From assembly GCF_963921235.1 (NCBI RefSeq), contig NC_086108.1, positions 49,726,001-49,790,000 on the forward strand: a stretch of 64,000 nucleotides of DNA, given 5' to 3'. Shown here in pieces: positions 1-64,000 of this stretch. The notes below the pieces were generated by a model. That model saw only the letters and a program-made list of their open reading frames with translations. It was not told the origin of the DNA and did not search any database. Made by a program: the position numbers and the translations under genes. The stretch is from Mobula hypostoma (lineage: Eukaryota). Every line of letters begins with the position of its first letter. The stretch's first letter is position 1.

Positions 1-1602
1 TTTAAGCTATGACAAACTGATGTCTAATTACACTGTCACTCACAGTGAACAAAAACATAATCATCCCATGGACATTTAAGCACCTTGGAGATACATTGCT
101 CTTGCCAGAATGGTCATCAACACAGTTGAAAATTCAGAGACGTTTCTTCTTTTTTAAAAAGATATGTCACACTTTTGACAGCTATTATTAGTTTCTAATG
201 TTTGTATAAGACACAAACTGAATGAATCCCTTCTGGCAACACGACTGTAGCATTTACACGAGGTCTCTGATTTACACTTTCATTAAATTGCCTTTTTTCT
301 CTACTTGCTGCACTAAGAAAATAGATAATGTCAAGAAGGTCTTTTAATTCATGACTCCAATTCTTTAACCAAAGCCTAGAAATTAGATTGTGTAATGATT
401 TTATTTCATCATTATGCAATGAAGGCTCTTTTAGTTCAAAGATGAGATGTAATAATCATCGTTCAATCTGCAACTGCTGGCCATGTCTTTGCATTGGGCA
501 CCCATGGATACCTCTGTTCCTCTTGCATTCCATTTATGATATCAGATGGCCCTCTTCCAGAACTGACTACCATTGGACAGTCTTACACAGTACTCGTTTG
601 GGCTTGTGTCCCTATTTACTCTGAAGCTCTGCTGTCACCTTTCTGACAACCACATGACACAACTCTATTGCTCTTCCCACAAAGGGCCAAGCCTCTACCT
701 AGCCTCAGTGGAAAACCTGAATTCCATATCTCTCCTTTGGCCACATTCCACCACTCCACCTCAACCTTGCCCATCTAGCTGATTGCTATCTCATTTACAA
801 GGACTGATCTTGCTTTGCTTATCTTGCATTGTTCCTCATTCCCAACGTTGCCCTTTGGCTTAGAGTTGTTGTCCTCTCACCCTTGCCCCAGACTTGGATA
901 CAGGGAATACATTTTGGACAATGGAAATGTGCAATGTTCTTTCAGTAAGAGGCCAGACCTTGAGTACCACTGAAATCTGTAGACGGGGTCCATGACAGAA
1001 TCCTTCATGAGTGCTTTGTATAATGACTGTCCAGCCCTCCTAGAATTTCTAGGCATATTATTTCCAGCAGTTGTCATTGGATGATCAGGTGGGGAGCTTG
1101 GACAGTTCCCGTTCTGCAGCACAGGGGTGTGAAAGGAAATTACAACTCTGTATCACCTATTGGTCGAGCTCAGAGCAAAACAGATGTCTGTGGTTTTGTT
1201 TGCACATATTTTTTCCAAAGTACATGGACTTGGACTAGGATGGTAAAACTGGCTTTAAGGGGCCAAATAACTACTTGTGTTGCAATATTCTTCCAGCCCT
1301 CAACAAGTCTCACTCTCACCTTATTGTTCTGCCTCAGCACTTCAGCAGTCCTTGCATTTAGCTCTGAACAAAATACAACATGGATAGGAGGATATGGGAT
1401 AGTCTGCACGCAGTATGTCTCTCTTTAGTGGAGAGAGTGTTGAAAGCCGCTCTCACGGAAGAGGATGAAAGTACAGGCTGAAGCTTCTCTCTCTCTCACG
1501 TAGCAAGTTCACACACAGCATTTTATATCCTGCTCGGCAATGGGGCAGAGTGCCAGGAGGCCCAGAAAGGGAGGAAGCTCAATATGATTCCGAACAAATT
1601 AT

Positions 1603-1708
1603 TCCTGACGAAGGGTCTCGGCCTGAAACGTCTCGACTGCACCTCTTCCTACAGATGCTGCCTGGCCTGCTGCGTTCACCAGCAACTTTGATGTGTGTCG
1701 CTTCAATT
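1603..1708 (+). mobile_element. Short Penelope pLTR-derived fragment starting at a minimal hammerhead motif
   Basis: TCCTGACGAAGGGTCTCGGCCTGAAACGTC(TC)GACTGCACC...GCTGCGTTCACCAGCAACTTTGATG is near-identical to the reverse complement of the 3' end of the Penelope element at 53345-53444. Confidence 0.85.
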
Positions 1709-2029
1709 AAAAATGGATTGTTTTTAAAAATGGATTTACTTTCTCAGCAGAAATCTGCATTACACAAACTCTTGTTCTCAATGTGCAGTCCAGATGTAAA
1801 ATAGGGAAGCTAGATGTTTTGAGTAAAAGGTTCATGCCGTAAGCTCTGATAACCTCTGACAATTCTCATGACAAGCCACTGGAAGAAAAATAAAAACTAC
1901 ACCACCACCATTTGCACAGCCTACTCTGCCCCGAAGTCTCACTGTGATGAAAATACAACATGACCTACAAAGTTTGTATTTAATTAAAGCCTGGGCACCT
2001 CATTGACCTATTTCAGCAATTCAATATTG

Positions 2030-4460
2030 TCTAGTGAAGTCAAGTTTATTGTCATTTAACTATATACATGCAAACCATCAAACAAGACATCATTTCTCTG
2101 GACATAAAGCACCAAAGTACACATAACACACATATCACACACAATAACTTTGGAAAGTAAGAATTAAATCTACATACGAATTACGCATAGATAAGCAAAG
2201 TCAGAAAGGCCTGGCAATCTTCTTCCAGATCTTGCCACACAAACCCTATGGACAATATACACTTTCAATAGGGTCGCCATGAGCCGACGATGACTCAGCT
2301 GCATTCAACAACAAAACAAAGTAAAGTTCATGAATTCAATATTGTAGGCTACAGTACAAGTTATCTGGTGACACTTCAAATGTGATTTGGTATGGAGTTC
2401 AGAAGACTAATGGCCTGAGGGAAGAAACTGTTTCTCATCCTGACCATTCTTGTCTTTATGCATCGTGGTCTCCTGCCTAATGGTAGAAAGTTAAAGAGGA
2501 CGCTGGATGGATAGGTGGGGATCCTTAATAATACTAAAGGACGTGCGTATGCAATGATCCAGATAAATGTCCCCAATGGATGGTAGGGAGACCCCTATGA
2601 TCCTCTCAGCTGTTCTCACAGTCCTTTGTAGGGACTTCTGGTCGATGCTTGGCTGCTCCTATACCAGATGGAGATGCACCTTGTCAGGTCACTCTCAGTG
2701 GTGCTCCTGTAAAACACAGTTAAGATGGGAGGTGGGAGCCCTGCTTGCCTCAATCTTCTTTGGAAGTGGAGGTGCTGCTGTGCCTTCTTGTTCAGACAGG
2801 TGATATTGAGGGATCAGGTGACGTCATCCATGAAATGAACTCCCGGGAACTTGATGCCCTTAACTCTCTCTACAGAAGAGCCATGTGTACGCAGAGGGGG
2901 ATGGTTCATCTGCACCTTCCTAAAATCCACAATCATTTCCTTGGTCTTCTCCATGTTTAGATTTGGGTTGTTGTCCTCACACCAGTCCACCAGCCGCTCC
3001 ACTTCCTCTTTGTATTCATTGCCGTTATCAATGAGGCCAACCTCTGTTGTGTCATCCACAAACCTGATGACAAGATTTGGGCTGGATCCTGCGACACAGT
3101 CATGCGTCAGCAGTGTGAACAGCAACGGCTGAACATATAGCCATGGGGAGCACCAGTGCTCAACATAACGGGACGAGAGATGTTGCGGCCCACATGGACT
3201 GGACTCTGGCCTTTCTGTTAAGAAGTCCAGGATCCAGTTAGAGAGGCAGGCTTCGAGACCTAGCGAGAACAGTTTCCTCACCATCTGGGGTATGATGGTG
3301 TTAACAGCAGTCTATAAAGAGCAGCTTGACATGTGAGAGCCCATTTTCCGGTTGGGACAGGACAGAGGAGAGGTCAAAGGCTATTGTATAATCAGTGGAT
3401 TGATTTGAATGATAAGCGAATTGGAAAGGGTTCAGTGTAGTCGGGAGAAAGGCTTTACTGTGCTCCATGGCCAGCCGCTCAAAGCATTTCATAATGGTTG
3501 ATGTTAATGCCACTGGCCGACAGTCATTTAGGTAGGTGGCTGTCGCCCTCTTTGGCACTGGATGATGGTTGCCACCTTGAAGACCAAAGGGACAATGGAT
3601 TGTTCCAGAGAGATGAGATGTTGACTATATCCGTCAGCACCTCAGTTATCTAGGCTGCGCAGTCCTTCAGAAACCAACCTGACACATTAACAGGCCCCAC
3701 AGCTTGGCATGGGTTGACCTTGGCCAGGGTTTTCCTCACCTCAGCTTCAGCCAGACAAAATGTCTACTCCCCTGGGAGAGGGGGTGCCTTCCTCACCAAT
3801 ATTTTGTTCTGTGCATCAAAGAGGGCATAAAAGACTTTCTGCCTGTCAGAGAATGAGGCGTCCTGGTCACTGATGCACAGGGTAGACTTGTAGTCTGTAA
3901 TCCTCTGAATTCCCTGCCCCACATGCGCCTCGTGTCTCTGGTATCATAGAAGCAGCTGTAAATTTGCTGAGAATGCTCCTGTTTCACCTTCCTGATAGAG
4001 TGAGAAAGCACAGTTCTTGCATCCCTGAAAGCTGCCACATGCTCCAAAGGCAGCACCATGGTCCTCTGGCCACACACGGACTTCTGCAGTAAACCATGGC
4101 TTCTGATTTGCCCTCACCTGGATGTGTTTCGTGATGGTAACATCCTCAGTACACTTCTCTATGTAGCTGGTCACAGAATCCACTTATTCCTCGATGTTAA
4201 CATGTTTGCCATTGGTAGCAGCCTCCATTCTCCAGTTCGTGTTTTGAAAGCAGTCCTGCAATGCTGAGATTACCCCCTCAAGCCAGGTTTTCACCACCTT
4301 TAGAACCAGTATGGCCTGTTTAATCAGTAGTTTGTAAACTGGAATTAGCATAACAGGTAAGTGATTTGAGAGCCCAACGTGGGTCTGGGGAACTGCTTTA
4401 TATGCACCTGGTAAACCAGTTCTAGTGTACTTTCACCTCTGGTAGCATGAGTGAATGATC
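2030..4460 (-). mobile_element. Degenerate Rex1/Babar-type LINE (endonuclease end, RT, 3' UTR)
   Basis: Minus-strand peptides [74 protein letters not shown] and RMRNSFFPQAI; many frameshifts. Confidence 0.85.
2201..2312 (+). mobile_element. Short nested insertion resembling an RTE-type 3' end
   Basis: GGGTCGCCATGAGCCGACGATGACTC followed by a (CAA)n tail; flanked by AAGCAAAGT / AAACAAAGT, a possible TSD; lies inside the Rex1 3' UTR. Confidence 0.4.
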
Positions 4461-4754
4461 AACTATTTTTTGAAAGATTGCTTTTCATTATTTGAATAAC
4501 CCCATATTTCTATAATATTGCTTAAGTAATTACCATACTGAAAGTAATTTTAACTTCCGGAAAAAAGATTTTGCTTTCTCATTTATCAGTGTGTGAAAAG
4601 TTTTGGATAGGAAGATTTATGTGCTTTTTATTTACAATTTATTGAAGAATCTGTCAAGACATGCAGAGAAGGTTTGACCCAAAGGCAGAGCAACAGAAAT
4701 GATTTTGCAGTGAAAGATAACTTATTAATAAACTGCAAAACAACAAGCCTTGAA

Positions 4755-5712
4755 GGGTCACAAAATGAGAGAGATGGGTTTGTCTCTCGGGATCCCAGGA
4801 AGACTAAACATTGTGCAGTCATCTGTGGATACGCAGTTGGCTTCGGAGGCCCAAGGCCGAAGCACACATGCGGTTGCAGGTTGGACATGGAATGGCGGTT
4901 GTTAGAACAGGTGCGTACACAGCTATGTGGCGTTCGTCTCGTGCTGCTGCAAGGCACTGATTTTAGTCATCCTCAAAGTCAGATGCAGCTTTTCTGGTCA
5001 GGGCGCGCCATGCAGCCCTGTCGGCTGCGAACTCCTCAAGTTGTCGAGGCCGGAGGTCTGCCCATTTGATGTACGATTTCAGATTGTCTTCGAATCTTTT
5101 TTTTGGGGTGGCCTTGATTGCGACTGCCATGCTCAAGCTCGCGGTAGAGCAGCTGCCTGGGGATTCTTGTTTCACCCATGCGGATTACATGGCCAGTCCA
5201 GCGTAGCTGGGCCTGGAGGATCCTTGCCTCAATGCTTGTGCTATTGGCTCTGTCAAGGACTTCCTGGCTGGTGATACGGTCCTGCCATCAAATCCTCATG
5301 ATCGACCGCAGAGAGCGCATGTGAAACTGCTCCAGCTGTTTGATGTGCCTGCGGTACAGGATCCAGGTTTTGCAGCCGTACAGGAGAGGGGTGAGGACCA
5401 CAGCCTTGTACACCTTGAGCTTGGTTGAAAGCTGAATGGCCTTGGGCTCCAGAACATTGACACTGAGTTTCCTGAGTGCCCGGCTGGCTTTCTGGATCCT
5501 TGCTATGATCTCTTTGTCAAGGGATCCGTCACTGGAGATGGTGCTTCCTAGATACTTGAAGCTCTCCACATTCTTCAGGACAGTGCCGTCAATGGTGATG
5601 CATGGCTGAGGAGGGTGACTGTTTAGTACAGGTTGTAGGAGAACTTCTGTCTTACCAAGGCTGACTGTCAGGCCGAACAGCTTTGAGGCTGCGGAGAACT
5701 TGTCGACAAACA
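4755..5712 (-). mobile_element. 5'-truncated RTE-clade LINE (C-terminal RT region)
   Basis: FGLTVSLGKTEVL, FKYLGSTISSDGSLDKEIIARIQKAS, TKLKVYKAVVLTPLLYGCKTW and PKKRFEDNLK..ADRAAWR are typical RTE/BovB-like ORF motifs. Confidence 0.85.
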
Positions 5713-5723
5713 GATATTTAAAC

Positions 5724-5912
5724 ATGACACAGCAACAAAGTAACAGAAAGCTGGGAGCAACTGATTGTGGTCAGCTGGTTCAAGAAGTGAACAAGGATTG
5801 TGGATGTGAGCTGGGTTAAAATAGGCTGCAGGCGATGAGTCAGAAACAAGTGGCGGGTGACTCCTGTTAGCTGGGTGGGGACGAGGAAGTGCCTGACTGT
5901 GTAGGCTTGATC
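5724..5912 (-). repeat. 3' LTR of the Gypsy element
   Basis: Preceded on minus by the polypurine tract GGAGGAGAAGGGGAC; ends ...TGTGTCA; shares TGACTCCTGTTAGCTGGGTGG with 9440-9493. Confidence 0.7.
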
Positions 5913-8900
5913 GGTCCCCTTCTCCTCCGGCCAGGGTGATCTGGATGGGCCTGCTGGAACTCCTCGATGAGCAATGGATCCAAAATAAAACTGGATGGCA
6001 GCAAGACCTCTCCTCTGGACTGTACCCTTCCCAGTCAATCAGGTACTGCACACCTCATCCATGACGATGAATCCATCATCCAGCAAACTGTACACGTTAG
6101 ACCACCTTCCACCATCCTAGGTTCCGGAGGTGGTGGCTCTGGTGGGTTGAATGGTCCACGGACAACAGGCTTGAGGCGGGATATGTGGAAGGTAGGTGGA
6201 ATCCTGTATGATGGTGGCAGCTGGAGACAATAAGTGACTGGATTGATGTGACAGACAATCTCGAAGGGGCCAACGAACCGGGGTGAGAGCTTGCGGGAGA
6301 TGGTGCACGGGGGCGGATCTCAGGTGAACAACCAGACACAATTCCCAGGCTGGCGTAATCTGGATGGATGCTGCCAGCAGTTGGCCTGGCAGTAGTAGGC
6401 ACAGTTGGCAGAAAAGATGGTCTTCTTCCAAGCAATTTTAGCCACAGTGAAACAGGAGCCTGGCAGACAGGAACTCTGCTGGTGGCTCCTCCACAGGGAA
6501 CAACAGGAGTTGGTAGCCATGAAGCACTTCAGAGGTGATGTACCTGTGGTAGAGGAGATGTGTGGATTGTGGGACAGAGTAGATGGTTCTTCTATGTGGA
6601 AGGGTTTGAGGTGGGGAAGCTTTGCGGAAACTTCTCCACTTGCTCATTGGCTTTTTCTGAATGACCTTTGGTCTGCGGATGATAGCCAGAGGACAAACTC
6701 ACTGAGGTAGGGAGGAAGGAGCAGAGGGCTCGCCAGAAGTGGGAGACAAATTGTGCAGCCCAGTCCAACATAATGTCCTGAAGGAAACTGTGGAGAAAAA
6801 CTACATGTTGGAGGACCAGGTCTGCTGTTTCATTGACTGATAGAAATCGGGGGAGAACAATGAAGTGGGCCACCTTGGAGAACCAGTCCACCACTGTCCA
6901 CGTCAGAAGGTGGCAAGCCTGTGATGAAATCCATGGCAATGTGGGACCATGGGCATTGAGGAACTGGTAGAGAGCACAGGAGCCCAGAGGGCTGCTGGTT
7001 GAAGAACTGGATAGGGCACATTGAGGACAGGGAGCGATGAACTGACATACATCAGCGAGGGGTGAGGAGTGGGCACATTGGAGTACCTCAGAGAACATGG
7101 CCATGGCATGTACATGCGGTTGTCAGGTGTGTTGGCAGACCAGGCTCGTGCTGTAGGGCCTGACGGATCTGGTTCTCAAGGTCCCAGATGATCGGGGTGA
7201 GGATCTGTGTGGATGGAATGATGGGCTGAGGGCTGACCCTCATTTCAATGGTGTTGAACTGTTGAGACAGGGTGTCCACCTTAGTGCTCTTGGAGCTGGG
7301 CTGGTAGGAGATGGAGAAGTTGAATTGCTTGAAGAAGAGGGCCCAGTGAGTCTGATGTGGGTTGAGTTGGCAGTTCTGCAGTATGGATATGAGCTTCTGG
7401 TGGTCAGTCCAGAACAGGAAGGGCATGGTGTTTCCCATCAGCCAATTTCTCCGTGCCTTTGAGCTGCACTTAATGACAAGTAGCTTCCTGTTTCATACAA
7501 CGTAACAGTGCTGTGTAGAGTTGAACTTGTGCAAGAAGAAGGCACAAGGGTGTCCGGTCCTCCCTGGAGTGGATGGCCACGGTGCCCACGTCAAGTGCAT
7601 CCACCTCTGCCACAAAAGTTCTGGCGGGGTTCAGATGGCAGAGTGTGGTAGTGAAGCATCTGTTGAGCTCTTCGATAGCAAGGTCCACAGCAGCAGACCA
7701 GGTTATCTGTGAGGTAGATGAGAGGAGCAGTGATTTCCCTGTAGTTCCTGATGAAATGGCGGTGACATTGGAGAAGTTCAAGAAGCACTGTAGCTGTTGG
7801 AGGGAGCACGGTCGGGGCCAGTCAACGACGGCGTGCACTTCCTTTGGTTATGCTTTGGGGTGAACGGCTGTAACCCAGGAAAGAAATGACTGGGGTGTGG
7901 AACTGGCATGTTTTTAACTTGCAGTACAGTGGGTCTTTGAGAAAATGCTGAAGGACTGAACAGACACCTCAGACATGGTCTTCGGGGTCCTTGGAGAAGA
8001 TGAGATATTGTCGTGGTAGATGAACACATACCTGTGGGGCATGTCTTCAAGAATCTGACTGAAGAAGGCTTGGAAAACTGCTGCACTGTCCTGAAGTCCA
8101 AAAGGCATCACCAAGTATTGGTAGTGGCCAGAGGGTTTTATGAATGCCGTCTTCCTCTTACCTCCATGGCAGATGCAAATCAGGTTGAACACACCCTGTA
8201 GATCCAGTTTGGTGAAGATCTGAGTCCTATTGAGTGTTTTGAATGCATTATCCATCAAGGGAAGAGGGCAGTGGTTTTTAATGCTGATTTCATTGAGTCC
8301 ATGGTAATCAATGCAGGGATGAAGACCCCATCTTTCTTTTTGACAAAGAAGAATCCTGCACTAGCTGGGGACTGGGATGGCCAAATGAAGCCATGTGCTT
8401 TGGCAATGTGGTCATTCATGGCTTTGGTCTCAGGAGGGGATAGGCTAAACAGACAATCTCAGGGAAGGGTGGTGCCCGGGAGGAGGTTTGTTGCACAGTG
8501 GGATGGTTTGTGAGGTGGCGGGGTGTTGGCTTTTCTTTTACTGAGGGAGATGGCTGAGCCATGGTATTCCTGTGGGCGTAAGGTGAGGTTGAGAATTTCC
8601 TCCAACTCCAAGGATTTACGGGGTTAAGTCAACTGTGGTTGTAGGCGAGTGGGTCCCCAACATGGTGGTGATGAAGCAAAGAGAGGGAGAGTCAGGGGTA
8701 ACCCGAGATGAGAAGAGTGTTGGGTGATTGGAAGAGCAGAAATTGGATCTACTCGTGGTGCTCTCTGATGCTTATGTGCACAGGCCACGTGCGCGCTCTG
8801 ACCATCCCAAACCCCAAGGAGTGTCTGTCAGTGGAAGTTATGCTCAGTAGGGAGTGCAAGCTGCGCACACACACAGTCAGACCCACAATGTTACCTGCCG

Positions 8901-9439
8901 CACCAGGACATACTGTGTGCATAAAGCTGTCGAGGTCTGGAGGAGCACAGGGAGAGTGAGCCAGGATATGATGTTGGAAAAAGAGGACGGGGGAGAAAGC
9001 GCCTCGGCACTACCTGATGGTGCTGTTTTCCAGTCGCAATGGGCACTTGTTGCGTGGGTTATTTGGTAGCTCTGCTGTAAGTGCACAAGTTGTTTCTCCA
9101 CTGATGCTCATGCTCTTGGGGGGGGGGGTGTGGTTTAAGAGAGCTCTCTCTAACTTCATAGGTTCTGGAGGAATTGATGATGAAGGTCCTGCAGCCTGAA
9201 ATGGTTTTAGGAACAGAACTAGGGTTCTGACTGACAATATGGAGAGTCATTCTGTAAGACTCTTGTCCATTCAGACAGCCTGAGTGATGAGGCTCTCAAG
9301 GTCGGTGGGCATCTTTCAGGTAGACAGCTTGTCTTTCAAGCACTCTGCAAGGATGTGATGGTAATGGGCCAGCAGCACCTCCGCATTCTAGCTGCCCTAC
9401 GCAGTGAGGGTCCTGAATTCCATGGATTCGAGTGGTAGT

Positions 9440-9493
9440 TGACTCCTGTTAGCTGGGTGGAGCCTCTGAAGTGTCTGTCTGTGCAGGCCTGAC
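9440..9493 (-). repeat. Truncated 5' LTR remnant of the Gypsy element
   Basis: Starts TGTCAGGCCTGCACAG on minus, homologous to 5858-5912; joined directly to gag sequence, which implies an internal deletion. Confidence 0.65.
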
Positions 9494-10029
9494 AGAGTCT
9501 GAAGATAATATCTAAATTAACACACTTAATGTGACAATGTGAAACTGTTTCATAAAATTAAATGTTGCATAATCAGGCTTACAGCAGTGAGCAACTTGAA
9601 GATTAGCACTTAAATCTTCTGATTTTCACTGGCACATAACTTGCCCCCGATGAATAAGGCAGAGCACGAGAGATAAGCAAGATGAAAATGAAGGAGATAA
9701 AGAAAAATGTCAGATTTAAATGTTATTTATTCTAGTCAATAAGTAACATACTTCCCTCTATTTTTTTTACTTCCCTGAAGGGATTTTAGAATAGAGTTTT
9801 TGCTGGGATGGTTTACACGAGTGTGGTGGGAACCTGAGCACCGGCTCAACAGGTAGAGGGGTTGAAGAAAGAGGTTCTGACAAGGAAGAAGAGACAGGGA
9901 CAGATTAAAAAAGCACAGGGGGGTTGATCCACTGAGGTCAAATAGGTAGAGCTCAAAAAATAAGGAAGGGACAATCACAGATGTGGTTATACCATAAACC
10001 TTCCAACAGCCAGCCAGCAGAAGATAGAG

Positions 10030-13000
10030 GAAAAGATACATAGTCAGATTCTAGAAAGCAACAGGGCTGTCAGAGGGGTGACTTTATCTTTCCCAATATT
10101 AACTGGATTTCCTTAATGTCAGAGACTTAGATAGGGCAGAATTTGTTAGGTGCTTCCAAGAGGGTTTCATGAAACAGTATATGAATAGTCCAACCATAGG
10201 ATCAACTCTACTGGGGAAACAAGCCTGGTCCGGTGTCTGGAGTTTCAGTGGGAGAGCATTTTGAGAACAATGATTTAAGTTTTAGGGTAGTTATGAAGAA
10301 GGATAAGGCTGGACTTTGGCCAGAAAACACTAAATTGAGGGAGGGAAAATTACATTATTACTAGGAAGGAACTGGGGAACAAATTGGGAACAGCTGTCAC
10401 TGGGCAAGTCCACATTTGACATGTGGTAGTTGTTTAAAGAGCAGCTGGTCAGAGGTCAGGAGTGGCATGTTTCACTAAGGAAGAAGGACAAGGATGGCAC
10501 AGTAGGGAACTATGAGAGAGTCTGTAAATTTATTCAAAAAGGAAAAGGAAGCATCTGTAATGTCTAGGAGATTGAAATCAGACAAGGCCTTTGAGGAATA
10601 TAAAGAATGCAGAAAAGAACTCAAGCGGAGAATTAAGATAGTGAAATGGGGCCATGAAGTGCCCAAGACAAATTGGATTGAGGTAGAATCCCAGGTATTT
10701 TGTACATACATTCAAAACAAGAGGACAGCTAGGGAAGGGTTAGGACTACTCAAGGACAAATATGTGGGCAAGATACTAAACGTGTACTTTGCACCAGTAC
10801 TCATCAAAGAGAAAATCGTATAGGCTAAGGAGATGAATGTGAGATATAGTTATACACTAAGACATTTTGAGGAGATACTGTTGTGTCTCATAAAGAGTAT
10901 TAAGGTGCACAGTCCTCGGTACCTCATGAGATCTATCATGAGGTAAGTACAGGCCAGTGAGCCTTACATCAGTGGGTGGGAAGCTACTGGAGAGGATTCT
11001 TAGGGTCAGTATTTAGTCATGTTGAGAAAATCATGGACAGTCAGCATGACTTTGTCCAGCGCAACTCTTGTTTACAAACAACTGAGTTTTTCGCAGAGGT
11101 GACAAAGATACTGAATGAGGGTAGGTCAGTGGATGCTGTTTACATGGACTTTAGTAAGGTATTTGTTAAGGCCGCTCATGGTAGGCTAAACCAGAAGATT
11201 AAGATGCATGAGATCCAAAGGGTAGAGCTGAAAGGGTGTTATTCTGACTGATGGTCTGTGGCAGAGGTATTTCACATGAATCAGTGCTGGAACCTTTGTT
11301 TGTAATATATGATGACTTGAATGAAAATGTAGATGAGTTGGTTAGTAGGTTTGCAGATGAATCAAAGATTCATGGTTCGCAGATGTTCTCAAAGGTTGGT
11401 GGGCTGTAGATATGTAGGATACTAGGATACTAATATGCATGGAGAAATAGCAGATGGAGTTTAATCTGAACAGGTTTGAGCTGCTGCAGTTTTGGAGGTC
11501 CAATGTAGGGGAAAGTATACAGCTAAAGGCGGGACCCTTAACTGCATTGATATATTGTACAGAGGAATCTTGGGGTCCAAATCCATAGATTCCTGAAAGT
11601 GGCAACAAAAAGTAATCAAACAGTATTGAAGGCATATGGCATGACTGTTTTCATCAACTGGGGTATTAAGTACGAGTCAGTAAGTCATGTTGTAGCTATG
11701 CAAAAGTGTTGGGCCACACTTCTGGACACTTGTTAGAGCAGGGGTCCCCAACCTTTCTTGCACTGTGGACCGGTTTAATATTGACAATATTCTTGCGGAC
11801 TGGCTGACCAGGGTGGGGGTTGGGGGGTGTCAATCATGACCGGAATATAGGTGAAACTATAAGTCACTTATAAGTGGCTAATAATACACTCAATTTCGTT
11901 TCTAAAAGGGTGATGGGAAACAGCGATACTCGAAGATGGTTCCTTATGTCCAGTCTATTCCGCAATTTAGTTTTCATTGCATTCGTTGCAGAAAATCTTG
12001 CTTCACAGAGATATGATGTTGGAAATGGAAGCAATGTTTTCAGTGCTTTCATGGCTATCTCAGGATATTCAGCCTTGACTTTGATCCAGAATGCCTGCAG
12101 AGATGTTATGTCAAACAGACTTTTCAGCCCACCGTCATTTGCAAGCTCGAGGAGTTGATCCTCTTCCTGCACTGACATGGATGATTCACTGGAGACATTC
12201 ACAAATCGGTCACGGACCCATTCCTTTGCATGTCTTGGGTCATCTGCGGTTGGGAAGTAACGCTCGAATTCTGCCGACAGCGAAGTTAGGTGATCACGCA
12301 ACAACTGTGAGAAAGATGGTGCAGCCTCAGTCTCTCCCAAATTCCCAGTTATTGTTGGGAACATGTCAAATATGCCCCTGTCTACTCGCTGATCCCCGCA
12401 GTTCCAGTTTGGCTTTGAAAGCAGACACTTTATCTGCCAACTTGAAGACAGTTGTCATTCTCCCCTGAAGTGACAAACTGAGTTCATTGAGCAGGTTGAA
12501 GATGTCACACAGCTAGCCACTAAGTACGACGCTCTCAGAGCAGCGGCATTTGTGGGGGTGGTGGCTCTCAGCACTTGCTTCTGTTCCACTTGCTCACGTT
12601 TTTTTCCGCTCAAAAAACTCAACAGGTTTGTCTTTAAGTTCAGGGTGCTTGGACTCAAGGTGCTGAAGCAGTTTTGAGGGCTTCACTGCCTCATTAGACC
12701 GCTTGTCTCCACATATCACACACAGGGGGCTTGGAGCGTGCGAGTCACTGGTCACAATAAAGCCATATTTTATGTACAACTCGTTGTATTTTCTGTTGAA
12801 GGAAGCTTTCTTTTTTTTTGCAGTCTCTGCCTCAGCTGTCTCTGCGTTATCATCATCGTTAGGCCTTTTATGTCCTCTTCCAAAGAAACTCTCAATCGAC
12901 GTTTATTTTTTACTCATACTGACTAATGACCTCGCGTATTCAACAGTGGCCGTGACAGGGAATGAGGAAAGGTGCAGCTAACTCATATTGCTTCTTACCG

Positions 13001-13560
13001 CCAAATCATATCGTTTCCTTGCGGCCCGGTAGCACTTGCTTTGCGGCCTGGTGGCTGGGGACCACTGTGTTAGAGTAACGACATGGAAGCTTTAGAAGGA
13101 ACGCAGAAGAGATTTACCAGGATGATACCTCGATTAGAAGGTATTATCGATAAGGAGAGATTATTAAACTGGGATGTTGGAGGCTGAAGGGAGACCTGAG
13201 AAAGGTTTATAAAATTATGACAGGCATAGTTAGGGTAGAGATTCTTTGTTGCTTACTCAGGGTAGAATTCTCAGATGCTGGAGAGCATAGCGTTAAAGTG
13301 AGAGGGGGAATGTTTAAAGGCGATATGCCAGGCAGGATTTTTTTTACACGGAATTGTAGATGCCTGGAATAGGCTGCCATGAGTAACGGTGGAAGCAGAT
13401 ATTACAGAGGTGTTTAAGAGACTGTTAGACAGGCACATAAATATGCAGGAAATGGAGGGATACTGATAATGTGCAGGCTGAAGGGATTAATTCAGCATCA
13501 TGTTCAGAACAGACATTGTCGGCTAAGGGGCCTGTTCCTGTGCTGTTCTTTTCTAGGTTC
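10030..13560 (+). mobile_element. Degenerate CR1-type LINE ORF2 and 3' end, interrupted by a hAT element
   Basis: SQHDFVQRNSCLQTTEFFAEVTK..VDAVYMDFSKVF RT motifs; 3' region homologous to the CR1 at 52600-53135. Confidence 0.8.
11739..13067 (-). mobile_element. Internally deleted hAT (Buster/Charlie, ZBED5/SCAND3-like) DNA transposon
   Basis: TIRs CAGGGGTCCCCA / TGGGGACCACTG; exact 8-bp TSD TGTTAGAG (11731-11738, 13068-13075); BED finger PLCVICGDKRSNEAVKPSKLLQHLESKH; dimerisation domain FWIKVKAEYPEIAMKALKTLLPFPTSYLCEARFS. Confidence 0.93.
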
Positions 13561-14416
13561 TACATTAATAGCAGGTCCTGGCACAACTGGGCGTGAGAAC
13601 TCACTCCTGAGTCACAATACTAGAGAAGGGAGAGTAAGTAGCTACAGAGGATCTCCCACAGGCAGCTTCGCAGAAAGGCAACATCAGGAGAGGGATGTCC
13701 TGTGATGTGGAGGGTGGGAGAGGGGAATGTCCTGTGATGTGGTGTGGTGTGATGGATGACTGTGATACCCATGGAATTAGGATTGGCATCTCTCCAGCCA
13801 CCAATACTCACAGAGCTCAATCCTGTAGATTCTTCAACAGATGTTAGGCACTAAACCAACATATTCAAATTTAAATATCTGTCTTGGTTGTCCAGTAGGA
13901 TACAGGCTCAAGTCCGGTCCTGCTTCTGTACAACATGCATAAGTAATATTTTATAAGTGCGCCTATGGATATATTGAACTATGGGAAGTGGGACATTAAA
14001 TATAAGCTCGACCTCATCTTCATCAGAGAGCTACACTTTCCAGCAAGGCTCAATGGATAATGATTGAAGCTAATAATATTTACCTTTTCCCTTACTTGGT
14101 CAAACAAGATCAAGAACCTGGAACCAGCTGAGTCCAGATCAGTGGTTAAAAGCGGAACATTAAGCAGCTCGAGTCCACAGCCAAAATTTACCAATTTTGG
14201 TGAATATGCTAAATGACATTGCACAGGTACAATAGTAAAAGCTGCTCATTGTACAGAACAGTCGAAGCACGGGTGGTGTGTGAGCACATAAGTGCAATTG
14301 CAGCAAACTATAAGCAGTTCCAATCAACCGACTCCGACAAAATTAAACCTGCGGGAAAATGGATTGTGCGGAAAGAGCACACATCTTTCAGTTATGCTAA
14401 TGCCATGAAGGAGTCT

Positions 14417-14565
14417 TAAACACAAGGGATTCTGTAGGTGCCGGCAATCTTGAGCAACACACAAAAAATGCTGGAAGATCACGGCAATTTAAGCAGCGTC
14501 TACGGAGGTGAATAAGCGGCCGATGATTTGGCCTGAGACCCTTCATTAGGTATGAAAAGGAAGGG
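14417..14565 (-). mobile_element. Old Penelope pLTR fragment
   Basis: Diverged copy of the pLTR end (GATTCTG..CAACACACAAAAAATGCTGG..GGCCTGAGACCCTTCATTAGG). Confidence 0.6.
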
Positions 14566-14806
14566 AACAGAATCTGTAAGGGTAGAAGATGTTGTCTTCT
14601 CTATCTTGCCAGCAGGTAAGTACATAAGTTAAGGTCTATACAGGTGGGCAGGGAAACAAGATGGATCTTCAGCATTCAGTGAGGCAATTTCAACCTCAAG
14701 GTTTAATAGTTTGAAGATTGCAGAAGGAAGGATAGAAAGATGATGAGAATTAAGGAGTTTGGTGGTTGAGATGCAAACAAAAAACAAGATAGAGAATTCA
14801 GATAAC

Positions 14807-14997
14807 ACACAACATTCTGGAGGAACCCAGCAGGCTGGAAAAGAATACAGTTGACGTTTTGGGCCAGAACCCTTCAGACAGGACTGAAATGTCGACTAAA
14901 CTCTTTTCCATAGATGCTGCCTGGCCTGCTGAGTTCCTCAAGCATTTTGTGTGTGTTACTTGGATTTCCAGCATCTGCAGATTTTCTCTTACTTGTG
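14807..14997. mobile_element. Penelope-derived fold-back insertion (older subfamily)
   Basis: Inverted pLTR arms joined near 14885; exact 16-bp direct repeat AGAGAATTCAGATAAC at 14791-14806 and 14998-15013. Confidence 0.8.
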
Positions 14998-16069
14998 AGA
15001 GAATTCAGATAACCAAGTTCTGCAATAAAACAAACTCAACCTCCGTAACACTAATGAAGATGGAGAAACTCAGTAGGTTCTGCCCTTTTTGGGAGCAAAA
15101 TGGCTTCTTATCGTGCAGTACAATTCCATGACTACAGGCTGAGAATTCAACTCAAGCTATTACATTCAGGAGAAATCAGTAGAAAAGGACGAGGAAAAAC
15201 ATGAGCACACATTCCCACCTAGAGGAAACTGAGGATGAAGTGTTCACTCTGAAGGTGAAGTGTAAACCTTTCTGACCATGAGCTAAAGGCACATTTATCT
15301 TTACTCAAGAAATTTCCTTTAAAATAAAAGGATTTTATTTTAAAATCTTTGCATCGAGAGAACGTGACTCACACATTTATCATGTAAAAGGCCATGAATT
15401 ACTTTACATACTATTATATACTGTACAGTATGTATTTACCCCTTTTAAATCAAACTATTAATTCCTTTGGGGTTCAGGCCTTAGTCTGACAGAATTTAAT
15501 ATTTGAGCAGTTGAAAAGATTTATGCTATATGCTACAGGTTACAAAAATTGAGTCTTTGTTCTGGTTCTTCTGATTTGTGATTATTCAAACTGTTAACAC
15601 GTTAAATTTGAAGTTACAATGGGACAAAATATCATCTAATAGGAAAGTTGACTTTTCTACATTGAGGAAAACATCTGGTGTAAAGAACTAAAATTGTGAC
15701 AAATGAAAATAATGTTGACAAAGCAAGTCGGTAAACAGGTTTCAAAAGCTACGTTATTTATAGATTAGGTACAAATTGCCACTCCCTCTTATTTCACATG
15801 CTTGTTTAACAAATAACTTACTCTGGCCTGCTTTTGTAAAAACTCTGTGCATTGCCTAAGGGACTAATGAAGACATTTTGTACTTGGCAGCAATTTGTCT
15901 ATATGTAATTAAAATAAATAGAACCAGAATATCTTTGACACTATTTTCCACTGACCAGAAGCAAAATACTACAGAAATTTACTATAAGCCAAATAAATGC
16001 ATATGTTGGAAAGTTGAAATTTTAAAAAAGAAAATGCTGGATGTCAGCCTGCAGCAATAACTCTTTTTT

Positions 16070-17445
16070 CTCAGTCAACACTTCCTTCTGCGACTGGATC
16101 CTCGAATTACTGACCAACAGAACCCAATAAGTAACGGTAAGCAGCAACACCTCCACCAAGATTATCCGCAACACTGGCGCTGCACCAAGTTGCATCCTCA
16201 GCCCCTTACTCTACCCCCTGTACACTCATGATTACATGACCAGATTCGGTTCCAAATCCAGCTACAAGTTTGCAATTGATATCCAAACAGTGGGCTGTAT
16301 CTCAAATGATGATGGGTCTGAGTACTGGAAAGAGATAGACATCTTAGTAACATGATGTCACAACAACAACCTTTTCCTCAGTGTCGGCAAAACAGAAGAA
16401 CTGGTTCCTTTCTTCAGGAAGTGGAGCTGTACACGTGCTCCTATCTACATCAATGGCACCAAGGAGGGGAATTTCAAGGTCCTCGGAGAGATCATAAATA
16501 GCCTGTCCTTGTTCAATCACCTAGGTGCAACGATCAAGAAAGCTCATCAAAGGGCCGGCTGGTGGCACAACGACATCAGCGCCGGACCTGGGAGCGGAGG
16601 TTCCCGAGTTTGAAACTAGTCGGGTCCGCCCCTGAGTACGCTTTCATCCGTGCCGGGTTGAGTGTCGAGATCGCAACTCGACCTCGTAAAACAAAGGGAA
16701 AGTACTGCGAAAATGTCTGTGTGAGGAGTGGCCCGCCATACAGTCTCTCTCTCGCTCCGCGCCTTGTAAAAAAAAAGTCATGAAAAATCCATCGTCACAG
16801 ACGCACGCACACGCACAGACTCGCACGCACGCAGGCACACGCCAAAAAAAAGCTCATCAAAACCTCTGCTTTCTGAGAGAAATTTGGCATATCCCCAGCG
16901 ACCCTTTCCAATTTGTTTCAATGCGCCATGGAAAGCATCCTATTCAAATGCGTCATGGCTTGGTGTGGCAACCACTCTGCCTGTGACCACAAGAAACTGC
17001 AGAACTTTGTGGACTCAGCTCAGCACATCACGGACACCAGCCTCTCCTCCACGGACTCTGTCTGCACTTCCTGCTGCCTCAGTAAAGCAGCCAGTGTAAT
17101 CAAAGACCCCATCCACCCAGTCTGGGCATTCTGTCTTCTCCCCTCCCCCATTCGGCAGAAGGTACAGAAGTCTGAAAACACATATTTGCAGGCTCAGAAG
17201 GAGCTTCTACCCCACTGTTATAAGACTATTTAATGGTTGCCTTGTACAACAAGATGGTCTCTTGAGCTCACAGTCTTAATGTCTACTTGCACTGCATTTT
17301 CTCTGTAGCTCTAACTCTTTAGTCTGCATTCTGTGATCACTTTACCTTGTACTCTCTCAATGCCTGTGTAATGAATTCATCTGTATGCACCACAGGCTTT
17401 TCACTGCACCTTTCTACACAAGACATTCATAAACCAATGCCAATT
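16070..17445 (+). mobile_element. Degenerate Rex1/Babar LINE RT and 3' region
   Basis: CTGGATCCTCGAATTACTGACCAACAG; LSPLLYPLYTHD-like sequence; ESILFKCVMAWCGN; AASVIKDPIHP. Confidence 0.75.
16552..16848 (+). mobile_element. tRNA-derived SINE
   Basis: A-box-like TGGCACAACG and B-box-like GAGTTTGAAAC; CpG-rich; (CGCA)n and A tail; exact 13-bp TSD AAAGCTCATCAAA (16539-16551, 16849-16861). Confidence 0.85.
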
Positions 17446-17639
17446 CCAAAATTCTAATGTCTGATATGTCAATAATTTACAGCATTTTCTGTTTTTACTG
17501 GAGAATACAGCTTCAGGAGGTTTACTACTATTTTACCTCTTCACCTCTTCCTTTTCTCTGCCCATGACTCCAAACTCTCCTGGCAATTGAACCAAGTACT
17601 TACTTGTGAATCTTCCAATTTATCTATTATTTCTTTTCA

Positions 17640-18005
17640 CTGGCCGATTTGATTTTCTATTTCACTTCCATTCTGGCCTCTCTGCCTTTTGCCTCCTGCA
17701 AGCTCAACGTAATTTTAAGAAACAGCACCATAATGTTCAACTGGACACATGACCAGCATTCCAATGTCAATTCAGGATTCAACCAATTTCAGATAAGCGA
17801 TAAATGAATTTATTATCTCAAGCAATCTCCATGTTATGTTCCTGTTTACATCTTCCTTGGCCTTCCTTTACCACCCTCTTTTGCCTCACTTTAAATTTTT
17901 TCTGCCTTCCACCTTTCATGAACCTTCCTTTGTTTTCTCCCCTCTTCCATTTTCTCTGAACCTTCAAGCCCATTTATTTCTAACTTTTTCCAATTCAGAC
18001 AAATG
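17640..18005 (+). mobile_element. Very old Penelope 3' fragment
   Basis: Weak similarity to the GIY-YIG C-terminus, followed by a pyrimidine-rich 3' UTR like that at 53450-53900. Confidence 0.35.
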
Positions 18006-18764
18006 GCTTCTGGTGGGGGGGGGCACTTAATGAATTGCAGCTGTAGTTCTGAGTTCTGAGTAGCAATGTCTGCCACTGCAGTAGCTTCAGTCCTGATGTC
18101 CTGATTAAACTCACAGTCCAGATCAGTGAATTTGGACCTCCTGCTGTCCCACCACATCACACAACCTGCTTCAGGTGATGTGCTCTGCTCTACATTGACA
18201 CACTTGTCTCTATTTGCAACTCAACAACTCCTCCTGTCATTTGTTTATCTCTAGATTAAGTTGGAAACATTAACTTCCTTCTCTTGGTTGTCTCTCACTC
18301 GCTCTGCACCAGCTCTAGCTATGGCAGCAGTAGTACAGATTCCAACAGGAAGAAGATATCACCAGCCATTTTATATTATAATTAACTTTGGCCAACTGAA
18401 TCTTGTCTTCTTACCTTCATTAGGTCCCGGTGGTGCTCCAGCACACTGCAGGTTGTTTGCCAAGTATCCTGATAACACTCCCATGGATCCACCCTGTGAA
18501 AACATCATAAATAGGGTCAATCACTATGTTAACAACTAATCATAATGAACACTGCTCATAGCAGCTTAATTTTTAAATGCATATCTGTCTAGCAGTTCCA
18601 ATATTTCTATATTACTGTTTGAATTTCTTTTCCTACTCAAACAAAATATTGGTTCATACTTAAATCATAAGGTGCAGTTTTGTAATAATGAGCACTCTAG
18701 CCATATGGACTATACTGCATATGTTCACCGAAATGATAACAGGGATGGGAAACATATTTGTCAT

Positions 18765-19375
18765 TGGGAACACAAGAGATTGCAGGTGCTGGAATCTGGA
18801 ACACAAAAATTTAACATGTCTAGCAGCATCTGTGGAGACATAAAGGTGTAAAGGGTTGGGTAGGACAGAGGTTGGTAAGCAACAGGCAGAATCAGGTGAG
18901 GTGGGAGATGATGGGCAGATGGAGACAGGAATTGGGTCGGTGATGAGGGGCAGGGAAGAAGGAGGTGAGAGAAAGATGGAGACAGGGAGACAGAGTTGCA
19001 GGGTGGTAAGTGGAACCAACTAAGGGCAGGAAACAGGAAAGATAGGCCCACATGAATAGGTTTGTGGGTGAGAAACAGATGGAACCAGGAGAGGGATGGT
19101 AATAGGTTTCAGTGGAAAGGTGAACAATAGGACACAGAACCTATGTGCACTGGTGGGTGTGGGAAAGAAACATGGAGGGAGTGTGTTACCGGAAATTGCA
19201 AAGTTCAATATTCATACTATTCTGCTGTAGGTTACATAAGTGGAATATGAGATGAAGTTTGTGTTTGGCCTCACTGTGGCAGTGGAAAAGGCCAAAGACA
19301 GACAGGCTAGTGTGGGAAGGGCAAGGGCTGGTGTAAGTTGAAATGATATGTAACTGGAAGCACAAGATGGCCCTA
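18765..19375 (-). mobile_element. Old Penelope 3' fragment (GIY-YIG end and pLTR)
   Basis: Minus ORF ends LIFHLCNLQQNSMNIELCNFR, homologous to LIFRLGSLQPDGMNIDFSNFR at 53738; purine-rich UTR and pLTR tail. Confidence 0.7.
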
Positions 19376-20109
19376 ATGGTATTTACCTCCATGTTGAGAA
19401 TTTATATTCCTGCACTAGATGTTTCATCATATTATGTCAATTACTTTAATTTTGAAAAAAAAGTTTATATCGTCACATTTTTTGGTACTGAATTTTAGTT
19501 GCCTAAAATATTTTTGAAATCCTGTGTAGACTTTATTTTCACAGCCTACAATAAAGTTCTGACATAACTTACCCTTAAAAGGTGCCAGCAGTGCCATCTC
19601 GTAAACACAAGTATGAAATGTTTTAACAGTTGAAAGGAAATATTAGGCTTAATGATCCGCAGGAGGAAATTTTTTAAATGTCACCCACAAAGTGAAGTAC
19701 CTAGTAGAACCTGTAACTAAGAGGTCTCTCATTGTCTGCCTGTTATGAAACAAAGCCTTTAAATTCTACTTATGGACTAGTATTGGTGTGTGAATTTTGG
19801 TTTCTATTCAAACTCACTGACTGCAATCAAAAACAGATCCAGATACTTTGGCTTCTAGGTCACTCCCTACTATAACCACACATGAATTTTCCATCCAATT
19901 TTCTGTCCTGCTGATAAATAAACCCAGTTCTGTAAAGTATTTCCAAAAGCTCAGTCATGGCCAAGTACAGTGTGAATGTACTTTGATCTTCAAAATCCAG
20001 CTGCTGGAGTGTTGGCAGAACTGAGGGATAAAAGCAGACACAGTACATAGTGTCCATTAGGCTTATATTCACTGGGGCTTGGGAGAAAGAGAGGGCATCT
20101 CATAGTGAC

Positions 20110-20485
20110 CTACAAAATACTCACAGTAGTGGACAGATTGGATATAGTAAAGATATTCCTGAAGGTACAAGAGGTAAGGACTATGGTTTATTGTCTAAGG
20201 AAAAAGATAAGCCATTTTCAAATGAAATGAGGATTTTTTTTTGTCCCAGAGAGTGAGGAACCTGTGGAATTCTCAACCACAAATGGCAACTGAAGCCAAA
20301 ATCATTTAAGATATTCAAAGAGGAGTTGGATATTTTTGAAGGCTAGAGATCAAGGATTGGGATGGGGGAGGAGTGGGTTGTTGGGACTGGGACACGGTAC
20401 TGAATTTGGAAAAACAGCCATGATAGCATTGAATGGTGCAAGCAGGCTTGAAGGACTGAATGGCCTATTTCCATTTTCTATTCCA
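20110..20485 (+). mobile_element. CR1 3' fragment
   Basis: GAAATGAGGATTTTTTTTTGTCCCAGAGAGTGAGGAACCTGTGGAATTCTC..GAATGGCCT matches the other CR1 3' ends in the window. Confidence 0.6.
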
Positions 20486-20577
20486 AACAAGAATGAGAGT
20501 TTTAAAGCAGGGGATTTTCTTTTCATACAAGGAGTAATGTTGGTTATACGTGACACCTGCCAAGGAGCTTCACTACC

Positions 20578-21088
20578 TAAGGTTGCCAACTGTCCTGTAT
20601 TTGCTGGGACATCCCGCATATTGGGCTAAATTGGTTTGTCCCATAAGGGACCACCCTTGTCCCGTATTTCCCCCACTAAGGTAGAGCGTTCCTATGAAAC
20701 CTTTCGTGCCGAAATGGCATAAAGTGAAGAAGCAATTACCATTAATTTAAATAGGGAAGATTTTTGAGCGTTCCCAGACCCAAAAAAAACCTACCAAATC
20801 ATACCAAATAACACATAAAACCTAAAATAACACTAACATATAGTAAAAGCAGGAATGATATGATAAATACACAGCCTATATAAAGTAGAAATAATGTATG
20901 TACAGTGTAGTTTCACAACAGAATCGGGAAGATTAAACCAAAACCGATTTGCACGTACAGGGATGAGCACACAGGTGCCCACGCAAAGCTTCATGGTCAT
21001 GGTAGTCTTTCTCGGGGTAAACACAAGTGTGTCGTATTTGACTGCTACTTTTGTCCCTTATTTGGGAGTGAGAAAGTTGGCAACCCTA
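20578..21088. mobile_element. hAT-type MITE containing a captured Tigger terminal segment
   Basis: TIRs TAAGGTTGCCAACT / AGTTGGCAACCCTA; 8-bp TSD TCACTACC / TCACCACC (1 mismatch); interior ~20665-20930 matches the reverse complement of the right end of the Tigger at 49493-51075. Confidence 0.85.
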
Positions 21089-22744
21089 TCACCACCATAG
21101 CTGACAGTGTGGAAGAATTAGGTTCTAACCTGCTTGGTGTCAGCTGGCAGGATGTCAGCACATGAGACTGAAGATTTCCAGAAATCAGCAAATTTGAAGA
21201 TGCTCACAACCACAGTGCTTTTTTTTTAATGGAGGGGGAGTTCAGAGAGAAGCTGATGTAATGTAGCTTCCTGAGCCAGCAGGAAGAAAGACCATGGGCA
21301 ATGAGTGTCCTCCCGTGGGGATACTCGGCAAAACTCAAGAAAGCAGGTCTTGTCTTACAGATTTTATTGACTACTAACAGCCCCAGCTGTTGTTGCCTGA
21401 CTATTTAAAGCAGTAAAGGGAAAAGTTGCCATTGATTGGTGGACAGAAAATGATGTGGGAGAGGACAGAGAATCACAGTGGCTGGCTGGTATCTTAGACC
21501 TTCCATAAGGTGCACCCCTTACAACTGTACACAAATCCTAGTGGTCAAAGAAGTGACAACCAGGGAGTTTCCAGTTATGTCACTCAGTGAAGGCAAAGTC
21601 AATGAGTTTTATTGAGTGTGTTTTCCACTGAGTGAGAAATAACTAAAAGTTGGCAGGTTTTTGGCAAGATCAGAGGTATACCACACCCTCAGTACTAAAC
21701 CCTCTAGATGACATGCTCAAGACTGTTGTGTGACCTAACAAAGAACCATGGAGATAAGAGTACAACTGGAAACATTGCAGACCACAATATTATATTTCAT
21801 ATTTAGTAATGTTCCTCCATTGTCTGCTAGTTTATGCCCCATCTCATGCTGGTTTCCCTTAATCACTAGGTCCTGTTCCATTTTATAAGGCATAGCATAC
21901 CTCCCTGGGCTTCTTTTTAGTGGTCGTTTCTACTGGAGGCTAATGTGAGAACTCTTGGGACCCCTGAATAACATTCAGCAAATTGCAACTTTAACAGTGA
22001 CCCTTTATCGATTTTGTTCTGCCCTTTGATGTGTATGTTGATAAAATGGAAGTATAGGCAGTAAGCTGAACCAAGCTGAAAGCTGAAAATCTGCTCGATC
22101 TAGTTAAACAGATTCATGCAAGAATCAATTAGTTTTGCGCTTCAACAGTCTTTTTCTGCGAGTCTTACTCCTTCCCCTCCTCCTTCAACTTGTAGCATCC
22201 TCTTCTGCATGATATTATTAATTTCTAAGCTTATCTGTGAGTTTCAGGTATTAGTTGACTGTCTTACTAGACATACACATTCCAATGGGTTATGCGTCTG
22301 GGGCTGGAAGTGTCATTGGTTTCAAGCTCCCTCACCCAGGACACGCAGTTCATTTTAAGTATCCCAAACTCACCTGGGCAGAAATCAACTAACTCAGAAA
22401 ACAGTTTGGATAATGAATCACTTTGGGTAATGGAGAATTTTTATGGTTATGCATTTTATAGTCCTGATTAAATTAAAAGTACCTACTGAAGGAGTGTATT
22501 GTTTTGCTGCTAATTAGATACGCAGTACCAAAGATTCCACTTCCAAGCAGAAAATGAACCCATACAAATCATTCAGAGCTGAATGAGATATCACACAAAG
22601 CATTTTCCCAGCAACTGCATGTTATTATTTGCCACATTTATCAAAAGATTATCTTCAGACTTATGGAAAAATAAAGTATTATTGTAGTCAAAAAGTCATT
22701 TTTAAAATGACCCAAAAAGAGGGTATCACATTTATAAATAACAA

Positions 22745-23120
22745 ATGTGAAACAGGGACACCTCTTTTTCCCTTATTAGGGAGAGAGAGAGCCTGTGGTA
22801 TATCAAATTACCAGGTGAATGAGCAGTCTTTGGGATGTTGTAAGTCTATGTCTTTATTGATGCTTTGCTGCACACTTGAGTGCTCGGTGGAGGGGGCGGG
22901 GGCACCGATGCTTTTTTGCTGGTGGGGAGGGGTCATTACCTTGCTGCTGCTTGTGCCTGGGAGCAGGGAGCTGGTGGGGGGCTTTGGGGTTCTAACATTT
23001 AACTGTCATTCATTCTTTGGGGCACTGTTTTCGTGGATGTTTGCAAAGAAAAAGCATTTGAGGATGTATATTGCGTACATTTCTCTGACATTAAATGCAC
23101 CTATTGAAACCTATTGAAAC
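22745..23120 (+). mobile_element. 3' part of a non-coding non-autonomous retroelement (same family as 54975-55303)
   Basis: Shares GGGAGAGAGAGA..CCTGTGG, TTTAACTGTCATTCATTCTTTGGGG and TTTCTCTGACATTAAAT with 55000-55303; short tandem tail CCTATTGAAA x2. Confidence 0.65.
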
Positions 23121-23271
23121 ATAGCGAATGAAACCAGACAAACACTGTATCTAAAATGGCAATGGGGTCGCTTTCATTAACATTCATTCACAGAAATATA
23201 TTGCCTATTCTTGTTCTTAAAAAGTAGAAAACAATGTTAGCAGCTGATTGTCTACTCAGAAAAAAAGCACT

Positions 23272-24750
23272 TAAGACCATAAGATATAGGAGCAGAATTA
23301 GGCCATTTGGCCCATCAGGTCTGCTTCGTCGTTTCATCATGGCTGGTTGTAGATTACAGGAGGAATGGAGACGGGCTAACCCCTATTGACATCAATGGAT
23401 CTGGGGTTGAGAGGGTGAACAGCTTCAAGCTCCTCGGCATACACATCACCGAGGACCTCACGTGGTCTGTACACACCAGGTGTGTGGTGAAAAAGGCACA
23501 ACAGCGCCTCTTTCACCTCAGACTGTTGAAGAAGTTTGGTATGGGTCCCCAAATCCTAAGAACTTTCTACAGGGGCACAATTGAGAGCATCCTGACTGGC
23601 TGCATCACTGCCTGGTATGAGAACTGTACTTCCCTCAATCGCAGGACTCTGCAGACAGTGGTGCGGACAGCCCAGCGTATCTGTAGATGTGAACTTCCCA
23701 TGATTCAGGATATTTACAAAGACCCGTGTGTAAAAAGGACCCATAGGATCATTGGGGACCCAAGCCATCCCAACCACAATCCATTCCAGCTGCTACCATC
23801 TGGGAAGCGGTACTGCAGCATAAAAGCCAGGACCAACTGGGGCAGCTTCTTCCACCAGGCCATCAGACTGATGGACTCATGCTGATTTGAGTGTAATCTA
23901 TATTACATTGACTGTTTTATTTATTATAAATTACTATGATTGCACATTGCACATTTAGATGGAGTCATAACGTAAAGATTTTTACTCCTCATGTATGTGA
24001 AGGATGTAAGAAATAAAGTCAATTCATTGAAAGCCATTTTTCCTCTCAGCCTCAATATTCCTTCATGCCCTGACTAATCAAGAATCTATCAACTTCTGCC
24101 TTAAATATACCCAATGAATTGGCATTCACAGCCACATGTAGCAGCGAATTCCACAGATTTACCACTCTTCTGCTAAAGAAATTCCTCCTCATCTCCATTC
24201 TAAAAGGATGCCATTCTATTCTGAGGCTGGGTCCTCTGGTCTTAGACTCTCCCACCATAGGAAACATCCTCTCCACATCCACTCTATCAAGGCCTTCCAC
24301 TATTCGATAGGTTTCAATGAGGTCACTTTTCATTTTCTGAATTCCAGTGAGTAGAGGCCCAGCGCCATCAAATGTTCCTCGTATGACAAGTTTTTCATGA
24401 ACCTTCTTTGAACCCTCTCCAATGTCAGCACAACCCTTCATAGATAAGGGGCCCAAAACCGCTCACAATACTTCAAGAGAGGCCTCACCTGTGCTTTATA
24501 AAACCTTAGTATTACATCCTTGCTCTTATATTCTAGTCCTCTCAAAATGAATGCTAACTTCACATTTGCCTTCCTCACCACCAACTCAACCTGAAAACTA
24601 ATCTTAGGGAATCCTGCATTAGGACTGTCAACTTCCTCTGCACCTCAGATTTTAGAATTTTCTCCCCATTTAGAAAATAGTCTATGCTTTTATTTCTTCT
24701 AGCAAAGTGCATGACCATACACTTCCTAACACTATATTCCTTCTGCCACT
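23272..24750 (-). mobile_element. CR1 3' fragment split by a Rex1 insertion
   Basis: Tail TAAGACCATAAGATATAGGAGCAGAA at the left; minus ORF DLIETYRIVEGLDRVDVERMFP..RRNFFSRRVVNLWNSL. Confidence 0.8.
23343..24025 (+). mobile_element. 5'-truncated Rex1/Babar LINE 3' end
   Basis: VVDYRR..VERVNSFKLLGIHITEDLTWS..KAQQRLFHLR..FYRGTIESILTGCITAWY..FQLLPSGKRY; AATAAA near 24011. Confidence 0.88.
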
Positions 24751-25783
24751 TCAAATAGAATATACTCTAATATTAATAACATCACTCTGCTGCGGGAATA
24801 TTGTGCCTGGGCTGTTGCTTTAGACTGAAAGCAAACAAAAGCTGCCAGACCCCTCTAATATTTAATGAACTTGGTCTGTGGGAGCTACTCCATGCCAGCT
24901 GCCTTGCTGGGAGATGAATTTCATAATCTCTCATCTTTCCGGATAGGCCTTGCCAGAGAAACCACATCCCTTAAAGGAATTTAAAGAAAACACAATGGTC
25001 TATAAATATTATTGTTCACTGCAAATTGATGGATCTGTCTTTTCATAATGATAAAGATGTAAGACTTGTTAATGCGTTCTGCATCACTGTAGAGTATGCA
25101 AAGTATGTTTATCTCTCAGCTTTATCCGGATGATGATAAGGAGGATTCACTGAGGAAAAGATGCCTGTGGCTAGGGAAGAGGTGTATTTATCTGGCCAAA
25201 CCCTTTGAGGCTATCAAACCTAAATGGGCCAAAAATAAGCATGATCAACAGCTCCCTGCGGGAGAGTAACATAAATAAGCATGCCCTAAAGCCAATCAGA
25301 AGCTAATTTCTGTTCATCAGCTTTACCTATGAACATTTCTCAATTGTTCTGCACCCATTAGGTTTATATGCAATTTATTTCACCTCGGTTTTGGTTAAAT
25401 TAGATGCAAAGGGAAATATATTTCACATAAAACATGCTGACTGAGTGAATTTAAAATAAACATAATCCCAACAAATTGCCCATCGCATTGTTGATGGTGA
25501 CTAGCTAACACCTGAGTCTTAATGCCATTTTTTCACATTTAAAAATTTTTTATGTGTTTTAGGTTCCGGCAATTTAAAACTTATCTTGTCAGACTCCATA
25601 GAGTATATGGGGCAAATGATTCCTTGCTTTTCTAATTTAAAAGCAAATGTTTCCTATGAGCTAATTCCAGATTGTATCATGTTATAAACAAAACTATCAG
25701 TCTTCTGTTAATAAAAAAAAATTCAGTTATTTTTCATAACTTGAAGTAAACCTCTGAGATTGGGGACAGATTTTAAAAAATTG

Positions 25784-26096
25784 TGCCTCTTTTTTGGATA
25801 TTAAAAGTATTATGTATTTTCAGCAGGGTGATAAAGGGAAGGCCTCCTGTTTTTTGGATAGTAGAAGTATTATGTATTTTCATCAAGATGACAACAGGAA
25901 TGCCTCCTGTTTTTTGGATAGTAGAGGTATTATGTATTTTCATCAAGGTGACAACAGGAATGCCTCCTGTTTTTTGGATAGTAGAGGTATTATGTATTTT
26001 CATCAGGGTGATAAAGGGAATGCCTCCTGTTTTTTGGATAGTAGAGGTATTATGTATTTTCATCAGGGTGATAAAGGGAATGCCTCCTGTTTTTTT
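25784..26096. repeat. Minisatellite, 60-bp unit, ~5.2 copies
   Basis: TGCCTCCTGTTTTTTGGATAGTAGAGGTATTATGTATTTTCATCAGGGTGATAAAGGGAA repeated in register. Confidence 0.95.
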
Positions 26097-26244
26097 CGCA
26101 TTGTGCCGAAAGCAATCAGACCAAGAATTCAGTGGGTTATCGGGATGGCAACTTCTTTTACTCTACTTCTATGAGCTTAGTATTATCTTCTCTCTACTCA
26201 AACAATGCAACGCTTTCAGCTCCATCCACAATTATCCTTGGGAA

Positions 26245-26888
26245 CCTCACTGGGTGGCTAAGAAGAAATATGGTATGTTGGCCTTCATTAGTCAGAGTAT
26301 TGAGTTCAAGAACTGCGAGGCAATGTTACATTAAAACTCTGGTGAGACCACAGTGGGTATATCATGTTCAGTTCTAGTTGCCTTATTATAGGATGGATGT
26401 AGAAACTTTAGAAAGGGTGCTGAGGAGATTTACCAGAATGCTCTCTGGATTGGAGAGCATCTTGTGAGAAAAGGTTGAGCAAGCAAGGACTTTTCTCTTT
26501 GGAGTGAGGGGGAATGAGTGGTGATTTGATGGAGGTCAAGTCATAGATAAGGTGAACAACCAGAGACTTTTTCCCAGGGTGGCAATGGCTAATTTGAGCG
26601 GACATACTTTTAAGGTGATTGGAGGAAAATACGGCGGGGGTGGGGGGGATGTCAGAGGTAGTTCTTTTTTTTTACACAGAGAGTGCTGAGTTCATGGAAT
26701 GAACTGCTGGGTGTAGTGGTAAAGGCAGATACATTAGGGACATTTAGAAGACTTTTAGATAGGCGCATGAATGAAAGAAAACTGGAGGGCTATGTGTTAG
26801 ATTGATCTTGAAGTTGATTAAGAGGTCTGCACAACATTAAGGGTGAAAGGGCCTATATTGTGATGAACTATTCTATGTTTTATGTACA
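26245..26888 (+). mobile_element. CR1 3' fragment
   Basis: KKYGMLAFISQSIEFK and LVRPQW motifs; tail TTCTATGTTTTATG. Confidence 0.75.
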
Positions 26889-26963
26889 TCAGAAATAAGG
26901 AGATAGTGGAATCAGTGTGCTAATGACAAAAATCTTGGCCAAAATGGGGAGGGGGGAGGGGGA

Positions 26964-27054
26964 AGAGAGAGTGAGAGAGAGAGAGAGAGAGAGAGCGAGT
27001 ATGAGAGTGAGAGTGAGAGTGAGAGAAAGTGAGTGTGAGAGAGAGAGAGAGAGA
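26964..27054. repeat. (GA)n/(GAGT)n microsatellite
   Basis: Directly visible. Confidence 0.95.
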
Positions 27055-27217
27055 TGCTATAAGTTGTAGTTCTTGATGGAGAATTTATGGAGTAAAGAGT
27101 TAAGTTTAGCGTAGATGTAGAATGAAGTCTGTGAAGTCTTCAGAAGAATGAATGTGGCTGCAGCAGATGACCAAAGACAATGGACTTATGTTTATCAATA
27201 TTTAGGGAGGATGTATA

Positions 27218-27532
27218 GGTGTGGGCACCTGGCCAAGTGGTTAAGGTATTGGATTAGCGACCTGAAGGTCGTGAGTTCGAGCCCCAGCCGAGGCAGCGTT
27301 TTGTGTCCTTGAGCAAGCCACTTAATCACACATTGCTCTGCAATGACATTGGTGCCAAGCTGTATGGGTCCTAATGCCCTTCCCTTGGACAACATCAATG
27401 GTGTGGAGAGGGGAGACTTGCAGCATGGGCAACTGCTGGTCTTCCATACAACCTTGCCCAGGCCTGCGCCCTGGAGAGTGAAGACTTTCTAGGTGCAGAT
27501 CCATGGTCTCGCAAGACTAACAGGTGCCTTTA
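27218..27532 (+). mobile_element. tRNA-derived SINE
   Basis: A box TGGCCAAGTGG and B box GAGTTCGAGCC, then GTGTCCTTGAGCAAGCCACTTAA, a central motif common in fish SINEs. Confidence 0.8.
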
Positions 27533-28756
27533 AATGGGTGTTGATGAGCACCCGATGATGTAATGGTTTCAGAGAGGAAACAATTTGTTCTGGCTTTCAC
27601 CTGATTGATAAAAAGCTGGAGAGCAGAGAAAATGCTGAAGATTGTGTGGTGAATTCTGTCAGGAAGATGATGCCAGGCAAATAAATGCAGTTCCATAGTA
27701 AAATCTATCATTGATATAAATAAATGGACCTGATCCCCTCCTTCCAAGCTACAACATTTGTGTTATCTCCTGTATTATGCACAGCATGCTAAAGACCCAC
27801 ATTATATGTAACCCTATAGAGACAAACAAAGACTAGTATAAGGTAAGACAGATCCAGGTGCCTGGTTTGAAATAGCTGCAGGTTTCTGCGTACTGTTTGT
27901 CCAGGTAGACCACCGTTCCTTTTCAACACTACTCTAACCTATAATAACAGGCTAAATCAAAACTTTTTCAAGAGATAAGATCAAAGTTTCATTGAACAGA
28001 GCAGAGTGGAAATAATATGCAGGTATAAAGTCTTGAGATGCGGAACATTTCAATTGTCACACAGGCCCTACAATTGAACAACTGGATGTTAGACTCAGTA
28101 GTTAAATTGCTCCCTGAAGGGATGCTATTCTGATGTGCAGTGGAGAACAAGCTTTCTTTAATGCTTGACTGACAAATCACAATGCAAAGACTTCAGAGAA
28201 TGAATTACTGTACAAAATCTGTACTGATTCATAATTACATGCCAATCTATTTTCAGTTCCAAGTCATTTGCAATCAGCAGTCAGCACATCCGAGGTCAAT
28301 CTGCAACATTTCAAAACCATGAATTAAAGGAGAGGACCAATAGATTAAAAAACACAGAAAACAATCCAAGCATTTTATAGGAAAAAAATTTGAAAATTTC
28401 ATTCCAAGCAAGGTCAAGGAGGTAGCAAGATTTACATTGGAGCTTGTACCATTTTGATCTGGAAAATGGACTAGAGGCACTAAACACTGAAGGAAATAAA
28501 TTAGCAAATCTTTTATACAGCCAGCAAGGAGATAAAACCCCACCAGATTAATTTGGAAAATGGTGGCTGTAAATATGAGCTTTTGGCATATCAGCATCCA
28601 GTGCACATCAGCAACATGTGAACAGGTTGGTGTATTTTTGCTTGATTTGCCGTTTACAAAAGGAAAATTGGCCCGGAGCAGATTGCAAGGATGAGGTTTT
28701 CAATGGCAGAAGGACTAACAAAGGAATGGTAGTGAGTTCTGTTAAAAATGAAATTA

Positions 28757-29175
28757 GGTGCCTCCCCACCACCCAGACCATTCTCTGTTCTCACTGCTGC
28801 CACCAGGAAGAAGATACAGGAGCCTCAGGACCCACCCTACCAGGTTCAGGAACATTCTTTACCCCTCAACCTTCAGGCTCCTGAACCAGTGGGGATAATT
28901 TCACTAAACTTCACTGCCCATCACTGAACTGTTCCTACAACCTATGGATTCGGTTTCAAGGACTCTTCATCTCATGTTCTTGATATTTATTACTTTTTTT
29001 TCCTTTTGTATTTGCACAGTTTGTTGTCTTCTGCACACTGGTTGTTTGTCCATCCTGTTACGTGTGGACTTCCATTGATTTTATTATTGGATTTACTGAG
29101 TATGCTGCAAGAAAACAAATCTTCGGGTTGTATATGGTGACATATATGTACTTTGATAATAAATTTACTTTGAAC
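28757..29175 (+). mobile_element. Rex1-type 3' end fragment
   Basis: CCAGGTTCAGGAAC..TACCCCTCAACC and tail ATAATAAATTTACTTTGAAC, shared with 30680-31060 and 56610-56845. Confidence 0.7.
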
Positions 29176-29745
29176 TACGAACTCTCATGTTGAAGCTTAA
29201 TTCGGGTTGATTTGAATATGGGATCTGCAAACATTCTTATTTTGCTTAGTCTAACTGTTTGTTAGGGAGCTGGAGTCAGTGACAAGAATGCAGAATTGTG
29301 GAGTTAAAGTCGATGGCTCTGGTCCTCCTGGTTTTTAGCTAGAGGAAACTGCAGTATATCAGAAAAGCAATGGAGTTGCAGGAGGGGTAGAGAGACAGGC
29401 AGTCAATTTCTAAGTATCAGGACATCAGAGCAAAGCTGATTCGATCACCGCCTCCTTCCCCATCCCCTCTCCCATCCATTCTTTTAACCTTTTGGTTGCA
29501 GCCTTCTCTGCAATCAACTTGCTCTATTCAGATCAGAGAATGAATTCTTTACCCTCCCACCTCAATGCCATCTTCCACCTCATGCAGATTGTGCTCATGC
29601 CATCTGCCTGGCCAGATGGTTCTGGCCTTGGGCTGCAAATAACTAGAAGTACCAGTGAGTTAAAAAATAGGCATGATAATATTCTGCAATTACCGTGTAG
29701 CAAGGCTAGGTTAAAGGTCTCAGGTTTAACATTTTATGTTAATAT

Positions 29746-29880
29746 GTCCTGATGAAGAGTCTCGGCCCAACAAGTCGACTGTTTATTCCTCTCCAAAGAT
29801 GCTTCCTGAGTTGCTGAGCCCCCCAGCATTTGGTGTGTGTTTCTCTGAATTTTCATCATCTGCAGAATCTCTGTGTGTTT
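29746..29880 (+). mobile_element. Old Penelope pLTR fragment starting at a degenerate hammerhead
   Basis: GTCCTGATGAAGAGTCTCGGCCCAACAAGTCGACT followed by pLTR tail; the GAAA core is mutated. Confidence 0.7.
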
Positions 29881-30129
29881 CATGCTGCTTGGAACATTAT
29901 TACCATCTAGTGACGGAGAACCAGAATTGCAACAGGCATGCTTGATTTGTGGTGAACAAGCTTGCGAATGATTGACTTTGATATACTTTAGTTCTCCCTG
30001 AACCTAGCACATCAACACTAGAGTCTTACAAACTGCAGTCATGTATACTAATTATTGAATGAAAATATGACACTTTCACAAAAATGAAGGAAATGAGCAC
30101 ATATTTTTAAACTGGGTGAATTAACACTC

Positions 30130-31060
30130 AGTATATAGGAGGGAAATTGAAAATCTGGCTGAGTGGTGCCACAATAGCCACCTTTTACTCAATGTTAGCA
30201 ACAACAAGGAGTGATTATTGACTTCAGGAGGAGAAAGCCAGAAGTCCCTGAGCCAGTCTTCATCAATGACTTCTGTGTTACCATTTCAAAGAACCTGTCA
30301 ATGCCAAGCACATAAGTGCAATTACAAAGAAAGCAAGGCAGCACCTCTATTTCCTTAGGAGTTTGCAAAGATTCAGAATGATATTTATGGCTTTAACTAA
30401 CTTCTACAGATGTGTGATGGAACGTATATTGACTGGCTGCATCACAGCCTGGTATGGAAACATCAATGCCATTGAATGGAAAATCCCAGAAAAAGTAGTG
30501 GACACAGCCCACTCCATCGCAGGTAAAGCCTTCCCCACCAATTAGCACATCTACATGGAGTGTTGTCGCAGGAAAGCAGCACCCATAATCAGGCCCCCTC
30601 CCCCCCTACTACCTACAGTAGGTCATATTCCTTCTTGCTGCTACTATCAGGAAGAAGATAGTGGAACTCAGGGCTCCCACCACCAGGTTCAGGAACAGTT
30701 ATTACCCCTCAACCATCAGGCTTGAAACAGAGGGGATAACTTCACTCAATTTTTCTTGCCCCATCACTGAACTGTTGCCACAACCTACGGACTCACTTTC
30801 TAGGACTTTTCATTTCATGTTCTCGATACTTATTGCTTATTTTTAAATTTATTATTATTATTAACATTCATTCTTTCTTTTTTTTTCTTTTCTATTTGCA
30901 CAGTTTGTTGTTTTTGCACACTGGTTGTCCATTCTGTTGGTGCAGTCTTCCATTGATTCTATTATGGTTATTGGATTTGAGTATGCCCGTAAGAAAATGA
31001 ATTTCAGGGTTGTATATGGTGACACATATGTACTTTGATAATAAGTTTATTTTGAACTTT
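30130..31060 (+). mobile_element. Degenerate Rex1/Babar 3' half
   Basis: NFYRCVMERILTGCITAWYGN; TTRFRNSYYPSTIRL. Confidence 0.8.
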
Positions 31061-31074
31061 ATCAGCATCTGAAG

Positions 31075-31960
31075 CACATAATCTGAAAGGTAAATGAAAG
31101 TAAACACAATAGCAACTTTCCATAAGAAACTGGATAACCTTGCAACTCTTGAACTCAGTTCCCTGATTAATGAAGGCCAACACACCCTTCTTAACAACCC
31201 TTTCAAACTGCAGCACAACTTTGAGGGATCTGCCGATATGAACACCAAGATCTCTCTGTTCCTGCACACTGCTAAGAATCATGCCCTTAACCCTATGCTC
31301 TGCCTTCAGGTTTGGCCTTCAGTTCACACTTCTCCAGAATGATCTTCATCTGCCACTTCTCAGCCCAGTTCTGCATCCTATCAAGGTCTCATTGTAACCT
31401 ACAACCATCTTCTACACTATCCATAACACCACCAATTTTTCTCTTATCTGCAAACTTACTAACCCACCCTTCCAGTTCCTCATGCAAGTCATTTATTAAA
31501 ATTACAAAGAGCAAGGGCTCCAGAACAGTTCCCTGCAGTACATCACTGGTCACTAACCTTCATGCAGAATATGCTTCATCTTCTACCACCCTCTGCCTTT
31601 TGTGGTCAGGCCTATTCTGAATCCAAGCAGCCAAGTTTCCCTCAATCCTATGCCTCATTACTTCCTGAATAAGTCTACTATGCAGAACTTTGTCAAACAC
31701 CTTACTAAAATCCAAATACACCACACTCCCTGCTCTATCTTCATCAATTTGTTTTGTTACATCCTCAAAGAATTCAATTAGACCATGAGATATGAGCTGC
31801 CCCTCACAAAGCCATGCTGACTATCCCTAATGAGACTAATACTTCTCCAAATGTTTGTAAATTCTGTCTATAAGAATCCTCTCCAATAGTTTGCCCACCA
31901 CTGATTTAAGACGTATAGGTCCATAATTCCCAGGATTATCCATAATACCTTTCTTCTGAT
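31075..31960 (-). mobile_element. Degenerate CR1 RT fragment
   Basis: Minus: VQEQRDLGVHI..GVLAFINQGTEFKS; reverse complement of the QHGFV..VFDKV motif region. Confidence 0.75.
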
Positions 31961-32689
31961 AAAGGAAATTATGGAATTTGGAAACAAAGCTAAAATGCTG
32001 TGATAGGTTTTCCAATACAAAAATTCTTCTCTACGACACAAGAAAATTATATGGTGCTATAGAATTTTTTGGCCCATGTACTCAGTTATTAGATAAACAT
32101 ATTAACCATATCAGTATAGTTAATTTACAAATCTGCTGAATTGTAATTGGAGTGGACAAGCCTTGGTGTGTTCTAAGCAAATGCTCTTTTATTTTGGAAC
32201 TACATCTATGCAAGTACTCCTTCTGTAATGCACCGAATTGTCTGCCTATATTTATGTGTTCAAGTCTTTGGAGTGTGTCTTGAACCCATTATCCCTTGTC
32301 TCTTGACTCAGGCAAGGCTTTCTGTGTTCAATATCAAATTTAACTACTGCAGTTCACAACTATTACTAAATTTTGGCTCTGAAGTAATAATAATTGCTGG
32401 AAAGCTCTTCCTTTGTTTCTTTCCCATTAAGATCATCTTTGTGTTGCACTCTTGTGATATTTAATACCTTAAGCCAAATTATTGATATCGATATTGAGGC
32501 ACTGAGGACCATTAATCACAGTCTGCAAAACTGAGAATGATCTGCTAATTGCAAGTACTTAACTTTCTACCTGATAGTCAATTCTCAATCCATTTTGGTC
32601 TATTATGTCATTCTTGCTAGACCATTGATTCTTTAATATATTTGCTTCCATGAAAATATTTGCATTGTAATTGTTTAATTCGTCTGCAG

Positions 32690-33143
32690 CCGGGCGTCAA
32701 GGTCCGAGGCAAGGTACGGTCTGGTTCAGATCGCTGCTTGAAGTGGCAGAACCTGTTGTTCGGATGGAGAGTTAAGCGCCGGGCGAGAATGAAAATATCA
32801 GGGTGTCAAGCCAGTTTGGATTACTGTTCCACAATGATTACTCGGCTCTACGCGGAACTATGGGACTCTCTTTATGGACTGCAGTTCAGAAACATTATTT
32901 GCTTGCAACTACTGTTTACATGATGTTTTTTTCTCAGTGCACATTGGGTGTTTGAAGTCTTCTGTCTCATGGGTCATTTTATTCTCTTTTATAGGCATGA
33001 TGTGGATTTTATTCTCTGCACATTGGGTCTTTTTATATATTGCGTTTGTTTTTGGGCTTCTTTGTTTCATGGCTGCCTGTCAGGAGACAAATCTGAAGGT
33101 TGTATAAGGTATACATACTTCGATAATAAATGCACTTTGAACA
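32690..33143 (+). mobile_element. Non-coding repeat with a Rex1-like 3' tail
   Basis: CpG-richer block ending ATCTGAAGGTTGTATA..ATAATAAATGCACTTTGAAC, similar to the tails at 29120-29175 and 31000-31060. Confidence 0.5.
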
Positions 33144-33559
33144 TTGATTTCAATATTTGCAATACTGTAATTAATTATTATTTCAATTATACTGTTCACC
33201 TCTAAGGTGCTTAAATTTACCCTCACTAGTCTTGTCCCTTTTCAATATTTATAGAGGCTCTAACATTAATAGTATATCTTTGCTGGTCTACTCCCTTATT
33301 CTTTCTTGTCTTGCTTTAACAATATTTTGGGGTACTTTGAGTCCCAGAATGCACCCAATGCTGAGGCTGACTCCTGTTTTTGGCAAATCTAAAAGCCTCT
33401 CCCATGTTTTTAATGCTGCGTTTAGTTTCCTGTATCGTAAGTTATGGAGGAATCGTGTATGGAACTTAAGCACTGGCAGGCTGATTGGGCCCATCGGCCA
33501 CTATCATTTCAAGGAAATTTTAAATATACGAGGCCCTCCGTTGGTCAGGATCGACCATC

Positions 33560-34092
33560 GATATTGTTTTCTAGCTGTCTACCTGATACGCAAGCCAGGC
33601 CAGTACAATATGCAGAGCAAGCTGGTGTCCAAGCAGCAGGTTCCCCCTCTCCACAATGCTGATGTATCCAAAAGAACGGCAGAAACCGATGCAGTTTGGC
33701 ACCAGCTGTGTCGCAGGAGTTGCCAGTCAACACTGAACTCAACGCAGGACTACCTTAGGGACTCCAACTCCCGAATTCTCGTTGGAGTTTACTTCCGAAG
33801 CCTTCCCCATGAGTGGGTATAGCCGCAAGACAGCAGAGGTTTGAGATCAGAGTTATCCTTCTCCTAGATGAGCTGCCAACCATGGTTGATGAGGCCCATC
33901 TGCCCAAAGTGCCCGCTTATAAGGTGCCAGCAACGTGTCTTTGCCCCTTCTCCTGTCAGTGAAAGAGTTGTGCTGCGCTCAGCAGCTAAGCTGCCCGTGA
34001 AGGCCAGGAGCTGGGTTTAGTTGTCAGAAGCTATTTGAGATGTATGGCATTGAGAACAGGTAATTGGTAGTGGGAGCTTATCCCCACTACAT
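33560..34092 (-). mobile_element. Non-autonomous element resembling an RTE 5' UTR; shares a domain with the SINE at 27218
   Basis: Minus strand begins with hairpin GTAGTGGGGATAAGCTCCCACTAC; contains CTAGGAGAAGGATAACTCTGATCTCAAACC (recalled as an RTE 5' UTR motif); TGGTGCCAAACTG..TGTGGAGAGGGGGA is homologous to 27350-27415. Confidence 0.55.
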
Positions 34093-34824
34093 TTCACCCC
34101 CCCCACCCGCTGAAAAGTCAATCTTAAGAAACCTCTAAAACAAATATAAAAACATTTGCTCCTCTCAATGGGTTGGTACATCATCTCTTCTCTGGAATCT
34201 AGGTTGATATCCTGTATGGATGAAATAATGAATTTGAGGCTACACTCTTACGAAGGGCCAACTGGAATATAAATTATTAGTGTCTTTTTAGTTTATATTA
34301 TACACTAAACCATCATAAAAACTAATTAAAAATCAATTGAATGCTTATTAGTGGTATTCCTTATAAACTATATTTGAATACAAATTAATTTATTAAAAAT
34401 AATGAATGTTTAATTTTATATCTTTTGTTCCTTTCTTCATTTAATGATGATGTTCCAAATCAAATTCAACTTACACAACTCTTTAAGGAGAGAGATTGAG
34501 CTTGATAATTCTATTTGCCTAGGATTAAGTGAAAGAGACACTGGTTTTCAGTCTGGCTATAAGGTGGTTTCCATTTACTTCCTCATTATCTCTTTTAAAA
34601 TCCTAGGGGTGTCTAAATACCTAGGTATTGATTTTCCCAAACAGCATTCATGTTGAGTGATTAAACATGGATGCAAGAATCAGTGCAGCAAATGACAGCA
34701 CTGAAAATCAACATCGATGTAGTACTAGAAAAGCTAATATTTCAATGAATGGCAAATATATTGGAAATTTCCCCCTCCACTCTCCCAAGTACAGTCATGT
34801 AAATGTAGTCCACTCTGTATCCTT

Positions 34825-35082
34825 TTTTTCTGGATACTGGTTAACCGCCTTGAGTTATGCTACATTGTGTAACAACTCAAATGTCAAAATGAGGCATCCG
34901 TATTGTACTGTCTCAGTACTTTTATATTTCTGTGCTGTAGCACTTTTTTTATTTGCAGTTATTTTGTAAATAACACTATCTTTGCATTTCTGGTCAGATG
35001 CTAAATGCATTTCATTGGCTCTGTATCTGTACTCGGCATAATGACAATAAAGTTGAATCTAATCTAATCTAATCTAATCTAA
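34825..35082 (+). mobile_element. LINE 3' tail fragment with (TCTAA)n
   Basis: ATGACAATAAAGTTGAATCTAATCTAATCTAATCTAATCT terminus. Confidence 0.6.
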
Positions 35083-36329
35083 ATTACATACAAGAAGCTG
35101 AACACTGTCCTGGACTCAAACTCTGGAAGCTAAAGGAAAAAGCAGATGTATCTGGTGAGATATAGCAAGATCAGTACACATGTTCTTTGGTATATTGTGC
35201 ACAATTTCCAAATTTGCAGATGACACAACTTTGAGGCATGGTGATCTTTGATGTAGAGTTCAAGGAGCTAAAGGTAGACTGCATTATGGAGAAGAAATTT
35301 AATACTGGAAGAAGTGAAGTGTTACATTTTGGTAGGAAGAATAAGAAGGGGCAATTCTTAAAGGTGTTCAATAACAGAGAGAGATCCCAGTGTCCATGTA
35401 CATATTCACTTTTACATTCCCTTTTCTCTGTTCCTTCGTCTCCGCTGCATTTGTTCCCCAAATAAGGCTTTCCTTTCCAGGACATCAGAGATGTCCTCTT
35501 ACTTCAAAAAACCACCACCATTGATGTTACCCTCACCAGCATCTCCTGTTTCCTGGACATCCACACTCAGCCCATCTGCCATCTCTTTAACAGGGATAGA
35601 GATTATCCCTGTTAAAAAACTATCAACCTCCACTTTATATATACCCAATAGCTTGGCCTCCACAGCCGTCAGTGGCACTAAATTCCACAATTCACTAACC
35701 TCAGGCTAAAGAAATTCCTCCTCATCTCTGTTCCAAATGAATGTCCCTCTATTCTGAGGCTGCGCCCTCTGGTCCTAGACTCTCCACTATAGGCCACATT
35801 CTCTCCACGTTCACTCTATCTAGGCCTTTTAATATTCAATAGGTTTCAATGGCATCCCCCACTATTCTTCTAAACTCCAGCGAGCACGGGCCCAAAGTCA
35901 TCAAATGCTCCTTGTACATTAACCCTTAATGTACTGGAATCAGTCTTGTGAACCTGCTCTGGACCCTCTCCATTGCCAGCATGTCTTTTCTTAGATAAGG
36001 GACCCAAAACTGCTCACAATGCTCCATGTGGTCTGACGAATGCCTCATAAAATCTTAGCACTATCTACTTCCTTTTATATTCTAGTCCTCTCAAAATGAA
36101 TGCTAACATTGCATTTGCCTTCCTTAGCACAGACTCAGCCTGCAAGTTGACCTCTAAGAAATCCTGCACAAGGACTCTCAACTCCCCTTGTACTGTTGAT
36201 TTTGAATTAAATAGTCTATGCCTTCGTATCTAAGTCCTTCTGCAGACTCCCCGCTTCTTCAACACTACCTGCCCCTCCATCTATCTTTGAATTGTTTGCC
36301 AACTAGGCAACAAAGCCATCAATACAATC

Positions 36330-37300
36330 ATCCTGGCCAGGCAGCATCTATGAAAAAGAGGACAGTCAACATTTCGGGCCGAGACTCCTCAGCAGGACTG
36401 GAGAAATAAAGATGAGGAGGAGAGTTAAAAGGTGGGGGGAGGAGGGAAGGAAGAAACACAAGATGATAGGTGAAACCGGGAGGGGGAGGGGTGAAGTAAA
36501 GAGCTGGGAAGTTGATTGGTTAAAGAGATACAAGGCTGGAGAAGGGGGAATCTGATTGACGAAGATGGAAGGCCATGGAAGAAATAGAAGGGGGAAGAAG
36601 CACCAGAGGGAGGCGATGGGCCGGCACGGAGACAAGGTTAGAGAGGGGAAAAGGGGATGGGAAATGGTGAAGGGGGGGTGGGGGGCATTACCAGAAGTTT
36701 GAGAAATCAATACTCATGCCATCAGGTTGGAGGCTACCCAGACGGGTGTTGTTCCTTCAACCTGAGTGTCGCCTCATTGCAACAGTAGAAGAGGCCTTGG
36801 ATAACCAGAAGTTTGAGAAATTGATGTCCATGCTATCAGGTTGGAAGATACCACTCCCCCCCCCTCACTTCACCATTCTCCATCCCCTTTTCAATCTCTT
36901 CACCTTATCTTCTTGCCTGCCCATTACCTTCCTCTGGTGCTCCTCCCCACTTTTCTTTCTTTCATGACCTTCTATCCTCTCTTATTAGATTCCCCCTTCC
37001 TGTCCTCTCCTATTGGATTCCCCCTTCTCCAGCCTTGTATCTCTTTCACCAATCAACTTCCCAGCTCTTTACTTCACCCCTCCCCCTCCCAGTTTCACCT
37101 ATCACCTTGTGTTTCCCCCTCCGCTCCCTGCACCATTTAACTCTACTCCTTTTCTTTCTTTCTGCAGTCCTGCTGAAGGGTCTCAGCCCAAAACGTCGAC
37201 AGTCCTCTTTTCCATAGATGGGGCCTGGCCTGCTGAGTTCCTCCAGCATTTTGTGTGTATTTCTTGGATTTCCAGCATCTGCAGATTTTCTCTTGTTTGT
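36330..37300. mobile_element. Penelope-derived ~1 kb inverted-repeat insertion
   Basis: Minus-oriented 3' UTR/pLTR (36333-36690) and plus-oriented copy (36850-37300) surround two short GIY-YIG C-terminal pieces; degenerate hammerheads near 36365-36400 and 37167-37202. Confidence 0.8.
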
Positions 37301-37462
37301 GATTGGATACCATATTCCTAATCATTGATATATAACCATGAAAAGAAACAATCCTAACACTAACACCTGCAGAACACCACTAGTTACCAGCAGTCAACCA
37401 GGAAAAGCTCCTTTATTCCCACTCTTTTCCTGCTGCCAGTAAGCCAATCTTCTAACCATGCT

Positions 37463-37657
37463 AACAACAGGAATTCTGCAGATGCTGGAAATTCAAGCAA
37501 CATACATCAAAGTTGCTGGTGAACGCAGCAGGCCAAGCAGCATCTATAGGAAGAGGTGCAGTCGACGTTTCAGGCCGAGACCTTTCGTCAGGACTGCACC
37601 TCTTCCTATAGACGCTGCTTGGCCTGCTGCGTTCACCAGCAACTTTGATGTATATTG
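37463..37657. mobile_element. Penelope-derived fold-back insertion
   Basis: ~65-bp inverted arms around a hammerhead core; 14-bp direct repeat CTTCTAACCATGCT at 37449-37462 and 37658-37671. Confidence 0.9.
37560..37595 (-). ncRNA. Minimal type I hammerhead ribozyme motif
   Basis: Minus: AGUC CUGACGA A AGGU-CUCG-GCCU GAAA CG UC GACU; complete core, stem I, stem II and palindromic ACGU stem III. Confidence 0.75.
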
Positions 37658-38074
37658 CTTCTAACCATGCTGGTATCTTTTCTATAATACCACGGGCACT
37701 TATCTTGTTAAGCAGCCTCATTGTCAAAGGCCTTCTGAAAATCCAAATATACAACATCCACTGATTCTCCTTTGTCTATTCTGCTTGTTATTTCCTCAAA
37801 GAATTCCACAGATTTCTTAGGTAAGATTTCCTCTTAAGGAAACCATATTGATTGAGTGATATTTGCAATTTTCCAGTCTTCCAGAACCATTCCAGAATCT
37901 AGTGATACTTTAAAGATTGTTACTAATGCCTCCGAAATCTCTTCAGCTACCCTCTTTCAGAACCCTGGGGTGTAGTCCATCTGGTCCTGGTGACGAATCT
38001 ACTTTCAGACTTTTCAGCTTCCCAAGCATTTTTTCCTTAGTAATAGCAACAACACTCACTTCTATCCCCTGCGT

Positions 38075-40961
38075 CAATCTCTCTAATATTAAAGAAGGAT
38101 AAAGATCTTGCTCAATGTGCATCTTATAGACCAATATCTTTATTAAATGTTGATTCTAAATTTTTTTCTAAGTTATTAGCAAACAGATTAGAAAAAGTAC
38201 AAACAACAGGAATTCTGCAGATGCTGGAAATTCAAGCAACATACATCAAAGTTGCTGGTGAACGCAGCAGGCCAAGCAGCATCTATAGGAAGAGGCGCAG
38301 TCGACGTTTCAGGCCGAGACCCTTTGTCAGGACCTTTTGTCTTGACGAAGGGTCTCGGCCTGAAACGTCGACTGCGCCTCTTCCTATAGATGCTGCTTGG
38401 CCTGCTGCGTTCACCAGCAACTTTGATGTATGTTGCTAGCAAAAGTACTTCCTTCTATTATTTCAGAAGACCAAACGGGTTTTGTTAAAGGTCGTTACTC
38501 TTTTTATAATATTCGCACACTGTTAAATATTGTTTATACCCCCTCACAAAATGTTCCTGAGTGTGTTATCTCTTTAGATGCTGAGAAAGCTTTTGATAGA
38601 GTAGAATGGCCTTACTTATTTAAGGTGCTTGAAATGTTTAATTTTAGCTCGAAATTTATATCCTGGATCAAACTGTTATATCATTCTCCTGTGGCCTCGG
38701 TCCGTACTAACTCTCTAAGCTCACCCTTTTTCCCTCTTTTTCGAGGTACTCGACAAGGTTGTCCTCTTAGTCCTTTATTATTTGATATTGCATTAGAACC
38801 TCTTGCAATTGCCATTCGAGAATCTCCAAATATTACTGGGATAACTCGGGGCTTAAAGTCCCATAAAATATCACTCTATGCTGATGACTTACTTTTATAT
38901 ATTCCTAATCCTCAAAAATCCATCCCTGCTGTTTTAGAGTTATTAGCACCATTTAGTCTCTTTTCAGGGTATAAATTAAATCTTAGTAAGAGTGAAATTT
39001 TCCCGATTAATAAACAACTTCCCTTATATCATAACTTCCTGTTTAAATTGATTAATAATTATTTTTCATATCTTGGGATTAAAATTACTTGTAAATACAA
39101 AGATTTATTTAAGATTAACTTTTTACCCTTAATTGACCATATTATTCAACTTTCATCTAAATAGTTTCCTTTATATTTAACTTTGATTGGTCGTATTAAT
39201 GCGGTTAAGATGTTTTTTCTGCCAAAATTTCTATATATATTTCAGGCATTACCGATTTTTGTTCCAAAATCTTTTTTTGATAAAGTTGACTCAAAAATTT
39301 CTTCATTTATTTGGCAAAATAAAAACCCGAGACTGGGTAAAATACATTTACAGAAAGCTAAGAGAGATGGAGGTTTAGCATTACCTAACTTTAGATCCTA
39401 TTATTGGACAATTAATATTCGACATATGAAATTTTGGTTACTTGACCAGGATATACTATCCATTCCTAAATGGGTAGCATTGGAATTACAATCTGTTCAG
39501 GGCTATACACTTGGCTCTATTTTAGGTTCCTCTCTTCCTTTTGATTTGAAACGCTTCAAACAGATATCTAACCCGATAGTTAAATATACCTTACGTATTT
39601 GGTTTCAATTCAGAAGATTTTTTGATCTTAACCAATTTGGGCTAGCGATTCCTATTTTAGGTAACATATTTCTTCATCCCTCTTTTACGGATCGTGCTTT
39701 TCAAATTTGGAAGACTAAGGGTATTTCACGGTTTTTGGATTTATTTTTAGATGGTTCCCTTATGTCTTTTGAACAATTATCTAATAAATATAATTTATCA
39801 AGAATAAATTTTTTTAGATATCTACAAGTTAGAAATTTCCTAAGTACTGTACTTTCTTCTTTTCCAATGCTTCCTCCTACATACATTTTAGATACTATAA
39901 TCAACCTTAATCCATGTCAGAAAGGTGTATCGGCTATGATTTCTAATATTATTATGAAACTTAGGAAAGCTCCATTTGATAAGATTAGGGTAGATTGGGA
40001 ACAGGAATTGGGGCCTATCATTTCCGTGGATGACTGGGGGCAGATTTTACAATTAGTCAATACTTCCTCTATCTGTGCTAAACATTCCCTAATTCAATTT
40101 AAAGTTGTTCATAGAGCACATATGTCCAAAGATAAATTAGCTCGCTTTTATTCTCATATTAATCCTTTTTGTGATAGATGTCTGGGGCAGATAGCCTCTT
40201 TAACTCATATGTTTTGGTCTTGTCCTACTCTGGAAACATTTTGGAGAGACATTTTTAATATTATCTCAAAGGTATTGAATATAGATATCTCTCCTCATCC
40301 TATTACTGCTATCTTTGGACTACCTAAAATTTCCAGTAATCTTTCTCCTTCAGCCCGTAGAATGATTGCATTTCTTACTTTAATGGCGAAAAGATGTATC
40401 TTACAACATTGGAAAGAGCTTAATGCTCCAACCACCTTTTTTTGGTTTTCTCAGACGATATTATACTTGAATTTGGAGAAAATTAGAAGCAATCTTTATG
40501 ATTCCTCACTTAAATTTGAACAGACCTGGAGATCTTTTATTCAATATTTTCATTTAATGTAATTTTTTTTCTTCTCTTTTTTGCTCCATATTTATATACT
40601 CTTCCTGTTTTTTTTTTCTGTTTTTAATGAGGTCGGGTTTGAGGACGTAATTTTAAGTTCTTTAACTCTACTTGTTTCTAAGTTAGCCCATTGCTTTGCT
40701 TTGCTTTCAGTTAGTTGCACGGTGGATTTTTTGGGGGGTTTTTTTTTCCTTTTCTCTATTGGTATATATATATATATATATATAAAATTAGTATACTATT
40801 ATGTTACCTTAGTATGTTATGTTTAAATTACATTGTTTGTATCACTTTTTTTTCTGTATTAATATCTCCTGTAATTTTATTATATTCTAACAGTGTATTA
40901 GTGCCTATATGGCTTAGCTTTTTGTATACTTATTCAATAAAAAGATTTAAAAAGAAAGAAA
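38075..40961 (+). mobile_element. 5'-truncated L1-clade LINE (ORF2 RT, C-terminal Cys domain, 3' UTR)
   Basis: YRPISLLNVDSK, DQTGFVKGR, SLDAEKAFDRVEW, RGTRQGCPLSPLLF, LYADDLLL and CDRC..LTHMFWSCP; one in-frame stop at 39162-39164; AATAAA and A-rich (AAAG)n tail at 40935-40961. Confidence 0.92.
38201..38436. mobile_element. Penelope-derived fold-back insertion inside L1 ORF2
   Basis: ~98-bp near-perfect inverted arms (38236-38333, 38339-38436) with a 5-nt spacer; flanks TAGAAAAAGTAC / TAGCAAAAGTAC (12 bp, 1 mismatch). Confidence 0.9.
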
Positions 40962-41678
40962 GTCTATTTCAGTATACAATACCCAATCCAGAATAGCCTT
41001 TCCCCTAGTGGATTCAACCACAAGCTGCTCAAAAAGTCACCTCGTTTGTATTCTACAAATACTCTTTCTTGGGAATCAGTACAAACCTGACTTTTGCAAA
41101 TTACCCGCATATTGAAATCCCCCATGACTATTGTATTAGGAGGCGGAGTTTAGGAGGAATAATGGTGCCTACGGCGACTCCTTTGCTTGCATCTTCGGAA
41201 TCAGCTCTATTTTTACCTCTAATATCTTTATTTTTCCCTTTCAGCGTTCTTTTGAAGACCCTGACCTGGAGTTACATGCAGGCTTCAGTTCTTAGCAGGA
41301 ATAGGACCCATTCTCGGGGTTGCATGACTGGCTGTTATTCAACATGCCAAGGGTTTTGGATTGGGACAAAAGAGCAGTGTGGGAGCTGAATTCTGAAGGA
41401 AGGCAGTTTTTTAAAAAAAACCTCGAGTGCAAGAAAGACGAGACTGCGCAGGCGCGTGACGTAACAGGACAGCGCAGAGAGTTTTAAAAAGGAAGGTTAC
41501 TTCCAACAGCTTTCTTAGCTTCCGAGTCGATTTGGACTTTGATCTTCGGTGGCTGAGTTGGCTCGACTGGAAGCTGGCTGTGTTTTGCTTGATGCGTGAA
41601 TGTGGTTTGGAACCTGTTGAGGGAAAGAGAGTGGGGAAGGAACGGAAATTGCTGGGAGGGGGTTGTGTGGGTCCGGTA

Positions 41679-42909
41679 ATGGTGGACAAGATAAGAGGCG
41701 GGGTTGAGGGAAAGAAAGTGGAGAAGGAGAGGGATAGAGGCTTGGGACCAGAGGTGGGCAGCTGGGGAGAGGTGGATTATTGTGAAGGGAGAAATAAAGG
41801 GAATGAGGAGGTAATAAGGGGTCGGATGAATAAAAACCAAGACAAAGGGAATAAAAGAATAAGAAATGATAGTGGAGAAAGCTCTGAAAGTGAGGAAGAT
41901 GAACAAGCTCAGAGAGGAGGTGTTGTCATAATTAGGTTTAATGAGAAGGCTCAGGGACATATGAAGAAAATTAACCCGTTTGTGCTAACAACAATTCTGA
42001 CAAATAAGATAGGGGAAATAGTATTTGCAAAAGTCCTTAATGATGGCAACTTATTGGTAAGATGTGCGAATGAGGAACAACTTGAGAAAGCACTCAAGCT
42101 AAAAGAGATAGGAAAATGCAAGGTGGAATACACTGGGAGGGTGGGAGCACAAAACAGTGGATGTAAAGGAGTGATCACGGGGATACCAATGAGTATAAAT
42201 ATGGAGGAGATAAAGAGGAATATCAAAGGAGGGAAAGTAATGAATGTTCAAAGACTGAAAACAACAAAGGAGGGAGTGAAAAAGGAAAGAATCTGTATTG
42301 ATTGAATTTGAAGAAGAAAGAGTGCCAAGGAAGGTGTTCCTGGGTTTCATGAGTTACCCAGTAAGGGTATATGTGCCAAAGCCATTGAGGTGCTATAATT
42401 GTCAAAGGTTTGGACACGTGGCTAAAAACTGTAAAAGGCAGAGGAGATGTGCTAGATGTGGGGGTGATCATGAATATGGAAAGTGCGGAACAGGAGTTCA
42501 ACCAAAATGCTGCAATTGTGGAGGAGCTCATAATGTTGCATATAGTGGGTGTGAGGTTGTGAGACGGGAGACTAAAATTCAAGAAATAAGAGTGAAAAGA
42601 AAGATCACTTATGCAGAAGCTGTAAGAATGTCAAGAGAACAGAATAATGCTCCTAATAAACAGGGAGTAATAGGGATATGAGAGATGCAACAAAGAACAA
42701 ATGACAGGATTTATGTAGACAAAAAGGCTCTAGTAACATTCATTGCAGGAGTGATTAATAGTATGGCTGAGGTAAAGTCAAAAAGTGACAAAATTCAGCT
42801 GGTGGTAAAAGCAGCAGTAAACCATTTAGGGTTAGTAGGACTGACATGGGAGGAAGTGAGGGAGAACCTCAGTAATCAGTCAAGCCAGGAAGTGTCATGT
42901 GTTGGTTAA
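41679..42909 (+). pseudogene. Nimb-like ORF1 (gag-like, three CCHC zinc knuckles), disrupted
   Basis: PLRCYNCQRFGHVAKNC, RCARCGGDHEYGKC and KCCNCGGAHNVAYSGC; frameshift near 42295 and stop at 42679. Start codon uncertain. Confidence 0.88.
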
Positions 42910-42917
42910 TACTAATT

Positions 42918-45900
42918 ATGGTGATTCTTTTACAATGGAATGCAAGGAGCTTACTGGCCAATAGCCAGGAATTCAAGCACTTTGTTAAAGAAATGGTTGT
43001 AAAACCGGATGTAGTGTGTATTCAGGAAACTTGGTTGAAACCAACTTTAGACTTTGTGGTATATGGGTATACAATGATAAGGAAAGATAGAAATCTAGGG
43101 GGAGGAGGGGGTTGTGCTATGTTAATCAAGCAAGGTATACCATATAGGGTACTGGAAAAAGGAGATGATCAGGAATACATAGTGGTGGAAGTGTGGGAGA
43201 GAGGGGAGGGAGTGGATATAATTAACTACTACAATCCATGTAAAAGGTTGGATTTGGACAGCCTATTAAAGATACAAGGACAAAACAGACATAAAGTAGT
43301 GGGGTGTGCAGATTTCAATGCTCATAGCACAATATGGGGGGATCAGATTACAGATCCAAATGGAAAGGTAATTGAAGATTTGATGGAAGAAAGGGATTTG
43401 GTGTGTATGAATGATGGTAGCGGCACAAGGATAGATATAACAACAGGAACTGAGTCAGTGTTAGATATTACGTTAGTGTCTAATACCTTGGCTGGCATTA
43501 GTAACTGGGGAGTTTGGACTGCTTCAACAGTAGGCAGTGATCACTACCCAGTTTTGTGTTCAGTGGGTGAAAGAGTTGAAGTAAGACCAGGTGGTGGAAC
43601 CCCAAAGTGGGTGTTTGAAAAAACTGATTGGGGTAAGTTCCAGAAGTTGAGTGAAGAAGGGTTGACAAAGATTGATATTTCTTGAAATGTAGATGAATTA
43701 AACAGTCAGGTGATTTCAGCAATTATCATGGCAGCAGAAGGATCTATACCTAGGAGTAAAAATAGGATGAATAGAAAACTAGTACCATGGTGGACAGAGG
43801 AATGTTGTCAGGCTGTAAAAAACAGAAATAGAGCATTCAGGCTAGTTAAAAGAACCCATAATATGCAGCATTTGGTTCAATATAAGAAAGCACAGGCAGT
43901 GGTGAGAAGAACTATACGTCAAGCTAAAAGGGCAAGTTGAAGGAGTTTTTGCAACAAGGTAGGAAGAACAACACCTGTGGGAGAGATATGGGGAATAATT
44001 AAGAGGATGGGAGGAGATAGAAGGGAATGGGAATATCCAGTAATGATATCTGAGGAGGAAACTGCAGTCTACAGTAGGGATAAGGCTGAGGTCATGGCCA
44101 AGTCATTTGTTCTGATACACAGTTCAGAAAATTTGTCTGAAGAAGGGAGAAGAAGAAGGGAAAGAATAATGAGCCAACACCCAGGTGTGTTAAGCAGGAG
44201 GGAAGGAACAGATGATATAATTGATGATCCATTTACATTAGCAGAAATGGTGAGAGCAATAAAGAGATCGAGACCAACCTCCCCAGGGAAAGATCTGATA
44301 TGCTCTGTGGTGCTAAAAAATCTAGGAGAAGGAGCGCTCTTGAAGTTGCTGCATTTTTATAACAGAGTGTGGGAGGAGGGAAGATTACCAAGTGCATGGA
44401 AAGAAGCAGTAGTAATTCCAATAAGGAAGCCTGGCAAGGATCTGTCAAAACCCACTAGCTACAGACCAATTGCATTAACATCAAGTATATGTAAGATAAT
44501 GGAAAGGATGATAACAGAAAGGTTATCATATGAGCTTGAGAAAAGGGGAATGCTGGCAAGTTATCAGAGTGGTTTTAGAAAGGGAAGGAATTCCATGGAC
44601 TCAGTGATTATGTTAAGAGACTGAAATAAGGAAGGCCCAGGCAAATAGAGAGTCAGTAGTGGCAGTGGTCTTTGACATTGAAAAAGCCTATGATATGATG
44701 TGGAAGGAAGGATTATTAATTAAAGTGCACAAGATGGGGGTTGGTGGGAGAGTTTTTAATTGGATTAAAGATTTTTTGTTTGGTAGAAAAATTCAAGTTC
44801 GGATTGGATCAGAATTATCAAAACAGTACATAGTGGAAAATGGCACACCTCAAGGTAGTGTGATTAGCCTGTTACTTTTCATCATTATGATCCATGATGT
44901 CTTCACAAAGGTACCAGTGGATATAGGTAGGTCACTGTTTGTGGAAAAGGGGCAGGAACATGGACCATATAATCAGGAAACTACAAGAAGCAATTGATGA
45001 AGTGGTGGAGTGGGGTTATGGTTGGGGATGTAGATTTTCAGTAGATAAAACTCAAACTGTATTTTTTACCAGGAAAAGGGTTGAGGTAGGGAAGAAGTTA
45101 AGAATGTATGGGGTTGAATTAGAAAGGGTTGCATCATTTAAATTTCTGGGAGTTATATTTGATTCACGATTAACATGGGCAGACCATATCAGGAAAGTTG
45201 AGGAGAAATGTAAAAAAGTAATAAATGTGATGAGATGTTTGATTGGTAGAGAATGGGGAGCAAGTTGTTCAGCTTTGAAGAGAATGTATGTGGCTTTAGT
45301 GAGATCTGTATTGGATTATGGAAATATAGTATATGGATCAGCAGCTAGGTCTCTTATAAGGAAACTGGATGTGATTCAGGCTCAGGCCTTGAGAGTGTGC
45401 AGTGGGGCTTTTAAAATGTCACCAGTGTCAGCCCTACAGGTAGAAATGGGAATAATGCCTTTGGAATTAAGAAGGATGCAACTGATGGCAAACTACCGGG
45501 CTAACTTGCAGGGGCACAATGATTCTCACCCTACTAAAGGAGTGTTGCAGGAGCGCTGGGAAAATGGGAGGTTTCAGAGGGATAACTTTAGTCGGGTAGG
45601 GAATGATATTGCTAAAGAATGTGGAGTATTTGATCTGAGGATAAGTCCTTCAGTAGTTTATCCGGTTGTAGCTCCATGGAAGCTTGTGTGGCCTGACATA
45701 GACTGGCATTTGTTAGAGGTAAAAAGGAAAGAAAGATATAAAACAGATTTGGTAAATGCATTTAACTGTCATGTGATGGAAAAGTATAGTGATTACACTC
45801 ACATTTATACGGATGGTGTGAAGGAACCTGAAACAGGAGTGACAGGGTTTGGGGTGGTAATACCAGCAAAAGAAATTGGAATCAGCAGAAGAACATCTAA

Positions 45901-46661
45901 TAAGTTAGGGGTGTTTACAGTGGAGATGCTGGCAGTGTTGGTTGCGTTGCAATGGGTGCAGAAAGCCAGACAAGCCAAAGCATTGATATGTTCAGATTCA
46001 TCCTCAGTTCTAGCAAGTTTAAGGTCTTTTCACACAAACAGTCGGCAAGATGTACTTTATGAAGTCCTTCAGTTAGTTACAAGAATTGCAAATCAGGGAG
46101 GTCAGGTAAAATTTCTATGGGTTCCAGCACATGTAGGGGTGAAGGGGAATGAGAGGGTGGATGAGTTGGCAAAGAGGGTGTTAAAGAAAGAAAATGTGGA
46201 AATGCACATTAGTATCAGTAAAGTAGAGGTTAAGTGTGTAATCTGGGAAAAAGTCAACCAAATGTGGCAAGAAAGATGGGACAGGGAGGGGAAAGGGAGG
46301 CATTTATATCAAATACAAAAGAGTGTTGCAGTTACTAGGGTAGGTAATGGAAACAGAAGAGAGGAAATTGTGTGGACTAGGTTAAGGCTGGGGCATTGTG
46401 CATTAAATAAATAAAACATTGAAAATGATAGGGAAACGCCAGACAGGATTGTGTGAGGAATGTCAGGAAGAAGAGTCAGTAGAACATGTAGTTCTGAATT
46501 GCAGGCAGTATGGGATACAGAGAGAGAGGATGAGAAATAAATTAAGGGAGTTGGGGATGCAAGAATTCACATTAAAAGGGTTGCTGGGCATGCGTGAGAG
46601 AGCACAAGTCCGGGTATTTTTAGCGTTTTTACAAGGGTTTTTTATAGAATATGACGAATAA
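42918..46661 (+). pseudogene. Nimb-like ORF2 (APE endonuclease, RT, RNase H, Cys motif), disrupted
   Basis: ILLQWNARSL, CIQETWL, DFNAH, GSDHYP; YRPIALTS, DIEKAYD, GTPQGSVIS; IYTDG, ICSDS, WVPAHVGVKGNERVDELAK; CEEC..EHVVLNC; several stops and frameshifts. Confidence 0.9.
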
Positions 46662-46712
46662 ACAGGAATAGGATACTAGGATGGTCAAAGATGGGAGGGT
46701 GAAGTGTAGGTT

Positions 46713-46714
46713 TG

Positions 46715-46746
<32 letters not shown>

Positions 46747-46764
46747 CGCGCACGCGCGCGTGCG
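46713..46764. repeat. Compound (TA)n(TG)n(CG)n alternating purine-pyrimidine tract
   Basis: Directly visible in the Nimb-like 3' UTR. Confidence 0.9.
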
Positions 46765-47673
46765 ATTGAGTGCAAGGATTTAGAATGTATGTCTAGTGCA
46801 CATTCTGGAGCAGAGGGTGGCGGTAATGCACCATTAAGCTGGATGCCAACCGCCGTAAAAACAAGATACAGACAGACAGAACAGCTTTCTTTTGGATCGG
46901 GACAACAGAGCGGTGTGGGAGCTGAATTCTGAAGGAAAGCAGTTTTTTTAAAAAACTTCCAGTGCAATAGGGACAAGACTGCGCAGGCACGTGACGTAAC
47001 AGGACAGCGCGGAGAGTTTAAAAAGGAGACCACCCGATACAGCGGGCAGCTGTCGGAGCGGGCAGTGGAGTGAGTGGTAGCAGAGTGTAGGGTTTTGGCT
47101 TTAACGGGCTTCGGCAGTAAACAGGAAGAGGTGAGAACAAAGCACCAACTCTTTTTTTTTCTTCCCCCACCTTCGCGAATCGGCCCAGACAGACAGGATC
47201 AGCAGGGCTCTCACAGATAACAGTACGAGCTAACGGTTAAAAAGTTTGTGTGCTTGGCGAGGTAAGTGGGTGAGTAGACTTATTTTTCCTGTTTCATTCC
47301 TGTAGAATTAGATAGCATACCTGCAGGGTTAGTGCTTTGTTCAGGGTGTCAGATGTGGGAATCCTGGAAAACCTCCAGCCTCCCTGATGGCCACATCTGC
47401 GCCAGGTGCACCGAGATGCAGCTCCTCAGAGACCGTGTTAGGGATCTGGAGCTGCAGCTTGATGACCTACTGCTTATCAGGGAAAGTGAAGAGGTGATAG
47501 ACAGGAGCTACAGGGAGGTAGTCATCCCTAGGCTACAGGGGTCAGAAAACTGGGTCAGGAGAGGGAAGGAAAATGCCAGGATAGTGGAGAGCACACCTGT
47601 GGCTGTCCCCCTCAGCAACAAATATCTTGTTCTGGATGCTGTTGAGGGGGATGACCTGACAGGGGACAGCTAT

Positions 47674-47896
47674 CAACAGGAATTCTGCAGATGTTGGAAA
47701 TTCATGCAACACACATCAAAGTTGCTGGTGAATACAGCAGGCCAGGCAGCTTCTCTAGGAAGAGGTACAGTCGACGTTTCAGGCCGAGACCCTTCATCAG
47801 GACGAAGGGTCTCGGCCTGAAACGTTAACTGTACCTCTTCTTAGAGATGCTGCCTGGCCTGCTGCGTTCACCAGCAACTTTGATGTGTGTTGCTTG
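47674..47896. mobile_element. Penelope-derived fold-back insertion inside CR1 ORF1
   Basis: Inverted arms meeting at ~47800; exact 13-bp TSD AGGGGACAGCTAT (47661-47673, 47897-47909). Confidence 0.92.
47769..47803 (-). ncRNA. Minimal type I hammerhead ribozyme motif
   Basis: Minus: GUC CUGAUGA A GGGU-CUCG-GCCU GAAA CG UC GAC(U). Confidence 0.72.
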
Positions 47897-49492
47897 AGGG
47901 GACAGCTATGGTGACCGGGTCTCTGGCACTGAGCCTGGCGCTGTTGTGCAGGAGGGAAGGAGGGAGAAGAAGAATGCGGTAGTCATAGGGGATTCCATAG
48001 TCAGGGGAACGGACAGGAGATTCTGTGAGCCTGATAGAGATACCCGTATGGTGTGTTGCCTCCCAGGTGCCAGGGTACGGGATGTCACGGATCGGGTCCT
48101 GAATATTCTAAAGGGGGAGGGTGAGCAGCCAGTTGTCTTGGTACATGTTGGTACCAATGACATAGATAGGACAAAGGAGGAGGTCCTGAAGAGAGATTTC
48201 CAGGAATTAGGAAGGAAGCTGAGAAGCAGGACCTCCAGGGTAGTAATCTCGGGATTGCTACCTGTGCCACATGCTAGTGAGGGCAAGAATAGTCAGATCA
48301 GGCAGATGAATGCGTGGCTGAGAGACTGGTGCAGGGGGCAGGGCTTCAGATTCTTGGATCATTGGGATCTCTTCTGGGGGAAGTATGACCTGTTCAAAAT
48401 GGACAGGTTACACCCGAACCCGAAGGGGACCAATATCCTTGCGGGAAGGTTTAATAGAGCTGTTAGGGAGGGTTTAAACTCATTTGGCAGGGGGATGGGA
48501 ACCGGAATGATAGAGAGGAGGAAGGGGCAAACAGAAATAAATCTAAGATAGTGAGCAGTAAAGATGTCAGGAAAGACAGGCAGGTGTTGGGGCAAATTTG
48601 TAGCCATTGGGATGAGTTGCAGTGCAATAAAGTTGCAGTGAAATCAAAGCGAAAAGTACCAAATACTGGTCGTAAGGTGTTATACTTAAATGCATGCAGC
48701 ATAAGGAGTAAGGCGGATGATTTTGTCGTACAGCTACAGATTGGCAGGTATGATATTGTGGCCATCACTGAGACGTGGCTAAAGGATGCATGTCTCTGGG
48801 AGCTGAACGTCCAAGGATACACGGTGTATCGGAAGGATAGGAAGGTACCAGAGGGGGAGGCGTGGCTTTATTGGTAAGAAATGATATTAAATCATTAGAA
48901 AGAGGTGATATAGGATCGGAAGGTGCAGAATCTTTATGGGTTAAGCTAAGAAATCGCAGGGGTAAAAGGACCCTGATGGCAGTTATTTATAGGCCTCCAA
49001 ACAGCTGCAGTGATGTGGACTACAAATTACAACAGGAATTAGAAAAGGCTTGTCAGAAGGGCAGTGTTATGATAATTGTGGGGGATTTTAACATGCGAGT
49101 GAATTGGGAAAATCAGGTCGGCACTGGATCTCAAGAAAGAGAATTTGTAGAATGTCTGCGAGATGGGTTTTTAGAACAGCTTGTTGTTGAGCTAACTAGG
49201 GGATCGGCTGCACTGGATTGGGTATTGTGTAATGAACTGGAGGTGATTAGAGAGATTGAGGTGAAGGAACCCTCAGGAGGCAGTGATCATAACATGATTG
49301 AGTTCACTATGAAATTTGAAAAAGAGAAGCCGAAATCTGATGTGTCGGTATTTCAGTGGAGTAAAGGAAACTACAGTGGCATGAGAGAGGAACTGGCCAA
49401 AGTTGACTGGAAAAGGACACTGGCGGGAAGGACGGCAGAGCAGCAGTGGCTGGAGTTTATGCGAGAAGTGAGGAAGGTGCAAGACAGGTATA

Positions 49493-51075
49493 CAGGTGTC
49501 CCCCGTTTTTCGAACATTCGCTTTACGAAACCTCACTGTTACAAAAGACCTACATTGGTACCCTAGTTTCGCTTTCAGAAGGTGTTTTCACTGTTGCAAA
49601 AAAAAATTCAGCGTGCAATAAAAAATCAGCGCGTGATAAAAGGCAGCACGCCCCGAGCAGCCACTCTCCTCCGGATTCGGAACAGCATTGCTTAAACACG
49701 TTCCTGTGAGCAGCCGTTTGCAAGATGAGTTCTATGGTATCAGAAAAGCCTGAAAGAGCTCATAAGAGTGTTACACTTAGAGTAAAACTAGACATAATTA
49801 AGCGTTTTGATCGTGGTGAACGAAGTAAGGACAACGTGAGTTTGGCTTGTGGAAGCTGACAAACATGATGTTGAAGAGGTTTTGGCATCCCATCACCAAG
49901 AACTGACAGATGAAGAGCTGATGCAATTGGAAGAAAAAAGGATAACAATCGAGGCCGAATGAGTAATGATTAAGTACGACTTTAATTTTGAAAGGGTACG
50001 TTGGTTTAGGGGATATTTGCAGGATGGTTTGAGCCCTTATTAAAGAACTATGTGATAGAAAAATGCGCGAGGCTCAGCAGTCAAGCAAGCCTTCCACATC
50101 AGCTACAGCAGACGACGAACCTCGACCTTCGACATCGAGGTGGGCAGAAATAGAAGAAGATGAGCTGCCTGCTCTAATGGAAACAGGCGACGAGATGACA
50201 CCCCAGTGTCTCACCACCCCAACCCCCAGGCCACGGACAGATACCGATTCGCGGAGAATGCAAAGGTAGCCGGGAGGCACACAGCACATCTTTAAGAAAA
50301 AAGCCGAAATAAACATGCTAATTTATTAGGTGCCGCCGACACGTAATTGTTGGCCCAGATCAGAGACGACGCAATTGGAAATCGGTACTGATCTGGGCCG
50401 ACAATTACGGGCAGCATCTAATTAATTAGCATGTTTGTTACGGCTTTTTTCTTAAAGATGTGCTGTGTACCTCCTGGCTACTGCCGGACCCTTGTGTTCT
50501 TCGCGGCAATGTATCGCTCAGCGGCCTGGAGGGTGGGGGGGGCTACTGCACCACGCCAGCCTGCGACGACTCAGTCTAACACACCATCATCAGTGTGCTA
50601 GCCGTTTTCCCGATTCCTGTAAGTGATACTACACTGTACATACATTATTTCTACTTTATATAGGCTATGTATTTTTACGTGATATTTGGTATGATTTGGC
50701 AGCTTCATAGTTTAGAGGTTACTGGAGAGCGCTTGCGCCATGTTTTTGCCAACAGCGCTTGCGTGAGATTTTCTGCCGATGGCGCTTGCGTGAGATTTTC
50801 GCTACGGAGATCTGTGCCAGCAATGATTGTGGAAAAGTATTTCTACTTTATATAGGCTGTGTATTTATCATATCATTTCTGCTTTTACTATATGTTACTG
50901 TTATTTTAGGTTTTATGTGTTATTTGGCATGATTTGGTAGGTTATTTTTGGGTCTGTGAACGCTCACAAAATTTTCCCATATAAATAAATGATAATTGCT
51001 TCTTCACTTTACGACATTTCGGCTCACAAACTGTTTCATAGGAACGCTCTACCTTTGGATGGCGGGGAAAATCTG
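49493..51075 (+). mobile_element. Internally deleted Tigger/pogo DNA transposon inside CR1 ORF2
   Basis: TA duplication (49491-49492, 51076-51077); removing it restores CR1 QDRYIPKKK. Imperfect TIR CAGGTGTCCCCCG / CGGGGAAAATCTG. Remnants HKSVTLRVKLDIIKRFDRGER (CENP-B-type HTH) and DVEEVLASHHQELTDEELMQLEE. Confidence 0.88.
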
Positions 51076-53344
51076 TATTCCAAAAAAGAAGAAATTTTCG
51101 AATGGAAGAAGGATGCAACCGTGGCTGACAAGAGAAGTCAAAGCCAAAGTTAAAGCAAAGGAGAGGGCATACAAGGAAGCAAAAATTAGTGGGAAGACAG
51201 AGAATTGGGAAGTTTTTAAAAGCTTACAAAAGGAAACTAAGCAGGTCACTAAGAGGGAAAAGATTAACTATGAAAGGAAGCTAGCAAATAATATCAAAGA
51301 GGATACTAAAAGCTTTTTCAAGTATATAAAGAGTAAAAGACAGGTGAGAGTAGATAAAGGACCGATAGAAAATGATGCTGGAGAAATTGTAATGGGAGAT
51401 AAGGAGATGGCAGAGGAACTGAACGAGTCTTTTGCATCAGTCTTCACTGAGGAAGACATCAGCAGTATACCGGACACTCAAGGGTGGCAGGGAAGAGGAG
51501 TGTGCGCAGTCACAATTACGACAGAGAAAGTACTCAGGAAGCTGAATAGTCTAAAGGTAGATAAATCTCCCGGACCAGATGGAATGCACCCTCGTGTTCT
51601 GAAGGAAGTAGCTGTGGAGATTGCGGAGGCATTAGCGATGATCTTTCAAAAGTCAATAGATTCTGGCATGGTTCTGGAGGACTGGAAGATTGCAAATGTC
51701 ACTCCACTATTTAACAAGGGGGCAAGGAAGCAAAAAGGAAATTATAGACCTGTCAGCTTGACATCGGTGGTTGGAAGTTGTTGGAGTCGATTGTCAAGGA
51801 TGAGGTTACAGAGTACCTGGAGGCATATGACAAGATAGGCAGAACTCAGCATGGATTCCTTCAAGGAAAATCCTGCCTGACAAACCTATTACAATTTTTT
51901 GAGGAAATTACAAGTAGGCTAGACAAGGGAGATGCAGTGGATGTTGTACATTTGGATTTTCAGAAGACCTTTGACAAGGTGCCACACATGAGGCTGCTTA
52001 ACAAGATAAGAGCCCATGGAATTACGGGAAAGTTACATACGTGGATAGAGTGTTGGCTGATTGGCAGGAAACAGAGAGTGGGAATAAAGGGATCCTATTC
52101 TGGTTGGCTGCCAGTTACCAGTGGTGTTCCACAGGGGTCCGTGTTGGGGCCACTTCTTTTTACATTGTACATCAACGATTTGGATTATGGAATAGATGGC
52201 TTTGTGGCTAAGTTTGCTGACGATATGAAGATAGGTGGAGGGGCCGGTAGTGCTGAGGAAACGGAGAGTCTGCAGAGAGACTTGGATAGATTGGAAGAAT
52301 GGGCAAAGAAGTGGCAAATGAAATACAATGTTGGAAAGTGTATGGTTATGCACTTTGGCAGAAGAAATAAACAGGCAGACTATTATTTAAATGGGGAGAG
52401 AATTCAAAGTTCTGAGATGTAACAGGACTTGGGAGTCCTCGTACAGGATACCCTTAAGGTTAACCTCCAGGTTGAGTCGGTGGTAAAGAAGGCAAATGCA
52501 ATACTGGCATTCATTTCTAGAGGAATAGAGTATAGGAGCAGGGATGTGATGTTGAGGCTCTGTAAGGCGCTGGTGAGACCTCACTTGGAGTACTGTGGGC
52601 AGTTTTGGTCTCCTTACTGAAGAAAGGATGTGCTGACATTGGAGAGGGTACAGAGAAGATTCACTAGAATGATTCCGAGAATGAGAGGGTTAACATATGA
52701 GGAACGTTTGTCCGCTCTTGGACTGTATTCCTTGGAGTTTAGAAGAATGAGGGGAGACCTCATAGAAACATCTCAAATGTTGAGACGCATGGACAGAGTG
52801 GACGTGGCAAAGTTGTCTCCCATGATGGGGGAGCCTAGTACGAGAGGGCATGACTTAAGGATTGAAGGGCGCCCATTCAGAACAGAAATGCGAATAAATT
52901 TTTTTAGCCAGAGGGTGGTGAATCTATGGAACTTGTTGCCACGGGCGGCAGTGGAGGCCAAGTCACTGGGTGTATTTAAGGCAGAGATTGATAGGTATCT
53001 GATTACCAGGGCATCAAAGGTTATGGTGAGAAGGCAGGGTAGTGGGACTAAATGGGAGAATGGATCAGCTCATGATAAAATGGCGGAGCAGACTCGACGG
53101 GCCAAATGACCGACTTCTGCTCCTTTGTCTTATGGTCTGGCCTGAGAATCTCGATCATGTTCGGAAGCCTAAGATCTCATTGCTCTGGAGACGGGCGGAT
53201 CGAGGATCGGTGTCACAGCAGGGGACTCATGTGTCGCCAGGGAAGCTGGAAAATCTTTTGCTGTGGGCCCGAAGACCCAAGGTCTTTGCAATCTTTGGAC
53301 ACAGAGCTCGAAAAAAACGACAAAACAGACTTTTAACATCATAA

Positions 53345-54975
53345 AACAACATACATCAAAGTTGCTGGTGAACGCAGCAGGCCAAGCAGCATCTCTAGGA
53401 AGAGGCGCAGTCGACGTTTCAGGCCGAGACCCTTCGTCAGGACTAACTGAAGGAAGAGTGAGTAAGGGATTTGAAAGCTGGAGGGGGAGGGGGAGATGCA
53501 AAATGATAGGAGAAGACAGGAGGGGGAGGGATAGAGCCGAGAGCTGGACAGGTGATAGGCAAAAGGGGATACGAGAGGATCATGGGACAGGAGGCCTAGG
53601 GAGAAAGACGGGGGGGGGGTGACCCAGAGGATGGGCAAGAGGTATATTCAGAGGGACAGAGGGAGAAAAAGGAGAGTGAGAGAAAGAATGTGTGCATAAA
53701 AAGGAGTAACAGCTGGGGTACGAGGGGGAGGTGGGGCCTAGCGGAAGTTAGAGAAGTCAATGTTCATGCCATCAGGTTGGAGGCTACCCAGACGGAATAT
53801 AAGGTGTTGTTCCTCCAACCTGAGTGTGGCTTCATCTTTACAGTAGAGGAGGCCGTGGATAGACATGTCAGAATGGGAATGGGATGTGGAATTAAAATGT
53901 GTGGCCACTGGGAGATCCTGCTTTCTCTGGCGGACAGAGCGTAGATGTTCAGCAAAGCGGTCTCCCAGTCTGCGTCGGGTCTCACCAATATATAAAAGGC
54001 CACATCGGGAGCACCGGACGCAGTATATCACCCCAGTCGACTCACAGGTGAAGTGATGCCTCACCTGGAAGGACTGTTTGGGGCCCTGAATGGTGGTAAG
54101 GGAGGAAGTGTAAGGGCATGTGTAGCACTTGTTCCGCTTACACGGATAAGTGCCAGGAGGGAGATCAGTGGGGAGGGATGGGGGGGACGAATGGACAAGG
54201 GAGTTGTGTAGGGAGCGATCCCTGCGGAATGCAGAGAGAGGGGGGGAGGGAAAGATGTGCTTAGTGGTGGGATCCCGTTGGAGGTGGCGGAAGTTACGGA
54301 GAATAATATGTTGGACCCGGAGGCTGGTGGGGTGGTAGGTGTGGACCAGGGGAACCCTATTCCTAGTGGGGTGGTGGGAGGATGGAGTGAGAGCAGATGT
54401 ACGTGAAATGGAGGAGATGCGTTTAAGAGCAGAGTTGATAGTGGAGGAAGGGAAGCCCCTTTCTTTAAAAAATGAAGACATCTCCCTCGTCCTAGAATGA
54501 AAAGCCTCATCCTGAGAGCAGATGCGGCGGAGACGGAGGAATTGCGAGAAGGGGATGGCGTTTTTGCAAGAGACAGGGTGAGAAGAGGAATAGTCCAGAT
54601 AGCTGTGAGAGTCAGTAGGCTTATAGTAGATATCAGTGGATAAGCTGTCTCCAGAGACAGACAGAAAGATCTAGAAAGGGGAGGGAGGTGTCGGAAATAG
54701 ACCAGGTAAACTTGAGGGCAGGGTGAAAGTTGGAGGCAAAGTTAATAAAGTCAACGAGCTTAGCATGCGTGCAGGAAGCAGCGCCAATGCAGTCGTCGAT
54801 ATAGCGAAGGAAAAGTGGGGGACAGATACCAGAATAGGCACGGAACATAGATTGTTCCACAAACCCAACAAAAAGGCAGGCATAGCTAGGACCCATACGG
54901 GTGCCCATAGCTACACCTTTAGTTTGGAGGAAATGGGAGGAGCAAAAGGAGAAATTATTAAGAGTAAGGACTAAG
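53345..54975 (-). mobile_element. 5'-truncated Penelope-like element (RT C-half, GIY-YIG endonuclease, 3' pLTR), probably Neptune-type
   Basis: MGTRMGPSYACLFVG..FLRYIDD..LPFLDL; Cys-rich linker PCKRNKCYTC; VIYCVRCSRCGLLYIGETRRRLGDRFAEH..VATHFN..LQPDGMN. Confidence 0.93.
53409..53444 (-). ncRNA. Minimal type I hammerhead ribozyme motif in the Penelope pLTR
   Basis: Sense to the Penelope ORF: AGUC CUGACGA A GGGU-CUCG-GCCU GAAA CG UC GACU. Confidence 0.8.
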
Positions 54976-55489
54976 GTTGTTGTTATGTCTCCTGCTCGCT
55001 GTGAAAATGGCGTACAACTTCCTCTCTCTTTCCAGGGAGAGAGAGAACCTATGGTTTGTCAAATTTCAGATGAAATGCGGAGCCTTTGGGGTAACTTTGG
55101 TCTGTGTCTTTGCTATCGCTTAGCACATGCTTGGCTCGGTGATGGTGCCAATGCACTTTTGTTTTGCTGGTGGGGGGAGTGGGGATCGTTGCTTGCTGCC
55201 GCTTACACCAGGGAGGGGGGACTTTGGGGTTCTCATGTTTAACTGTTGTTCATTCTTTGGGGTTATTGTTTCTCTGACATTAAATTTGACCTTTGAACCT
55301 TTGAACATTGACCTTTTTACATGCCTTTTCTATATCCCATTGTAATTGGTACCGCTGAACTCTCTTGTCTCACTGAACTTATGTTGGGCTTTGCCAGGGC
55401 ACAGATGCAGCACCAGCCTCTGGGGAGGGACAGCTTGATTGTGCAAAGCGCGAGGTTCGTGCCGAACCAGTGATCTGCCTACCCCTACC

Positions 55490-55820
55490 TATCAACCTGC
55501 ATCCAGACCATAACCCTCCATACCCCTCCCGTCCATGTAACTATCTAAATTTCTGTAAATATTGAAATTGCACAGCATCCATCACTTCCACTAGCAGCTC
55601 GTTCCACACTCCCAGCACACTTTGCATGAAGATGTTTCCCACATATTTCCCTTAAACATTTCACCTTTTACCCTTAACCCATGACCTTTAGTTCTAGTCT
55701 CACCCAACCTCAGTGGAAGAAGCCTGCTTGCATTTATTCTATCTATATCCCTCATAATTTTGAATACCTCTATCAAATCTCCCCTCATTCTGCTACACTG
55801 CAGGGAGTAAAGTCCCTGGA
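55490..55820 (-). mobile_element. CR1 3' fragment
   Basis: [33 protein letters not shown]. Confidence 0.75.
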
Positions 55821-55899
55821 GCCTCAATACCTCCCTGTGCAAATGGATCCTGGATTTCCTCACTAGCAGACCCCAGCCCGTTCGGATTGGCAACAACAT

Positions 55900-56845
55900 C
55901 TCCTCCGTGATGTTTCTATCCCCGAAAGGACAGGTGCACCATAAGACTGTGTGCTTAGCCCCTGCTCTACTCACTTTACACTTAGGACCGTGTGGCTGAG
56001 CACAGCTCCAAAGCCATATTCCAGTTCGCTGACGACACCGCTGTCATAGGCTGAATCAAAGGTGGTAATGAATCAGCACTTAGGAGTGAGGTTGAAAATT
56101 TGGCTGAATGGTGCCATAACAACAACCTCTTACTGAATGTCAGCAAGAGCAAGGAGCTGATTATTGACTTCAGGAGGAGGAAACCAGTCCTAGTCGGAGG
56201 ATCAGAGGTGGAGGGGGCCAGCATCTTTAAATTCCTCAGTGTTAGTATTTCAGAGGATCTGTCCAGTCCCAGCACATAAGTACACTTACGAAGGAACTAC
56301 AGTAGTGCATCTACTTCCTTTGAAGTTTGTTAAGATTCAGCTTGACAAACTTCTATAGATGTGTAGTGGAGAGTATATTGATTGGTTGCATCACGGCCTG
56401 GTTTAAAAACAGCAATTCCATTGAAAATCCTATAAAATGTAGTTGATACATCCCAGTCCATCACAGGTAAAGCACTCCCTTCCACTGAGCACATCTACAT
56501 GAAATATTGTTGCAGGAAAGCAGCATCCATCATCAGGGACCGCCACACCGGCCGGATGACATGCTCTCTTCTCACTCCTGCCATCAAGAAGTACAGGAGC
56601 CTCAGTACTCTCACCACCAGGTTCAGGAACTGCTATTACCCCTCAACCATCAGGCTTTTGAACCAAGGGGGATAATTTCTCTCAACTTCATTTGCTTCTT
56701 CATTGAAATGTTTCCACTACCTATGAACCCACTTTCAAGGACTCTTCATCTCATGGTTTTGATATTTATTGTTCATTTATTTATTAATATTATTTCTTTT
56801 TTTTGTATTTGCACATTTTCTTGTCTTTTGCACATAGGTTGAATG
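55900..56845 (+). mobile_element. Degenerate Rex1/Babar RT and 3' end
   Basis: CTTAGCCCCTGCTCTACTCACTTTACAC, TTCGCTGACGACACC (FADDT), GAGCTGATTATTGACTTCAGGAGG and 3' UTR shared with 30680-30950. Confidence 0.8.
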
Positions 56846-56874
56846 CACAAGCAGCTACTCAGTACGTTTGCCCA

Positions 56875-57290
56875 TTGTTTATCTAAGTGCATATACGTTA
56901 CCATATACTACCCTGAGATTCATTTTCTTGCAGGAATTCACATTAGATACAAAGCAATACAACAGTTTCAATGAAAAACTGCACACAAAGGTGGACAATC
57001 AACCAACATGCAAAAGACAAACTCTGCAAATACAAAAAAAAAACAAAAGAATAATACTAAATAAATGAGCAATAAATATTGAGAACATGAGTTGTAGAGT
57101 TCTTGAAAGTGAGACAATAGGTTGTGGAATCAGTTCAAAGTTAGGGTGAGTGCAACTATCCTCTCTGTTCAGGAGCCTGATGGTTGGGGAGTGCTAACTG
57201 TTCCTGAATCTGGTGGTGTGGTGTGGAACGTAAGGTCCTGATAGCAGCAGTAAGAAGAGAGGATGGTGGGGGTCCTTGTGGATGCTTGTT
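56875..57290 (-). mobile_element. Rex1-type 3' end fragment
   Basis: Reverse complement of the CACCACCAGATTCAGGAACAGTT..CAACCATCAGGCTCCTGAAC 3' region. Confidence 0.65.
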
Positions 57291-58572
57291 CGGCTGAGGT
57301 GGCACTAGGTTTAAAGAAGGAGCTCCTGGCCTTTTGGGACTTTTCGGCGGACTGCAATCAAGCACTCGACAAAGGTCAATAAAAAGAACTGAGATGTAAC
57401 GGAGTGGCTATTGTAGGCGTGGCAATTGTTGGAGTGGACAGTGTTAGAGTTGTCAGGCTTTGGCTCAAAGACTTGGGTGAAAATAGGCTGAGGTGAACAG
57501 GCAGAGGCTCTAAGTAAGTTTCTAGTAACTATTTTTTTCTCTTTCTTTTCCTTTTGGTACATAGCTAGCGCATTGAAAATGGATCCAGGGTTAGTGGTAT
57601 GTTCTTCACGTGAGATGTGGGAACTCTGGGAGACTTCCAGCGTCCCTGATAACTACATTTGCATGAAGTGCATCAAGCTGCAGGTTCTCTGAGAAGTTGG
57701 ATGACCTTCGGCTCATACGGGAGAATGATGAAGTGATAGATAGGAACTACATGGAGGTAGTCACCCCTAAGTTGCAGGAAGCAGGTACCTGGGTGACTAT
57801 AAGGAGAAGGAAAGGGAATAGGCAGCCGGTACAGAGCACACTTGTAGCTGTTCCCCTCAATAATAATTATACTTCTTTGGATGCTGTTGGGGGTTGACCT
57901 ACTGGGGAAGCCGCAGTGACTGGGTTGCTGGCACTGTGTCTGGCTCTATGGCTCAGAGGGGAAGTGGGAAGAAGAGGAGTGCCATAGTGATAGGGGATTT
58001 CATAGTTTGAGGAGCAGACAGGAGATTCTGTGGACGTAAAAGAGACACCTGGATGGTTAGTTGCCTCCCAGGTGACAGGGTCAGGGATGACTCTGAACAG
58101 ATTCACACATTCTAAAGAGGGAGGGTGAGCAACTTGAAGACCTGGTACATATTGGCACTAATGACATAGGAAAATGGAGGAGGGTGCTGAGGAGAGAATA
58201 TGGGGAGTTAGGTAGAAACATGAAAGGCAGGACCTCCAGGATAGCAGTCTCTGGATTGCTCCCTGTGCCACACACACCAGTGAGGGTAAGAATAGGATGG
58301 TTTGACAAATGAATGCGTGGTGCAGGGGGCAGGGTTTCAGATTTCTGGAGTATTAGGAAAGGAGAGGAATGACCCGCACAAAAAGAGCGGGTTACACCTG
58401 AATTTGAAGGAGACCAATATTCCTGTGGGCAAGGTTGCTACAGCTGTGGGGGTGGGGGGGGGGGTTAAACTAATTTGGTAGGGCGATGGGAACCGGAGTG
58501 ACAAGGCTGAGGATGGGGCAGTAGTTGTACAAGTAGATGCAGTGTGTAGTGAGACTGTGAGGAAGGACAGGT
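57290..58572 (+). mobile_element. 5' part of a degenerate CR1 (UTR and ORF1 esterase), 3'-truncated
   Basis: Homologous to 47050-48580: LDDLRLIRENDEVIDRNY..VAVPLNN; GGGGATTTCATAGT; CATATTGGCACTAATGAC. Confidence 0.8.
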
Positions 58573-58599
58573 TTTTATCTGGCAACCCAACTGAATCAG

Positions 58600-61500
58600 G
58601 AGTGAGAGAGGAGGCAACTCACAGGTCCGTGAGTGAGATTTATACAAAGGAGCATTTGTGGGCTTTTGCTGTTTTTCCAGCAGCCCAATTGAATTGGGAG
58701 CAAGAGAGGAGCAACTCTCGGATCAGTAATATTTTAAAAAGGAGTATTCGCAGGCTTACGCCACCTTCCAGTGGCCCAACAGAATTGGGAGAGAGGAGAC
58801 AACTCACAGGTCCATGAGTGAGATTTAAAAAATGAGCGTTCAAGGGCTTTCACCGTTTCCTGGCAGCCCAGTCGAACAGTGATTCATTAGCAAGGGCAAA
58901 TAGAAATAAGGTAGGGGACAAGTGGAGTGCCCATTGTTGGAGTGGACCAGTGTTAGAGTGGAGAGGCTTGGCGAGGTATGTGTCTGGTAACTTTCTTCTT
59001 CATTCCTTGTCTGTTAGTACATAGTTAGAGCACTGAGGATGGATCCTCGGTGTTATGTTCATTGTTTGAGATGTGAGAATTCTGGGAGACCTGGAGCCTG
59101 CCGGATAATCACATCTGCACCAGGTGCACCAAGCCGCATCTCCTCAGAGAATGTGTCAGAGAACTGGAGCTGTGGCTCATACGGGAAACTGAGGAGGTGA
59201 TAGATTGGAGCTACAGGAGCTAGGTTGCAGGAGGCAGGTACCTGGGTCACTGTCAGGAGAGGGAAGGGAAATGCAGAGCACCCCTGTGGCAGTTCCCTTC
59301 AATAATAGTTATTAAGCATATCACTTGAGATTCGATTGGTGGGGGGCGGGGGGGGGAATCTATCGGGGGAGCCACAGCGACCAGGTCTCTGGCACTGTCT
59401 GGCTTTGTGGCTTAAAAGGGAAGGGGAGGAGAGGACTTCAGTAGTGATGGGGGATTCCATAGGTAGTGGAGCTAACATGAGATTCTATGAATACGATAGA
59501 CACCTGGATGATATATTGCCTCCCAGATGCCAGGGTCAGGGACATCTTATATCAGGTCCACAGAATTCTAAAAGGGGACAGTGAGCAGCCAGAAGTTTTG
59601 TTACATATTGGCACAAATCATAAAAGTAGGAAAAGGGAGGTGATCTTGACGAGAGAGTTTCGGAAACAAGGTAGAAAGATGAAAAGCAGGACCTCCAGTA
59701 TAGTAACCTTTAGATTGTTTCCTGTGTCATGTGCCAGTGATGGTAAAAATAGGATGATTTGACACATCAATGCATGGCTGAGGAATCGGTGCAGGGGATA
59801 GTGTTTCAGATTTCTGGATCATTATGATCTCCTCAGGGGAAGGTATGACCTGTTCAAAAGGGGCAGGTGAAACTAAGGGAGTCCAATATCCTTGCAGGCA
59901 GGTTTACTAGAACTCTTGGGGAGGGTTTAAACTAATTTGGCTGGGGAATGGGAAACTGAGTGGAAGGACTGAGGACGCGGCAATTGGTACCCAAGTAGAG
60001 GCAGTGTGCAGTGAGATTGTCAGGAAGGACAGGTTGATGATAGGGCAAAATTGCAGTCAGTGGGATGAGTTACAGTGTAACAAGGGGACAAAACTGAAAA
60101 GGGTGACAAACAAAGAACTTCAGATGTTATATCTGAATATATGCAGTATATGGAATAAGGTAGATGATCACGTAGCACAGTTAGAGATTGGCAGGCATGA
60201 CATTGTGGGCATCAATGTCGGAGGTAGGAGAAGATGGCAGCGCGACGCAGCACGCACGGCTGTTCCGAATGAATATCGATATGTGTTAACTAGGGGGCCG
60301 TGCACAATCCAGATTTCATGGAGACAGCCGTGAGAAGCACTTAGGAACACCTGGAGTAACTTCTGAAATGCCCGCTTCGCTGCCGCTGCTACTGTGTGAT
60401 CGACAATCTCCGGAGGGGAAGGCCCCAAATCCTTGGCTTTGCCTATTGCCTGTTGCTGGGGCCGGGGTCAAAGCGCTCGGCAGAGATAGTGCTCGGTGGT
60501 CAGTGTTGGAGAGCTGGTCGGAGGCTCGGAGTTTTCGGATGGACTTGGGAGTTGGACTGTAGTTGGGTGCTTCCAGGATGCTGCATTAGCAAGTTGGCGG
60601 CACTGGAGGTTTACCGTCTGCTTGAGATGATGGGACTTTCGAGAGACTTTGAGACTTTTACCGCACCATGGTCTGCTCTACGGTATTGCTTTGCACTGTT
60701 GTAACTATATGTTATAATTATGTGGTTTTTGTTAGTTTTTAAGTCGGTTTGTCGTGTCTTTCTGTGATATCATTCTGGAAAAACATTATATCATTTCTTA
60801 ATGCATGCATTACTAAATGACAATAAAAGAGGACTGCGTGTCCTCATAATCTAATCTAATCTAGTCTAATCTAATCACTGAGTTGTGGCTGAAAGAAGAT
60901 CATGGTTGGAGTTTAACAAGCAAGGATACATATTATATTGAAAGGACAGAGGGATAAGCAGAGGAATTGGGGTAGCTCTGTTGGTAAAAAATCAAATCAA
61001 ATCCATAGAAAGAGTTTACATAGAATCAGAAAATTTAGAATCCTTATGGGTGGATTTAAGGAATTGCAAGGGCAAAAAAGACCCTGATGAGTGTTATATA
61101 TAAGCCTCTGAACAGTAGACAGGATGTGGTCTACAAACTACAACAGGAAATAGAAAATGCATGTCAAAAGGACAGTGCTACAATAGTCCTGGAGGATTTC
61201 ATGGCAGATTGGTAAAATCAGGTTGTTGCTGATTATGGATTCTGAGAGAGAGAGATTTTGTAGAATGCCTACAAGATGGCTTTTTTGAGCAGCTTGTGGT
61301 TGAGCCCACTAGGAATCAGTTATTCTAGTTCGGGAGATGTGTAATAAACTGGATTTAATTAGGGAGCTTAAGGTAAAGGAACCGTAAGAAGACAGAGATC
61401 ATAATATGGTAGAATTCACCCAGCAAATTGAGAAGGAGAAACTAAAGTCAAATATATCAGTAGTACAGAGGAGTAAAAGAAATTACAGAGGCATGAGCGA

Positions 61501-62712
61501 GGAGATGTCCAAAGTTGCTTGGAAGTGGACACTAGCAGGAATGATGGCAGAGCAGCAAGTGGCTGGAGTTTTCGGGAGCATTCAGGAGGTGCAGGATAGT
61601 TTCATCTCAAACAAAAAGAAATATTCTAAAGGCAGGATGACACAACCATGCCTGACAAGGGAAGTCAAAGCCAACATAAACACAAAAGAGGGGGCATATA
61701 TAGAGCAACAATTCGTGGGAAGTTAGCGGATTGGGAAGCTTTTAAAAACTAACTGAAGGCAACTAAAAAAGGAATAAGAAAATTTGCATATATCATCCCA
61801 CTCTTCAAGAAAGGAAGGAGGCAGAAGAAAGGAGATTATATTATAGGCCAACTAACCTGACCTCCATGGTTTGGAAGATGTTGGAGTCCATTGTTAAGGA
61901 TGAGGTCTCAGAGTACTTGGAGGCACATGGTAAAACAGACCAAAGTCAGCATAGTTTTCGTAAGGGAAAATCTTGTCTGACAAATCTGTTGGAATTCTTT
62001 GAGGAATTAACAAACAGGATAGACAAAGGAGAATCGGTGGATGTTGTGTACTTGAATTTTCAGAAGGTGTTTGCCAAGGTACTGTACATGAGGCTACCTA
62101 GCAACATAACAGCCCATGGTATTACAGGAAAGATACAAGCAATGACAGAGTGTTGGCTGATTGGCAGAAGGCAATGTGTGGGAATAAAGGGAACCTTTTC
62201 TGATTGGCTTCTGGTGACTGGTGGTGGTCCGCAGGGACTGGTGTTGGGACGGCTTCTTTTTACATTGTATGTCAATGATTTGAATTACAGAATTGATGGC
62301 TTTGTCTAAGAAAGAATGTATTGACATTGGAGAGGGTTCAAAGGAGGTGCATGAAAATGATTCCGGGAATGAAAGGCTTATCATATGAGGAGTGTTTGAC
62401 GGCTCTGGGCCTGTACTCGATGGAATTTCGAACAATGAAGGGAGATCCCATTAAAACCTGTCGGATGTTGAAAGGCCTAGATATAGTGCATGTGGAGGGG
62501 ATATTTCCTATAGGGGGGATGTCTAGAACCAGTGGGGAAAAACTCAAAATAGAGGGACATCTGTTTAGAATGGAGACTATGAGGAATTTCTTTAGCCAGA
62601 TGTGGTGAATCTGTGGTATTTGTTACCACATGCGGCTGTGGAGGTCAGGTCACTGGATATATTTCAGACGCAGGTTGATAGATTTTTGATAAGTCAGGGC
62701 ATAGAAGGAGAT
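58600..62712 (+). mobile_element. Degenerate CR1 with 5' monomers, ORF1 and internally deleted ORF2
   Basis: VVMGDSIG, CLPDARVRD..LHIGTNH; MLYLNICSIWNK; QHSFRKGKSCLTNLLEFFEE; LERVQRR. Confidence 0.85.
60215..60873 (+). mobile_element. Non-coding non-autonomous retroelement inserted into the CR1 endonuclease
   Basis: Splits the CR1 GI/TE codons (GGCATCA|CTGAG) with an ATCA duplication; 5' AAGATGGCAGCG CpG-rich head; 3' ATGACAATAAA and (TCTAA)n tail as at 35040-35082. Confidence 0.8.
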
Positions 62713-63016
62713 AAGTTATTAGCTTCAAACTTTCTGCATAATCACTCAAAGAGATGAACTGCATGTGCATGTAACGAGAGCTGTATAACTCATCTCTTTC
62801 CCCCTTAGGCTACGAACTTATCAATCACCCCTGCTGTGGAGCACTTTCTGGAGGTCCAAGACACCGACTTCTACAAAGAAGGGATCCGTATGCTCCACGA
62901 CCGCTGGACTAAGTGTGTAAATGTAGGAGGGGACTATGTTGAAAAATAAATGTGCTAGGTTTTTAAAAATTGACTCCTTCTACCTTAGGCCACAAACTTA
63001 TCAATCACCCATCGTA
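62712..63016 (+). mobile_element. Mariner-family transposon remnant
   Basis: EHFLEVQDTDFYKEGIRMLHDRWTKCVNVGGDYVEK* is a mariner transposase C-terminus; terminal ACTTATCAATCACCCATCG+TA. Confidence 0.85.
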
Positions 63017-63564
63017 CTTGCCTGAATTTCTTGCTGTGTGTTTGCTCCTAACAACTCAGACATTTCTTTCCATGTTGTTTGTCTAAATATAACGGGAAAT
63101 CATTAGTATTGATCTGAATATATAATGTTTTCTGAGGGCATTGCCTTCATGTGCTGTGAGTCTTGTATGCGTGACAGGGAGAAACATGGAGATGTACAGC
63201 ATAGACGGAGACCATTTGTCCCTTCCTGTCAATGCTCATGGACTTGAGCTTCAAGAGACAAAAGTTATAAGTGGGAAAATGAGAAAGAATCAAGTGATTT
63301 TTTCACTGATTTTTTTTTAATGTTGTCTGTCCTCACCTTCTGATGTGTGTAGGTGCATTTATCTAATTTCTCTATTACATGAGTAACCAGCAGGAAATAT
63401 ATTCTATTGCAAAATTTTCCTTACTTCACAGATTAGGTAGTTAATCAAGATTCTGTCTGTTGCTTTTTAACAATTTCAAAGCGAAGCCTTCAGTATCCTT
63501 CTTCAAACAAAATCATCGGAAAAGATCTGCAGACTGGTTACGTTGAATTACATAACAATAATGA

Positions 63565-64000
63565 CTGTGAACCATCAGAAACCATAGCTTATAACTCTCC
63601 CTGCAGACTTCAAAGCAGTCACCATCATTCCAGTGCCCAGGAGAGTAACGATAACTGGCCTAAACGATTAGTGTTCAGTGGCACTGAATGCTTTGAGCAG
63701 CTGATAATGGATAACACAAAATACCACCTTCCAGCTACAGTACATTAGACCTTTCCAGTTTGTTTACCACTCAAAATGGTCCATTGATGACCATGGAGAG
63801 CCTTGGCTCTCCACTCTGTCCTGTCTCACCTAGAAAACGATGCCTCATACACCAGGATGCTGTTCATCGGCTTCAGGCCAATGTTTAACATGATCATCCC
63901 TCAGAAGCAGGTGAGTAAACTGTCCTCATTGGGACATAACACCCCTCTCTGCAACTGGATTTTGGACTTCTTAATGGAACAACCCCATCAGTCCAAGTTG
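63565..64000 (+). mobile_element. Degenerate Rex1/Babar RT, running off the window end
   Basis: FKAVTIIPVP, LALHSVLSHLENDASYTRMLFI and LCNWILDFL; homologous to 3200-3600 on minus. Confidence 0.8.

Follow-up and report, generated by a model that had tools for sequence, protein, structure and literature searches.

Within the 64,000-nt stretch of the Mobula hypostoma genome analysed here (contig NC_086108.1, positions 49,726,001 to 49,790,000; the window), four short insertions pair a Penelope end that holds a hammerhead-like motif with an inverted partial copy of that end, which raises the question of whether such elements constitute a ribozyme retroelement system of their own or arise as products of Penelope-like element (PLE) integration. 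The original prediction offered both readings, namely a by-product of Penelope integration and a self-propagating, retrozyme-like hairpin family; the former has held up, but the latter has not. With a probability of roughly 0.7, we consider the four elements to be extremely 5'-truncated PLE insertions, each likely formed de novo by two reverse transcriptions from staggered nicks.

All four elements (e1 to e4; Table 1) are fold-backs of the terminal ~100-135 nt of a PLE and carry a target duplication of 12-16 bp at both sides; arms and repeats were measured at each, in agreement with the initial description of terminal fold-backs bounded by direct repeats. The repeats of e1 (16 bp, AGAGAATTCAGATAAC) and e2 (14 bp, CTTCTAACCATGCT) are 100% identical. 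Inverted arms are 69 nt long and 97% complementary with a 28 nt spacer in e2, 99 nt and 98% with a 5 nt spacer in e3, and 97 nt and 92% with a 2 nt spacer in e4; in e1 they comprise 31 nt (87% complementary) and 24 nt (79% complementary). e1, which shares 89% identity with the copy at 37191-37301, is a member of an older subfamily with a degenerate hammerhead core. The tail-less arm of e2 starts at the predicted ribozyme cut site, with GAC common to both arms, and the junction of e4 is of the common GAC-sharing type. While all four insertions were thus confirmed, the count of four was incomplete, as a fifth, longer fold-back lies at 36335-37301, where we found no clear target duplication. Among the other related copies in the window, the one at 53344-54975 holds the GIY-YIG end of the ORF at 53738-54670 (GIY-YIG, E 1.6e-4) and is tail-less at its 53344 end; its 5' limit is approximate, homology to long copies beginning ~1,560 nt upstream of the cut site.

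Table 1. Positions in the window of the four fold-back elements, their target-site duplications (TSD) and other related copies.
Feature	Position	Strand	Description
e1	14807..14997	+	tail-less inverted arm ~14807-14875; tailed sense arm ~14880-14997
e1 TSD	left 14791..14806, right 14998-15013		16/16 identical
e2	37463..37657	-	tailed arm 37463-37591 (sense = minus strand); tail-less arm 37592-37660
e2 TSD	left 37449..37462, right 37658-37671		14/14 identical
e3	38201..38436	-	tailed arm 38201-38333; tail-less arm 38339-38437; within LINE reverse-transcriptase ORF
e3 TSD	left 38189..38200, right 38437-38448		11/12 positions match
e4	47674..47896	-	tailed arm 47674-47798; tail-less arm 47801-47897; within LINE ORF1 with esterase domain
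e4 TSD	left 47661..47673, right 47897-47909		13/13 identical (13 bp)
Longer, older fold-back, e1-like subfamily	36335..37301	+	arms ~350-440 nt, 79-90% complementary; tail on right arm
5'-truncated parent PLE copy	53344..54975	-	GIY-YIG ORF end, 3' untranslated stretch and hammerhead
Solo short copy	1603..1708	+	starts at hammerhead front edge; ends without tail
Solo short copy, diverged subfamily	29746..29880	+	73-79% identity to other copies

Two of the four elements interrupt LINE ORFs, as had been claimed: e3 divides an RVT_1 ORF into 38047-38439 and 38427-39164, and e4 divides an ORF1 with a GDSL/OSK esterase domain into 47278-47820 and 47898-48551. In run X1, one contig links 38187 to 38436, omitting exactly e3 and one repeat copy; this contig is an uninterrupted LINE form that matches the empty site of e3.

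The hammerhead motif was identified by eye against the features that PMC4209133 describes for the minimal hammerhead (min-HHR) of PLEs, i.e., a core of CUGANGA and GAAA, a cleavage triplet NUH, a short helix I, palindromic positions 15.2-16.2 in helix III, through which dimers form, and one additional base separating positions 9 and 10.1. In canonical copies, CTGACGA is followed by GAAAC and then by GTC and GAC, so that the motif of the predicted min-HHR core is present, with a putative helix I formed by TAGTC paired with GACTG, ACGT at the presumptive helix III position, inside the palindrome GTCGAC, an extra A after GA, and apparently an A-U in place of the usual G10.1-C11.1 pair. No Rfam hammerhead was matched at the gathering threshold, nor at E<=10 over 37400-38500, where the matches were miRNA-hairpin look-alikes only. 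Complete cores number just one in e2, within its tailed arm, and one in e4, and each core of e3 carries a substitution (TTGACGA in one arm, CTGACAA in the other). The claim of a hammerhead in all four elements stands as a motif readable by eye, but with no Rfam match and with partly defective cores in e3 and e1. Likewise, the inversion point is tied to the hammerhead as a position, but this zone precedes the ribozyme, lies off the cut site and is also the 5' end of 17/37 simple truncated copies; the link to the hammerhead is thus not specific to fold-backs.

The parent is a very abundant endonuclease-positive PLE whose single ORF encodes a reverse transcriptase and, C-terminal to it, a GIY-YIG endonuclease. 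In a long copy, the 547-aa ORF matches RVT_1 at residues 86-200 (E 1.7e-5, 25.1 bits versus a cut-off of 29.6) and GIY-YIG at residues 450-524 (E 4.3e-4, 21.0 bits versus 22.6), both Pfam scores being just below the curated cut-offs; its nearest Atlas clusters (0.97) carry HTH_animal, RVT_1 and GIY-YIG. The pLTRs of long copies are direct partial tandems in which the tail continues into the element body, and of 30 long copies inspected, 12 have the hammerhead region repeated upstream in direct orientation, the repeat being contiguous with the body and reaching a variable distance, from -88 to beyond -873. The tail leads into a 5' leader, and a frame starting inside the ribozyme closes after 14-33 codons, in contrast to the Anolis Poseidon PLE, whose ORF begins inside the ribozyme (PMC11167929).

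Genome-wide, a 31-nt word of the PLE tail occurs 35,975 times (0 for the reversed control), a word of the PLE body 44,687 times and a junction pattern 4,145 times (0 for its control). Sampling covered the initial ~6 Mb of a single contig and copies whose 31-32-nt word is unmutated, and hence favours young copies. A set of 90 tail-bearing insertions, collected in order of position, comprised 45 fold-backs, 8 complex and 37 solo copies. With half of the sampled tail-bearing PLE insertions being fold-backs, the notion of a separate family of fold-back insertions has to be abandoned. Fold-back size is continuous from 66 to 1,415 bp (36/45 at most 288 bp, 9/45 at 437-1,415 bp). A target duplication of at least 10 nt was found at 42/45 fold-backs, whereas a control for chance, in which left and right flank pairs were shuffled, yielded a shared word of at least 10 nt in 2/400 trials; the enrichment of target duplications, one of the points raised initially, is therefore evident. 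An inverted partner adjoins the 5' end in 53/90 and 31/70 insertions, and the 3' end in 0/90 and 1/70. Junctions are scattered, with every arm length present, and recurrent types have 2-3 nt microhomologies in common, which bears out the earlier argument from differing junctions to de novo formation.

Comparison of arms, with ends taken from BLAST boundaries accurate to ~3 nt, revealed a strict rule regarding the tail, which is ~35 nt long. In all 45 tail-anchored fold-backs the partner arm lacks the tail, its outer end lying at +53 to +72 in 41/45 and at +20 to +34 in 4/45. A body-anchored sample gave the same pairing: each of its 27 fold-back arms belongs to a pair in which one arm has the tail and the other lacks it (or is shorter), such that the rule is strict across 72 fold-back observations; among solo copies in this sample, 18 have a tail and 21 do not. 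In 19/45 fold-backs the tail-less arm extends inward past its partner by >10 nt, and by as much as 950 nt, and each arm thus has sequence absent from the other, so neither can be a copy of the other; 17/45 fold-backs are near-symmetric, with arm ends at most 10 nt apart. Like the anatomy, the copy numbers and the target duplications, the one-tail rule and the mutually exclusive arm sequence are direct observations. Arm identity is 98.4% within a fold-back versus 94.2% between fold-backs (22 fold-backs, 231 cross pairs), and the two arms of one fold-back appear to stem from a common source. In L1 twin priming, reverse transcription of the element RNA is primed by the second target strand as well, which leaves an inverted 5' segment inside a single target duplication, as is proposed here; the L1 segments are adjacent and non-overlapping, however, whereas both arms of the fold-backs copy the same 3'-terminal region, a stretch that would hence have been reverse-transcribed twice.

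Since the arms are mutually exclusive in part, two separate reverse transcriptions per insertion can be proposed. The GIY-YIG endonuclease would nick both target strands ~12-17 bp apart, giving rise to the observed duplication. One 3'-OH would prime at an outer start (~+101 to +112 relative to the ribozyme cut), yielding the arm that includes the ~35-nt tail, and the other at an inner start at the base of an AC-rich stem-loop (~+53 to +72), yielding the tail-less arm; both cDNAs would be antisense copies of a shared RNA or source. Synthesis would often end by the front edge of the hammerhead, in a zone 24-60 nt upstream of the cut, and the two 3' ends could then pair through 0-3 nt of microhomology, often GTC/GAC words of the ribozyme helices, and be extended on each other, completing both strands as a head-to-head fold-back. 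That the events follow this order and draw on one RNA is what we infer. This double reverse transcription agrees with in-vitro work on the purified Anolis Poseidon protein, which cleaves and extends both target strands, uses mainly uncleaved RNA as template and begins reverse transcription at two internal sites in a region with an AC-rich stem-loop, the spacing of the sites corresponding to the 30-40 bp tail (PMC11167929). In vitro, however, the start sites were the same for the top and the bottom strand (PMC11167929), whereas arms in Mobula always come from different sites; a strict one-of-each rule would thus need an added, hypothetical coupling.

An alternative proposed in PMC3846280, there inferred from palindromes at inverted junctions, is that one cDNA primed at the target nick snaps back and copies itself into the second arm. 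This self-priming would explain the near-symmetric fold-backs (17/45, arm ends within 10 nt) equally well, and it is compatible with junctions in which GGACTAACTGAAGG is followed by GTCTC; moreover, RNA folding predicts a hairpin at -46 to -17 (loop at -32, -10.5 kcal/mol), and a cDNA copied to -42/-45 is predicted to fold with a paired 3' end. A self-copy cannot exceed its template, though, and 19/45 tail-less arms hold inner sequence absent from the tailed arm; self-priming also leaves unexplained why the second arm always ends ~35 nt short. The strict one-tail rule, the mutually exclusive arms and the 5'-end zone common to solo and fold-back copies together favour priming from two target strands, and we regard self-priming from a single cDNA as unlikely.

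Considerably less probable still is a non-autonomous, retrozyme-like hairpin family that is transcribed as a unit and recopied by the Penelope enzyme. Animal non-LTR retrozymes, as described in bioRxiv 10.64898/2026.07.22.740005, are likewise short non-coding derivatives of PLE pLTRs with type-I hammerhead motifs, but consist of head-to-tail tandem repeats that give circular RNAs and in which two adjacent ribozymes can function as a dimer. The arms of the fold-backs instead lie head-to-head; no transcript across one would contain more than a single sense ribozyme, which a long duplex would bury, and there was no indication of propagation as a unit, nor were tandem units found in e1 to e4. In principle, a read-through transcript could serve as template, as the fold-back 3' end retains the tail and start-site region. 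In addition, two copies on contig C1 (L089 and L116) have the same unusual filler-base junction and a one-arm-only substitution at different target duplications, which hints at rare re-mobilisation. This junction has only two exact occurrences, however; a third instance belongs to another subfamily and thus had an independent origin, and each of the two copies has terminal sequence absent from the other, so that neither is the parent of the other. The genome search that had been proposed as a check, tabulating junctions, found no single-junction family: junction spacer and outer end are different in every one of the 25 copies most closely related to e3, arm lengths are continuous to >1 kb, and recurrent junctions are microhomology types found across subfamilies. 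Descent from a master copy is not supported given this variation among nearest relatives, the sole shared-descent set having two members. Finally, although palindromic repeats are described as troublesome for assemblies (PMC8557442), an assembly or library artefact is exceedingly improbable given the target duplication at each of e1 to e4, arms diverged by 2-20%, recurrence of the architecture thousands of times with different flanks, and the existence of the LINE form with the empty e3 site.

The architecture of these stubs, with an inverted pLTR, a one-sided tail and a target duplication, is already published. The typical unit of endonuclease-positive PLEs, as given in the Fig. 2a text of PMC3846280 and the Fig. 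2 legend of PMC8557442, is similarly a head-to-head, inverted 5'-truncated copy with a target duplication, a 30-40 bp tail that may be present on one side, a hammerhead motif in the repeated end and a parent that encodes a reverse transcriptase with GIY-YIG at the C-terminus. By contrast, both copies here are cut to ~100-135 nt, with the terminal piece alone remaining, the duplication is 12-17 bp rather than the 8-10 bp quoted for Adineta, and the one-tail rule is strict where these texts say "often" or "optionally". The fold-backs are thus an ordinary kind of structure and not a new ribozyme retroelement system.

Their value lies instead in what they record of PLE insertion, as the PLE transposition cycle is still poorly understood: tens of thousands of minimal insertions are available in which three end points (outer start, inner start and turning point) can be read to the nucleotide, and the one-tail rule, the mutually exclusive arms and the common 5'-end zone constrain models of the cycle. 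Tentatively, and at somewhat less than even odds, the stubs may represent an in-vivo record that PLEs integrate by two coupled reverse transcriptions, one per nicked strand, always from two sites ~35 nt apart on one RNA, the inner first, with the cDNAs then priming each other's second strand. If this coupled reading is true, PLE integration would be mechanistically distinct from the target-primed reverse transcription of LINEs and R2, and one scheme would cover the tail and the inverted pLTR with no separate second-strand primer required.

The four fold-backs (e1 to e4) that the original prediction placed in the window are real; each consists of two head-to-head arms copied from the 3'-terminal region of a Penelope-like element (PLE), namely an antisense copy of approximately 65-100 nt of the repeat end, a turning point, and a sense copy, which in every case continues for another ~35 nt as a terminal tail. 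Direct repeats bound all four, while a shared word of at least 10 nt occurred in only 2 of 400 shuffled flank pairs used as a control for chance. As predicted, two of the four interrupt LINE ORFs, with e3 splitting a reverse-transcriptase ORF and e4 an ORF1 that carries an esterase domain. The empty e3 site was also found; a contig from a public run joins 38187 to 38436, without e3 and one copy of the repeat, and is the uninterrupted LINE form. With arms that are 98% identical, e3 counts among the young fold-backs. With the exception of this contig, those of four runs over 37300-38700 contained just repeat fragments. The arms of a fifth fold-back are about 350-440 nt long and 79-90% complementary; a search of its flanks revealed no clear target duplication. 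With regard to other retroelements, several LINE families seem to have been recently active beside the PLE in the window, the frame matching ALKBH8_N may belong to the ORF of a retroelement and not to a host gene, and the minus-strand frames with RVT_1 are a decayed LTR-type retroelement.

Fold-backs, related PLE copies and other retroelement features in the window
Feature	Position	Strand	Direct repeat	Description
e1	14807-14997		16 bp	fold-back
e2	37463-37657		14 bp	fold-back
e3	38201-38436		12 bp (11/12 identical)	fold-back
e4	47674-47896		13 bp	fold-back
Fifth fold-back	36335-37301			longer and older, e1-like subfamily; tail on right arm
Solo copy	1603-1708			short copy of the repeat
Solo copy	29746-29880			short copy of the repeat
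Parent copy	ends at 53344	minus		5'-truncated; GIY-YIG domain in ORF end
LINE copy	47278-49566			long open frames; ORF1 with GDSL/OSK esterase domain, then endonuclease
LINE copy	42876-46414			long open frames; endonuclease, reverse transcriptase and RNase H
Open frame	23283-23885			match to ALKBH8_N (E 7.9e-14)
Open frames	6592-8360	minus		RVT_1 and RT-associated RNase H-like domain

In a long copy of the parent element elsewhere in the genome, the ORF contains RVT_1 followed by GIY-YIG, both scoring just under the curated cut-offs, and the nearest ESM Atlas clusters of this ORF, at 0.97, carry HTH_animal, RVT_1, and GIY-YIG. Long PLE copies are numerous, with a mutual identity of 98-99%; the tail sequence is continuous with the element body in these copies, and 12 of 30 have a pseudo-LTR in the form of an upstream direct partial copy of variable length before the body. 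The repeated end has the features of the minimal type-I hammerhead of PLEs (PMC4209133), including the core CTGACGA, GAAAC, and a 5-bp helix I, with the triplet GTC followed by GAC inside the palindrome GTCGAC. Rfam models did not detect a hammerhead in the fold-backs; the hairpins resembled miRNA precursor models alone, below the thresholds of these models. A query with sequence upstream of one long copy (locus L153) matched a high-copy repeat of ~330 bp and not a PLE 5' end; this repeat (L153:3122-3452) is SINE-like, unrelated to the PLE, and present in thousands of copies at 95-96% identity (4,686 first-look candidates in the genome). Runs assigned to nine or more coded organisms contain words from the PLE 3' region, with shares between 0.17 and 0.71, and close relatives of this PLE family appear to exist in several species.

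Word counts in the 3.48-Gb genome yielded 35,975 matches to a 31-nt tail word and 44,687 matches to a 32-nt body word; the reversed words, used as controls, yielded 0 in both cases. Two samples were drawn, including (i) the 90 tail matches that come first by position along one contig (tail-anchored sample) and (ii) 70 arms from body-word places 1-31 and 33-71, with place 32 dropped (body-anchored sample); these were not pooled because their genomic regions overlap. Among the 90 tail-bearing insertions, 45 were fold-backs with the outward end of the inverted arm in the 3'-terminal region, 8 had other or incomplete inverted pieces, and 37 were simple 5'-truncated copies. Fold-back length ranged from 66 to 1,415 bp (n=45; 36 at 288 bp or less and 9 at 437 bp or more), and elements of ~200 bp thus belong to a continuum, at the short end of which most copies lie. 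An inverted partner adjoined the 5' end in 53/90 and 31/70 cases in the tail and body samples, respectively, and the 3' end in 0/90 and 1/70, which argues that the head-to-head layout does not reflect chance adjacency of repeats. Target duplications were enriched, as anticipated; duplications of at least 10 nt flank 42 of the 45 fold-backs (as compared to the 2/400 for shuffled flank pairs) and were found for 20 of the 32 solo copies whose 5' end fell inside the fetched DNA.

The two arms of a fold-back differ with regard to the tail. All 45 fold-backs of the tail-anchored sample had a tail-less partner arm, with its outer end at +53 to +72 in 41 and at +20 to +34 in 4 (in element coordinates, where 0 is the base after the predicted hammerhead cut). 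All 27 fold-back arms in the body-anchored sample belonged to pairs in which one arm was tailed and the other tail-less (or shorter), and no pair with two tails or with none was found among its 70 arms; solo copies in this sample included 18 with and 21 without a tail. In 19 of the 45 fold-backs, the tail-less arm is the one that extends further inward, exceeding the tailed arm by more than 10 nt and by up to ~950 nt; the tailed arm extends further in 9, and the arms are similar in 17. As each arm of those 19 has private sequence, neither can have been copied from the other, and RNA must have been reverse-transcribed twice. Self-priming of one cDNA, as proposed in PMC3846280, may contribute to symmetric cases, but these same 19/45 fold-backs show that it cannot be the sole route. 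Arm identity was 98.4% within one fold-back versus 94.2% between different fold-backs; both arms derive from a single RNA or source. Purified PLE protein has been reported to cut and extend both target strands and to start reverse transcription at two internal sites, the spacing of which corresponds to the 30-40 bp tail (PMC11167929). In the integration mechanism that we propose, each nicked target strand would prime one cDNA, one per start site, and the two cDNA 3' ends would pair via microhomology and then extend on each other. Our conjecture is that a single RNA is used, with the inner start site first; in agreement with this, longer tail-less arms outnumber longer tailed arms by 19:9. The in vitro data, in which start sites were alike on both strands (PMC11167929), do not explain why the two sites would be so strictly coupled.

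Fold-backs are likely made anew at integration. A genome search with e3 identified 25 distinct closest relatives (85-97% identity over the full length) whose turning-point spacers all differ from one another and from that of e3, consistent with the differing junctions originally described; e3 and these relatives likewise differ in where the tail-less arm ends on its outer side. A pattern spanning the turning point had 4,145 genome matches (control, 0); recurrent junction types among 100 listed instances were those with arms sharing GAC, CT, or AC, and these are present in several subfamilies. The sole hint of secondary mobilisation is a pair of fold-back loci on contig C1, L089 (G000:C1 near 3,842,167) and L116 (near 5,740,649), which have an identical unusual junction with a filler base as well as a shared substitution found in the tail-less arm only, and which have different target duplications. 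This junction has two occurrences in the genome, and a third instance is in a different subfamily and hence arose independently. L089 and L116 each hold terminal sequence absent from the other, such that neither can be the parent, which suggests descent from a third fold-back through rare re-mobilisation. The alternative initially entertained, a self-propagating hairpin family, is not supported, given the lack of any sign of unit propagation and this variation in junctions and outer ends, and its proposed likeness to retrozymes fails as well, since retrozymes are tandem whereas fold-backs are head-to-head and carry at most one sense ribozyme. An apparent G/A difference between arms at core positions G8 and C3 of e3-like copies was rejected, along with cDNA editing and dead-ribozyme selection, because the search ignores very common words and candidates were thus seeded by e3's own rare variants; junction-proximal sequences printed from the positional sample have the canonical base at these positions.

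The inversion point had been placed in or next to the hammerhead; its position near the motif was confirmed, while the zone concerned lies upstream of the ribozyme and is common to solo copies. Ends at -60 to -21 were found for 21/45 tailed arms, 24/45 tail-less arms, and 17/37 solo copies, indicating a general 5'-end hot zone and not a property of fold-backs. This zone coincides with a predicted RNA hairpin (-46 to -17, loop at -32, -10.5 kcal/mol), the 3' half of which is the ribozyme core. The zone may arise from termination and template switching at this structured region or from a separate class of short RNAs. Hammerhead-cleaved RNA as the template was rejected, as only 11 of 127 ends (including that of the e2 tail-less arm) fall within -5 to +8 of the cut, which is compatible with occasional use. 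An element RNA that begins at the leading edge of the hammerhead, which would account for the hot zone, was rejected for long-copy templates; among 30 long copies examined, 12 of the 12 that reach the 5' pseudo-LTR continue through the hot zone and none begins at -60 to -20, and their templates therefore do not start there. Solo 5' ends are scattered over -23 to -51, with no extra G common to them. The hot zone includes a pyrimidine tract (-47 to -36, with CAG at its end at -36) that directly precedes hammerhead helix I (e.g., window 53446-53470, minus strand) and looks like a 3' splice site; the Drosophila virilis Penelope intron is reported to end at the same relative place, where helix I begins on its 5' side (PMC4209133).

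According to PMC3846280 and PMC8557442, a typical endonuclease-positive PLE insert includes an inverted 5'-truncated copy, has a tail on one side and is bounded by a target duplication, and the fold-backs are the most truncated form of such an insert. Their architecture has thus already been published, and the finding is real but ordinary; the residual interest of the fold-backs lies in the quantitative constraints that they place on the mechanism of PLE integration.
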